Position numbers and translations under genes: made by a program. A stretch of 64,000 nt of DNA from Eledone cirrhosa (lineage: Eukaryota): positions 87,544,001 to 87,608,000 of the forward strand of contig OZ024747.1 in assembly GCA_964016885.1 (NCBI GenBank). The letters run 5' to 3'. Within the stretch, counting starts at the first letter, position 1, and every line of letters starts with the position of its first letter. The notes under the pieces are model-generated. The model searched no databases. It had not been told where the DNA came from and saw nothing but the letters and a program-made list of their open reading frames with translations. Shown here piece after piece: positions 1 to 64,000 of this stretch.

Positions 1-684
1 TAAGAAATTATTCGGATCATATTGACTTATCCAACTCATATCAGCATGGATAGCAAACAAAAAATGACAATATTAATGATGCACATACACACATGCATGC
101 ATAGCACTTACATGCATGAAACCTTGCAAAGAAATAGGCAGCCATATATATATACACACACACATTGGTATATTGCACACAAACAGATTTATACATACAA
201 TCTTACAGATATTTTCATGCAGACATATAAATATGAGAGTGAGAGAGAGAGAGAGAGACATAGGAATAGATATAATACATACAGACATACATAAGCTGAT
301 ACAAGCTGACATACCAAAATATACTGATAAAAATGGTGTGACAAAGAAAATATAATGACAGAAGGTTCTAGATGTTTGTATATGTAAAAAAGAAACGTTA
401 TATTCGATTACATTCTTATCTATGTTATCTGTGCTATCTATTTTATCTGCTGTATTTAACTTTTGAGCTCTGTCAAGCCAAGATTAAATTTCAATATATG
501 TACCACCACACTACTACAAATGACAAAGAAATTCTATTCTGCTCTAGAAATATATTCTTTATCTATTATTCTACGGATTATCTTGAAAATAGTATTCAAG
601 CAGTTTTTTTGTTATTGGCATCATGTTGTGAAGCATACTGGGAAGAAAAACAGACTGAAATATTGCAGGCAAAATATTTCTCTT

Positions 685-686
<2 letters not shown>

Positions 687-752
<66 letters not shown>
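687..752. repeat. (TA)n microsatellite, one of many; also (CT)n ~8050-8101, (GA)n ~11180-11233, (TA)n ~23010-23063, mixed (TA/TG)n 25815-26037
   Basis: Direct inspection. Confidence 0.95.
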
Positions 753-755
<3 letters not shown>

Positions 756-1163
756 GTATGAATCGAAGTTGCAACCGCAATATAGCAGATACTAATCAAA
801 TTGTTTGAGGCGGTCACAAAGCACTCAATTGAGTGAGTAACATGTGTGTGTGCAGTTATGAAGGTACACAGCCTTGTAACTTGAAGGCGAGTTTCATGAT
901 AATATGGTCAAGTGGTCCATTGCCAGATCAAGTGGCATGTTGTATCCTTAAGCAAGTCACTTTATTTCATGCTGCTCCAGTTCACTCAGCTGGAAAATAT
1001 GAGTTGCAATGACAGTTGGCAACCTGTATTGGCCTTTGTCTTTCCCTTAGACAACATTAGTAGAGAGAAGATTAGCATGTACATGTGACTGCAGATCTTC
1101 CACAAAAAACACCTTGTTTGTGTTTGTCACTTGGAGAGGAACTTTCCAGGTGTAAACCCATGA

Positions 1164-1204
<41 letters not shown>

Positions 1205-1845
1205 AAGTGACAATAAGAATTGCAACTTTTTGTAAACTTTATTACATATTACAATTTGGTTCCATATCGATTAGCTTGGGTTTGATCATGCACCGGATCC
1301 CAACTCTTAATTGATACTTCTTCAGTTACAAGATTTTACAAGGATGACGGTGATGATATATATATATATATATACTACCATAGTAGCCATAAAAAGTTAG
1401 TGATTTTAGGGGAAAATATTTAATTTAATAATTCCTTTATTACAATATTCTATGAATCCTCAATTTTCCTTGATTTTCTCTCTCTTGTCCCTAATCAGAA
1501 AACACTTCACATATAGCCATAAGTACCATAAGATTTTCATTTTACGTAATATTAAGATTAGCTACTCTTGTTTAGATACCATTGCTTCAAATATCACACA
1601 TTATGAAAGAAAAAAGCATTAGATATTTCATTGAAGAAACTTCCCTGCTGGTTCAGAATGACAATTGTTTTTATTGTTCTTAGCATGTCTCTTGTTGCAA
1701 ATGTTCATTATTGTTGTTGTTAAATTTATATTTGCTAATGTTGTCAAAGTTATTGTTGTTATTTTCTGTTATAATTTTTGTTTTTAAAATACTAAAATAT
1801 TGGAAAAGTACATTATAAAATAAACCCTGTAATTTCCTTCTTCAG

Positions 1846-2045
1846 AAAACAAGACCTGTGATCTTCAGTGTAAGAATGGATGTTGGGGTCCTGGTCCTGA
1901 ACGTTGCTTAGAATGTGCAAACTATCATATTGATAAAGCAACTCGTTGTATCGCCTCTTGCTCTAGTGTACCATTACATTATGATGCAGGGAATAAGCTG
2001 TGTAAGAAATGTCATCCACAATGTGCCAACAATTGTACTGGACCT
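1846..2045 (+). CDS. EGFR: EGFR exon, start of Cys-rich domain IV
   Basis: ttcag| [23 protein letters not shown]...[12 protein letters not shown] |gtaag. Confidence 0.93.
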
Positions 2046-2739
2046 GTAAGTATATTTCTACTGTATGGTTTTCATACACATACACACATACATATGTTCA
2101 TCATATTCTTTTAACCAGACACACTAGCAAAATATGAGTAGTTGTTAGTGTTGTTGTTTAGTTTTGACTATTTTTCTCTTTTAAATTAACATTTACAGCA
2201 CTCTTTTTTATTGGGCTTTTCAAAGAGTGACTGAATGCTTGTTTGAAAATCTGTCATATTATCTTCTTTTTCATTATTTTGTGCCATTGATATCACTATT
2301 GTGATGTATAGCTCTTCTTTCTACCATCAATATAGCCATTTTGAAATGTGAACAAATTTGCAAGTGGCCATGTGGCAGAAATATACTAAGTTGAAGAAAA
2401 ATGTCAAGACACATCTTCCTTCATTCAGTAGAATGTTTTCAGAAATTATATAATTGAAAAGCTCTCTTGTCAATACTCCAGAATGAAAACATGAATAAAA
2501 CAAATTTCTTACATTAAGTTATCAACAAGAATCACCTTCTAAGTGGGAGCTCTATAAACCTGTACATTCACAGCAAACAACAGCAATAATCATTTATATT
2601 TTAATAACTATACAGCCTTTTTGTCCATGCATCACACACAAACACTACAATCTGTTGAAAATTTTCTAAAATGTTCTCTACCAATGGTATTATGTATATA
2701 TTTCCACCTCTCTATCTTTCTATGTGTGTGTATACACAC

Positions 2740-2773
<34 letters not shown>

Positions 2774-5700
2774 GTAAAAGTCATTGAGTTTGTGGAAAGG
2801 TCTGAATGTGTGTGTGTGTGAAGGTCAAGGTTGATATCTAAGTAATTTACACTAGTCAGATTGGTGGTTACAGTAATCTTAAGTCCTATCTCGTTAAACA
2901 TGGCTATCAGCGTTTTCCTTAATCGGTCAAGGTCATGATCGCTTTTATGGCCCAATAGGGTCAGACCATTGTCGCAGTATAAACCTGTGTGGAAGTCAGG
3001 GAATTTAACTTGCATTGTATCTAATATATATAACCCAACCAAATTGCATACATCAGCACTATCGAATGATCCCATTGAGATATCGAATAGTTCTGATGTA
3101 GTTGACTTTTTTACCGAGGCTACTCCATTATGGAAAAAGAGGTGTATGTAGTGGTGAACTCCAAAGCTTTATCCAACAGAGTCACCGAGATCGGAGGTAA
3201 AACTGAATGTATTTAGCTTTGTTGGCGTTGAAGGAGTTACACCACTTAACAAAATGGCTTATATCCATGCCATTAACCTATGAGTAGTTTTGCTATGATC
3301 CCCCACTCACTTATTTCACCTCATGAACACAACTCACAATCACTCATCTCCTCTCAAGCATCTCCCCAATCCCCTCACCCCTGGTATATTCTTCAGTGTG
3401 CCCACATTAAAAATGGCAGCCCTGGATGTGTTATCTGACAGTGGTTGTTATTAAGCTGTCTTTTGTCAGCAGCTTTCTGTCTGCATATATATATATTTTT
3501 TAATATATAACTTCATTACGGTTTGGTGAAGAAACCAAATATTATTTATTCTGTCTATGAAACTATGAGCTTTGTACTAGTTATAATGATTTCTAATTTA
3601 GGCACAACACCAGCAATTTGGGGGTGAGGATAGTTAAATTGATCCAAGTTTATTTTTTTCAACCCCAGAATGGTGAAAGGTAAAGTTGACCTCAGCAGAA
3701 CAATATTGATAATTATATAAATAGCTCAAAATGATGGATTTATATTATTTTTATGTGCATTATTTTTTCTTCCTACTTTCTTATCATATCGCACTAATAT
3801 TCTTATGGTAATATTTTTTACTATTTATTTCAGGTAGAACATGAATGCGACAGTTGTTTACACGTGCAGCATGGTCCTAACTGTATGAACAAATGTCCAC
3901 GTAACATGTTTCCAAACGAGAAAAAGATCTGCCAAGTGTGTCATGTCAACTGTGATTCTGGGTACAGATGCCTTTCTTTTTGATATTTGTTAATTGTCCT
4001 GTAGTTCTCACAAAATAATTTCTGGTTAACAATCCAACCCATGCTAGCATAGAAAATGGATGTTAAATGATGATGATGATGATAATTGTTGAATGTCACG
4101 TTTGCCATTCAAAAACTAGTAAATTCACTTTAACCAGTAGATTTACTTTAACCAGTGATCAGGTCACAATCAGTATAACATAAAGTTTGACATCAAGAAA
4201 TAAATGATACTTTACATAATATTTATGCTTTTTACTAATATTCCAATGAAAGACACTGCTTATGAAGCTGATTCTTACATAAAATTCTGATAAAGGTTTT
4301 TAGAAAAATAAATATAAACACTTTTAAATAATTTTATATCATAAAACTATGGGTGGGTTTAGTATTAAAAGGTTTTAAATGTTTTAATATAATTATTCTT
4401 TTTCTCCTTTCAAGATGCACCGGTCCAGGTTCTGAACTGAAAATTGGCAGCTGTAATAGCTGCAAAATAGGACTTCAGCAAAATGATGGCAGAGTTTCAT
4501 GTTTTTCAAAGGAAATTTCTGAATGTCCTGATGGCTTTCATCGTACTTACAAAAGAAAAATGAAACAAATGAATGGGAAAATTGTAAGTAGTATATTTAA
4601 CACTTTCAAGACTTCTATTAAAGTGTTAAAATTATTCGTTCAAATATTTGACTAAAATGTCATTATTACATGAAAGATTTCAATATCTACATATCAAATT
4701 AGTTATTTTACTAAACCTCTCGTAATTTTTGATTATTTTGAAACATTTTTTGTAACCACAAAAGGTTTATATTTAAATACTATGTTAGTAATTATTTTAC
4801 TTATAGTTACTTACTTTGTGGGAATGGTATTTAATTTGTTTCAAACTTATCTAACTTATACTTATAATCTTTATTTGATTACAAAATACCTGCCAGTTGA
4901 GAAAACAATTGTTTTAACAAGAAATGTTATATAGGACAGGCAATGTCAAACTGAGGGTCCTCCGAGGGCCACATGGGTCACATATGTGTTGTCTGAGGGC
5001 CACATGGGTCACATATGTGTTGTCTGAGGTCCACATGGGTCACATATGTGTTGTCTGAGGTCCACATGGGTCACATATGTGTTGTCTGAGGTCCACATGG
5101 GTCACATATGTGTTGTCCGAGGGCCACATGGGTCACATATGTGTTGTCTGAGGGCCACATGGGTCACATATGTGTTGTCTGAGGGCCACATGGGTCACAT
5201 ATGTGTTGTCTGAGGGCCACACACAACAACTAATTGCGGACATTACAACACATTTTAAAAATTTTATATTATGAAAATAAAACATGCTCGCGCTGTAAAA
5301 ACCTTTGTGTGGGCCGCAGGTGTGCTTGTAAAGGGCTGCATGTTTGACATGCCTGATATAGGATGTTGCATGCAAGAAAAGACATGAAATCATAAAATCA
5401 ACAAGAATTCTATAATAATATAACTGTTCTGATGTTTAAAAATAGAAATATTTGAACATTTTAGCTGTTATTTTACTAAATCTCTCCAAAGCCTTGATTA
5501 TTTTCAAAATTATTTTAAAATTATAGTCTGTGTCATTCATTAGAAATATGGTAACAAAGGGGTTTATCATTTCTCAGAAGTTTTTATCCATAATATGTAT
5601 CAAGAGCTCAATTCCCTTATAGTATTATATCTTTGATACAAAAGTTATGTTTTTTTATTTTATTATTAGTATATGATCACTAACAAGGTTATTTGTCAAG

Positions 5701-8045
5701 GCATATTAGAAATTACTTTTATCAAGAAAAAATATATTTTGAATATCTGAGATAATTAATAAAAAATTAACATGTAATAGAAATATTATTTTTAAATTTC
5801 TACCTTAGGAATTCTCATGATCTATTAAATATAAAAACTTCTAAAACTTACTTATTTTCAGTTATGTATACCTTGTCATAAGGAATGTGAAACCTGCCTT
5901 GGTGAAGGGAATTATTCCTGCAAAAAATGTCGCAACTTCCTGATGCATAAAAAGTGCACAGACATATGTCCCAAAAACTTTTATAGTGATATAGAGAAGA
6001 AAGAATGTGTTGAATGCCACAACGAATGTTTAAATGGATGTCATGGCCCATCATCATCTGACTGTGCTGCTTGCCGTAACCTAAAAATTTATTTAAGCAA
6101 CGAAACTATGGTAATTTTTTATATATATATATATAGAACACTTAATAGTATTGCTAACATGGTCAACTTTTACCTCTTCACATTGTGATTAAATGAAAAA
6201 TTTGAAAAATTTTGTGATATGGTTTGTTTATTTCATTCAAGTGCTAAGTTATTATTTCTAATATCATAGCAGTAAGTTATTGGTAACATGTGTTCATGGC
6301 TTTGTCTTCATAATTAGAAGTACTTCACTTCAATTACACCAATAAATCTACTATACTATATATCCATTGGTTGGTGTTAGGAAGGTCATCCAGCTGTATA
6401 AAAAACCTGCCAGAGACGCTTCTGTGAGAGCGAGACAAGGTCTCCCGACCATTCCCGCATCAAATGAAACAAAACCATCTAACCCATGCTAGCGTGGAAG
6501 ATTGACGTTAAACGATGATGATGATGATTAGCAGTGGTAAGAAACTCCCAGGAGAACTAGACAGCAGAAGGTCTTCAGAGAAGAAACACCCCTCAAGCAA
6601 GTGTTTCGGCCCTTAACGTCCCCAAGGAACTTTTAGTTTTCCCTGTATTATATTGTATGTCTTAACTTTATATTACTGTTTTAAAATACAGATTGCTGTT
6701 TAATGTTTTACACTAGGAAAGTTATTCAGTTATAAAATCACTTGATCCCAAAATGAAAATAAAAAGTAGCATTAATCCTATTATATATCAATATTTTTAA
6801 ATATATTTTTCTTACCAAATAAAACTATTATAAAAGATATTAATAAAATATTTTATCTTCTATTGAATGTAGTTTAACTGCACAGCTATATGTCCACTAT
6901 CTAAACCATATTCTATACGTGATGAAGAACAGAGAGGTCGTACTGTCTGTGTTGATGATACACACCCAGTGATAGTTGCCGAAAAACAGTAAGTCGGTAT
7001 TTCATCATCTATTATTAAATAATTGTTTCTACTTTTTGGCAATTACCCAGTACATTACTGGTACTTTATTTTATCGACCTCGTAAGGATGAAAGGCAAAG
7101 TTAACCTCGGCGGGATTTGAACTCAGAATGGCAAGGGCCGTAACTCTATGCGTCAAAGCATGGCGTCCGACCCTCTACCGATACTGCCAATCCACCATCT
7201 ATTATTAAATAATGTTTGTGTGTATGCTTGTTAGTTATTGAAGTTTTATAGATGCCCCAAAAGAAAAAAACACATCTGATCATTTAGATGCTAAATTCTG
7301 AATAATGAGGTGGTCACAGCTTCTAAATAAGACTAATATCCATAGTGAGGATTATTCTTATTGGCCAGTTTGGATCAAATGGTGGAAGCAATATCTCAGT
7401 GACTAGCAACTGATGCTGAACATGAGGCACCTCTCCCTTGCTTTCATTAGAAATTCCAGTGAAATTTAAAATTTCTGTTTATGGAGTAGTATTAACAATT
7501 AATGGTTTAAACTAGTAAACAGGGAGCCCTGTTGGTGGCAGCAAAATTAGAATTCAGTTTTCTTGTTAATGCATTGTGCAGTTTCTTGCAGTTTGACTCT
7601 CCTAGTGTGAGAGAGGAAGGTCATTGGCAAAACATCTGTACTACACATATTTAGACCTTTGGAATGTATGTCACAAAACTTTCCTGCTCTATGCACCAAC
7701 TAGCATTGTTGCTGATTTGCTGAAGGATCTCAAGACAGTTCAGTTTGAAATATAATCTAAACACTTACACTTAAAAAACAATCTGAACTCTGATGAAACT
7801 GTTACACAGGCATTTGAAGAACCTGTGTTCCAAAAAATACAGTGATGGCTATGAAATTCTTTTAGTTTGTGTTAGATATGATAGAGCTGGGAATATTTCT
7901 TAATGTATTTGCTGGATTCTTTACTTATTTGTCATATGAAAGTTATGATCAGTCAAAAACGTTCTAAAATTTAAATGGAACACAAGACAAAAAAAGAAGT
8001 GGAGGGGACAAATATTTTTTTATGTATTCTCTATTAACAGTGTTG

Positions 8046-8105
<60 letters not shown>

Positions 8106-11100
8106 ATATATATATATATATACCATTTATATTGTGTTGTTTACCAATGGGTAGCACTGGTGATTCCAGTTAGTAAATAATGATGCAATAAATTAAAGCA
8201 CTCAACATTATGCAATTCAACCATCTTAGATATATATAATATGGCTGGTGCAGGAACAGAGTTAGATATTTATTAAAAACAACAGAAGGCCAGACTGGAA
8301 ACTTGCTTTAAAAATTTAATTCTGTGAAAACACTATGCATATTTCAATGCCTAGTTTCATCATCCAATCATGATGCAAGACTTAAGTGATTTCATCAGGT
8401 GTTGATTGCAGAATTAGTTATAAGTATAACAGGATTACAGTGAACACAAACAGAGAATAGAGAATAGATTTGATTTGGGGATGGCTTGCTAATTCAATGT
8501 TATTGTAATGACAAATTATCCCTGAATCTTTTTAATGAATATGTATATACATATATCCACCAACATAGCTTTAAAGTTTCATGTAGAAACCTTGAATATT
8601 ACAAAGAATAAAACAATGATGTACTAGTCCTTAATAATGAAACTTCTGCTTCTAAATAGAGACTGAGACCATGAGTGGCATTCAACAGTACAATCATTTT
8701 AACACATACTAATTTGAATAATTGAAACTATAGCCATATCAAATATTTGGCTTCACTTTATCAGTATATGTGTAGTATTAAAATGTCCCTTTTTTTTATC
8801 TAAAGGAAAAAGGAAAAGAAAGCCAATATCATCATCATCAGTGCCGTCTGTGGTTCAGTATTGCTTGTTTTATGTATTGTTATCACAATCTGCTTCTTCT
8901 GCAAACGAAATCGAGAAATAGAGAATGTAACTAAATACAATGCTACAATAATGGGTTATGATGAAAATGAGGTAAATATTTTGATGTTTCACTTGACTGT
9001 AGTGAATTTAAAATTTAGTATTTACCAGCTACTGTTGTGCCAAATTCTAATTCATTGTTGTGGTTTGTGTTGTGCTGTTGATAAAGCAAAATATAACCCT
9101 AGCAGTGATTGGCTAACTTTGATTGCTAGAATAATGAGAATTCCACAATTATGTATTACTTGATAGTATTGTCCTTCATGTCATGTACATTTTCTTGAAT
9201 TTGTACATCATTGCTATGAACCTGTAGTCTATTGCTTTCCTCCCTACAATGGGCTTTTATCATGTTCTTAGATAGATAATGATAGAAATAAATCTCTTGT
9301 AGTTCTGGTATACTATTTTGATACATATCTGGTTAGATTGGTCTATCTTGTCATCAGCGAAACTTTATTCTACCTGGAGTTTTATAAATTACTTGTTACC
9401 ATAATAAATTAATTTTAATTAAATTAATTTATTTGTTACTCTATTAATTCATTACTAAAACAGATTATTTTTTACCATAATACATATATAAAATTAGATA
9501 GTTATATCTCTTAGATAATTGACTCCCTGTCTAAATTGTTATATCTTTTATGCATAATTGGTTCCTTGTTTAATTTTGTTTCTCAAACATTTCAGCCGCT
9601 CAATCCAACTGATATAAAACCTGATTTAGCTCAACTTCGATTAATTAAAGAGTCCGAACTTAGAAAAGGTAGTATAATTGGATCTGGAGCTTTTGGAACT
9701 GTTTATAAGGTGAGTTATAAGAAATTAATTACATGTTAAATAATTTTTTTTACTCATTCCCTAGTTAGTTGGAATAATTAAGGTTTCAAAACAGAATAAT
9801 TAAGGTTTCTTTCAAAACAGAGCAATATATGTACTTTTCTTTTCCAGAACAAATACTGTGATACACTTAATTTGATGACTTGGTTATTCAATTTGATGTT
9901 ACAGAAAATAAAATACTCAATATTGTTTCATTTTCTTTTGAAATTTTGTGCTATTTTGTCTCTTTTTTTCTTAAAGGGATTTTGGATTCCTGATGGCGAA
10001 AATGTAAAGATTCCTGTTGCAATCAAAGTGCTTCAAGAAGGAACATCTCCTAGCCAGAATAAGGAACTGTTAGAAGAAGCTAGAGTCATGTGTTCAGTTG
10101 ACCAACAATGCTGTATCAGGATTTTAGCTGTGTGTATGACTGCTCAGATGATGTTGATTACACCTCTCATGCCACTTGGATGTCTGCTGGATTATATCCG
10201 TAAAAACAGGAAAGCAATTGGTTCTAAAGTACTACTCAATTGGTGTACACAAATTGCTAAGGTAAGATTTTATGTTTCAATGTGATTTATTTAGTAAATA
10301 GTACATTGCTTGAGGCACCTAAAATTATTTTATTATTAAATTCTGATGGATTGGCAGTATCGGTAGAGGGTCAGACGCCATGCTTTCCAGCATAGTTACG
10401 TCCCTTTACGATCTGAGTTCAAATCCCGCCGAGGTTGACTTTGCCTTTCATCCTTACGGGGTCGATAAAATAAAGTACCAGTAATGCACTGGGTAATTGC
10501 TGGCCTTGTGCCTAAAGTAGAAACAATTATTAAATTCTGGTATACGATGAAATGCTTACCAATTATGCTTCAATAACTGTAAGTACTAAATATACAATAT
10601 TTAGTACTTTCAGTTATTGAGCTCAATAATTTGCAACATATTTAATTAATGCAATGCATAAGAACTAAAATTTATCAAAATATTCAAATTGGTTACTATT
10701 CTGAAGGTACATAGCCTAGTAGTTAGGGTGTTGAGCTCATTATCTACCATCAGGTAATAGGTTCAATCTCTGAACTGGGGGCACATTGTGTCTTTGAGCA
10801 AGGGACTTCATTTCATGTTGCAATCAACTCAGTTGAAAAGAATTAGTACCAGCAGCAGTGTTGTACTTTCTGTTGCCTCATGGAAGTGGTAAATTCAAGC
10901 CTGATGAAGGCATTTGTTCATTTAAACAGATATCATGTTATATGTTGGATAGCCAAGAAATAATTATAATTTATGCTTTCTATGTTTAAAGTTATATAAA
11001 TAATAATAATGAAAATGAACTGTTTGTTTCAGGGTATGGCTTATTTAGAGGCCAGAGCCATTGTCCACAGAGATTTAGCAGCAAGAAATGTTTTATGTAA

Positions 11101-11199
11101 GTATTGTCACCAGTTTGGAATTCTAAAATATTGTTTAACTGATATTATCAACCATGATATGCAGTGTTTTGTGTGCGTGTGAGAGAGAGAGAGAAAGAA

Positions 11200-11236
<37 letters not shown>

Positions 11237-14200
11237 AGCCTTCACCACTATAAACAATCCATTTGTGTGGGTAGATCCTCATACATTGATATATACAACA
11301 GGAGAGTCTATCATATATATAAATATACATGCAGTTTTTCAATATCGAATTTTGCATATTTAGATGTCTAACTGGACAAAATACAATTGTTTACCTCCAG
11401 TCATATTGTATGGCTTTCATATGTGTATGTGTGTTTGTGTATTTTAAGGAACTTCACATTTCACCTTTTGCAGCTTATTATTTATATATAAAGTAATTTG
11501 AAGTTATATAAAATATTTTCAATATGTTACTTCTTCTTTCTTGTGTTTCAGTGCAAACTCCTAACCAAGTAAGAATCACAGATTTTGGTTTAGCCAAGTT
11601 ACTTGACTATAATGAGGAAGAATATATTGCTGGTGGTGGTAAAGTGAGTCTAAACTATTGATTTATTGATCTGTCTAATTACTGTGTTGTATACAAAATT
11701 TACCCTTGTTTCATAGACTAACTATGTACATATACTAATAGTGTGCATATATATGTGTGTATGCATATGTATGGGTGAGTATAAATATGTATATATGAAT
11801 ACATGCATATGTGTATATGTCTGCATAGAGGTTCATATGGTATATGTGTGTTTAATGTCCATCTCTCATTTATTTATTTCTCTCAACAAATAATGCAACA
11901 TATAGATAGCTTCTTCTATTCAGGTGACCTAATTAGCAGTGGAGACGGGTGCGCCAAGAATATAATAGCTTGAATAAGAATAGGATGGAAGAAGTTTAGA
12001 GAACTGCTCCTACTGCTGACAACAAAAGGTTTCTCCCTACATACAAAAGGAAGGCTGTATGATGCCTGTGTGCAGTGTGTGATGCTGCATGGTAGTGAAA
12101 CATGGGCTGTGACTGTAGAGGATATGTGTAGACTGAAGAGAAATGAAACAACCGTGTTTCATTGGATGTGCAATGTAAATGTGAGAGAAAGACATGAGCT
12201 TGGGCGAGCTGAGCGAGAAGCTGGGTTTAAGGGGAATTTGAGATGGTGTGCAGGAGAGAAGACTGCATTGGTATGGACAATGATTGATGAGTGAAGAAAT
12301 GCCAGGAAATCCCAGTGGAAGGAAGTCACAGTAGAGGATGACCAAGAAAAACCAGGGCAGAAATTGTGAGAGCGGACTTCAAATCACTAAGACTGGCTGA
12401 GAAGATGACAAGGGAATGCAACAAATGGAGAGATGCCATGCTGAGAAGGGCCTGTCCAACCCATGTAAGCATGGAAAAGCAGACGTGATGATGATGATAG
12501 ATAAATACAACACTCTAAACTTCATATGTAATTAGTAGGTAACAACAATAACAACACGTTTTATTCTCTGAAATGTTGCATATAATCAGAAGGAATGGCT
12601 CTAATAATGTTCTTTCTTTTCCAGATGCCAATTAAATGGTTAGCTCTTGAGTGCATCCAGCACAGGATATTTACTCATAAAAGTGATGTGTGGAGTTATG
12701 GTAAGTTTGATAAATATGTGTGATCATTTCTGATGTATGTGTGTGGATATCTGTATGGCACACACATAATTTAGTATTGTATGGTGAGATGTCAATCTCT
12801 TCAAAATAGTTTCAAGAGGGGTTAATCCTTAACCCCTTTTGTTACCACATTTTTATTGAAAGACACTACCTATAATTTTCAAATTATTTTGAAAATAATC
12901 AAGAATTTAAAGGGATTTAGTAATATATCTAATCTAACTTTCTCATTTTAAGCACACGCTTGGAACATGACAAAGATTATTACCTCAAATTATGATGAAA
13001 GGTTTTTAAGTAAATATAAACACTTTAAAATAAGCAGTATATTATTTCATTAGACATATGGTTACAAAAGGCTCAATATACAGAACTACTATGTACCTTC
13101 TAAACGGCTGAAGCTATTAAAATAAATTAAATAAAATTCTGATATATGTGGGCAGACATCTGTTGTCTTAAGCTTTGAAAAGGGTCAGCTTTGGAGAAAC
13201 CTGTTTTAAGGACATTATATGAGGGCGGTGGATTGGCAGTAGCGGTAGAGGGTCGGACGCCATGCTTTGACGCATAGAGTTACGGCCCTTGCCATTCTGA
13301 GTTCAAATCCCGCCATGATTAACTTTGCCTTTCATCCTTACGGGGTCGATAAAATAAAGTACCAGTAATACATTGGGATAATTGCTGGCCTTGTGCCAAT
13401 GTAGAAACAATTATATGAGGTCATTGCTGGAGAAGTAAGCAGGAAATTATACACAAGCTACAGTAGAGGAAGACCTGCTCAAACTTTCATTGATCAACTC
13501 TCAGACAATACAAACCTCAGTAAGGAACAGTTTACAGGAGCAATGGAAAATCATGACTTGTGGAGAGACTTTGTCAGGAATATTCGACTGTGGTCGCAAT
13601 GTTGATATGTTATGATGATTTTTAATTGTTTTGTTTTTTTTCTTTTCATTCAGGTGTCACTGTTTGGGAGCTGTTTACTTATGGCCAACGGCCCTATGAA
13701 AATGTCCGAGCAGCACATGTCCCAGACTTGCTAGAAAAAGGAGAACGTCTACCACAACCAAACATGTGTACAATCGATGTCTATATGATAATGATTAAAT
13801 GTAAATGAGGTCCTGTTTTATTTCTTTTCTATATTAAACTGAAGTTACCTTCTGAAGCATTTCACAGAATCCTGCTCATTAGCCATTTACTATGTCCTGC
13901 ATATAATTATTTGCTTACTCACATTTTACTTTATCACTTAGTTGGGAGGGAGGGCAGCCAGCACAGGTAGCTTTAATTGTTTCAAGGCCTCTGTGCTTGG
14001 TGGGAGAGTGGAAGGTATCTTCAAACCAGAAAGTTAGCATGAAGCAGCAGAGTAGAGTCCTCTAGTAAATATCAAATACTAAATTCTTTTCCCATTGTAT
14101 TTTTTCAGGCTGGATGCTGGATGCTGATAGCAGACCATCGTTTAAAGAATTAGAGGTTGAGTTTGGTAAAATGTCACGAGATCCTGGACGTTATTTGGTC

Positions 14201-17200
14201 ATTGAAGTAAGTCACTTTGTCATGTTATACCAGACATAATCTAATGTTAATTATGAATGTAAACGTGTAGATGGTGTTGATAATATGAAAAGTGTGTATC
14301 TCTTTTAATGGTTTCAGTCATTAGACAACAGTAATGCTGATGCACCACCTTTAAAGAATTTAGTCGATCTTAGAACTTTTTTTAAGTTGTGTACTTATTT
14401 TACTGATCCTTTTTATATAACCCGTGAATGTCTTCATGTGTTTCTATTTTTTAAAGGCAATATTTGGTCATAATTTTTTTTTAATATTTACTTCTGCATC
14501 CATGGATTGATATTTCTCAGTTTCAGAAGATCCTGCTTTAGGGTGAAAGCAGAAACTGTTTGCTTAAAATTTTAATCTGTACTAATAATAAATATTTGCT
14601 CTATGGGTTTATATATACTTATATGTATATACCTCTTACTGAGTCCTCTCCTGATTTTCATCCATCATTGTATTTATTATTACTACTATATATATATATA
14701 AACGTTTGTATATGTATAATAAAGCCAAAACAACGCAGGTATGGACATAGAATAAAGAATGCAAATGCAAAAGATATTGTTGACAATTTGTCTTTTACCT
14801 TAGATTTATTTAAATGTCCTAAATTTTCGAGATAATATCTCTTCTTCAGAGGGAATAAAGTTGTCAAACAATATCTTTTGCATTTGCATTCTTTATTCTA
14901 TGTCCATACCTGCATTGTTTTGGCTTTATTATACATATACAAACGTTTATACCTCATTACACAATGCTTCAAGTGAACTATAACCTCCTCCTATATATAT
15001 ATATATAAATCTCACAAATCACAACACTATATTTTTTTTGTCACATCACCAGTCTGAAGAGCAAGTCAATAATGGAGTCAGATCCGTAACTCCTATGGGT
15101 GACCAATTCTCTGTGAAATGCACATAAGAGGTCGATACACAATAAAAAATCTAATACATGTAAACAAAACTGCTTGTGCATAGAGTGCTTGTTTTGGTAC
15201 CACCACCAGTAATTCACTGAATCACCTACACCATATATATAGTAGTGAAAGAGTGAAGAATAACATGGTTGGCTGTACAAAAAGGGTTTTATTTACAGTA
15301 TTAACAATTGTTTCATTGATCAGGTGAGTCTAAAGGCCGCTAATCACTCGAAGTTGCACCACTCGACCTTAAATACAGTGTGTCTCTGATGATTTGATCA
15401 GAGACACACTGTATTTAAGGTCGAGTGATTAGCTGCCTTTAGACTCACCTGATCAATGAAACAATTGTTAATACTGTAAATAAAACCCTTTTTGTACAGC
15501 CGACCATGTTATTCTTCACTCTTTCACTACTATATATAATATATATATATACCATTAGATGATGAAACTGATGACATATATATAGGATGGGTACAGTTTC
15601 TATCTATCAAAATTCACTCACATTAGTCAAACTCATGGCTATTGCTCAAGATACTCTGCAGTGAGAGTGAACTTGAAATCATAGTTGTGAAACCAACTCC
15701 TTAACGACAAAACCATGCCTACGCCTATATTAATTAGTAAAAGATATAAAAATTCTTTTTTTTTTATCCATTCAGAAATAAAAATTTAAAATAATCCTTA
15801 ACTTTCAAGTATATGAGGAGGGGTTGGAAACTTAAAGCTTAAGATAACAGTGTCATCATAGCATTGGGTGGTCTATTAAGTTGTATGTTATTGTTGTAAA
15901 GGATACACCGGCTTTTCATTTCAATTCAAAGATATTAACAGCTTTAGCTGGTCCCCAATCTGATGCTAGAATGTCACGAGATCTTTCACTATAATTAATT
16001 TTTATTTATATATTCATGAATTTATTTATTTATTCTATGAAAAATGTATGATATTTGTGTTATATTCACACCAAACTTCCTCCATAATAATTAAAATAAC
16101 TGTAAATTTAAAAGATATTATCTCCAAAGGAGGTATTTAATATTGTTGCTCTTGGTGTTTATTATTATTAATGTTATGTGTTAAGTTGGGAGTATCAGTA
16201 GGGTATCGGACAACATGCTTTGTGGCATAGAGTTACGGCTCTTTACGTTCTGGGTTCAAATCCTGCTGGGGTTAACTTTGCCTTTTATCCCTACAGTGTT
16301 GATAAATAAAGTACCAGTAATGCACTGAGGTTGATTTAATCGACTTACTCCCAAAATTGTTGTCCGTGTACCTAAATTTGAACCCATCATTATTGTTACT
16401 GGTACTTTATTCTATTGACCCCCGTAATGATGAAAGGCAAAGTGGGATTTGAACTCAGAACATAAGGGTTGCTTAGAGTTACAGCCTTTTACGTTCTGTG
16501 TTCAAATCCCTAAGAGGTTAGCTTTGCCTTTCATCCTTACAGGGTCAATAAATAAAGTAGCAGTAATGTACTGAGGTCCATTTAATTGACTTTCTTCTCT
16601 CCAAAAATTGCTGGCCTTGTGCCTAAATCAGAAACCATTATTATTATTGTTGTTATTGTTGTTGTATGATATTAGTTTTACATAGTGTTACTATGGTAAC
16701 AAGAAGCAGCAACATGGCCAGTTTCTTTTGTTTAAATGAGATTATCTTTGATGAGAATCAATAAGAATGAATAGCTATGATAATAACATAATTAAATCAA
16801 TATGAAGCATTGTTTCAATGATTCTTCATATTGACTTAATTATTTATCTGTTAATAGAATAAAAGAAATTTCGGAAGAATTCCCAAAAGATACTTTGTAA
16901 TATTAGACAAATGAATAAAGAAATTATTCAGTAGAGACATTTCAAAAGATATAAATGACATATGTTTGTTGTTGTTGTTACAGTTACAGTTCATACCTAC
17001 GTAGTTTTCTCAGTTGTTTTAATGCTAGGAACCCCAAATTCATCATAAAAAGATCCCCCCATAAAACCGGATGCCTGTCTGTTGCAGGAGTTAACCCCCA
17101 ACTGTTGTTACTGTTATTTCTTTTCAACTGAATGGACTGGAGCAACATGAAATGAAATGTGCTCCAGAACACAACATATTGCCCTGGCCAGGAATCAATC

Positions 17201-20200
17201 CCATGGCTTTATGATCATGAGTCCAACACCATAACATCTAGATCACAGGCTTTCACTTGTTTATGGCAGAAACACTAAAGTGTCAAATGAAATGTGTATC
17301 ACATTTTTTAGAATATGTACACTGTATCCCTGCATGTTGTAACAGGTGACTAAAAGGATTGACATCAGGAAGGGTATCTTAGCCCTAAAATGCTGCCAAC
17401 ATGGAAAAGCGATTATAAAAATGATGCTGAACAATAATATTTACTGCAGCTCCCAGCATTTTGAGTTCAAACCCTGTTGAATTCAACTTTGCCTTTCATC
17501 TTTTTGAAGGCAAGAAAGGGCCAGTTTAGGGTAGTGTACTAACACAGCCATTAGAGTGTTAAGCAGTATTTGCTCCAACACTTTGCATTCTGAATTTAAA
17601 TCCTGCTGAGGTCAACCTTGTTTTTCATCCTACAGGAGTTGATAAATAAAGTACCATTCTAGGGCAGGGTACTAACAGAAGCCATTAGAGTATCAGACAG
17701 GATGATCTGTGGCATTTATTCCAACTCATTGTGTTACAAGTTCAAATGCTACCATGGCCCACTTGGGTGTTAGACTTAATCCATTACCTGGTTTCACACC
17801 ACCACCCTACCCTGCTCAACACATTACAACTCACATCTCCCTTCACAGTAGTACTTTATCAAGTTTGCAAATTTAGATAAGTTTACATGTGCTCTGGAAA
17901 GAGAAGAATTATTAATATTAGAATTCATGATTCTTCTTCAAAGCCTACGCCATGCCCTAGGCCTAGAGCCCATCCCCCTCCCTCTTCTCCCTCCCATTCT
18001 TCTGTGACCCTAGAGCCCTTGCCCTTCTCTTCATTTTCCGTTTTTAAATATCTGTAGTGTTGTTCTTTTTTTTATTTATTAATAAAACATATTTAGCTGA
18101 TAAACTTAATTGATATTTGCAAATTTTATTTACTGATTTTTGTTTGTTTGTTTTTACAGTTTTAACCTTTTCATTACCATAATTCTTATGAAATACATTG
18201 CCTATAATTTTTAAATAATTTTAAAGATAAACAATGTTCTGAAGAGATTTAGTAATATAACTAACTTCATTATTAAGCTGCAGTTTGGAGTATTGTTTAA
18301 CAAAGGTTCTAACATGAAATTATGAGGAAACAGTTCTGTATTGTAGAACCAGGGATGGTTTAAGGCAGTTTGGTATCAGAAAGATTAAAACTTTAACTAC
18401 CTCAATCCAACTTTACTTTAGTGACCCAACACTCTTTCCTTAAAACATTTATTTGCATTTTTTTTTTTTGTCTTTTTTCAGGGAGATAAACTAATGCGAC
18501 TTCCAAATTTAACGTATGACAAAAGAGATTTACTCAATAGTTTAAGTTTAGGGACTGAAGGTCCTGAAGAACTTGTAGAAGCAGAAGATTATTTGATGCC
18601 ACAATCATCACATGTAGCTTCAGAGGGTAATGGAGACAACAATAATGATGATTCAAAGGTAAGAATATATAGTAAAATACTTCTATATGTATTTTACATC
18701 CTCTTTTCATGCTGGTATAGGTTGGATGGGTTGTCATGGTTTGAGACTGGACAGGTTGATGAGCTTTGTCTTGTTTGTACATTCCATTTTGGCATGGTTT
18801 CTACAGCTGGATACCCTTCTTAATGCTAACCACTTTACAGAGTGTACTATGTGCATTTTATCCTTGGCACCAACCACAATATATAAATACACATAGATTT
18901 TATACTATGTGTGTGTCACTTAGTTATAGCATTTCTGGGCAGAATAATAACCAGTGATGAAAAGTGGGTAATGTACAATAATATCCAAAGAAAATGACAA
19001 AGGTTATCACCTAATGAAAAGGAGGAAACCACACCCAAACTAGGATTACACCCAGAAAAAGTCATGCTCTGTATTAGGTGGGATATGAATGGTCATCTAT
19101 CATGATGTGTTGAACTCAGGTGAGACAATTAATGCTAAGTATTGTCACCAACTGGAATCATTACATCAAAATTTGCAGAAAAAGCAACCAGCTTTGGCGA
19201 ATCAGAAAGATGTGTTGCCCTTACATGGCAATGCAAGACTACATATCGCCTGAATTACACACAACATTTTTACACATAATATGGAATTTTTACCTCATCC
19301 TCCTTATTCACCTGACCTTTCTCCATCAGATTATCATCTTTTCAAATCATTGCAACATTTTGATAATGGAAAACGGTTTACTAATTGAGAAAAGGTAAAA
19401 ATGGACATTGAATTTATGATAGAGAGATCAACATCTTGCCAGCCAGATGGGATTATGTTACTAAAAATGAGGGAAAATATTATCTTGATTGAATATATAC
19501 ATCATAACCAAATAAACGTCTTTTTGTCTTTTCCTTTCCTCGTCAAAAAAGCAACAAGACTTTGTATCCAACCTAATAATCATATATGTGTGTATATACA
19601 CTCACACAAATTCTCACACAGACACTCATAGATAGACTGTGATAGAGAGAGAATATGAAGTATTCTTTTCTTTGTTTCTACTAGCTATATATGGTTACTA
19701 ATGTTTGTATGTGTGTACATGTGTCTGCCTACTTTTCTTTTAATCTATAATGTTCATCTTATTGCCTTTGCAGGTAGCTTCAGAAAATTGTCCTGAAGAT
19801 GTCTTTCACTCAGATGCTGGTGCTGAAAAACAAAATGAACTTGATACTAGACGTCGAGAAAAACGTTATGGCCATCTTGAATCTGCAGCAGCTGCTCGAC
19901 ATCAACGACAGATGAATCCCCGTCACAGGGGACGAGAAGATAGCATTAATTCTCGTTATAGTACCGATCCTATTAAATATTCAAGAGATAGAGGTATATA
20001 TATATAAATATATATATATATATGTAAATATGACCATTATTGCTCCAACCAGTCTATTCACCTTCAATAACTACCCTGAATATTCATATACTACACCTAT
20101 ACTACACACACACATATATATAGAACAAATGCAAGCAATCATTGAATACCCTGTGTGTAAAAAATACACTTGGAAAACAAAGCCAACAATAAACAAAGCA

Positions 20201-22009
20201 TCTGGTGGACAAGACTATCGGATTCCAAACTTGTAAAAATTACATTCATAAAAACCAAGCTAATCATGAACTAAATGTTTATATTAGAGCTAAGACACTC
20301 CTAAAATCCATACCTCAGACATCATCCATATATCCCAACCCTTAAAATATGTATATATATGTGTGTGTTTAGAAAAGAGTGAGTGGAATTTGAAACAAGC
20401 TGTATGACTAAATGGAATTCTGAATGAAAATGTTTTAAAAGCCAGCCCTTCCAAGCCCTAGTAACAGTTACCACTGATAAATATATTGTAGGTGATAAAG
20501 TTTAAAATTCTATACAATATTTATAAAATGTTACCTTACTGAATAATGGCATATGATAAATATCTTTCTTTTATTGTAGATGATATCAAGGAACTTGATC
20601 CAAACCACCTGATGGAAATTGAACCCAAACTCATCCCGACTGCACCATTCCATTCCTCTCGTCAGTTACCTGTTGATGAAGATGATTATCTTCAACCAAA
20701 GTCTGTAAACCCAGCAGCTTACATTGATATTAATGGCAGTATAGGTATGTGGCCATTACATTTGGGTGTGTGTGTCTTTGTGTGTTTTAAATGATGTTTA
20801 TAAATAGGAACAGCAGTTGAGAGAAGATAGTAGAAGCAGGTAGATATGTAGTGAGGTGAGTTAGAGAGAGAGAAAAACTGAAAGGGGAGATTGGGGAGAG
20901 ATAGTAGTAAAAGTAAATTAGAATAACACAATTAATAAAAGGAAGATGGTTGGGACAATCACTCATATGTCTTTTTGACATAATAAATTTTCATTGTGCA
21001 TTGATACATGCATCTGGCACTACTTGTTAATGCATGCTGCAGTTTTTCACTTAATGAAATCTTTTGATCCTGCCCACTGAGATATAATGTTCTCCCATTC
21101 AGTATGAATCACTGTTGACTTAACACTAATTCCTTCACTGATGTTACATGTCCATCACAATAGCACCCCATCATGGGGTATATATTTTTCTTTCTATGTC
21201 ATTGGTGGTTTACTCCCCTAGTGATTAAGGTTTTGTCTCACACCTACCCTTAGGTGTGTCTGGCATAGTTGAACTTTCTAGAAGTTTGACATCCTATCAG
21301 TATAGTTTTCCAGATCAAGAAACAAACAAGCCACTCTACCTCAAGTAGAGGGTGGCCATTGACTTTCAAAAGTTCCTCTGCCCTTTGATTTATTTTGTTT
21401 TTCATCACACAGAGTGTCCAAAATTTATGATGATGATGATGATGATACATAATAAACAGTTTTGTATTGCAGAAACAGATAGTTTCAAGCTGTTTAATAT
21501 CAATGCAGGTCACAATATCATACTTTTACTTCTACCTACTCTGTTATAAAGCGGATGTTTCACTCTCTTCATGATAATGTGATTGGTGCTTCGAAAAAGC
21601 TTTAGTTATAATAACCTCTTTATCTATAATTAGTTTAATGAACAAATATGTATATAACTACCAAACTGAAATGTTAAATGAATATTAACTAAAAAATGAA
21701 AACTTCATTAATTGTATTTTCTTTTTTTTTTATCCTTTTACAGATAATTACAAGAACAGTTATGAACCAACAAATGATGAATTAATGAAAGACATTCTTG
21801 GGGCTACTACTATGGCTTCTGTGGAAAACCCTGAATATTTTGAACAGAACAATAGAACTGCTCCTCTTCCACCTGGTGCTGGTGATAGTTTCCGGTGGAA
21901 AGATGGCAATGGTGTTACTTACTACAATGATATTTCCAAGCTTGATAAAGCACATCGAGAATTACAGCCCTTAATAATAAGTGATGTCAACTCAGAAACA
22001 AGAGTGTGA
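1846..22009 (+). CDS. EGFR: Epidermal growth factor receptor (EGFR/ErbB) gene, 5'-partial; 17 coding exons in window
   Basis: Exons 1846-2045, 3834-3961, 4415-4583, 5862-6110, 6873-6988, 8806-8971, 9596-9709, 9977-10261, 11033-11096, 11552-11643, 12625-12700, 13654-13800, 14109-14206, 18482-18658, 19774-19993, 20580-20744, 21744-22009, all AG/GT bounded with matching phases. Encodes furin-like Cys repeats ([10 protein letters not shown]), a TM helix, kinase motifs [70 protein letters not shown], and a tail with ENPEYF ending ETRV*. N-terminal L domains lie upstream of the window. Confidence 0.97.
2821..3240 (-). mobile_element. Penelope-like element reverse transcriptase fragment (degenerate)
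   Basis: LLDKALEF...[22 protein letters not shown]...GLYCDNGL (decayed YRDDG)...GLKIT...[10 protein letters not shown], matching the MGS(F/Y)DGAE/YRDDG type of PLE RT; truncated by a (TG)n tract. Confidence 0.8.
3834..3961 (+). CDS. EGFR: EGFR exon, Cys-rich
   Basis: tttcag| [22 protein letters not shown]...[10 protein letters not shown] |gtacag. Confidence 0.92.
4415..4583 (+). CDS. EGFR: EGFR exon, Cys-rich
   Basis: caag| [16 protein letters not shown]...ECPDGFH...GKI |gtaag. Confidence 0.92.
4937..5355. mobile_element. Non-autonomous hAT (Charlie-like) MITE containing a minisatellite
   Basis: TIRs CAGGCAATGTCAAAC / GTTTGACATGCCTG; perfect 8-bp TSD ATATAGGA at 4929-4936 and 5356-5363. 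Confidence 0.85.
4964..5221 (+). repeat. 31-bp tandem minisatellite, 8 full units plus a partial
   Basis: Unit GAGG(G/T)CCACATGGGTCACATATGTGTTGTCT starting at 4964, 4995, 5026 ... 5212. Confidence 0.95.
5862..6110 (+). CDS. EGFR: EGFR exon, Cys-rich
   Basis: ttcag| [12 protein letters not shown]...[25 protein letters not shown]...ETM |gtaat. Confidence 0.93.
6873..6988 (+). CDS. EGFR: EGFR exon, membrane-proximal ectodomain
   Basis: gtag| [13 protein letters not shown]...VAEK |gtaag. Confidence 0.9.
7024..7200 (-). mobile_element. tRNA-derived SINE copy
   Basis: Near-identical reverse complement of 13223-13410. Confidence 0.87.
8806..8971 (+). CDS. EGFR: EGFR exon, transmembrane and juxtamembrane
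   Basis: taaag| [37 protein letters not shown]...DENE |gtaaa. Confidence 0.9.
9596..9709 (+). CDS. EGFR: EGFR exon, juxtamembrane and P-loop
   Basis: [38 protein letters not shown]. Confidence 0.95.
9977..10261 (+). CDS. EGFR: EGFR exon, kinase N-lobe and hinge
   Basis: [19 protein letters not shown]...[16 protein letters not shown]...[10 protein letters not shown]. Confidence 0.96.
11033..11096 (+). CDS. EGFR: EGFR exon, catalytic loop
   Basis: [21 protein letters not shown]. Confidence 0.95.
11552..11643 (+). CDS. EGFR: EGFR exon, activation loop
   Basis: [30 protein letters not shown]. Confidence 0.95.
11900..12497 (+). mobile_element. Degenerate RTE-group LINE 3' fragment
   Basis: [15 protein letters not shown]; ends ccaacccatg...ggaaaagcagacg(tga)n. 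Confidence 0.82.
12625..12700 (+). CDS. EGFR: EGFR exon, kinase
   Basis: [25 protein letters not shown]. Confidence 0.95.
13223..13410 (+). mobile_element. tRNA-derived SINE (representative of at least 10 copies)
   Basis: A-box TGGCAGTAGCGG, B-box GAGTTCAAATCC, conserved core actttgcctttcatccttacggggtcgataaaataaagtaccag; other copies ~7024-7200(-), 10345-10525(+), 16186-16640, 30905-31047(-), 37847-38025(-), 42977-43137(-), 43550-43740(-), 45429-45541(-), 57763-57975(-). Confidence 0.88.
13654..13800 (+). CDS. EGFR: EGFR exon, kinase C-lobe
   Basis: [15 protein letters not shown]...[23 protein letters not shown]. Confidence 0.95.
14109..14206 (+). CDS. EGFR: EGFR exon, end of kinase
   Basis: [33 protein letters not shown]. 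Confidence 0.95.
14697..14951. repeat. Fold-back inverted repeat (~90-bp arms) enclosing a hammerhead motif
   Basis: 14697-14787 is a near-perfect reverse complement of 14860-14951; (TA)n on the left. Confidence 0.9.
14818..14852 (-). ncRNA. Minimal type I hammerhead ribozyme motif
   Basis: Minus strand reads CCT CTGAAGA A GAGAT-ATT-ATCTC GAAA ATT T AGG: stem I CCT/AGG, hairpin stem II, palindromic stem III AATT. Confidence 0.6.
15234..15537. repeat. ~300-bp near-perfect palindrome with hammerhead-like motifs
   Basis: Arms 15234-15390 and 15397-15537, 6-nt loop, one ~15-nt bulge in the left arm; TA-repeat flanks. Confidence 0.92.
18482..18658 (+). CDS. EGFR: EGFR exon, C-terminal tail
   Basis: [11 protein letters not shown]...[11 protein letters not shown]...DDSK. 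Confidence 0.93.
18930..19578 (+). mobile_element. Degenerate mariner (DD34D-type) remnant
   Basis: Frameshifted [13 protein letters not shown] ... [16 protein letters not shown]; 3' TIR-like end ...ctttgtatccaacctaata. Confidence 0.85.
19774..19993 (+). CDS. EGFR: EGFR exon, C-terminal tail
   Basis: [11 protein letters not shown]...[17 protein letters not shown] (RYSxDP is conserved in EGFR tails). Confidence 0.9.
20580..20744 (+). CDS. EGFR: EGFR exon, C-terminal tail
   Basis: DIKELDP...[13 protein letters not shown]...YIDINGSI. Confidence 0.9.
21744..22009 (+). CDS. EGFR: EGFR terminal coding exon
   Basis: NYKNSYEP...SVENPEYF...YYND...NSETRV*. Confidence 0.92.
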
Positions 22010-22839
22010 TTGTGTAAGACTAACGACTGTGGGTATTAGCAGTCGCAACAGTAACAAAAAGATTTTGTTCATGCTGACATTATCCTCCCCTTTTTTAATG
22101 TCACTGATACAAAGCCCTGTGCCAAGCAAATTGGAGTCAAATTTGAAACCAGACAACACCATCAATAGTTGCCCAATTATTAAATATTAATGGCATAATT
22201 TGATAAACTATCTTCCTTACTCTGCCCCATATGACTCCTATAAAAAAAAAGGGGGGAGGGAAAAGAGCAGTAGGGACATGTTTGTATATTTCATTGATCT
22301 TTTGTAGTAAAAGTACAAAAAATATGTAAAAAAAAAAAAAGAGAAAGTATGTATGTGTGTGTGTATGTATATATGTGTATGAGTGTGTCTGCTTGTATAT
22401 AAATTAAAAGACTGAATGGAAATGAAACTTCAAACAGCTGAGACATATACCATACCATTAAACAGTGATTTGGCCTTTTATAACTCAATAACAGTTCTTT
22501 ATGCCTAAATTAGAAACCAGGGATTTGCACCAGCAATCATATTAAAATAATTTTTCTACAATTGTGAAAATCATGAGTATAAATAATCAATAACCAATGC
22601 ATATTGCAAACTAATGTTCACCCACAAGAGGCCCACCAGTCACAGTTACTGTATTTAAGAATTATCTTATAAAGAGTACTGAAAGAAGGCCTAGAATGTG
22701 TGGAAACTCTCTAAAGGAATTTCTAACCAGAGGTTGCCAATTTCAGATAATCCCTATTTATGTATATATATATATACATTGCAAGCAGGGAAAAGCGGAC
22801 GTAAAATGATGATGATGATGATGATATATATATATATAT

Positions 22840-23008
22840 ATAGGAACGAGTAGGACGCCAACGGCTGAGCTCAAGCCGTTTCGACGGCTAATTCTGGACT
22901 GAATTAGCCGTCGGGGTCCTACTCGTTCCTATTACCCACTCTACTACCCTAAGTATTGAGTACTTTGGTGCGTTATGGTCCACCTGGTTCCTTACCACAT
23001 TTCTTCCG

Positions 23009-23010
<2 letters not shown>
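22840..23010. repeat. Three-way-junction (Y-shaped) fold-back element between (TA)n tracts
   Basis: Outer stem ATAGGAACGAGTAGGAC/GTCCTACTCGTTCCTAT; inner hairpins AACGGCT/AGCCGTT and CGACGGCTAATTC/GAATTAGCCGTCG. Confidence 0.9.
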
Positions 23011-23068
<58 letters not shown>

Positions 23069-23220
23069 GAATGTAAAGTAAATTTGAGAATGTTTTTTTA
23101 GTAAATGATGTTAAGCTTCTTGCCTTTCATAGCGAGGCCATACAATGTGTATTTACTAAAACCACACACTCATTAGACTATCTTATATTCCTGCTTATCC
23201 TAAAAGTACTGTATCATTTT

Positions 23221-23266
<46 letters not shown>

Positions 23267-23369
23267 TCTTGTGGCACATAATCAAAATATAAATCCACAA
23301 TAAATAGAAACTATTAAAGTAGCAGTTGATCTCTTTTATATGCAAAATCTGTCTGCCAACTGAACAATA

Positions 23370-23620
23370 TATATTTATATTCATACATGGAACAAAAGCA
23401 CTACCTAAGTTTTCAAGGCCCTATTTCGCCCATATCACCAGATTGTAACCTAGTCTTTAGGTGCTTGAATGAGTTTGAAGATACCATTAATGGTATCTTC
23501 AAATTTGCACCTGAAGACTAGGTCACAAATTTAATCCCTCTTACAATCTGGGTAGATGGTCAAATCAGGACCTTGAAACCTTAGGTAATACGTTTGTTCT
23601 GTATATGAACATAAATAAAT
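23370..23620. repeat. Diverged palindrome made of two inverted hammerhead-bearing arms
   Basis: Central perfect palindrome tttgaagataccattaatggtatcttcaaa 23474-23503; + arm GCAC CTGAAGA...GAAA CCTTAGG TA; - arm AGCAC CTAAAGA...GAAA ACTTAGG TA GTGCT. Confidence 0.8.
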
Positions 23621-23939
23621 AATATATCAGCTTGCATACCTGATTAAACACTGCTTTTCTTTTTCACATCCACCGATATTTTACTACATATACATACATA
23701 TATATATATACACTCTTTCAATATGATACTAAAATACATTTCATCCACCTACTAATACCTGTTTACTGAAGGCCATACCACACCCACCAATATCCATATA
23801 TGGAATCCTCTTCAAGTAAAACTTTTTCACTGTTATAGTCCTGTCCTTTACATTTATTAAACATTTTGCCAAATCAATGTCACATTTTTTTGTCTTAAAT
23901 ACACAAACAAACTGATAATTAGTTGTATGGGAAAACCAC

Positions 23940-24630
23940 AAGTGCATTTGACAAGCTCCGTCATCATCTTTAGAATGTGAGGGGCATTAAACTGGACACC
24001 AAAATACAGGTTTATAAAGCTGTTGTACTGACTACACTCTTATATGGATCAGAATCTTGGACTCCATATAAGTCACACATCAACCAACTAGACATCTTTC
24101 ATAAAGATTGTCTTTATGCAATCTGTGGGTACACACTCAAAGAGAAAATATCTAATGCTGACCTCTTCACTAAGTGCAAGATTGGAGGCATTGAAACCTT
24201 TCTTATGAAATCGCAATTATGCTGGGCTGGTCATGTCATCAGAATGAGTGACAAAAGAATATCAAAAGTCCTCGTGTACAGCCAGATCAATGGTGGATGG
24301 CCAGACAAGCTGAAAAGTAATCTTTCAGGAACCAATATATTTTATGAGACATTTGAGGAAGTGGCCTTGCATTGGAAGAACTGGAGTTCTATGTGTCATA
24401 ATGGGATCAGGAACTTTGTGTCCAGTTGTATCCATTAGCAGAAGGAGAAAAGCATTTCAAACATACCAGTAGCATTATCCACTAAACTTCACCCTTGCAC
24501 GATTTGTGGACTTGCTTGCAAATCCTTGGCAGGTCTAAAATGTCATGACCGATATAAACATCCAAACTGAATGAACTGAATAGGTTGTTCAGATCCCCAT
24601 ACATCAATGTCAACAGGAGAGACCATGATT
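23940..24630 (+). mobile_element. RTE (BovB-like) LINE 3' fragment
   Basis: RGIKLDTKIQVYKAVVLTTLLYGSESWT...QLCWAGHVIRMSD, then a C2H2-like CTICGLACKSLAGLKCH. Confidence 0.85.
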
Positions 24631-24904
24631 ATATATATATTTATATATATATATATAACAGCATACAATGTTTGCAAATTCATATAGATAGAAAACATAC
24701 ATAGGTGTGTGTGTGTGTATTTGATAAAATGGATTATAAGTACGTACTTAAAGCATTACTTTATTCATCAGTGGCCATAAAAAGCTGTTTACCACATATA
24801 CACATCAGACTCTATACACTTCTAATATAAGAGTTAATTGAAGACGTTTTTTCTTTCTTTTTGTATAATAAAACTAAAAAAACACATACATATATACATA
24901 CATA

Positions 24905-25144
24905 CTCTCAGGTCCCAAATAATAGGGATGGTTGGGAAATAAGTAATTGTATAGTGTACGTTCGTAAATATGGGATTTCTTGTAATGTACTTTTTTTGTC
25001 ATATAATGTTTTTAATGTAAAATATAATAATTATTAGATTCTCCAGCTGCTGTATGAATATGAATCACTTACAATAAAATTTCACTGGAGATAGATTAGC
25101 AAAATTTAATAAGCAAGGGCAGGTCGATTATTCAAGACTTGAGA

Positions 25145-25145
<1 letters not shown>
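24905..25145. mobile_element. TA-flanked MITE (Tc1/mariner-like)
   Basis: TA-CTCTCAGGTCCCAAATAAT ... ATTATTCAAGACTTGAGAG-TA imperfect TIRs. Confidence 0.65.
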
Positions 25146-25180
<35 letters not shown>

Positions 25181-25927
25181 CAAGCAGGGAAAAGCAGACG
25201 TAAAATGATGATGATGATGATGATATATAGCAGATTAATTATGATTAGTTTTCCCTCTTAGGCAGTGAGAGTGAATGTGCAAATCTGTGTATAAAATAGA
25301 TGTTTTTATTTATTGGTATATATACTGACACGTATGTATGTATGTGTATATATATATATGTGTGTGTGTATTATGTATGTATCTATTTTCATTACTTTTA
25401 TATTAAAATAATGAGCAAATTTTGTATCTTTTGCCAAAACATCTTATTTAAAATCTTTTTTTAAATATGAAATTCAATATTCTGAGTGCAGCAGAATATT
25501 TTAAACTTTTTATAAAATTCCTTTTCCACCTTCATTCTTCCTTTACTTCTCATTCTACGGTGATTATTGCCATGTAAGGTGTCTCTGAAAGGTTGAATTC
25601 TTAAAGACACAGTACCAGTTTTAGTGGAATCTCTTTTGGGTATTGGAGTGGAACTAATTCCATGTTTCCAACATCATCATGCCTAATAGGAAGACTTGGA
25701 AAAAAATTATTTATTGAATGAAGTTCTAATTTCTTGATCAATTCATCAATATATCTTAAACTCCAAAATTGTTTGATATTATACCCGAGAAACTTATTGT
25801 ATGCATGAGTGTGCATCTATATATGTGTGTATATATGTTTATATGTATATGTTTGTGTGTGTATGTGTATATATGTGTGTGTGTATATATATGAATGTGT
25901 ATATATATATATATATATATGTATATA

Positions 25928-25988
<61 letters not shown>

Positions 25989-26037
25989 ATGCATATGTAT
26001 ATGCATATGTATATATATATATGTGTGTGTGTATATA

Positions 26038-27318
26038 CAGGGTGCGGACGATTTGTTCGCAAAATTACTGTTTAGGAAAAAATAACACAGTAGTTTTATA
26101 TTTTAAGATATATTTATCAAACTTGGGTCAGTTTGTCTTTATGACTTGTTCTTTCGATCTCACTCAATAAACCCGCCATTGGCTTTGATGACGGACTCAA
26201 GGTGGCCTCGAAACCGGCTACAGGCCTTCGTCGCTGTCCCCCGATTTAGGCCCCTAAAGGCACTTGTGATCCTGGCCTTCAGATCGTCTTTCATATTGCA
26301 GCTAGATCTGTTGGTGTCTCGTTCCACTGCACCTCACACAAAGAAGTCGAGGGGGTTGCAGTCAGGCGAGCTGGGAGGCCAGATGTCAGGTGAAGTGTGG
26401 TCGACGAAGTTCTCTGACAGCCAGGCTTGGGTCTTTTGGCTTGTATGGCAGGGCACTGAGTCTTGCTGCAATATGTACGGCCTACCTGCAGCTACCTGGT
26501 CGATCCAGGGCTTTACTACCTTGCTCAGAATGCGGATGTAGCCATCGGTGTTCAGCTTGAGGCCCTCAGGGAAGAAGTGAAGTGGCATGACGTCACCTTG
26601 ACTTCTGACGACACCTAAGACCAATGTTGTCGCTGGAAACTTTGTCTGCATGACTCTGGGCACGTCTTTGGATGAGACAGTGAGCCATCTGTTGTTCTGG
26701 GAATTGATCTTCTGGTCTTGGCAGAAGTTTTTCTCGTCGGAGAAAAACCACAGCATGTCTGGCTCCAGTGGGTGCTTCAACTTGTTGATCAGCTTCTTTG
26801 CATTCTTCAGTCGCTTTTCTTGCATCGCCTTTGACAGAAATTGTCCTTTCCTCATCTTGTATGAAACGTAGCGAATGTCTTCATGTACCACCAGCCTAAT
26901 GAGCTTTCCATCCACGCCTTTCTCCCTTGCAATGGCACGCATTGACTTGCTAGGTTCATTGTTGATGAACTCGGGCGTTCTGAAGGCATCAGATCGTCGA
27001 TCATGTGTTTTCCTCTTTGATGTTGCTTCGTAGTCGTATCCTGAATCTTCCAATTCCTTTCTGACCTTTTCCACCATTCTCCTGCTGACGCTGAGAAAGT
27101 CTGAAATTTCCTTATTTGTCCTCCCGGTGCGGATTCCAAGAAGTCAGTGTCTCTTCCACACATTTGGAGGTTCAAAATTATTCATAATCAATTATTCTGA
27201 AAATAAATAATGGAAATATAGTCACTATTTTTATGAAGACAAGAGTGACAACGGAAGTAAAAAATATTTGCATAAAATTAACAGTTGAAAATTGCGAACA
27301 AATATCATCCACACCCTG
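26038..27318 (-). mobile_element. Tc1/mariner-superfamily DD37D (maT) transposon, near full length, inactivated
   Basis: TIRs CAGGGTGCGGACGATTTGTTCGCAA / TTGCGAACAAATATCATCCACACCCTG with TA TSDs; transposase ORF 27077-26334 with WFFSDEK, QQD and SPDCNPLD (37 residues between the 2nd and 3rd D); premature TGA at the conserved Trp position; N-terminal region disrupted. Confidence 0.93.
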
Positions 27319-27522
27319 TATATATATAGGTAGGTAGGTAGCCAAGGGATCAACCTCAAGTGATATGCAAAGGAGTGGAAAAATGCTCAATAATTAGTAG
27401 AGTAGAATGATATTTATTGTCTTTGTGAGTTGCTACTCAGAACTTCTCATTACTGACTTTCAGTTACTTCTGACAGCTCGTGAATACTAATCTTTGAATA
27501 TATATATATATATACACACATA

Positions 27523-27910
27523 GTCGTCATTTTCTATGTTTGCTGTGTCTTTTGCCATTTTCTTCTTCAAGTTCAGCCTCTTGAGTCTTCCTTTGCTGCA
27601 AGTTTCTTCCACTTGGATCACTTGGAACATCTTTACCCAACCATCTATCTCTATACATTTTACATGTCCATACTTCCTTCTTCCACACTACAGCTGATGT
27701 GCCTAGTTTTTATCTTTGCTCATTTGTGCTCCATTGTCCTTGTACACATCTAACAGAATATGTTCACTTCATTTCTTTCCAGCCTTAGCACCACTTCTGT
27801 ATTTAATGCTCATGTATCATTACCCTGCAATCTGCTCTTTAATTAGAAATAGAATTCTAACCGAGGTAATAGCTCCCTGAACGTTTTCTACATGAGTCTT
27901 ATTATCCTGG
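27523..27910 (-). mobile_element. Degenerate RTE-group LINE 3' fragment
   Basis: Reverse-complement similarity to the 11.9-12.5 kb and 58.7-59.2 kb copies. Confidence 0.6.
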
Positions 27911-30900
27911 CTACTAATTATACACATACACATGTATGCAGTGCCTGTAGTTACTTTCTATCATAGTTTCATGCTAATATCCATGAATTTGGAAACATCT
28001 GCATACATAAACTCACAGTACTTATGGATATAAAATAGAAAAGGTTGTATCTTAAAGAAAAATAATAACTTGTACATTTTAGAAACAAACTTAAATTGTT
28101 ATTTTTACATTGTCTTCCATGATTCAAATTGACATCACCTAAAAAAAATTATTTTGTTTTTAATATCTAATTTCATTCTTTTTGAATCCATAATAAGGGC
28201 AGTCTTTTGACATATTTGTAATTAATTGATTGAATTATTTTTACAACGGCTTCCATTAAAGAAAATTATCACAATTCTCGTTTCATTGTCTACAAGCTTC
28301 CACTTCTATTTAGCTCAATTTCTACCAAAATTTGTTTTAGCAAAATATGTGGAACTTGAGCCACTCGAGAAACCAGAGATAACTCGTCAATATACTGTAT
28401 TTCATTTCTACCATATCACATTTTTGTGAAAAGATTATTCACCAACGAATATCCACTTGGGCTATTCAAGAGAGATAACTCATACTAACTAGGGAAACTA
28501 ACTCATCAAAATATTTCATTTCCATCATATCACTTGTGAGAACGATTATTTAAATATTAGATATTTATATTCCATCAACGAATATTCATTATGTTATCAA
28601 CTATCACCATATTTGTTTTTATCTTATAAAAGCCAGAAATTTCATAAGTGGGACAATACTTTCTAAAACTGTAAAGATATTTTATTTCGTGCCTATATAA
28701 TATCTTTCATGGAGGTGCATTACCTGGTGGTTAAGGTTTTTTGGCTTATGATCATGAGGTCATGGATTTGATTCCCAGAGTGATGTGTTATGTTTTTAAG
28801 CAAAGTATTTCATTTCACACAGCGGAGAAGTAACAGCCGCTTAATACCCATGGAACTAAGATAAGCTCCAAGTTTCATCCAACTCATGCAAACATGGAAA
28901 AACAGACGTAAAACGATACTTTAATTCATAGAATCTTTCTTTTTGTTATTTCTCAAATCCTCCAAACAACTAGGGGGTAAATAATCTGGGATTGTTATTT
29001 GTGCGATTAGAAAAAAACAAAAACAATTGTAAAACTAAAAATAGTGTTAGCAGAATTCAGAGAGATATTTTCTAACATATTTTTATGAGAATTAATACTT
29101 ATACTTCACATAACTTTCAAACATTATTAAAGGCAGAAAAATATGTTTTAAAGAATAAGTTTGAAAGACTAAATAACTAATCAATGGATTTGAAATTATA
29201 TGTGATGAGTGCCAAGTTATGTCAAACATACATAGAATCTGAGGATTGCTGCTTTGTATATTTGGCAAAGCTTATTTACCATAACTGCGAAATGGGTGTT
29301 AGATCATGATGAATGTTAATCTGATACAGATTAGTGTTCTATCCAGGATATGAGTTAACTCCTTCACCTCCATAATGCTATTTTTATATTTTTTTTTTTT
29401 ATGGAAAAGGATATTTCTCCTCTGAATTAACTAACTTCAAAAGGGGAGGTGACAAAGAATTCAGGAATCGAAATTGAATATTCTTTTCCTTCAACTAAAA
29501 GATTTTTTTTTAAATGATTGTCTACAAAATCTCTTGTAATATAAATATATATATATATATATATATATTATTGTATCTTATTACTATGTTTCCCTTTCTT
29601 ACACATGTTGTTTAATATAATTTCTGCAAATTCCATTTGTAGTTTAACTTAAGTAATAAAAGCGTTGTTAATATTAACTCACTTGTTTGTTTCCATTACA
29701 AAAACAACAACAATGCATGCTGAAGTTGAATTTGGCACCTTTTAAATCAAATGTTTACAAAAGATCTGTCTAAAACAACAACAAGCATTTTAAAGCTGTT
29801 TTCCCTGCTAAAGCATGGGCTAACCATGCCAGTCCCATAGCAGGATTCATGTTAATTATGAGGTTTAGGCCATATTTTACGATTGGATACCCATCCTGGC
29901 ACCAACTCTTCTAATCAGCTCTTAAAACAAGCAAAGATATAGTTTACCCATTCTAAACTGGATACATATAGTTGAAATGATGACTTAAGTATGCAATAAC
30001 TATTTACTATATCTCATCAAACTTCCACTTAGTTAATATTAAATCACTGATTGAGACATAAATATCTATCTATCTCTTTCTCTTCTATTCTCTCTCTTCC
30101 TAATAATTGTCTTTTACTATCATTTAAAAAGGGAAGGGTTCATTGAATAATGTAGTCCTGCAAACGTACAAATCATAGGTCAGTGCTGACATGGAACTAA
30201 ACAGAAAAAGTATGGTGTGATCATAGCTAGAAAAACATTGACCATAAATAAGTCTTTTCAGTCAGGGTTGAGCTGGGGCTACACAAAACACAGTATGACC
30301 ACAGCTGGCACAACTTTAATAATAGGTCTGCTCAGTAGAGCTAACCTAGGGTTAAACAAGATCGTTTGATCACAGCTAGAACACCTTTGATCATTGCTCT
30401 TCTCAGTTTGGGCTGACAGGAGGTTAAACAACAACAACAACCAAATTCCACTTACAAGATATATATATCAACCTAAGGCTGCAGTAGAAGGAATTTACAC
30501 AGTGTTCGACAGTGAGATCAAACCTGGAGTTGTGTTTGCAAAGCAAACTTAACTCCATGAATATGCCTGCATCTTAAAATCCGTCTGTATTTCTTGACAG
30601 CAATAATAAAAAAAATCCCACAGTATCCATCGATTGTACTATATGAAGACAAAAACATTTACAAGTATCCAATGGCAATAACGTATTATTTGTTTGTTAT
30701 TCCATATGTATGTATCTATGTATGGTCCCATAACTCCTGATAGAGTCTTAGGTGTGTCATATTGACATATGGTGTTTCTTGGACATTTTTAAGCCTGGTG
30801 AAGCCCATCCCTCTCCAGGTCTGAGTATAGCAGATTTCTTTCAGAGAAAGATAGAAAGTGCAAAAGAGGAAATGAGAAAGAGATATAGAGGAAGAATCCA

Positions 30901-33081
30901 CCCCAGTACTAGACTGGTACATTTTTTATTGACCTTGAAAGGATGAAAGGCAAAGTTGACACCAGTAGGATTTGAACTCAGAGAGCTGGAATGCATACCA
31001 TAAAGCATTCTATCCGACATTCTAACAACTCTGCCAATTCACCACCTTATGTTATTCCATATATGGACACATAAATTGACTCATATAACAATGGTCTCTT
31101 CATATAATGTCTTTCATTAGAAATGAAGATGTGATTGTGGGGACCCTGACCAGACACTGCTGCATGTTTTCAGGATTACCCCATCAGCTTGGAGGCAATC
31201 CATAATACTTCAAATGACAACTTAGTCTCGCTCACCAATCTCAATGTCTCGCTAACCATTGTGCATATGTCATATGACAAGAAGTCATAGAAATATGGAA
31301 ACAAAAAGGTTAATATACTCCATCACCACCCTACTGCCCAGAAAAAGAGAATTACTTTGTGAACCACAAAAGGTTTCATTATCTGACTTCAACTTATGAT
31401 AAGAAACGCAGTTATGAAACACAAATGTCATTCACCTCACTATGAGCAACAACAACAACATTTACCCTACTTAAACAAGGGTTAACCTTGCAGAGGAATG
31501 GCCAAGATGGTGTTGTTCCGAAGGGTCTTTGGATTAACATTGCTCGATAGAATGTGTATCAGAGATCAGAGAGTCATTCCAGGTAGAGCTGTTACTTCTC
31601 CGAATTGAGAGATCACAGATCCAATAATATAGGCAAAACCAACTGGCAAGAGACTCAGGGATTGACCCTAAGCAACATAGTTGGATATCGTCCATGAGCT
31701 TGGCTGGTCTTGATTGGGGATCAGTTGGAGATAGTTGCTTTTGACAGGACCTGCTGGAAGGAGTGTTTGGGGACTAGGCCCCCACGATCCTCTCAGGAAT
31801 AAGTGGGAGGAGAAAACTTAGAACACAATTCATGCATGACATTAGCTAAGCCCCACACTGGTGTTTTAGTTACCTACTTGAGACAAGATAGATTTACCTT
31901 TAATTTGGTTATCAAATGACATCTGGTTGTCAAATCCTTACACAGTGTTTCATTTTGTCTTAAATTACACTTGTAAAGAAAAAGATCTTTGTTAGATATT
32001 TGACCTATTTGTAATATTAAGGTATCTATGTATATTTGTTGTAACCAACCCTGATTAATATATATGATGAAAATAAAAAAAACATTCCAGCTCACTTGTT
32101 CCTGCAAAGATTGTTGAGGCAGAGTCCTCAAACACTCCTTCCAACAGGTCCTGTCAGAAGCAACCATCTCCAACTGATTTGGCTGGATACCCAAGTGAAA
32201 TGAAACCAGCCAAGCTCATGGATGTTATCCAACTATCTTGCTCGGGGTCTACTCCTGGGTCACCTACCTGTTGGTTTAGCCCATAAAATCTGTACAGTGA
32301 TTCTTTCCAGAGAAATTTTAACCACATGCCCATAGTATCAGAGTTGCGATCTCTCAATCCGGAGAAGTAGAGGCTCTACAAAATGTAGTGTTAGGTATTG
32401 GATATTTTAAGACTGTGGTTAAAAAGGACTTTGCTATTATTTTTAGCATGTTAAATAAACATGTTGCAGCTCCCTTCTTGGCTCACCCATCCCATGTTAT
32501 TGTTATTGATTTGCCAGTTGTCTCTGCATAAATACAGCATGTGGGGATTATCTGTAAATATGGTTTCTATACAGACTGTGATGATATCCTATGTAGCTGT
32601 TGCTTGATTTAGTCATATGATCTCTTACAGCTGATATATATCATGCCGATACTTATTGTTGTCATTTAACCTCAGGTCAAGTCTCTTGTGATGACCATCT
32701 TATCTTGTTTTCAGACAATGTATGAAGTGCAGCATTACCCTTATCGAATGGATCCATCTTTGTAAAAGATAAAAATGTGTTGTTTTAATAAGATTTTGGC
32801 AGCTATATCCAGTAGGTGTAGTGAGAAGGGAAGGTAAGAAAGAAAGGAGGAGTATCACAATAATTATCAGCATAATCAAGACCTTAATGACTATGATCAC
32901 CGATTTTGTTTTGTTTTTTTCTCTTCTATAGCTTATACTTCTGTAGCTTAAACTATATTTTCAAACAGTGGAGAGTTTCATTTCAGAAACAAGGGAGGTA
33001 ATTCCAGAATGTTTGAACTCCCAGCCTTAATTTAACTGTGTAGTATGAGTTGTGAGCTAATTATATAAAAAAAAAACTTAA

Positions 33082-33605
33082 CCTCCTCAAATGAGATTGT
33101 TACCAATGGAGATGGCAGAATGTTTACTTTTGGGGCATCAAGGGAGGCAAATTGTGGGGGGATGAATGGCTTTTTGCAATCTGGCTTATCAGCTATATTT
33201 CAAACACTTAAAATAATTAAGATAAAATATTTGAAATATTTAAAATATTTAAGCCTCCTCTAATAATTCCTTCCTTCCGTTTTTGTATGGATTTTACCAG
33301 CACTTTACATGTAATGTCATACTTCTTTTTCATTTAGTTGCCAGGCCCTTTTTGCCAGTGCTGTGGTGTGTTTCATGTAGGGATGGCTAAATGAGGAGAG
33401 GTGCAAGTAGAACCTTTGCTTAAATCAGTCCTGGACCATACCTACATATTTTTCATGGGTCTCTGGCTTGTTGGTATTTGGTCTCTGCCTTGTATATTAC
33501 AGTTTTTTTTACATTACAGTTTTTTTGTAATGGACAGTTGCTTTTCTTCTTGCAAGAGCATCCCGCCGGAACATGCACAAATGGTAACTATCTCATTCAA
33601 GGGGG
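33082..33605. mobile_element. piggyBac-like TTAA MITE
   Basis: TTAA at 33078-33081 and 33606-33609; ~28-bp imperfect TIRs CCTCCTCAAATGAGATTGTTACCA / TGGTAACTATCTCATTCAAGGGGG. Confidence 0.75.
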
Positions 33606-34103
33606 TTAAGTGTTTTAGATAATTAGCATGCAGCTTGTACCACATGCATACTACACACAGATAAATTAAGGCTGAGAATTCAAACACTCCGGACTTACCA
33701 CCCTTGTTTCTGAAATGAAACTCTCTTCTGTTTAAAACCAAATATAGTCGGCTAAAGGAGCTTCCTTTTTCGTATTTTTGTCTTAGTGTTTGATGAGAGG
33801 CGTAGTTTAGAATAACCTCCTCCACTATACAGTAGTGGCCATAACTGAACTCCAAAACTAATGGTCGCGAATACATGAAACTTTATTTACAATAAATAAG
33901 CTCTCTTGCAATAGATTGAGCATTGTTTTCCTTAACAATTTATCTACAGATATCCTACATATACATGTATATATAGATATACTTTTCTGTATCAAGTTGA
34001 CGTGGGAGCCATTATGCAGTCATTCAATATGTTAGATATAGCAGTCAAATCAACACTGGAGGCTGCTTTCTAGAAATTGCAACCCAATCTCTTTCAAATA
34101 AAA

Positions 34104-34303
34104 NNNNNNNNNNNNNNNNNNNNNNNNNNNNNNNNNNNNNNNNNNNNNNNNNNNNNNNNNNNNNNNNNNNNNNNNNNNNNNNNNNNNNNNNNNNNNNNNN
34201 NNNNNNNNNNNNNNNNNNNNNNNNNNNNNNNNNNNNNNNNNNNNNNNNNNNNNNNNNNNNNNNNNNNNNNNNNNNNNNNNNNNNNNNNNNNNNNNNNNNN
34301 NNN
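34104..34303. other. Assembly gap (200 N)
   Basis: Run of exactly 200 n, probably a fixed-size scaffolding gap. Confidence 0.99.
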
Positions 34304-34509
34304 TTATCTCAGTCCAGTCACTTTTCTTAAATTGTATTCTATAAGACAGGAATCGATTATGATAATGTTTTAAAGAAAGATTTTAACATTTTACCACATT
34401 GTTTGTTTACCATTTTGTATATTTACTTGATGTACAAATCTCTCAATGTGTGGATAAGAAGAGAGAAAGAGAAGTTCTGAATTAAATATAGTAGGTTTAC
34501 ACACCTGCC

Positions 34510-34524
34510 ATGTCAACATATCAG
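34510..34524 (+). CDS. CTR2: CTR2-like predicted first coding micro-exon (MSTYQ)
   Basis: gccATGTCAACATATCAG|gtaatt joins in phase 0 to the acceptor ccacag|GCA ATG GAG at 39765, giving MSTYQAMEVEST. Confidence 0.65.
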
Positions 34525-37500
34525 GTAATTTTTTTTATCAGTATTTGATTAACATATTTATATGTTTTATATACATATTTATATGTTATATATTTATATT
34601 TATTGGTTTCATCTTTCATGTTGATCTTTTTCCTTTAATGATACACAAACCTCGTTATGAAGCTATAGTTGATTTATAACCTCTTGCAAACCCAACCCAC
34701 CTGAAACGATCCATGATTCAACAATACAAAATACATCTTTTTAAAGTGTCCATATTTATATTTATTCTTTTGATACCAAACCACCTGAAACAACCCTTGG
34801 TTTATGATATGAAGCTGTTTTAAAATACTTATCATCATTATCACCATTATCAACATCATCATTATTATCATCTTCGTCATTGTCATTGTCGTCATCATCA
34901 TCATCATCATCTTCATCATTTATCAGAGGTTGAATGGGTTTTCACAGACTGAGTTAGTACTCAAGCAGGGTTACTAATCTCTCAGATGGACTGGGGGCCT
35001 GCTTTCTCACATACTCTGCTGAGTGCATGTTATTGTGACACCAATACTAGGGAAGTTATGTCATTGACACAGCTGAAGGGTCCTCCTGGCCCTTGGTTTG
35101 GTAGGTTTTCTATGGCTGGATGTCTTTCTTATCTTCAACTACTTCACCAACACTAGGGAGGTTGACATATCTCTGACACAACTGAAAGGTCCTCCCAACG
35201 CTTTGATTGGTAAGATTTCTATGGCTGGATACCCTTTCTATCATCAATCACTTTGCAGCATGTACTGGATGCATTTATCATGTAGATCCCCAACATAATC
35301 TAAAATTCTTCCATCATAATTTTAGTTAAGAACCTTTGTTAATTTATGTTCCAAATTCTAGATTATTTTCAAAATGATATAAGATTATCTAGATTATCTA
35401 AGTATCTGTTGATTGATGAGATAAAAGTAAGAATTTATTTAACTCTTTAGCATTTACATGACTCTATATATAGTATTGTATTTGTGTGGTAAAGGCTTTA
35501 TCTCACGCAATATCGAATCTATCAGATTTTGATATTTATTTTGAGAACAATAACCTAACATCACTATGAATGGCCAGTTATGGCTGGTTTGAACAGACAG
35601 AGGTGAGAGAATTCTGGCCAGATATGGCCAGTTTAAATGCTAAAGTGTTAAAAGAGAAATGTATTATTATTTAACCATTTTGATACCAAACTATCAGAAA
35701 CCATTTCTGTTTCTATGATATATCATAGTTTTAAAAAATATATTTATCTAAACATTTTCCATCATTATTTTATGTAAGAACCTTTATTAGGCACTAAGTT
35801 CATAACAAAGAATTTAATTACATTAATAAATCCCTTTAAATGCATGTACACACACACACACACACATACTCACAACATGTACATACAAGTGTAATTACTA
35901 TCAAACACATTCACTCAACACTTACACATACCTAAGATTCACTCATGTACTCATTTACTCACACACAAACACACACATGCCTGCAAACATGCTTACAATT
36001 AATTCACATACACAGAAATGTACACATAAAGTGCACACTGGTACACACACAATTATACATACAAGCACACAGATACACATACAGCAACACCAAGACAAAG
36101 TGCACACCAGTACATACATATACATGTACACAAACACACTTAAATGAACACCTATACATACATATACACATACTTCAAGTGCACACCTGTATATTTCAGT
36201 GATTGCTATCATATTACATTAGACGTGATTATTATGTCAAACACCTGGAATTTGGAGAAAAAAAAACCCTTTTCTCTCTGCTCATATTATTTCAAGTAGA
36301 AACAAAGATTTCTCTATAGTGATATGAAAAGCTATCAGTAACATGTATAAAAGAAGTTGTCAAACTTGGGCCAACAACTGGTATATTAGCTCTGATTTTA
36401 TAGAGCATGCTTTTGCAATCAAGGAACATGAAATAACCACAAAATACTTAATGTACAAGGGATAGGAGTATAGGTAAAACACTTAGATATGACGATACAG
36501 ACTCTGTAAATTTAACAATTGCACCTATATTATAAGCTGCTTTTAAAAAATATCCTCTTGCATTATATCACTCTGAGGCATGATATCAAAGCCAAAACAT
36601 TGAACATTGCAATCTGTAAAAAGGATAGTCCTGAAGAAAAAAATCAAATGAATTAAATTGATGTACATGACGTAATCGCTAACAACATGAAAGAATATAA
36701 ATGAAATGTTCCCATTAACACCTCAGTGTAAGCATAACAGGCTAAATATGATGTTCTGAGATAGAGAAAAAGAAAGTGTGCATAATAGTTGTAATCAGTT
36801 AATCAGCGGATGTTAACATAACATTAAAGGCTAGTGAAAAAACAACAACTATACTGAACTAATGAGAAATCGTCAGCTACTCCACCCAGACTAGTTTTGC
36901 ATTTATACATGTAATTACTGTTTCCCTTCAATATAACATCAATCTTGATCAACTGGGCTTTAACAAACAAAAAGATTGTGACTGATTAGAAAATTACAGC
37001 CATCTATCTGTCTGTTGATCTTGCTTGATAGATCTGGGGTCATCCTGGTCAGCGGTCACAGAGGTGTCATCATGCATAGAGTCAACCAGGTCCACCAGAG
37101 TTCTCTATTACTGGTGGCCCTAAGCCAGTCCCTCTGCATCCTCCAAAGTGACATCAAGCCTCTGGAGATCTTTCTTAATCCTGTCCAGCCATCTGGAATG
37201 GGGCCTTCCAGAACATTGCTGTTACATCGAATGAGAACAAGGCTCTGATAGGATGATCTGGCAGGAGGCGGAGGTCATGTCCATACTCGTGGATGTGGTG
37301 GATGGCTATAAGGCAGGAGGCTGCAGACTGATGAGTGCTGCATGTACATAGCTCTTCATTAGAAATGTAATGGTACCAGCTAATGTTCTCAATGGTCCTC
37401 GGGGCTCTGCTATCAAAGCCAGTGATCTTCTTTGCCAGAGTCTTCATAAGGGGCCATGTTTCTTGCTCCACAAAGAAGGATGGAGAAGATCAACACATTG

Positions 37501-40500
37501 TAGATGCAGAACTTCGTCTTCTGGGAGATAGAGCAGTAGCACCAAATGGGCTTCCATAAGGAATGCATGACTGTAGCATCCAGACCACATCTGCAGTTGT
37601 TCTCCAGGGTTAGGTTTCCATTGTTGGTGACTGTGAAGCCCAGCAAGATGTAGGAGCTGACAAACTCCATGTCGTTGGGGCCAATATGGAGCAGGGGAGG
37701 ATCGGGACCATTATGATATGGGTTCTTTGATATCCAAATACTTGGTGTAAATAACTGATTTAGGTGACTAATAACTGAAATTAATTTGTGCCACTCTGAA
37801 GAAGGTATTTTCTGTTTCTACAATTTGCTTTAAGTTTTTTCAATAATTGTTTCTACTATTGGCACAAGGCCAGCAATTACCCAGTACATTACTGGTACTT
37901 TATTTTATCGACCCCATATGGATGAAAGGCAAAGTTAACCTCGGCGGGATTTGAACTCAGAATGGCAAGGGCCGTAACTCTATGCGTCAAAGCATGGCAT
38001 CCGACCCTCTACCGATACTGCCAATTATGAAAGCAAGTTGATTGTATACAGCACTTAAACGAGTTCATTTCACAGTTTGTAAGCAATTAAAAACTGTTTT
38101 TAATGAAAGTAGATTGATTTTCTTTTAATACTTTTGAATGTATATGTTCTGCTTATTTCCTAAATGTGTCACTAAACTAATCCATGCTTTAACCAAACTC
38201 TTCTCTTAACTCCTATTTTGCTTGATATAAACATTGAGCAACCGCTTCTTTCTGAGGCTGGCAAATGCACTCTATAAGTCTCTCTCTACTCTCCTTTGAC
38301 ACTTGATTGTATAGCTCTACATTTGATATATATATATATACATCTCGTTGTTGTCGTTGTCATTGTCTAACGTCCATCTTCCACACTACCATGGGTTAGA
38401 CGCTTTTGTTCCATTTGATGCGGGGATGGCCGGGAGACCATGTATCGCTCGCATGGAAGCGCCTCTGACAGGTTTTCTTTTACAGCTGGATGCCCTTCCT
38501 AACACCAACCACATTTACAGTGTGGACTGGGAGCCTTTTCACCATGTCGCCTACACAACCACCTTACAGTGTTGACTGTTGTGTCATTGACACAGTGGAC
38601 AGAATGGAGAGGGAGGATGGGGGTTGTATATTGGGTTAAGAGGTACCTACTGACTGTAGGTTTGTATGCAATGGTAGTCAGGTCTTCTGTACAACTGCAT
38701 GGTGCCAAAGGTTTCGATCCAGTGTCATTGTCTTAGAGAGGTGTAGGTGGGCATGGTCAGTTTTTATCACCTCGTCCCAGGTTTTTCTTGGTCTACCCAC
38801 TCCGCAGCTTTCATCAATTTTCATTGCCCTGCACTATTTTATACAGCTGTCATCCTTCATACACATCACATGTCCATACCAACGCAATCTCCTCTTCAGA
38901 ACACAACATTTGATACCTCTTATGCTTAGTCTCCCTCTTAGTTCATTTATGCTTCGCCTTTCACGCATATTACTATTACACATCCATTGGAATAGCAAGC
39001 TTCATTTCTTTCTAATCTACATATGTCTTCAGCACACAATGCCCAAGTCTCACTACCATGGAATATTGCCGTTCGTATGCATGCATCATACAATCTGCTT
39101 TTCATTTTTAGAGAAAAACCCCTTGTGGCCAACAGCAGTATTAGCTCTCTGAACTTTTTCCATCCCGTTCTAACTCTGGCTACTACACTTTCAGAGCACC
39201 CTCCTCCACTGCTGATTTTGTCCCCCAGGTAACGGAAGGTGTCTACTATTTATATAGAACCATCTGGGCAGTTGAAGAAGATATCATCCAGTGGGTCTTT
39301 GATATTTACTGCACCTGAGTATCGGCCACATATAAAATCTACATTCTTAGATAGCTTACCTCTGATCCCACTACATCTTTTATGTACCCATAGTTTGCAT
39401 TAAAAATAAGCTTAAAAAGAATTTATTATATTAAATAAACAAAAAATAAAACATGAGTGAGAGTAGGAAGTAAATTTAGTGAGAAATTCAAGGTACAGGT
39501 AGGAGTCCATCAGGGTTCAATTCTTAGCTCATCACTGATCCCCATAGTTCTCCAGGCCATAACAGAGGAATTTTCGTATGCTTTCAACATTTTATTTATT
39601 TGATTGATTATTTGGTTATGTTTCTTATATAGTATAAATATATATCATTAATGTTTCGTTTGTGAATCTTTCATTTCTATAATATTATAGTCTTTCATTT
39701 ATTCTGAATATATATTTATGGATTATGTATATATATATATTTTTTTTTATCTATAATTCCACAGGCAATGGAGGTTGAGAGTACATCTGTGTCCAACTTT
39801 TTCCTGGATCTAAGTACGGTGTCCATCAATAATACAAACACAAGCCAGCCTGTTCGAAATGAGGAGCTTGTCTGGATCGAAATCGCTGTGTTGGGTACAT
39901 TTTTTACTTTAGCAATCATCAATAATCTCTGTGTTCTGTTTGTGCTTTTATGCCGAAGTAAAACGATTCGCCGTATGCAGATGTTTATATTACACTTAAG
40001 TATTGCAGACCTCACTGTTGCCTTCTTCAACATTTTGCCACAGTTTATATGGGACCTCACCTTTCGGTTTATGGGAGGTGATGCCATGTGTCGTTTTGTC
40101 AAATATGCTCAGATGTTTTCACTTTATCTCTCTACATATATCTTAATCATGACAGCTATTGACAGATATCAAGCTATTTGTTATCCACTCTCCCATCAAA
40201 CCTGGACACCATACATGGTACACTGTAAGATATTTACAGCTTATGCAATTGCTACAATTTTTAGCATCCCACAAGCAATCTTGTTTCAGCTGCAAGAAGT
40301 GAAAGAAGGAAGTGGCATTTATGACTGTTGGGTTCATTTTGAACCTGCATGGCTTGTTGAAGCCTACACTTGGTATGTCTTTTGTGCTCTTTACCTGATC
40401 CCTATAATCATACTGATTTTTACTTATGGTTCTATTTGCTATACAATATGGACAAAGCATCATCAGGCAAAAGAAAAAAAACAGAAAAGAAACTTTCATT

Positions 40501-43500
40501 ATTCAAAGAGTCGAAAAAAGGAAGTATTCTTGAGAACACATTCAGTGCGTGGTTTCTCCAAAGCAAAACTCAATTCTGTGAAGCTTACATTTGCTGTGAT
40601 AGTCACTTATGTAATATGTTGGACACCATTTTTTCTTTTTCATATCTGGTGGTTGTTTGATGAAACAGTAATAGGACGTAAGAAACCTTTTTTATCTTCC
40701 ATTTATTTTGACTTGTCTTAGTCTTCTATTTTAATTTCATTTACATATTGGGTTATTTCTAAGGAAATAAATCAATCTTAGTACTTGACTAGTACTTTAT
40801 TATATTGACTCTCAAAAAATTAACCCTTTAGAATTTAAACTGGCCCTATCCGGCCATAATTCTCTTACCTGTTTCTGTTCAAACCAGCCGTAACTGGCCA
40901 CTCATACTTATGATAAGGTATTGTTCTCAAAATAAATAACATCAAAATCTCATAGATTCGATATTATGTAAGGTAAAGCCATTACTGTCAAAAAACAATT
41001 GTAAATATAGAGTAATGTAAAGGCTCAATAAAGAAGTTTGCCTCCTTTCTTCAGAATAATGGCTACCTCTTCACAATGCTGGTTATCATCTCTTCCTGAG
41101 TACAACATTGATTCTCCTGTGCTGGTTTTTAACCTTCCTAATCTTGTCTGTCTGCTTTCATTTATATTAAGAATATCTAAGTCATAGCATCTCATATCTG
41201 ATGTAACCTGAACTAGTTTCTCTTGTGTCATACATTGTTCTTACATTCCAGAATCCTAATTTGGTCTTGATCTTGGTTTTGGTGTCCAGAATTCCCATCT
41301 TCCTGTCAGTGGCTTCTTGACGGCTTTCATCACTGTCATTCATATCTTGGGATGTCTCCGGAAGCCCGTCACATTCAGTAGTGTCAGTTGAAACTTCTGT
41401 TGCTGTTTCCATAACAAAAGATTTTTTATGGGATAGAGTTGTTAGCCCTATGCCCAACCCGGAGAACCAGAGTCCATCGTAGTCTGGCTTCTACCCTTTG
41501 ACCTGTCCGACATGGTTGGAACTGCGACTTAGCTCTCAGGATCACAAAAATACACAAGCCTCCATACATCGACAAGGGGATAAATGATGTGAGGGGGAAT
41601 GTTATAACCAGAGACGTTTTTCAACAGTTACTGGACTTGGAAAAATAGACTAGAGCTGTAGCTTTTAATAAATTGTGATATTTGCAATTAAATTGAACAA
41701 AATAATTTGATTCTCAGCAATTGCTTCTTTAATTGATAATAGTTTCTAATTTAGGCTCAAGGCCACCTTTGGTGGCAGGGGAAAGTCAATTTAATCAACT
41801 CAATGCTTGATCAGTACTTTATTTTATTGATTCAGGAAGGACGAAAGGGAAAAAAATTGACTTTGGTGGGATTTGAACTCAGAATGTAAAGAGCTGGAAC
41901 AAATGTCACAACCTACCATCCTTTCACAAATTTATAACAACCACCAGAAATAATATTTATCCAATTCTTTCAATGTTAATTTTGCTTTCTTCATTCTATA
42001 AGCATATTTCTTTAATCTTTAGATGAAGGTGTGGTAATAGTTCTACTACTGGCATTTCTAAATAGCTGCACCAATCCATGGATTTACCTGATCTTCAATA
42101 GAAATTATCTTTACAATTTCTTTTCTTGCAAAAAATTATGCCACAACAAAAATGAAGCTGCTGCTAATAACACAGAGATGGAACAGTTATCTCTGACCAA
42201 TTCCAATAGTTCAAGAAGACCCTCTGGCAACACTGTCAGGGACAATAACTCTCCATTGCATCGGACATCAGATCAATTTACTTATACAAATAAAACAACG
42301 TATGTATATTTTTTAATCATTAGAACAGATTTTATTTTTGGCTGTATAGTCAGGGGAAGAAACACAGAGAATTTAGCTACTATTTCTAACCAATAAAATT
42401 ACATTAGTGAGGGATCCTCATTGGTTTAGTCAATATTGATTAGAAAGGGTGTTAGCCATGCCATTTATCAAGGAGCCTGGTCATAATGACCTCTCCAATG
42501 TCACTGCCATGATAAAAGGTATCCAATACACCCTGTGAGTGGTAATGTGGCAAATTAATATTAATTGTAATGATTTTAAACTTTGGCAGAAGAACACAAA
42601 TTCTGCAATAGAGATTTAGTTGATTTAATCCTTTTTGATACCAAACTACCTGAAACCACCCCTGATTGCATGATACAAAACTGTTTATATTTATCTAAAA
42701 GCTTCCATCATAATTTTATCTAAAAAGAGAATGTTAGGCTATATTCTAAACACAAGCTTAATAATTAAAAAATTACAAGCAATGTTTTTCATTAGAAATT
42801 GGTAATGAAAGGGTTAATTCCCCCTACTAGCTGACTGTTACTTATTTTATCAAGCTTGGAATACAAGTGTCAAAGTCTACAATGGCAGAATTGAATCTAA
42901 ATGATGAAAAATAGGATAAATACTGAGGAATATAATTTAACGCCTATTATTTCTGCAACTCCGCTCTTATAATAATTGTTTCTACTTTTGGCACAAGGCC
43001 AGCAATTACTCAGTGCATTACTGGTACTTTATTTTATCGACCTCGTAAGGATGAAAGGCAAAGTTAACCTCGGCAGGATTTGAACTCAGAATGAAAAGGG
43101 CCGTAACTCTATGCATCAAAGCATGGCGTCCGACCCTCAATAATAATGATTAATTGCAGGTCTACAAAGTATGAGGGAGGGTATAAACAATACTTTTTTT
43201 TATCAATCCTAAGGCCAATTTAACATGGATGATTTTAAATTCAGAATGTAAAGGGACGTAACTAAATATAGCATGGTATTTTGTCTGTCACCTTACCAAA
43301 TCTGCCATTTACCACACTAATAATATTAATGCAGCAAGCATTTTAAGGCTATTTTCCTCTGCTAAAGTATGGATTAGCTTTGAGAGCGGCATGAAAGATG
43401 TTACGCTCATTATATGGTGCTTTTCAAAGGAATGATTTATGGCTGGTTACTTTTCTGGGCCCATTAGTCACCTCTTACAACATGCAGAGATATAGCATAC

Positions 43501-44042
43501 CTATACTAAATCAAATAAACACAGCTACTCAAATAATAATAATGATAATGATTTCTACTATAGGCACAAGGCCAACAATTTGGGGGGAGGGGAAAGTCGA
43601 TTAAATTGACCCCAGTGTTTACTGGTGGTTTATTTTATCAACCTCTTAAGGATGAAAGACAAAGCTAACCTCGGAGGGATTTAAACTCAGAACATTAAGG
43701 GATATAACTCTATGCTGCAAAGCATGGTGTCCGACGCTTGGTTTTTGATTTAGGCACACGGCCAGCAATTTTTGGGGAAGGCAAAAGTTGATTATATCAA
43801 CCTTAGAAAAGTAAAAAGCAAAGTAGTCCTCATCAAGAATCAAACTCAGATCATAAAATTATCACATACTTTGTTAGATGCTCTTCCGATTCTACCAATG
43901 TACTATCTATGATAAACAAAGATATAATATTATATATTTCAGTCGCTAACATTTCATAATTCTATTAATCTTCAAAACATTAATATTTTTTAACGTTTTA
44001 ATAGATTTTATTTTACTTTACTTTTTATTCTACAGAATATGA
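34510..44042 (+). CDS. CTR2: Cephalotocin receptor 2-like oxytocin/vasopressin-family class A GPCR (~403 aa predicted, 4 coding exons)
   Basis: Exons 34510-34524 (MSTYQ), 39765-40677 (TM1-TM6), 42023-42299 (TM7 and tail), 44036-44042 (last codons). Motifs RMQMFILHLSIADLTVAFFNILPQFIWD, AIDRYQAICYPL, YDCWVHF, YVICWTPFF, LNSCTNPWIY. Has the intron between TM6 and TM7 typical of OT/VP receptors. The N-terminus AMEVESTS..FFLDL matches my recollection of Octopus vulgaris CTR2. Confidence 0.88.
37000..37710 (-). mobile_element. Degenerate RTE LINE RT fragment
   Basis: ISQKTKFCIYNVLIFSILLCGA(ETW)...FDSRA.R.IENISWYHYISNEEL. Confidence 0.78.
37847..38025 (-). mobile_element. tRNA-derived SINE copy
   Basis: Near-identical to 7024-7200. 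Confidence 0.87.
38350..39400 (-). mobile_element. Degenerate copy of the same RTE-group LINE in CTR2 intron 1
   Basis: Minus strand [34 protein letters not shown], closely similar to 58700-58870. Confidence 0.88.
39765..40677 (+). CDS. CTR2: CTR2-like main exon (TM1-TM6)
   Basis: ORF 39768-40721; donor GGAC|gtaag at 40677/40678. Confidence 0.95.
41030..41580 (-). mobile_element. RTE LINE 5' part (APE endonuclease N-terminus) in the CTR2 TM6/TM7 intron
   Basis: KTKLGFWNVRTMY...YDLDILNINESR...LYSGRDD...VAIIL. Confidence 0.82.
42023..42299 (+). CDS. CTR2: CTR2-like exon (TM7, helix 8, tail)
   Basis: tttag| EGVVIVLLLAFLNSCTNPWIYLIFN...NKT |gtatgt; if the donor is not used the frame runs to a stop at 42396. 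Confidence 0.9.
44036..44042 (+). CDS. CTR2: CTR2-like predicted terminal coding exon (completes ...KTTI*)
   Basis: Long polypyrimidine tract ttttattttactttactttttattctacag| A ATA TGA TGA TGA; phase-compatible with the donor at 42300. Confidence 0.55.
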
Positions 44043-45871
44043 TGATGAAATATTTGCAGTTATTGAAAATATGAAGAAACTTTATCAAAACTATACCAAA
44101 TTAATTATTTATTCCCCTAACAGTTTTATTTTCCTCCAACAACAATCTTTACTATTTACTTACTGATATTTTTCATGTCTATTTCATATGTTAACTATCT
44201 CTATCTCTCACAGCAGTCTAATGGCTGAAACCAGTAAAACAAAAGAATAAAATAATCTTAACCGAACGCTTCCTTTTCACAATACGTCGCTCTCTTTTTC
44301 CTTTGTTGCTTAATTTTTTTTCTTCTTTACCTTTTTTTTTTTGTTTCCTTATTGCCATGTATATTGTATCGTTAAAGTAATCATTTCACTACATGTACAT
44401 AATATTCATAACACTTCTAGAAATATTTCAGCCAGTAGTTTACTGGACATCTACCGAAGGAATTCGCAGAATGTATCCTATTTATATACGTAGTGGTAGT
44501 ACTGTGAAATTAGTCTTAAAAGTGTAGAAATCGTACAATGTAGATGAAATCACTTGAATAAAAATTCGATTTAAGTCACAGGGAAGTAAATCTTGAAATA
44601 TATACAGAATAAGTCTTGCATGGATTCTTTCCCTTTGTCGTTACTCTTAAATGGTTTTAAAGTTTCCACGCAACAATCAAGTCTCTGGTCATTCGACCAG
44701 CTAAAAATATCATTAAACAAAATAAATATAACCAGACTTAAAAAATATATATATTTGCCTTAATCCCATTTACAACGGAATAAAATTCGTAAATACCTGG
44801 ATTTATCTAGTAATTATTTTGTCCAACCTGTGGCGTTCGAGACATTTGGTTGAGTTGAGCCGCTGACAACGAAGTTCTTGTCATCAATGGCGGCTCGCCT
44901 TACTGAGGTGTCATGTAACGCACGTGAGGGTGCTTGGTTGTTTTACTGTCTTAGCCTCGCCATCACCCGTGGTAAAGCTGCGAGTGTATTGGCTTGCCTC
45001 AAAGTGTTTAGTTGACAGTTATGATGTGATGTGCGGTCGATTGGTGCACTTAGTGGTGAATCGATACATCTTATTTGTTCCAACCCTATCTAATCTAAAC
45101 CTTACCTATTCCTGATTTTACCTTATCGTCTCCCATCCCATAGTAATACCCTCTTTTCTTTAGATCCACTTTTTATGTATCTCCTTTAAAGTAGAACCTA
45201 GACTCTTTATTTCACAATCCTATCTGTAGTTAATGACCATTTTTCTTTTCACTTTTAATACATCTTATATTATATATTAATATCTGCATATACCTTCAAA
45301 CCTATATATTCCCTGTTTAATTTAATTCTCTTTAATTATTTGCAAATATTTTTAATGCACTCTAATTCCCATCAATATTAATTATTTTCTTTAGAATTAG
45401 TTCTGTTTCGACAGTCATCTAGTAATAATTGTTTTTACTTTTGGCACAAGGCCAGCAATTAGCTCAGTGTATTACTAGTACTTTATTTTATCGACCCCGT
45501 AAGGATGAAAGGCAAAGTTGACCTCGGCGGTATTTGAACTCATCTAGTAATAATAAGATATATATATATTTTCATTATCATAAGATCAATTATTTCTGAT
45601 GTATATTTTGTCCTTAACATCTTAGTTTATTATTAATTTATTTTAAAAGTATACTCAAGTTTTGCTACATCTAACTACTTATTTATCTCCCTTGATCCCT
45701 AATTATCTCCCTTGGAAAATCACTTGTATACTCATTTTTTAATCAAAACATGGACATTCTGACGGTTTCTAACTCAAAATTTTTTACTATCCAAGTACAG
45801 CCTTTACTGTATGTTCTTCACTTCGGTGATACGATTTGATTTTTGAATCAATATGTTATAATCCTTTCTTT

Positions 45872-45988
45872 TGGCTCTGATGAGCGCACTAAATCACCTA
45901 TTTATTTTCACTGTATGGATTTTTGATCGGTATTCATAATATCAACGTACATATTAATGGTTTAGTGTTTGAAACAAATTGTCAGCCA
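45872..45988 (+). ncRNA. Type I hammerhead ribozyme (Penelope/retrozyme-type) with extended stem II
   Basis: Stem I TGGCT/AGCCA; CTGATGA 45877-45883; stem II GCGCACTAAATCA...TGGTTTAGTGTTT; GAAA 45971-45974; quasi-palindromic stem III ACAAATTGT; GTC cleavage triplet ending at 45983. Confidence 0.75.
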
Positions 45989-46578
45989 TTAAAAATGTAT
46001 GTATTCATAAATCATTGTTTATCTCTCCAGCATTTTATATATGCTATATATATCAAAAAGAATTAACAGAGTCAGAAGCTTAGGTTAGTCCTTGTAATTC
46101 ATGAGCTCAAAGGTAAAAGAATCCTGGGCTCTTCAAATATAATATAGAGAGAAAAACACACTAGAGAGAGAGAGTGTTTATCAAGTTACAGGGAATACCA
46201 CTGGCGTATGGAACCTAATGACAGGTTCACTGTACACTATATTTATGCATAAAGTATGAAAACACTATCAAAGTCATATATGAAGGAGGGTGGAGAAGAA
46301 AAAATATCACCTAGCATTTATACAAAGTACCTTGTACAATATTTATGTTTAAAACCAATCAATTTTATTAAAAAATCTTTTGTAATGAAAAACCTTTTCT
46401 AAATCCTAATATTATAAGAATAATTTTTCGAAATCCTTGTCAAATAATTCCACCTATCCACTGACCTCAGACTGGTACTTTATTTATCAACCCTGAAAGG
46501 ATGAAAGACAAGGTTGATCATAGTAGGGATGAATGTAGAAATCCAGAACCAAGACAGATGCTCAGCCAATTCATTTAA

Positions 46579-46740
46579 CCCTTTAGCATTTACATTACTT
46601 TATATATACTCTTATATTTTGATATTATTTATTTTGAGAACGATATCTTAAAATAAGTATGAGCAGCTGGTTATGGCCAGTTTGAACAGAAAGAGGTGAA
46701 AGAATTCTGGCCGGATATGGTCAGTTTATATGCTAAAGGG
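46579..46740. mobile_element. piggyBac-like TTAA MITE family (other copies 35443-35647, ~40824-41023, 53827-54018, 60328-60535)
   Basis: TTAA-CCCTTTAGCAT...ATGCTAAAGGG-TTAA with shared internal sequence. Confidence 0.85.
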
Positions 46741-47392
46741 TTAAGTCATGATGTTTAATCAAATGATGATGATGAGTCATACCTAGTGGGGAGTATTTGT
46801 GGTGGTATGCCAATATAAGAAATTCATATCAGTCATGTTTCTAATCCTGTAACTCCTAAAAAAATCATTTATAAATGGGCTACTTATCTTTTAATTACCA
46901 ACTTGAAATAGAGGCAGTCTGGTGTCAAAATAATTAATATCTGCCTCATGTCATGACACCTGTATTAGGTATTTTTAGGCCATTTTACCCGCTAAAATAG
47001 GGCTTAGCCATGCAGGCCCATGATTGGGTTCTTACTCATCTTGGGGTTTGTATGTTTTACTGATAGATATCCTTGGTTACAACTCTTTTAATCACCTCTG
47101 TCAAACATGCAAATCATGATACAAAACAGTTTTAACACTTTTTATATATGTTACTATATTTTTATATATGTTAGTATTAAAAAAGGACAGAACAAGCATT
47201 TTAAGTTAATTTTTCCCTGTTAATGCAGGGGTTAGTCTTGTGAGCCAGATCATGTATTTCAATTCGTATTACATTCTGGAGGTAAAAGAGCCAGAGTAAA
47301 GAAATAAGTCAACATCAGTTTGATTTTTTATTTGACATCTACAGAATTTGTCAATAATTAGATTTGTATTTTCTTTAAAATGATATTGATTA

Positions 47393-47516
47393 TCATAATC
47401 CAAAATGGTAACGTAGAGGTGGTCCAGGAATGTCATCATCATCTCCATCTGACTCCAGAGACACAATTAGATCAACATACTTTTGCTGTGGTAATGGTTT
47501 CAGTAGTTTTATCAAG
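47393..47516 (-). CDS. UBA6: UBA6 terminal coding exon
   Basis: [40 protein letters not shown]. Confidence 0.93.
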
Positions 47517-50500
47517 CTGAAAATATAAATACTTGATTAAAATGTGGGAAATATATGTGTGTATAGTAATTAGCCAAGAATAAGCCATAATACCAAACAA
47601 CCCCCAAACCAGCCTCACATGATCCAACTGAGAGCACCAATCCAAAATGCCAGACCGTGTAACAGAAAAGAACCCCCCCCCCCTCCTGCTGCTGCTGCTT
47701 GTGTGTGATAAAAAGAAACACAAGCAGAAGGACGAAAGAAAGCAAAGAAAATAAAATAATGGGATAGTGGACGTCAAGCTGTGGTGTCTATTCAGTGGAT
47801 GTGGGTCTGTGTGTATGCATGCATTTTGGTTGGCATGTGCTAGTCTGGTGATTGCATGTGGGCTTGCTAAAATCTCTGACCACACACACATACACACACC
47901 AATAACTCGAGATAACACGGCAAAAAACATAAATTCTGTTTCCCTTGACAATTCTTCAACTCAGCCAGAATTCCATCACCACTCCAATACCACAGTATTT
48001 TAAACTCGTATATACATAAACAATGAAACATACACTCACACACACAACCAATTCTTGAAAATACAAACTATATAAACAATTGACTAGAACTTACATTAAT
48101 GGCCTTCAAAGAGCCAATATCCTTTTTTTGACTGTTTATCCACTTATCGACACGTCAATCACCTTAGGTCATGCCCTTGATGAGTCGGCTTATTCACAGC
48201 AGGGAGTTTTATCTCATGTCAGGACCAGTGAACATTTAAATATTTACACTTTACTATCCTAAGTATTGAGTGCTCAGCTGAATAATGGCCTTACTAGTTT
48301 AAAACTGGTAAAATCCTGATCAATCTATATATATATCATCATCATCGTCGTTGTTTTAACAACTGCTTTCTCTGCTAGCAAGGGTTTGTGTACATAGACC
48401 AAGTCAGTACTGAAGTGGTGGCTACAGACAAGCAATACACAGGGGAGGTTGCCATGTCTTTGACACAGCTGAGAGTCCTCTCAACTGTTTGTTTGGAAAG
48501 CTTTCTACAGCTGGATGCCCTTTTTTATCACCAATTAAAAACACATATATATACATATGTGTGTGTGTGTATGCATATATATCACTATATGTAAGTGTGT
48601 ATATGTATATATATATATATAATGTATATATTCATACATATGTGCGTGTAGAGCTTGGTGGAAGTAGTGAAATATTACCTTTGAGGTAGTCTTTTCTTAT
48701 GACCAGGCAGAATAGGAACATATATCATTTTTGCACCATGTACAATCATTGATGCATTGTATCCTGTCTTCTCCTAGAAAAGAGGAAAACAAAAGCAAAA
48801 TCTATAGTCAAATTTATTACTGTATTGATATCAATGTTTGTTTTATGGATTTGTGGAAGAAACATTAAACATGCACTGAATGAAAGATGTAGACTTGCAG
48901 GGTGTGTGTGTGGGGGGGGGGGGGGGGGGCATGATAAACTTCTCCACTTTGCTCTATTGTCTGCATCACCCTTCATTAACATTTATTTCTTCCTCCATTT
49001 TCCCCAGCCATGTCGCTCTTGGTCTTCCCCATCCTCTACTTCCTTCCATATTTATTTCCACCACTCCTTTCATCCTTCCTCAGCACATGACCCAAACTTT
49101 TATATACTGTGTTAGAGTGTATAGAATCAATATTATATTTATTATTAATGATGAGTGTTTACTGAGACGTTTTCTTAGTAACTTTCGTGAAACTTTTAGT
49201 TGAAATGTCATTCAATATGTAGTTTTTATCCTACTATTTCTTTGATTTAAATCCCATTAGAAGTTCATTTCATATTTCATTCTATAAGTGGAATGTTAAT
49301 AAAGTAAGTTGCAGTCACTTCATATATTTATAGTCTTGTGCCAATGTAACAGAATATAACTTTATTAACCATGTCAAAAATTTGAATGTACAAGCAAGGC
49401 ATTCCTCTGACCCATCTAGGAGGGCAGCAATTTTGAATATGAACTGACTGAACGTTAGTGGCCTGTTCAACCCATGCCAGTATAGAAAGCAGACATAAAA
49501 TGACACTGGTGCTAAGCAGGCATGAAGAATCAAAGCAAAGATAGTAAATGCATCCTAAGTTAAAACATGGGAGGACTTTAGGGTTAAGCTGGAATCCGAC
49601 TTTAGATCAACAAATAAAGTGTTCTGGCAGACCATCTGCCGACTTTGTAATAAGAAGGCCTCCTCCACACCTGCTTATACATATATGTATATATATATAT
49701 ATATAATTGTTATTAATAAAAACCTACTTTAAAGTGGGTTAGAAACATTTCCAGGGTGAAATCTTTGTTGCCTTCAATCTCCCATCGGTCCCATACAGTC
49801 AACGATAATTCATCACTGAAAAGAAAATCAAAACTTAAAAAATTGTACAGTTGTTCAATTTATATATTTATCAATTTAAAAAAAATCTAATTTTGGAACT
49901 AAACAGAGTCTTATGAAGCATGAAACTTAAAGCTGAAAGTTATAATTAATCGCATCAACAGTAGTTCTTATTGTGAAGAGCTGTATGCAATGTTTAGTTT
50001 AAGAAGAGAAATGCAATATAAGAAGGAAAGAGATGATTGTAATGGGTGGGTTGGAGTAGCATGCAACAGGTAAGATCAGAAAATCAGTATTCATTTTAAA
50101 AAGAGCAGAGAAAAACACATAACAGCAGCAGGAAAATATGATGTTAATATGCTGCTGACGATATGAGTATTGATTAGATGATCAGTGGAAGTTTGAAGAA
50201 CAATGAAGATAAGTTTGATCAGAGGACACACTACATAGTTGTTAATGAAGTGTTTTGATCAGGAATACATTGCCCCACTCAGGCCAGGAATCAAATCTAT
50301 GACAAGATTCTAAGCCCGACACTATACATATTTAACTCCTTCACATATTTAACCCAAATAGTATGTGTGTGTGTGTGTGTAGTTGAATAATAAAATGTAA
50401 TGTGTATCTAAACCAATCTTGTTCATTTCTTCCCTTTACAGTATTGGATATTTGATAGACAACTACTTACTTGATCTTCATAGTTTCTGCTGCACCTGGT

Positions 50501-51380
50501 TCTGATAGAAGCATCAAAGGAAGAGCAAGGTTGAGGAAACAATTACGATATTTCTCCAGAGGAGTTTTATTCACTACTTTAAGAAGTTCCACAGCCACCT
50601 GGAATGACACACAATAGAAGTACATCATCAAGGCATTTTTATCTTATAATAGTTAATAAATATTGATTCTTGATTCTGTCATGTTTTCTAATAAAACATG
50701 AAATAAGGAAGTTAGTGTTTGAGATCAGCTGAAGATAATTTATATACTGACCAGTCCTGAGATGGTAGCTGTGGTTGTAGCTATAGCAGGGACAATGTGA
50801 CCTGCAATGCGCTTCACCTTCAAACGGTCAGCATTTTCTATGTTGTACATGGCTGCTCGTAGATTCTGAAACATGTAGAACATCAAAGGAATATACAGTG
50901 TTAACATCAAACATTGTTTTGTAAAACAGTAGAATCTGGCAAAAAGTAATACAAATGATTATTTTTTACACATTTTAGGTATCTATAAAAAGTCTCTATT
51001 CATGAGGATCATACTGTAGAGCACCCATTGCTCTTAACAGTGCCACCAGATCTTTTTCCCTGTTCTGATAAAAAGTTACATTTGTTTCTTTCTGCAGCAT
51101 ATTCTTCTCTTTAAGTCTAAAAGCTAACAGTTCTGATAACTCTTTTGACAGACCTAAGTCTCTAACTAAATCATTCAGTTCTGCCTAGTTGAATTTTTCA
51201 CATTCCTAGGTTGCTGTATCGACAAATGAACTATTGATATATCATACTTTGAAATAACTGCCATCATGTAGTAATATATTAAGTTGATATACTCACTGAA
51301 GCTGTAGTGATGAAATCTATGTGGCTATTGGTGTCATCATCTTTTTCAAATTCTATCACAGTCAAATGTTTGTTAGCTAC

Positions 51381-51411
<31 letters not shown>

Positions 51412-51681
51412 AAAGGAAATCAGAAACGATAAAAATAACAAAACAAATGGCACAGTACATGGAAGAAATACATTAGTTTAACGCTTGAAATAGCAGGAAG
51501 ATAGTCTTAACATTTTGGACACTAGTCATTCATCAGAAGATAGAGTTAGAAATAGAAGATAAATAGAAAGTAAAGAGTGATGAGAGGAAGTAACAGGGAA
51601 AATGAAAAAAAAATTGTGGAAAAAAGAAACATACATGCATATAACAGTCAGCTATTTTAGAAACTGGTTTGTGTGTGTGTG

Positions 51682-51713
<32 letters not shown>

Positions 51714-54700
51714 TATACTTTGAGAGGGTCATGCTGCCAATAAAAACACTTCAATTTATTATCATAATTTCCTAGTCGGTTAGTTTAATAACCAGATGGT
51801 TGATTAGTTGTTGATTGTCATCAAAGCTCTTCCATCACACATTCTGTGGCCTCCTCAGTGACTACTATTGTTACTTTTTGTCGCTCCTTTGTTCTGTTGT
51901 ACGCCATTTTGTTTTGTGAGCTTTACACTTGGGTGCGCATGCAAGATGGTGTAGGACAGAACAAAGGCAATATACAAAATAACAACAAAAGTAGTCACTG
52001 AGGATGTCACAGAATGTGTGACAAAAGAGCTTTTATGACATCAACAACTAAATCATTTTGAAAATAATCAAGAACTTGGAGAGATTTAGTAATCTAACTT
52101 TCTCAATAATTTGGCTGATGGTTGGGACATAACTTAACAAAGGTTCCTGTTTAAAATTATGATGAAAGATATTGAAATAAATTTAGACATTTTGTAATTT
52201 GGGCAGTTTGGTATCAAAAGGGTTAAACTGCAAATTTTACATGAAGTTTAACTTACAAATTATTTGGGTCATAAATTCATTTGCTAAATGTTGTTCATCA
52301 GAAGTTTGCTGCATCTCATCAACATCCTCCTTCTTCACTGTTTCATCAGTTTCAATTTGCTTTGAAAGAAAAAAAAAAATAAATAGCAATTTCTGGTAAG
52401 AGTGTGTGGTTGGAGAGAAGTGGTAGAGAGAAAGAAAATGAGAACAAGAGGGTGAGTGTTGCATGGCAGGAAGGAAAATCAGTGCTGCGAAAACTGAGAT
52501 ACTCGTCCTTTCAAGGAAGCCTGTACAGTGCACTCTACATGTGAACGGAGTTCCACTGAAGCAGATGAGAGGTTCAAATATCTCAGGGCCGTGCTCATAA
52601 GTGATGGAAGGCAGAAGGCAGGATTAAGTGCAAGAATTGCAGGAGCTGGTGCAGTAATACACCAGCTTCAGCATTCGATAATCAGAAAAAGGGAGGTAGG
52701 TGGAAAAGCTAAACTTGCTATCTTCAATTTGGTATTTGTGTCAACCATTACCTAGGGTCATGAATCTTGGGTAATGAATGAAAGAATACAATTGCAAATA
52801 AAAGCGGTCGAAATGGGTTCCTGCTAAGTGTCTTTGGAGTAACATTACTCCATAGAGTGTAGCTTGGAGATCACAGAGTCACTCCAGGTAGAGCTGCTAC
52901 ATCTCCCATCTCCAAATTGAGACATCACAGCTCCGATACTATGGGTAGGTGGTTAGAATGTCACAGGAAAGAATTGTTGGACAGATTTTATGAGCAAAAG
53001 CAACTGGCAAGTAGAACCCGAATAAGCTGGTGGCATAACATCCATAAGCTTGGCTCACTTCAGAAAGAAGCTTCCTCACGAGGTGGAGAGAATATTTTGC
53101 TGATTTCATAAACCCGATCACAATACCTTTTGATGTACATGGAGGCTGAGGTCACAAGAGCAATTAAAGAGCTCAAACGTGACAAGGCCATTAGCAAGGA
53201 TGAAATTCAACCCAAGATGTTAAAGGAGTATGTGATCGATGGTCAGCATCTTGTTGCCTGACTGATGTCTCTATATGAACGCTTGAATATTCATATTTGG
53301 ATAAATGGTGCTAAATCGAAACCATTCAATGTGGGAATTGGACTCCACTAAGGGTGCATACTGTCACCTCTCTTGTTCATTATTTTCATGAACATGATTG
53401 TCATGCACAGTTGAGTTGGAAGAAGTATCGTGACGGTGTAGGATCAGTCGGCTGGAATTTGCAGACAACAACATGGTATTATTTAACTTGCCAGACAGTG
53501 ATCTCCGATATGCATGTGATAGGTTTTAAAGGGAGGAGATAAGTTTGATGTTATTGTTGGACAATATACTTATTGATATAAATAAATGAGATGGAAAGCA
53601 GAATCAAAGTGAATAATAGACTTACTTTATGTGACACTCTAAATTCTGGAATTTCAACATTTTCAAGCTGTTCCATTATAGATTCTGTAGTTAGATCCTG
53701 GAAAAGAAATAATCATTGTGTTGAATCAGTGCCTTATGAGATCTTATTGAGGACCAGACTAATACCTAAATCAGCCCTTATAAGATTTGTTACTCAGGAA
53801 CAGGGAATCATGAGTCCTGATATTAACCTTTTAGCATTCACATTCTCTATATTTATGATTGTATTTTCACAGAAATGGCTTTATCTCACATAATATCAAA
53901 TCTATGAGATTTTGGGAACAATACGTTAACGTCAGTATGAGTATCCAGTTACGACCGGTTTGAACAAAAAGAAGTGAGAGAATTCTGGCTGGATATGACT
54001 GGTTTATATGCTAAAGGGTTAATAGGAGGAAGGATTGAGGCAAAGTTGTTAGTCTGAGGCTTGGGTGAAGTGTTTAGTGTTGGAAATTGGCATGGGAATA
54101 TAATATAGGTGGAGTAGAGACAAGTGCTTGGGTGGTTGTGGCACAGATACCACTATACTACTAGTGGAAAAGGGCAGAGAGAGGTGACAATATATCTGTG
54201 GACCAGACATTGGAGTGTGTTGCTGAATAACTTCATGCCATTATGGAAGGATACTGTTAAGACGTGTATGTATAGCAACAGTACACCCAAGAGGTAGGCA
54301 CAGTACTCTATAGTGGCTATCACTAGAGCTTCATGAAGGGTTAGTATTTTTTTTTTTTTTTTTTCAAGCCTAAAAGATTTTCTGGCCATGAAGTAGCTTA
54401 ATCTTTGTGATAGTATGGAAAATGGACATTAAATGAGGATGATATATATATATATTATTCATTATATTTCTTTACATTTTGAGTTCAAGTCTTGTCACAG
54501 ATAACTTTTCATTTCATATCTCTGATACTATCTACCAGTTGTAATTCTAGACCAAGTGTCACTGCTTTTCAGGTGATAGGAAGCAGGATTTTAACTCAGA
54601 ACACATGAAGCTGGAACAGATACCAGAAAACATCCCAACCAACTCTTTAATAATCCTGCCAATCCACCCATGGACTGGTACTTTGTTTATTAACCCCAGC

Positions 54701-57700
54701 AGGATAAAAGACTAACTTGACCCCAGTGGAATGTAAACACAGAGTGCAGAGAGCTGGAAAAAATAATGAAGCATTTAAAAATCTGACACTCTAACAACTC
54801 TGCTAATTTGCCGTCTGTATGTCTAAAAACAGAATTTAATAGAAACAAACCTCATCCTTCCATGGAACTCCATGAATATCTGCATACAGCCTGCTGGTGC
54901 TCTGGATGAACATCATATGGCTATTGAAAGAAAGGAAAGCTAGATGTAAGAAATATAAAAATAATTTGGCATATATTCAAAATAAAATACACCCAGTACA
55001 CTTTGTAAAATGGTAGGGCTGGTGACATGACAAAATGCAACCTGTACACCCTGCAAAGTGGTCAATGAACAAACCATGACAATGTAGGGTAGAGAGGCTC
55101 CTTTAGTACTGTCGATGACATGACAACCTCTCTAGTACATGATAAAATGAACCTAGTAAACTCTGTGAAGAGGTGGTTTTGGTGCCACGATAAGATGTGC
55201 CCAGTACACTCTGTAAAGTGGTTGTCATTAAAAAATGGCAAGTAGCCATTTATTTCATACCAAAGTATAGAACATGTGAGCAAGACATGTTTTTCTGACC
55301 CATCTAGTCATATCCTATGATAACATCTAATCCATGTATAGAAAAAAGATGTTAAATGATGACATTTACACATTTACAGAATTACTGGGGACAACTTAAT
55401 AGTAAAGTGGGCACCAGCATGGTTAATACAGTAAGCCAAGAAATTTTACATTAATGTTTGTCTACCATCCTCCCTCACATCAAGCTGGTCATGCTCCTCT
55501 TCTATTGATGAGGTTATTAAAACTCTGGTACTGTGGCCCACAATGCAGAGGAAAGGAAGACAAATACCGGGGATTGTCCAGCCACTTCCTCTTCGCACTG
55601 GTCCCCGTTGAGACCTCAGGCATACTTGAACCCCATACTGCCGAGATCCTTTGCAAGATCAGAATGTTAGTAGCCCATCTCAGGAAGGAGCCTCACGAGG
55701 TGGGGTGGCTGTTGCATCAGGTGTCGCTGTCCATTGTCCACGGAGTGCAGCCCCAACACCACTGCACCCTAGGCCTAGAGCCGATCACTCTTCCTCTTTC
55801 CATTCTTCTGTGACCCTAGAGCCGTTGCCTTTCCCTACCTTTTCCGTTTTCATAATCACAAAAGACACTTAGAAAAATATAATGATAATTTTTAACATAG
55901 ACACAAGGCTCGAGATTTTGGAGAAAGGGTTAGTTAAATCATCCCCAGTACTTGACTGATATTATATTTCATTGATTTAAAAGGGTCTTACATAAAAAAC
56001 ATGATGGAATATAAATATTTTAAAACAAACAATTTTTGTATTGTCAAACCAGAGGTGGTATGGGATCAAAAGGCTTAAGCAAGCATAAACAAAGCAAGCT
56101 TGAAAAAACAAAAACAAAGTGCTTTTACAACTGCCAAAAAGTTGTCATGCCGAAGTTAGACAAGCAGGTCAGATAACTGTTTCTTGATCAAAATGGAACA
56201 TATGAGTAAGACATAGTCAACTGACCAGCCTGTCTAGCTTCAGCAAGACAACCAATCTAACTCATACAAGTGTGGAAAATAGATGTAAAACAAGGATGAT
56301 GATGAATGTAAATGGGACTTAAAATCAGGTTTGGATATTTTTTTGTTCCAACTTATTTAAAAGATGGAAAAACTGTAAAATAGGATGAAATCTTACGTTG
56401 AATTATAGCTATCAAACATCAATGGTTGTGGTGGTCTCTTAGGAGATTGCCAGAACATACCTGTAAAGAAACAGTTGTATATGTGAAATCTTTTATTATA
56501 TATGAGTCAACGATAACTATTTCTACTCTCTACTTGAAAAATATAGGGAAGGAAATTAGCCAACTGTCAGATCAGACCAAGGAAACAATGTTTATGTCGG
56601 TCTTTCCATTGCTGATACTATCTATTTGTTGGAACTCCTGGCAGAAGAGTGGCAAAGGAATGTCACAGGTCTTTCTGTTTCTCACTGTTGATAAGACTAA
56701 AGAATAATATATCAGAGCTGTTGAATCTATATTGTTCATCAATCAGTACTCTTCTTCTATAAAATGACACAAACTGAACTAACTAAAGATACTCAAAGTG
56801 TGGATATATCTGAAATATGATGACATAAAGTGTAGAAATATGAATCACTATATCACTATGGTATAACTCACATTTTTGGCACACAAAAAAAATACAGAAA
56901 TGTGTGATTGGGCATCATGTGATATCATAAAGTTCCTTTCCATGGTGCAAACCTAGGCAAAGTGTTTTATGAAAGATCAGCAGTCACTCATTTATCAGGT
57001 TTTCACTTTCCATGCCACTGATGTTCTAGAGAAAGGTGAATACCAATACAGCTTGGCAGCAGTGATGCCATAGGAAAACTAGAGCAACAGGAAATAAGTG
57101 CATTACTTAACGACATAATAGACCACTTTGTTTGGGAATCAAAACGACAATTTTATGATCACAAGCCTAACATTCTAACAGCTAATCCATGTGCTACATA
57201 AAGTGTACAAACCTAATACTTAACATGAGATTGATAATCAGTATCTCATAAAAGGTACTCACCTCCATCTGATAATTTAGTGTCCAAAGGAAAGGCATGA
57301 AGTAATTGTCTAGCCTGAAAGGAAATATATTTATTGAAGATGAACAAACAAGTTTGTTAAAGAAGTGTATTTACATTTTGTTAGCTAGGAAACTAAAATC
57401 TGTTTAAGGCTATCATTCATCCAAAAGGTGTATTTATTATAGCTTACCATAGAAAAACAAAAAAAATCCAATTGGGTTCAGTTATCTTCTCCAGAACTTC
57501 AGAGAGTACACCAATGACAACAACAAATGAGCCTGATAACTGATGCCAAATATATATATGAACCTGATAACTGATGCAAAATATATATATGAACCTGATA
57601 ACTGATGCCAAATATATATATGAACCTGATAACTGATGCAAAATATATATATGAACCTGATAACTGATGCAAAATATATATATGAGCCTGATAACTGATG

Positions 57701-59554
57701 CAAAATATATATATGAACCTGATAACTGATGCAAAATATATATATGAGCCTGACAGACATAATTGTTTCTACATTTGGCATAAAGTCAGTAATTTGGGGG
57801 AGGGGAAAGTTGATTAAATGGACCTTAGTGCATTACTGATACTTTATTTTATCGACTCCATAAAGATGAAAAGCAAAGCAAACCTCAGCAGGTTTGAACT
57901 CAGATGTAAAGGGCCATAACTCTATGCTGCAAAGCATGGTGTCTGATGCTCTATCGATACTACCAATCCATTGCCCTTGCTTAACTTCGGTGATAGATGA
58001 GAACCAGTGTTTTCAGCATGATATGGTCGTAAACACGCAGACATAATGCGTAAACTGACTGACATAATGAAGGAATGCAGTAGGTGGAGAGAAGCTTGGC
58101 TAGAAAAGACCCGTTCAACCCATGCAAGCATGGAAAAGCAAACGTAAAATGATGATGGACGGAATATTTATTATTGCCCTTCAGGCTATAACAGAGGAGT
58201 TTAAGACCGGTTGCCCATGGGAACTCCTATACGCAGATGACCTAACACTCATAGCTGAATCAATGGCCGAGCTAGAGAAGAAATTCCAAACATGGAAGCA
58301 CGGCCTAGAATCAAAAAGCCTTAAAATTAACCTGGCTAAGACTAAAGTTCTAGTTTGTAAGAAAGAAAATAAGGCGGCGGTCCCTTCCGGGAAGTGGCCA
58401 TGCTCAGTGTGTAGGAAAGGCGTAGGTAGAAACTCCATTTTGTGTCAGAAATGCAAAGTATGGGTGCATAAAAGATGTAGTGGGATCACAGGTAAGCTAA
58501 CTAAGAACATAGATTTCACATGTGGCCAGTGCTCTGGTGCAATAAGTAGCAGCAAGTGCCCACAAAATACTAGCTCTTTCAACTGCGCAGAGGGTTCTAT
58601 AGAAATAGTGGACAGCTTCCGTTACCTGGGTGACAAAATCAGCAGTGGGGGAGGGTGCTCTGAAAGTACAGTAGCTAGAGTCAGAACTGGATGGAAAAAG
58701 TTCAGAGAGCTTATACCACTATTAGCCGCTAAAGGGTTCTCCCTAAAAATGAAAGGCAGGTTGTACGATGCCTGCATACGAACAGCAATGTTGCATGGCA
58801 GTGAGACCTGGGCATTGTGTGCAGAGGATATACGCAGACTAGAGAGAAACGAAGCTTGCATGCTCCGCTGGATGTGTAATAGTAATATATGTGAACGGCA
58901 AAGCATAAACGAACTAAGGAAAAAATTAGAAAAAAGAGGGATCAGATGTTGTTTACTCGAGAGAAGACTACGTTGGTATGGTCACGTGATGCGCATGAAG
59001 GACGATAGCTGTATAACAACGTGCAGGGCAATAAAGATAGACGGTAGCCACGGAATAGGCAGACCCAGAAAAACCTGGGACGAGCTGATAAATTCCGACC
59101 TCACACACTTACACCTCACCAAGACAATGTCACTGGACCGAGACCTTTGGCGGTACTCAGTAATAGAGAAGACCCGCCTTACCTAAATACAAAGCAAAAC
59201 CTACTACATTCAGTAGGCATCTCTAACAAAATACACCCCCGTCCCACCACCCCCACCCCATCCACACCGCCCCTTTCAATGTAAAGTTATGTTGGTGCCA
59301 CAACATCCAGGCCGAAACAAATGAGATCGTGTAGGTGTCACGTAAAAAAAAAACACAGTTCACGCTGTAATGTGGCCGTGTAGGCAACACGGTAAAAACC
59401 TCCCAGCCCCACACTGTAAATGTGGTTGGTGTTAGGAAGGGCATCCAGCTGTAGAAAACCCGCCAGATAGTCCTATGCGAGCAAGATAATCACTCTTGCC
59501 TCAAGTGGGAAAACCCCCGTCCAAACCCATGCAAGCGTGGAACACGGACGTTAA

Positions 59555-59588
<34 letters not shown>

Positions 59589-62500
59589 CGATGAACCTTT
59601 GTAAGTTTAGACATAACAGATTTTCAAGGTTTCATTAATTTCAAATTTAGCTTACCTTGTGGTTGAAATATTTTTGAAACTTGCACCTTGCAAAATAGAT
59701 ACATTGCTGCATATTCTGTGGTGCATTGCGTAGCACTCGAGACACTGAATATGCACCCTCAACCTGGTCTTGTCTCATTAGTTTCTGAAAACAAGAAAAA
59801 ATAATTACAATATAGTATCTTTTCTGTGACTAAAAAGTCACAAACTTACTTCCTCTTTCACCCATGTTCCTAGATCTACCTCCCCAATTCCCACCAAATC
59901 CTCAGCCCACACTGTAAAGTAGTCGTTTTGGTGCCATGACAAAAAGCACCCAGCCTACACTGTAAAGTGGTCATGTAGGTGTCATGACAAAAACACCCAG
60001 CCCACACTCTAAAGTGGTTGTGTTAGTGACATAACAAAATGTGCCCAGCCCACACTTTCTTCCCAGCGATATAAACAGTCTAAAAACATCCAATAAATAA
60101 AATGAAATTAAAAAAAATTGTGCGCTTGAAATTTACCTCAGCTACTGACCGACTGCTTTCATTCCTAGACCAAAATTTATTAACTAGGTATGGTTTTTGG
60201 TTGAAAGAACTTTCAAACTGAAAGAAACACATGGAAAAAGATTGAAATGAATCAGTACATATAAAAATAGAAAAAATACGTACAGATTAACATTAAAATT
60301 ATATCAGGGGAAATTCATTCAATTTAACCCTTTAGCATTTACATTACTCAATATTTACTATTGTATTTTCATGGTAAACACTTTATCTCATATAATATTG
60401 AATCTATGAGATTTTAATATTATTTATATGGAAAACAATACCTTAATGTTAGTATGAGCAGCCAGTTACAGTCTGTTTGAACAGAAAGAGGTAAAAGAAA
60501 TCTGGCTGGATATGGTTGGTTTAAATGCTAAAGGGTTAAATAATAGGATGTTTGAGATGATTCCCAGTTTATTGTACTTGAACAAAACAATTTATTTCTT
60601 GTTACTCTAGTCCACATAGCTGCGAAAACTGGGTTGCAATGACACTGATAGTAAATAAAATACTTGATAAATAAAAGAAATATAATTTAACTTCAAACTG
60701 AAGTAAAACATACCTTGTCTCTAGCCCATTGTATACAATGTTCAATATTTGCTGGGAATGACTTCAGGGTACAATAAGGTATTTCTTCATCGAGGGGATC
60801 ATTCTAAAGCAAATAGTAAAACAAATATGCATGAAAATAATATGAGAAGTGATTGAGAAAGTCAACATTAAACCACAATAGAACAATAATTTATTATATG
60901 TACTCAATACCTGAGTGGTCCAGATTAGGAAATGTGACTGTAAAAACATTTGTGCTAGGAAAAAAAAAAAACTGCGTTTTGTTTTCCTTTATGTTCATAT
61001 CTAAATTGCAGTAAAACCATATTTGTATTAGTCACATCAAATGGATTGTGTGACAGAGCAAGCAACAATGATGCTTTAATTATTTATTGGGTGTGGTAAA
61101 TAACTATACACATATATACCAGGTCTGAACACAAAGGAACCAAACTCCCATTGTCAGTGCCTCCGTCTCTCTCGCTATCTCTCACTATTAGGAGCAAATG
61201 GGGGTCCACGTGCTGGCCACTCCACAGTCCTGGGTGGGCACAGTACTAAGGAGGAGTTTGTCATGTATTTATATGTATATATACCATTCTTTCCCAGCGT
61301 GGGATAAAGCAAGAATGAGGAAGATAGCAGTGAAGAAACAAGGAGGTGTAATAGCATTTAAGTTCTTACCTGCCAGTATGTTTTCTTTGCTAACTCAATT
61401 GCCCTATCTACCTTCCTCCACATTAAACCCAGTCCCTCACTATGTACCCCACCTTAGTCTTCCTCTACTCACATCCTTCATCCTCCCCTTCCTAATCCAA
61501 CACATGCCACTTTTAACTCTATTGCAGTGGGAAAATGTGATCAGTGAGGCCCCGGCAAAAGAATGGTACATGATGAACATGATGATGATGAAGAACAAGT
61601 ATAAGTGTGACTGAATGGATTTTGAGTGAAGAGTTAAGAGTTTGTATTGCTACTAGCCTGAGCTGGTTCTTTGATAAGGTATTAAGTTCTCCATCTCATT
61701 TAGCAGGGAGAAGGACAAGACTCAGTTGTGATAGTGTCTTAAACTAATTGGAAATACTACTTGTTTTACTTTATGGAGCAAAGATCAAATCTATTTCAAG
61801 AAGAATGAATGAGATTTACTTGACTTTACACCTTTCTACATCTTGAAGACTCTTTGAAGTTTATAAATAAATCGAAGTTAGGGTGAAATTAATGAACAAT
61901 ATTGATTGTCAGGACTTACCTGGTTACTGTAGGATTCAGTAAGGTGGGGAATAATAGTTTGTACATGTCCTTTTGTGCCCATTGTACCAGATTCAAGGAG
62001 GGCGCGCTGGTTTGAGACACATCGACTAGTGGAAAAAGAGAAAAATCAAAGTAAGAAAAATATCATTAGATTTACAAACACACAACACTTACATACACAT
62101 ACCACACACTTATATACACACATGACACACACACATATACACAATAGACCATATACCACACACACACACATATACACAATAGATCATATACCACACCCAA
62201 ACACACATATATACATATAAACCATACACCACACATACTATTTCATCTCCTGGTTTAAGATTGTATAAAAGCAGGCAATGATCCACTAACAAGCCAATAC
62301 AAATAACCAAAAATATATCAATGGTATTCTTCTTACATACTTCCACTTGTAGTTATCTCCTAATTGTCTAAATATACAGAATTAAGCTGAATACTCAAGA
62401 TGATGGTAGATCCATAGATGCCACACTACACTCAATATAATAAATATATAGATTGAAGTAGAAGAATTAGCTAAGTCATTTTAGCATTGGATTAAAATAT

Positions 62501-63394
62501 TTCAGAGTATTTGTTCTGGTTTTCTGCACTCTGAATTCATATCTTGCTGAGGTCAACTCTGCCTTTCAACCTTTTGGTGTTGGTAAATGATGTAGCAGCT
62601 CAATGCAGTGGAGTTGTGGAACTGTTAGGATGTGATGGCAGATCCTTGTAGTAACTCTTTTGTCCCTTGGAATTCTGAGATCACCAGAGACATCATTGAT
62701 TTGAAACTGTACTGGCCTTTGTCCTTCCCTTGGATAACATTGGGTATGGAGAAGGGAGACTTGGATGACTGCTGGCCTTACATAGAAAAACCCAGTCATG
62801 GACTGCATGTTGTAGGAGATCTTTCCAAATGCAGACACATAATCAATCATAAGTGAAGGAGGCCTACCATGTAGACTGAAACATTATGTCAGTTAAAACA
62901 AACTAAATAGACTAAGATCTGGTGTTGGACGTGCAAAAGACACTCTTGCAAAATGTGGATATTTAAAGGATGGGGACATTGTGTGACTGTGGCATCAAAC
63001 CAAAGACTATGTGGTACCTCCTGATATGTCCCCTGCTGGAACACCTCTACACAACATTAGACTTGGCAGAGTTTAATGAGAAAGGACAGCAATATGTTCA
63101 ACTGTGGTGGAATCACATCTAGCCAAACTTTGTAATTGACACTCTTGTGGACACGACAAGAGGAAGAACAACAACAACACCATGTGGTTGCTACAGGGGA
63201 GTTAATCAATACAAGTATATGTACAAAGAAAATATGATTATTTGGAAGATTTGTTTGAGAATAAGAAAATCTTGCTTTTCTTTCTTACCTGTCCATATAG
63301 CGCCGTGCTTCAACATTGTCTAATGCATTAATGAGAACATCCTGGTTTTCAAAGAAAGCATCACTATAGATGGTGTATTCAGTCTGAGGACAGA
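47393..63394 (-). CDS. UBA6: Ubiquitin-like modifier-activating enzyme 6 (E1), 5'-partial; 16 coding exons in window
   Basis: Minus-strand exons 63394-63289, 62025-61920, 60803-60714, 60217-60137, 59784-59656, 57314-57263, 56460-56397, 54920-54851, 53697-53626, 52359-52257, 51376-51297, 50865-50752, 50598-50471, 49815-49728, 48773-48679, 47516-47393; phases consistent. Motifs [32 protein letters not shown] (catalytic Cys), [36 protein letters not shown], and the UBA6-type C-terminus [14 protein letters not shown]...KYVDL...PGPPLRYHF. Confidence 0.94.
48679..48773 (-). CDS. UBA6: UBA6 exon (ubiquitin-fold domain)
   Basis: [31 protein letters not shown]. Confidence 0.92.
49728..49815 (-). CDS. 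UBA6: UBA6 exon (ubiquitin-fold domain)
   Basis: [29 protein letters not shown]. Confidence 0.92.
50471..50598 (-). CDS. UBA6: UBA6 exon
   Basis: [42 protein letters not shown]. Confidence 0.93.
50752..50865 (-). CDS. UBA6: UBA6 exon
   Basis: [38 protein letters not shown]. Confidence 0.94.
50990..51240 (-). mobile_element. Chapaev-like (CMC) transposase fragment
   Basis: Minus strand [30 protein letters not shown]. Confidence 0.6.
51297..51376 (-). CDS. UBA6: UBA6 exon
   Basis: [26 protein letters not shown]. Confidence 0.93.
51801..52055. repeat. Diverged palindrome with a degenerate hammerhead in each arm
   Basis: Arms are reverse-complementary (ttagttgttgattgtcatcaaagctct.../...agagcttttatgacatcaacaactaa); CTGAGGA at 51998-52004 (+) and 51852-51858 (-). 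Confidence 0.8.
52257..52359 (-). CDS. UBA6: UBA6 exon
   Basis: [34 protein letters not shown]. Confidence 0.87.
52430..53410 (+). mobile_element. Rearranged RTE LINE fragments
   Basis: [14 protein letters not shown]...[21 protein letters not shown]; RT motif [13 protein letters not shown] near 53355; related pieces at 31480-31820 (+) and 32090-32380 (-). Confidence 0.72.
53626..53697 (-). CDS. UBA6: UBA6 exon
   Basis: [24 protein letters not shown]. Confidence 0.87.
54851..54920 (-). CDS. UBA6: UBA6 exon
   Basis: [23 protein letters not shown]. Confidence 0.87.
55500..55855 (+). mobile_element. CRE-like (restriction-like endonuclease) non-LTR element 3' fragment
   Basis: KEDKYRGL...[10 protein letters not shown]...[12 protein letters not shown] resembles the CRE C-terminus (K..KY...P.A.ET.G...Q..S..I.RGN); same 3' tail (ccctaggcctagagcc...tgtgaccctagagcc) at 17950-18040. 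Confidence 0.65.
56397..56460 (-). CDS. UBA6: UBA6 exon
   Basis: [20 protein letters not shown]. Confidence 0.9.
57263..57314 (-). CDS. UBA6: UBA6 exon
   Basis: [17 protein letters not shown]. Confidence 0.9.
57528..57753 (+). repeat. 31-bp tandem minisatellite, 7 full units plus a partial
   Basis: Unit TGA(A/G)CCTGATAACTGATGC(A/C)AAATATATATA starting at 57528, 57559 ... 57745. Confidence 0.95.
57980..59592 (+). mobile_element. 5'-truncated RTE-group LINE; RT with an embedded PHD-like Cys/His finger; (GAT)n tail
   Basis: ORF 58122-59186: [21 protein letters not shown]...[12 protein letters not shown]...[32 protein letters not shown]; tail gttaaat(gat)n; preceded by a second 3'-end fragment of a related family. 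Confidence 0.9.
59656..59784 (-). CDS. UBA6: UBA6 exon
   Basis: [10 protein letters not shown]...[17 protein letters not shown]. Confidence 0.9.
60137..60217 (-). CDS. UBA6: UBA6 exon
   Basis: [27 protein letters not shown]. Confidence 0.9.
60328..60535. mobile_element. piggyBac-like TTAA MITE copy
   Basis: TTAA-CCCTTTAGCATTTA...TAAATGCTAAAGGG-TTAA. Confidence 0.85.
60714..60803 (-). CDS. UBA6: UBA6 exon with catalytic cysteine
   Basis: [30 protein letters not shown]; Cys codon at 60771-60773. Confidence 0.95.
61920..62025 (-). CDS. UBA6: UBA6 exon
   Basis: [35 protein letters not shown]. Confidence 0.94.
62880..63180 (+). mobile_element. Ingi/Vingi-like LINE 3' end
   Basis: [10 protein letters not shown]...KCGY...CDCG...QT..YLLICP Cys motif; tail ggacacgacaagaggaagaacaacaac. 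Confidence 0.55.
63289..63394 (-). CDS. UBA6: UBA6 exon (adenylation domain)
   Basis: [34 protein letters not shown]. Confidence 0.92.
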
Positions 63395-63734
63395 CTAAAC
63401 AAGATATGAAAAAGTAGAAGAGAAATGTAAAAACAAAACAAAAAAAAAATAAGAAAGAGATTTTGTATTTTATTTACAAGTAAAAATATTTAGACATGAC
63501 AAAAGATTCGCATGAAAATATGGTGTACATCAAATGATGTTTCCAATGTTGATGGTAAAGAATTTTATGGAAGAGGTTATAATGATTGAATCAAATACAG
63601 TACATAACTGAACCTTATTTTATTCAATTCTGAAAAGATGAAATATAATGCCAAGCCTGGCATGATTTCAACTGTGAATAGATTTAACAAAATATCACAA
63701 AACATTTTGTCTGGTACTCTATTATATGTATATA

Positions 63735-64000
63735 TATGATGGACTCTCCCGTTGATTCGACATATGAAGGTTCAACAGCCTTTTCAGTTCATTGTTTTAT
63801 GTTTATACCTCAAATGGCACCTCAATCCAGCTGCTGATTTACACGTCAATCCGTATTTAGTGCAGGGGACAGGATCTTGAATAGAGCAGGCTGGAATGCT
63901 TGACCGGATTCTGGTGTTAGATCTTATCTCATGAAGGTGGGCTAAACGAGATTTCTCAAAGCTCTTTATACCTTCATGGCAGACGGTTCTCCATCTTTTA
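63735..64000 (-). mobile_element. 3' end of the same BovB-like RTE family
   Basis: Reverse complement resembles 24480-24630 (aatgaactgaa...gttgaacc...tcaacgggagagtccatcat). Confidence 0.65.

Follow-up and report, generated by a model that had tools for sequence, protein, structure and literature searches.

The nine hammerhead loci in the 64,000-nucleotide stretch of DNA analysed here (the window) are best read as 5′-truncated pLTRs of nine families of Penelope-like elements (PLEs), whose palindromes were probably put together locus by locus as the elements inserted, each from two cDNAs that had been primed separately; we put the probability of this reading at roughly 80%. As judged from their sequences, the loci are mostly broken pLTR pieces of EN+ PLEs. 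PLE hammerheads, inverted pLTRs and tails have already been published, and the loci represent a known footprint of these elements. The first-pass annotation had described a single recurring family of Penelope-like origin with minimal type I hammerheads and inverted pLTRs. The origin, the ribozyme type and the inversions were right, and the loci themselves are real: each matched a repeat family (107 to 4272 first-look candidates in the genome), and five of the nine contain inverted repeats (14697, 15234, 22843, 23368, 51731). The idea of one family did not survive. No BLAST match at E≤0.01 was found between any two of ten family references, and the loci belong to nine unrelated families. The features of the window are the following.

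1205..1346, minus strand: family A, one pLTR arm only, with the first box at position 1325
2824..3114, minus strand: broken fragment of a Hydra-type RT (tblastn, 44% identity, E 3.6e-19 to the ORF of genome copy L249)
14697..14992, both strands: family B palindrome, tail-less arm 14697-14869 (minus) and tailed arm 14861-14992 (plus)
15008..15171, plus strand: family C, one arm only, with decayed stems and an intact set of core nucleotides at 15054
15234..15538, both strands: family D palindrome of two tail-less arms
22843..23009, both strands: family N (Hydra-type) palindrome, junction at 22907
23368..23684, both strands: family F palindrome, tail-less arm (minus) with G5 changed, tailed arm (plus)
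45541..46045, plus strand: family G, single arm, hammerhead at 45877 with long stem II and intact core
51409..51660, minus strand: family H, one arm only, whose minimal hammerhead at 51536 has changes at G10.1 and G12
51731..52052, both strands: family I palindrome, second box altered in both arms (51858 minus, 51998 plus)

As the first-pass annotation had noted, most loci adjoin (TA)n or TA-rich runs; the family A arm adjoins (TA)n, and the family B palindrome has it on either side. Where (TA)n flanks both sides, a target-site duplication is indistinguishable from the flank. The minus arm of the family B palindrome carries an intact hammerhead at 14849 and its plus arm has no ribozyme, and 110 nt of this locus are 100% identical to pLTRs of full-length elements encoding RT and GIY-YIG. 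In the family D palindrome the first box at 15386 spans the junction and the 5′ strand of stem I is gone. The tail-less arm of the family N palindrome extends on the minus strand up to 22907, where it begins at the pile-up site described below; the tailed arm (22907-23009, plus) carries a deletion between short direct repeats, and the first box is absent from both arms. The family G arm includes about 330 nt of element sequence upstream.

The majority sequences of the families contain stem I, the first catalytic box, stem II, the second box, a palindromic stem III and the cut-site triplet, and the stems are largely paired (408/436, 268/288, 168/210, 126/143 and 125/134 cells). The claim of intact ribozymes fared poorly in the window itself. 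Only 2 of the 11 listed motifs, 14849 (minus) and 45877 (plus), passed a relaxed descriptor; by core and stems the other copies appear to fail as active hammerheads. Among 53 matches at E≤10, an Rfam scan of the window returned no hammerhead, and a strict descriptor had no match there. Three window matches to the relaxed descriptor stand against a mean of 0.1 in shuffled sequence, and none of 30 shuffles reached three. The second boxes are broken at 1325 (minus; A15.1 changed) and 51536 (minus), and by eye box changes are present in the 51858 and 51998 copies and in the minus copy near 23450. At 23511 (plus), on the tailed arm of the family F palindrome, the core is kept and stem I has decayed, much as at 15054 (plus). 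Minimum-energy folding of the window copies did not recover hammerhead folds (z −0.9 to +1.0); the hairpin at 22840 folds with z −11.9, which reflects pairing of its arms rather than a hammerhead. The features taken for stems I and II at 22840 are this inverted arm pairing; long copies show that the real first box of family N is a U3-A8 variant situated further upstream. Candidates for a canonical first box no more than 34 nt from the second box of this family were rejected, the upstream sequence of the 148 matches being unrelated. The family that matches Rfam Hammerhead_1 in this genome (at least 18 among the matches listed) is a tenth family and is absent from the window. Contrary to the high density that had been claimed, hammerheads are about as frequent in the window as is normal for this genome: the relaxed descriptor finds 3 per 64 kb, compared with 40 per 600 kb of arbitrary genome, and we estimate about 2×10^5 hammerheads in the whole genome. 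The first-pass annotation had also proposed that the long hairpins, of which those at 14697 and 15234 are intronic, would be ADAR substrates. A-to-G polarity or another editing signature was sought in the window arms and none was seen.

The pLTRs of families B and N are the end repeats of full-length coding elements, Penelope/Poseidon-type and Hydra-type respectively. The ORFs between family B pLTRs have RVT_1 (E 3.6e-15) and GIY-YIG (E 4.3e-6) domains; those between family N pLTRs have a catalytic RT motif and an endonuclease joined by a CxCX5C linker. Pfam gave no match for these Hydra-type ORFs or for five homologues, and the ORFs barely align to the family B ORF, so that the assignment of family N rests on motifs. 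Their homologues of about 700 aa contain RWK/RWR, DKT and CxCX5C, the latter two being present in P0002 and P0013; among the genome copies, CxCX5C occurs in L250 and, by eye, an RWR start in L249. According to the available text of PMC8557442 (section 11), CxCX5C, RWK-type and DKT motifs and (TA)n targets are features of the Hydra clade; by these motifs and targets the family N parent and the RT relic of the window fit that clade. The relic, whose existence the first-pass annotation had correctly reported, is joined to none of the nine loci and had no match in a Pfam search. RT or endonuclease sequence lies upstream in some copies of families A, D, F, G and I: a Hydra-type endonuclease about 700 nt upstream in one family A copy (L158, contiguity partly shown) and upstream in two of family D (L389, L052), an endonuclease 428 nt upstream in one of family F (L171) and upstream in three of family G (L090, L073, L085), and a Penelope/Poseidon-type endonuclease about 200 nt upstream in two of family I (L291, L453). 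A search for a coding parent of family C found none, and the sole coding link of family H is one weak, distant match (L462).

The arms of the palindromes join at the truncated ends, between (TA)n, and one arm is usually tailed and the other tail-less; what forms the tail is the beginning of the element body, as seen in tandem copies (L122; L249, L039). This pairing holds for 99 of 102 pairs in family N (33/36 when unselected, p = 2e-9 against independent choice), 19/20 in family B and 17/19 in family D, the two exceptions in family D being the window copy at 15234 and one other, each tail-less on both arms. In family N, the family of the 22840 copy, 35 of 36 unselected pairs have distinct junctions. 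The junctions vary from locus to locus, and the palindromes were probably not copied as units. The proposal of non-autonomous snap-back RNAs made in the first-pass annotation is not supported, the families of 14818 and 22840 being pLTRs of coding elements; the loci appear to be largely plain PLE LTR fragments, the alternative that the annotation itself had named. That some loci are nonetheless retrozyme-like mini-elements, re-inserted whole by PLE enzymes from hairpin or circular RNAs, is in our view very unlikely. Metazoan retrozymes do exist and, in the available text of PMC7229834 and bioRxiv 10.64898/2026.07.22.740005, are proposed to be PLE-derived, and a firm coding parent is lacking for families C and H. 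Of the 25 sequences that best match the 22840 copy, about ten have its junction and its deletion, as members of a subfamily copied whole would too, but these matches were chosen for likeness from more than 17,000 arms, the shared junction lies at microhomology, and by eye at least 6 arms in an unselected set of 100 have this junction as well. The 22840 unit moreover lacks the first catalytic box, none of the nine loci overlaps a tandem retrozyme array, and of 46 family loci examined in arbitrary DNA only 6 have arms on both strands.

The reach of the arms speaks to a further possibility, namely self-priming, in which one cDNA or antisense-templated strand would fold back to serve as its own template; this has been put forward for Penelope elements of rotifers (PMC3846280, in the text available). 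In 9/19 family B and 10/17 family D pairs the upstream extent of the tail-less arm exceeds that of the tailed arm (counted from the listed pairs), and neither arm can therefore be a fold-back copy of the other; in these pairs, the 14697 palindrome among them, each arm holds sequence absent from its partner. Short overlaps and palindromic centres at the junctions (gaps mostly −10 to +20) and, by eye, subfamily variants usually shared by both arms are what self-priming would produce, yet we give it an even slimmer chance than whole-unit re-insertion.

In family N, 68 of 128 unselected arms begin within −5 to +6 of one site (28 begin upstream and 32 downstream), and in family D 15 of 30 pattern-selected arms begin within −2 to +4 of one site; family B shows no pile-up, its arm starts being scattered from −190 to +40. 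By eye, a TATA-like box begins 29–32 nt upstream of the pile-up in families N and D, and the pile-up site itself is Initiator-like. The site about 30 nt past the TATA-like box is likely to be the RNA start in these two families. A stall of the reverse transcriptase or a joining hotspot would be an unlikely, though not far-fetched, source of the same pattern. It would accord with the missing pile-up in family B, with the lack of an excess of cap-derived G before the family N pile-up (8/51), and with the pyrimidine run and weak hairpin that precede the family N site. Against it, the two sites occupy different structural places (loop II in N, the 5′ strand of stem I in D) and both lie about 30 nt past a TATA-like box; the pile-up is also one-sided and recurs in unpaired arms adjoining host DNA. 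A splice-site reading of the family N pile-up was discarded, since the bases that precede the putative acceptor are still present in most arms.

A second, much smaller class of ends lies at the predicted ribozyme cut site, where 309 tailed family N arms begin; the positions 4 nt away have 58 on the upstream side and 70 on the downstream side. In the A-only subset the counts, by eye, are about 111 against 22 and about 38. Joining at a G-run may give rise to such an excess, as may, in part, CpG decay plus a point change. Among unselected family N arms 1 of 128 begins at the cut site, as counted by a BLAST search that misses short tail-less arms; a reading of no peak there was abandoned because the genome-wide counts give a small excess. 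Most arms read through the cut site, which argues that the usual template was uncut.

These observations suggest how a palindrome may be made. The GIY-YIG endonuclease would cut both strands of a (TA)n target, and each cut end would prime reverse transcription on element RNA, with one priming at each of the two internal start sites between which the tail lies. After 60–250 nt many cDNAs would run off the 5′ end of the RNA, and their ends would then be joined to each other. For families N and D, the RNA appears to end where transcription from the pLTR promoter starts, or, for a few percent of the arms of family N, at the ribozyme cut site, the hammerhead being a passenger of the pLTR. Support comes from the available text on Anolis Poseidon in vitro (Frangieh et al. 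2024, PMC11167929), in which the tail is bounded by two internal RT starts, both strands of the target undergo cutting and extension, and insertion proceeds without a need for ribozyme cleavage, the main template being uncut RNA. That text does not link the two starts to both arms of one insertion, and the study found no RNA ends at the cut site, whereas a small excess of arms starts there in our data. If palindromes are indeed made anew with every insertion, the exact ends of this known footprint probably show the start of the RNA and its cut.

Compared with published hammerheads (Cervera and De la Peña 2014, PMC4209133, in the text available), those described here share the type I topology, the unpaired nucleotide before stem II, a large stem II and small palindromic stem III, the U3-A8 core variant, the many unrelated families per genome, mostly as single motifs from truncated PLEs, and the occurrence of pairs 100–700 bp apart on opposite strands. 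They differ in number, the counts given there being in the thousands (up to about 9,000) and ours an estimated 2×10^5, and in that several families here have stem II domains of 60–90 nt. Head-to-head inverted pLTRs, a one-sided tail, heavy 5′ truncation and microsatellite targets are likewise described for EN+ PLE insertions in the available parts of PMC3846280 and PMC8557442. In our families, unlike those, both arms are cut to 60–250 nt, tails measure 42–140 nt instead of 30–40, and tail asymmetry is near-obligate (135/141 pairs in three families). The Hydra clade (Craig et al. 2021, PMC8557442 section 11, as available) shares the CxCX5C linker, an RWK-type motif, the hammerhead, DKT (here in homologues) and (TA)n targets. 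It was described there from few, mostly cnidarian families, whereas one family here, N, has at least 17,960 near-exact arms and a core that is U3-A8 or C3.A8. Metazoan non-LTR retrozymes, in the two sources cited above, are also short, non-coding and PLE-related with type I hammerheads, but form head-to-tail tandem units with a ribozyme each; each of the present loci consists of one arm or an inverted pair, and most of their ribozymes are broken.

The finding in the window is in itself ordinary, the loci being decayed transposon ends. Across the genome, these families provide a large natural data set on PLE insertion, the mechanism of which is described as unresolved in published work, and the tail pairing, the pile-up about 30 nt past the TATA-like box and the cut-site peak each predict 5′-end and in vitro results. 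There is about an even chance that the mini-palindromes, which number in the tens of thousands, record PLE replication in vivo in greater detail: a dimeric enzyme would use each start site once per insertion, its cDNAs would reach the RNA 5′ end (where pLTR transcription starts or, for a smaller share, where the hammerhead cuts), the U3-A8 core would work in vivo, and the genome would hold the estimated number of hammerheads. With such an enzyme the stubs would be strong-stop-like products, because the cDNAs ran to the RNA 5′ end and the jump to the RNA 3′ end failed. Transcription of the Hydra-type family would start inside the ribozyme, and we therefore propose that cleavage is carried out only by the 3′ or read-through copy. 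If all this is true, about 2×10^5 hammerheads would exceed the counts in the literature compared. An estimated 10^5 hammerheads in many families, together with a strongly expanded Hydra-type family, suggest that counts based on Rfam miss most ribozymes in genomes like this one.

None of the 53 Rfam matches in the window at E ≤ 10 is a hammerhead, and searching with a strict type I descriptor gave 0 matches. With a relaxed descriptor, which allows an extra base before stem II, a long stem II and a short palindromic stem III, we obtained three matches; 30 block shuffles averaged 0.1, and 0/30 reached three. Two of the three, at 14849 (−) and 45877 (+), lie at loci already annotated; the third (24242 −, within 24150-24250) is type I-like, has no relative among the loci compared, and may reflect chance or another family. 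A further hammerhead-like motif, at 8330-8400 (−), is degenerate and has a palindromic stem III; it finds a 73-75% match in one genomic piece (L063), which suggests another old family. For each of the nine annotated loci a matching repeat family was found, with between 107 and 4272 first-look candidates in the genome, of which the best 40 were scored per search. The type I architecture ascribed to these loci is complete in the majority sequence of each family, but most copies in the window are broken. Alignments of five families show stem pairing in 408/436, 268/288, 168/210, 126/143 and 125/134 cells; both-side changes are few (6, 0, 6, 2 and 0, in the same order), as expected of copies decaying from a master. 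The loci had been described as one recurring family; since stem sequences differ wholly from family to family and pairwise comparison of ten family references gave no match at E ≤ 0.01, they represent nine. The nine-locus observation is real, and the objects are of a known kind. The text of PMC4209133 describes hammerheads in pLTRs, the end repeats of Penelope-like elements, with the extra base, large stem II, palindromic stem III and U3-A8 variant, as well as opposite-strand pairs and solo motifs from truncated elements. The texts of PMC3846280 and PMC8557442 cover pLTRs in inverted orientation, tails on a single side and (TA)n as target, and 31 recently active Penelope-like families are reported for an octopus (text of PMC13282606).

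The proposed Penelope-like link was borne out by the coding sequences. Family B (14697..14992) shares 99-100% identity with repeats, inverted or direct, on either side of ~3-kb ORFs with RVT_1 and GIY-YIG domains; these ORFs have DKG and CCHH-type motifs and no upstream zinc finger, which fits Penelope/Poseidon as defined in the text of PMC8557442. Copies of family N (22843..23009) border ORFs in which an RT motif and an endonuclease with a CxCX5C linker can be recognised. These ORFs gave no Pfam match, but their ~700-aa homologues carry RWK/RWR, DKT and CxCX5C, which are Hydra-clade features (PMC8557442, section 11). The RT relic noted in the window, at 2824-3114, is of the same Hydra type as the family N parent. 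In families A, D, F, G and I some copies have endonuclease or RT fragments upstream in the same orientation; the coding link is weak for family H, and none was found for family C. One family A arm (1205-1345) has a 100% identical copy ~410 kb away (G000:C7:87133427), suggestive of segmental duplication or of a duplicated stretch in the assembly. The core reported missing at 22840 is indeed absent, because this copy is truncated, and what look like perfect stems are its two arms pairing with each other. Among the first 100 of 5,262 family N matches, the first box read by eye as U3-A8 in 75, C3.A8 in 23, U3.G8 in 2 and C3-G8 in 0. The C3.A8 core mismatch marks a young subfamily (e.g. L249-L251) that includes long inverted copies, so an intact ribozyme core may be dispensable for spread.

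As previously annotated, five loci are inverted repeats and most adjoin (TA)n. In such palindromes two arms, i.e. 5'-truncated pLTR copies in element sense, are joined at their truncated ends, and their outer ends lie in (TA)n. One arm ends at the pLTR end; its partner carries a tail that in tandem copies forms the beginning of the element body. This pairing of tailed with tail-less arms was found in 99/102 family N pairs, 19/20 family B pairs and 17/19 family D pairs, the window's family D copy (15234) being a departure. The unselected ones among the family N pairs followed it in 33/36 cases (one tail-less pair, two with an intermediate end; p 2e-9), and their junctions were distinct in 35/36, which indicates that the units are made anew. 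The window junction at 22840 recurs in ~10 best matches, but these were chosen by their similarity to it out of at least 17,960 arms, and the junction is a microhomology site. A simple fold-back is excluded for 9/19 B pairs and 10/17 D pairs, in which each arm holds sequence absent from its partner. The idea of non-autonomous snap-back RNAs is therefore not supported by either the junctions or the private sequences. In vitro work on a Poseidon protein (text of PMC11167929) shows cutting and extension of both strands, with two internal starts that delimit the tail; use of each internal start site once per insertion would yield the observed tailed and tail-less structure. A tenth pLTR family (L001, L016/L017), detected by Rfam Hammerhead_1, also forms two-ribozyme palindromes beside (TA)n.

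In some families the 5' ends of arms cluster at one site. In family N, 68/128 unselected arms start at −5 to +6 of one loop II site, with 28 further upstream and 32 stopping short; a second method placed 95 of 131 arms at the site and 36 upstream, none being scored downstream. Among 30 pattern-selected family D arms, 15 start at −2 to +4 of the stem I 5' strand (7 upstream, 8 downstream). In both families a TATA-like box, counted by eye, begins 29-32 nt upstream of the shared start, which we take to resemble an Initiator. By eye, ~35/40 family H matches begin within ~10 nt before what is presumably a YY1-like motif. From these patterns we infer that the sites in N, D and H are RNA starts. Against this reading stand the absence of any pile-up in family B and of a cap-G excess in family N (8/51). 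An internal promoter with an Initiator is described for D. virilis Penelope (text of PMC2377424). Since most arms run past the predicted cut site, their templates were mostly uncut. Nonetheless, the predicted cut is the exact first position of 309 tailed N arms, versus 58 and 70 for positions 4 nt either side, although the count patterns differ slightly and a G-run may favour joining there; in the CpG-decay-immune subset the numbers are ~111 versus 22 and 38 (by eye). This excess constitutes weak to moderate evidence of hammerhead cleavage in vivo.

Beyond the window, we took sixty 10-kb samples from round-number positions on 18 large contigs of the 3.0-Gb animal assembly. The relaxed descriptor found 40 motifs in these 600 kb versus 0, 1 and 0 in shuffles, with many further families. 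The density of 67 per Mb (bootstrap 37-103) corresponds to an estimated ~2x10^5 hammerheads per genome (1.1-3.1x10^5), with a permissive descriptor and clustered matches. The window, at 47 per Mb, is not enriched, contrary to the high density claimed for it. The sample also puts palindromes in the minority, since only 6/46 of its family loci are two-stranded. This arbitrary DNA contains at least ten more hammerhead families that look intact (L287-L344), several with a stem I of 7-10 bp. The texts consulted report ~9,000 minimal hammerheads in Xenopus (PMC4209133), up to 120,000 hammerheads in axolotl (PMC7229834) and 235 Rfam matches in giant squid (PMC6962438).

The window (G000:C7:87544001-87608000) otherwise contains kinase exons, exons of a rhodopsin-family receptor and transposon relics:

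5835-18823, +, exons of an EGF-receptor-like tyrosine kinase
39708-42396, +, the rhodopsin-family receptor (7tm_1 match), whose first exon is long, presumably akin to vasopressin/oxytocin-type receptors
26334-27143 (−), 58104-59186 (−) and 23974-24438 (+), Tc1/mariner-like DDE transposase ORF (weak DDE_3 match), together with ORF fragments recognised by eye as LINE-like
31583-32379 and 32959-33737, long imperfect inverted repeats (I3, I4, I5, I9) outside the nine families, possibly DNA-transposon derivatives

The loci at 14697-15538 are probably intronic to the kinase gene, a position in which the hairpins at 14697 and 15234 could undergo ADAR editing. Compared with family majorities or references, window arms displayed no A-to-G polarity.

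In the texts consulted we found no report of a near-obligate tail asymmetry, of an arm pile-up at a transcription start, or of mollusc hammerhead counts this large. The value of the finding lies in its scale and in the read-out that it offers of the insertion mechanism.

Follow-up and report, generated by a model that had tools for sequence, protein, structure and literature searches.

The closest described relatives of the locus reported here are Penelope-like elements (PLEs) of the Hydra clade with C-terminal endonuclease, such as Hydra-1_Obim and Penelope-13_HM (Craig et al., 2021, PMC8557442). As set out in section 11 of that work, the clade is recognised by a set of diagnostic motifs and by its targeting of (TA)n. 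The parent family of our locus shares with these elements the RWR/DKT motifs, the CxCx5C linker, the CxxC/CxH signature, the (TA)n targets and a type I hammerhead in the pseudo-LTR (pLTR), as well as the combination of an inverted 5'-truncated copy, a sense copy and a one-sided tail, which the same source describes as a PLE insertion layout.

Concerning the ribozymes, the PLE hammerheads presented by Cervera and de la Pena (2014, PMC4209133), including that of Schistosoma Cercyon, resemble ours in being of type I, with a 5-bp stem I, a long stem II and a palindromic loop III, and in that truncated copies give rise to two motifs, one on each strand. The U3-A8 pair of Cercyon is a known natural covariant of the core (PMC4209133; PMC3088659) that is also found in one subfamily of the present family. 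A circular or multimeric RNA template is proposed in the same article (PMC4209133).

A further parallel is provided by PAc, a Poseidon element of Anolis (Frangieh et al., 2024, PMC11167929), in which two internal RT starts bracket the tail and both target strands are cut and extended in vitro, as would be the case here. In PAc the hammerhead is dispensable for insertion, and single 3-8 mismatches abolished its activity. PAc differs from our family in belonging to the Penelope/Poseidon clade and in having an ORF that starts inside the hammerhead, and short arms with a constant 5' terminus within loop II appear not to have been described for it (PMC11167929). How PLEs make their inverted arms and what the hammerhead is for are treated as an open question in these works (PMC8557442; PMC11167929).

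A branched fold-back inserted in (TA)n

We analysed a window of 64,000 nucleotides of Eledone cirrhosa DNA (contig OZ024747.1, positions 87,544,001 to 87,608,000), in which a first-pass annotation had noticed, at 22840-22932, a near-perfect three-way junction in hammerhead order, flanked by (TA)n and lying about 830 nt past the stop codon of an EGFR-family gene. The minus-strand sequence on which this was based is exact at 22931-22841, (TA)n is present on both sides, and the insertion begins 832 nt after the stop codon. The structure is also real: 22830-22945 folds at -63 kcal/mol, with a z-score of -8.92 that was equalled by none of 200 shuffles. The unit is, however, a 168-bp insertion at 22841-23008, of which the Y-shaped stretch represents the left part (Table 1). 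It consists of two head-to-head 5'-truncated arms plus the 77-nt tail of a PLE, and in full-length copies such as L187 this tail runs on into the ORF leader.

Table 1. Positions in the window of the insertion, its flanks, the neighbouring coding exon and a relic of the related older family
Feature	Position	Strand	Basis or content
Last coding exon of EGFR-family gene	21742-22009	+	ORF list; tyrosine-kinase exon upstream; stop codon 22007-22009
(TA)n target, left flank	22825-22840		Read from sequence
Inverted tail-less arm	22841-22900	-	63/66 identical to 3' end of full-length copy L187
Sense arm	22901-22931	+	Stem II 3' strand fused to stem I 3' strand; comparison with intact sisters
77-nt tail, on one arm only	22932-23008	+	104/107 identical to L187
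(TA)n target, right flank	23009-23063		Read from sequence
Decayed older-family PLE copy	48140-48327	+	Box TTGATGA (family CTGATGA), stem II 5' strand and loop, homologous tail, then (TA)n

We consider it highly probable (about 0.9) that 22841-23008 is the stump of a Hydra-clade PLE in (TA)n, made of head-to-head truncated arms with the 3' half of a hammerhead, turned into a Y by a 23-nt deletion and most likely without ribozyme activity. The inverted arm contains, in order, the last 6 nt of loop II, the stem II 3' strand, GAAAC, stem III, the GUU triplet, the stem I 3' strand and about 14 nt downstream of the latter; placed by eye on the parent, its end falls 18 nt upstream of GAAAC. In the sense arm, 23 nt comprising GAAAC, stem III and GUC are missing at 22912/22913, and this loss is bounded by two 7-nt AGCCGTC direct repeats. 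The minus strand of the window copy retains GAAA, stem III, an NUH triplet and stem I, all of which the plus strand lacks through the 23-nt deletion. Reading of the strand bears out that there is no CUGANGA (CTGANGA) box between stems I and II, and an Rfam scan of the window returned no hammerhead match.

The hammerhead derivation that had been proposed is correct, since what the arms hold is the 3' half of the ribozyme motif in the parent. Stems I and II of the Y, however, differ from the stems of that ribozyme: each is a 3' strand paired with its own inverted copy. A nested inverted duplication, which the first-pass annotation kept as a fallback, is thus also a true description, alongside hammerhead ancestry. 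The GUU triplet and a G.G mismatch in stem I are due to two substitutions private to the window copy, at 22857 and 22860, since its sisters have GUC and a perfect stem I; the triplet first read is present, but the family has GUC. Finally, the 'barely decayed' state reflects the youth of the copy, whose arms share 95-97% identity with the full-length L187.

The parent element

Long sisters continue on their upstream side into unique sequence, through a 3' UTR of 1.2-1.3 kb and then into an ORF; on contig C1, five of the first 30 exact tail-side copies are of this kind. L187 (G000:C4:330719012-330722740) is a full-length parent, with a 3.57-kb unit between hammerheads and a single 740-aa ORF that carries RWR, DKT and RT motifs and a C-terminal endonuclease with CxxC (CNLC) and CxH (CKH). 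The CxCx5C linker is mutated in L187 and intact in L174, L182, L186 and others. RT and GIY-YIG-type assignments for this ORF come from motifs read by eye; Pfam gave no match on the parent ORF, and the best of its 1,125 homologues carries a weak GIY-YIG match. Its N-terminus resembles, by eye, that of Hydra-1_Obim as given in a passage of the supplement.

The parent agrees with the Hydra clade in its RWK-like/DKT motifs, CxCx5C, CxxC/CxH and absence of CCHH, and the pLTR or partial tandem, the inverted truncated copy and the one-sided tail are seen in L153, L187, L189 and the window copy. Judged by motifs and (TA)n targeting, the family very probably belongs to this clade. It is nonetheless separate from Hydra-1_Obim, whose hammerhead sequence in File S2 is different (PMC8557442). 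Moreover, Hydra elements are described as typically shorter than 3 kb and as having tails of 30-40 nt, whereas the present unit reaches 3.57 kb with its long 3' UTR and has a tail of 77 nt; and the canonical CUGANGA is present in every Hydra motif that File S2 lists, whereas ours combine a 34-nt loop II with a CUGAGAA or UUGAGAA core (PMC8557442). A literature search of partial coverage, including portions of PMC2377424 and bioRxiv 10.64898/2026.07.22.740005, found no account of this PLE family, which is apparently undescribed so far. The window stump itself has a known PLE architecture.

ORFs from other Hydra-like PLE families adjoin copies of the present one, at 7616-9079 (+) in L187 and 2-679 (-) in L189, and PLE insertions cluster in shared (TA)n sites.

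The hammerhead core in the young and older families

The parent pLTR hammerhead is of type I and consists of a 5-bp stem I, the box, stem II with a 34-nt loop, GAAAC, stem III with a palindromic loop, and GUC, the arm sequence corresponding to its 3' half. The first-pass annotation had proposed looking in sister copies for CTGATGA. Short sisters lack any box and long sisters carry a variant one, for which we obtained 1,376 exact matches; by hand count, the first 100 comprise 66 CUGAGAA (C3.A8 mismatch), 29 UUGAGAA (U3-A8 pair), five others and no canonical box, which is found instead in an older family. Exact searches for a canonical box directly before the stem II of this family gave 0, 1 and 10 matches, none of this family, and these matches are older-family relics or unrelated. 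In Rfam, no hammerhead appeared among 150 of 169 matches listed for five parent or relative loci, and folding the parent motif without constraints gives a structure that exceeds the hammerhead in stability by 1.5-4.1 kcal/mol.

With mean pairwise mismatches of 6.3% within C-box copies, 6.9% within U-box copies and 9.0% between them (20 copies each), the two appear to be distinct subfamilies of similar age, and the idea that the U3-A8 subfamily is the younger is unsupported by these divergences. Because 3-8 mismatches abolish activity in PAc, the C3.A8 core of the majority is presumed, by analogy, to be weak or dead, and probably is. Compared with the hammerheads in PMC4209133, ours have a stem III of 5-6 bp, two thirds of the box-bearing copies have the C3.A8 mismatch, and the window copy has no box.

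The window also contains a copy of the older family. The sequence at 48173-48195, which had been singled out as a related locus with a core-like box, is present as quoted and belongs to a relic of this family, whose box is canonical (Table 1). The 3' half of the hammerhead is deleted in this relic, and part of the 3' UTR reaches upstream to about 47915. The young-family hammerhead aligns with the older-family motif, in which a canonical CTGANGA occurs in 21 of 29 copies and G8 in 28 of 29.

Arm ends stop short of the box

When arm ends were mapped on the parent, 44 of 51 lay at most 22 nt upstream of GAAAC and none at 23-61 nt. A second sample gave 56 of 63 within the limit and one at 23-55 nt, and in the older family 18 of 19 arms end at most 20 nt upstream of GAAAC. 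The distance from GAAAC upstream to the box is about 55-62 nt in the parent, and the box is absent from the stump because the arms end in loop II before reaching it. The limit corresponds to a pyrimidine-pyrimidine-AGTC stretch common to the young and older families, on the A of which the inverted arm of the window copy ends, and which we take to resemble an initiator element. Loop centres often hold A-runs facing T-runs, untemplated A/T included. Our literature search, again of partial coverage, found no report of a fixed arm end inside loop II.

Three simple explanations for this limit were tried and rejected. A transcription start at the arm-end point predicted ORF-leader copies ending there, and none was seen among 17 scored of 30 loci; these 17 extend 42 to 1,400 nt past GAAAC, the other 13 being unscored by the script. 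Had a circle linked the arm-end point with the cleavage site, joins between the two would be expected, and none occurred in 290 loci. Twin hairpins behind the two arm ends both fold weakly (z -0.29 and -0.89).

Sister copies and the origin of the Y

A search of the same genome with 22835-23015 (181 nt) gave 1,377 candidates, and the 40 scored are 93-100% identical end to end. All 30 top sisters fetched are flanked by (TA)n, and their outer ends are sharp and common to copies. The majority of sisters form plain palindromes, each arm of which has GAAAC-stem III-GUC. On contig C1, the first 30 copies that match the tail arm exactly comprise 21 short box-less fold-backs, four short copies that lack a partner arm and five that reach the box.

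Exact patterns of equal length occur in the genome as 13,006 intact arms and 189 arms with the Y deletion (1.4%), the deleted arm being on the tail side in 52 and on the tail-less side in 48 of the first 100 of these 189 (hand count). In 30 Y-junction copies that were fetched, the loop centres differ and five lie within long, box-bearing arms; the 23-nt deletion therefore recurs independently. The Y form is a recurrent deletion in a palindrome, most simply by slippage between the AGCCGTC repeats. We rejected the Y junction as a site of ribozyme cleavage, as it is ambiguous over the 7-nt repeat and equal in both arms.

The EGFR gene context

The GT..AG intron 20742>21742 is spliced out in run X4, which has cover of similar depth over 21742-22250, 22389-22749, 23274-24620 and 24730-24971; the run is unlabelled and was taken as RNA from splicing alone. 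Based on this cover, the insertion is likely located inside an EGFR 3' UTR of about 3 kb that extends to at least 24971, in line with the location first suggested, but no contig bridges the element. Contig cover around the insertion skips repeats, and empty-site alleles are thus outside its view. The hammerhead order is antisense to EGFR, and the element as read on the EGFR strand lacks GAAAC. In EGFR mRNA the insertion would form a branched duplex of about 40 bp without a GAAAC core, which could serve ADAR as no more than a passive substrate.

The same likely 3' UTR contains, at 23388-23600, a further and older fold-back that belongs to another family, with arms long enough for a hammerhead box (CTGAAGA ... 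GAAAC) and a decayed stem I. Run X4 has clustered A>G differences in these arms (23396, 23407, 23408 and 23416) that are absent from run X1; X4 and X1 are different samples, and the cluster is suggestive of A-to-I editing. At 20606-20742 the spliced X4 contig differs at 17 positions, and an X1 contig has the same letters at about half depth, which would reflect an allele, a paralogue or alignment overhang at the exon start.

A possible mechanism and its alternatives

The parent element, the arrangement of arms and tail, the missing box, the deletion with its frequency and the clustering of arm ends are direct observations; a process that could account for them, in which the joining of two cDNAs is inferred by analogy from PAc biochemistry, would be the following. 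The RT-endonuclease of the element would cut (TA)n and prime two cDNAs, whose internal starts would be separated by 77 nt, giving one arm with the tail and the other without. Synthesis of both cDNAs would break off in loop II, short of the box and about 18-21 nt upstream of GAAAC, and the two would be fused head to head, in many cases with untemplated A/T. A subsequent loss of 23 nt between the AGCCGTC repeats in one arm would lead to the Y.

Other readings have to be weighed against this one. A ribozyme, disarmed as the first-pass annotation had put it and under selection, or a structural RNA element of the EGFR 3' UTR would be in keeping with the very stable fold and with the probable transcription of the insertion, for which the RNA-like cover of run X4 speaks. 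However, the hammerhead order is opposite to the EGFR strand, whose copy has no GAAAC; the identity to the parent (95-97%) is that of thousands of neutral sisters; the two private changes damage stem I and GUC; and the Y is a recurring deletion, a 1.4% variant. There was no disarming at the junction, as copying into the arms never extended to the box, and we regard selection as extremely improbable. A self-propagating non-autonomous element, either MITE- or retrozyme-like or with a Y-hairpin or parvovirus-like terminus, would be a fixed short unit, and short copies do prevail (25/30), with sharp outer ends common to them; yet loop centres vary by copy and include untemplated A/T runs, lengths form a continuum up to the RT-encoding parent, and the deletion is equal in either arm. 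The tandem non-coding monomers, each with a complete hammerhead, that mark non-LTR retrozymes were not found, the copies being truncated arms of an ORF-bearing element. Nor did we find a Rep/HUH-encoding parent with a fixed terminal hairpin, as in parvoviruses or Helitrons: the parent encodes RT and the hairpin centre varies per copy, so that the Y-hairpin terminus suggested at first finds no support as one of viral or Helitron type. We regard a self-propagating short unit as very unlikely.

The way in which the palindrome arose is less constrained, and here the alternatives leave the identity of the PLE stump unchanged. It may have formed by fold-back self-priming of a single cDNA, given that stem II and loop II are partly self-complementary, or by an endonuclease cut in the AT-rich loop II, given the preference of the PAc endonuclease for AT-rich sites in its own pLTR (PMC11167929). 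Self-priming from a loop II hairpin would nevertheless give arms of at least 23-30 nt, where 0/51 ends fall at 23-61 and 1/63 at 23-55, and the A-runs facing T-runs in L118, L119 and L094 fit two tailed cDNA ends; we consider these routes rather unlikely. For two joined cDNAs, the simplest version would place the RNA 5' end at the limit, against which the 17 scored ORF-leader copies speak. Either another template, circular or multimeric RNA, underlies the long copies, or the limit reflects an early stall or an endonuclease cut. A tentative possibility is that two templates are used, linear RNA with its 5' end in loop II, and so without ribozyme, giving the thousands of box-less fold-backs, and circular or multimeric RNA giving long partial-tandem copies that run past this stop, in a family of more than 13,000 arms, mostly C3.A8, with one subfamily restoring U3-A8.

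Other features of the window

Further long inverted repeats occur at 15234-15538 and 14697-14951, both flanked by (TA)n, and at 51804-52051 and 16396-16566. All four are probably fold-backs of other families, and 15234-15538 has GAAAC in both arms and CTGATGA near its centre. The same short (ATG)n-ended 3' fragment of a repeat lies beside (TA)n at 22781-22825 and 25180-25225, 2.4 kb apart; the pair matches over 76 bp at 94.7%, and the fragment also ends LINE-like copies in L120 and L153. Downstream of EGFR, 39708-40721 and 42016-42396 form a two-exon rhodopsin-family GPCR (7tm_1) that resembles a receptor of the vasopressin/oxytocin type. A mariner-like transposase relic and RTE-like LINE fragments (names given by eye) lie at 26334-27143 (-), 58104-59186 (+) and 38615-39401.

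Significance

The locus itself matters little, being one of thousands of young PLE stumps; its probable effect is an additional double-stranded stretch in the EGFR 3' UTR. It is also a caution that mirror-image PLE ends can mimic hammerheads without a core. The family, on the other hand, bears on the question of how PLEs make inverted arms and use their hammerhead: two families share a conserved point within the ribozyme at which their arms stop, and the younger of them spread with a core that, by analogy with PAc, is expected to be weak or dead. Should the two-template reading be true, PLE template choice and the dispensability of the hammerhead would become testable in one young family.
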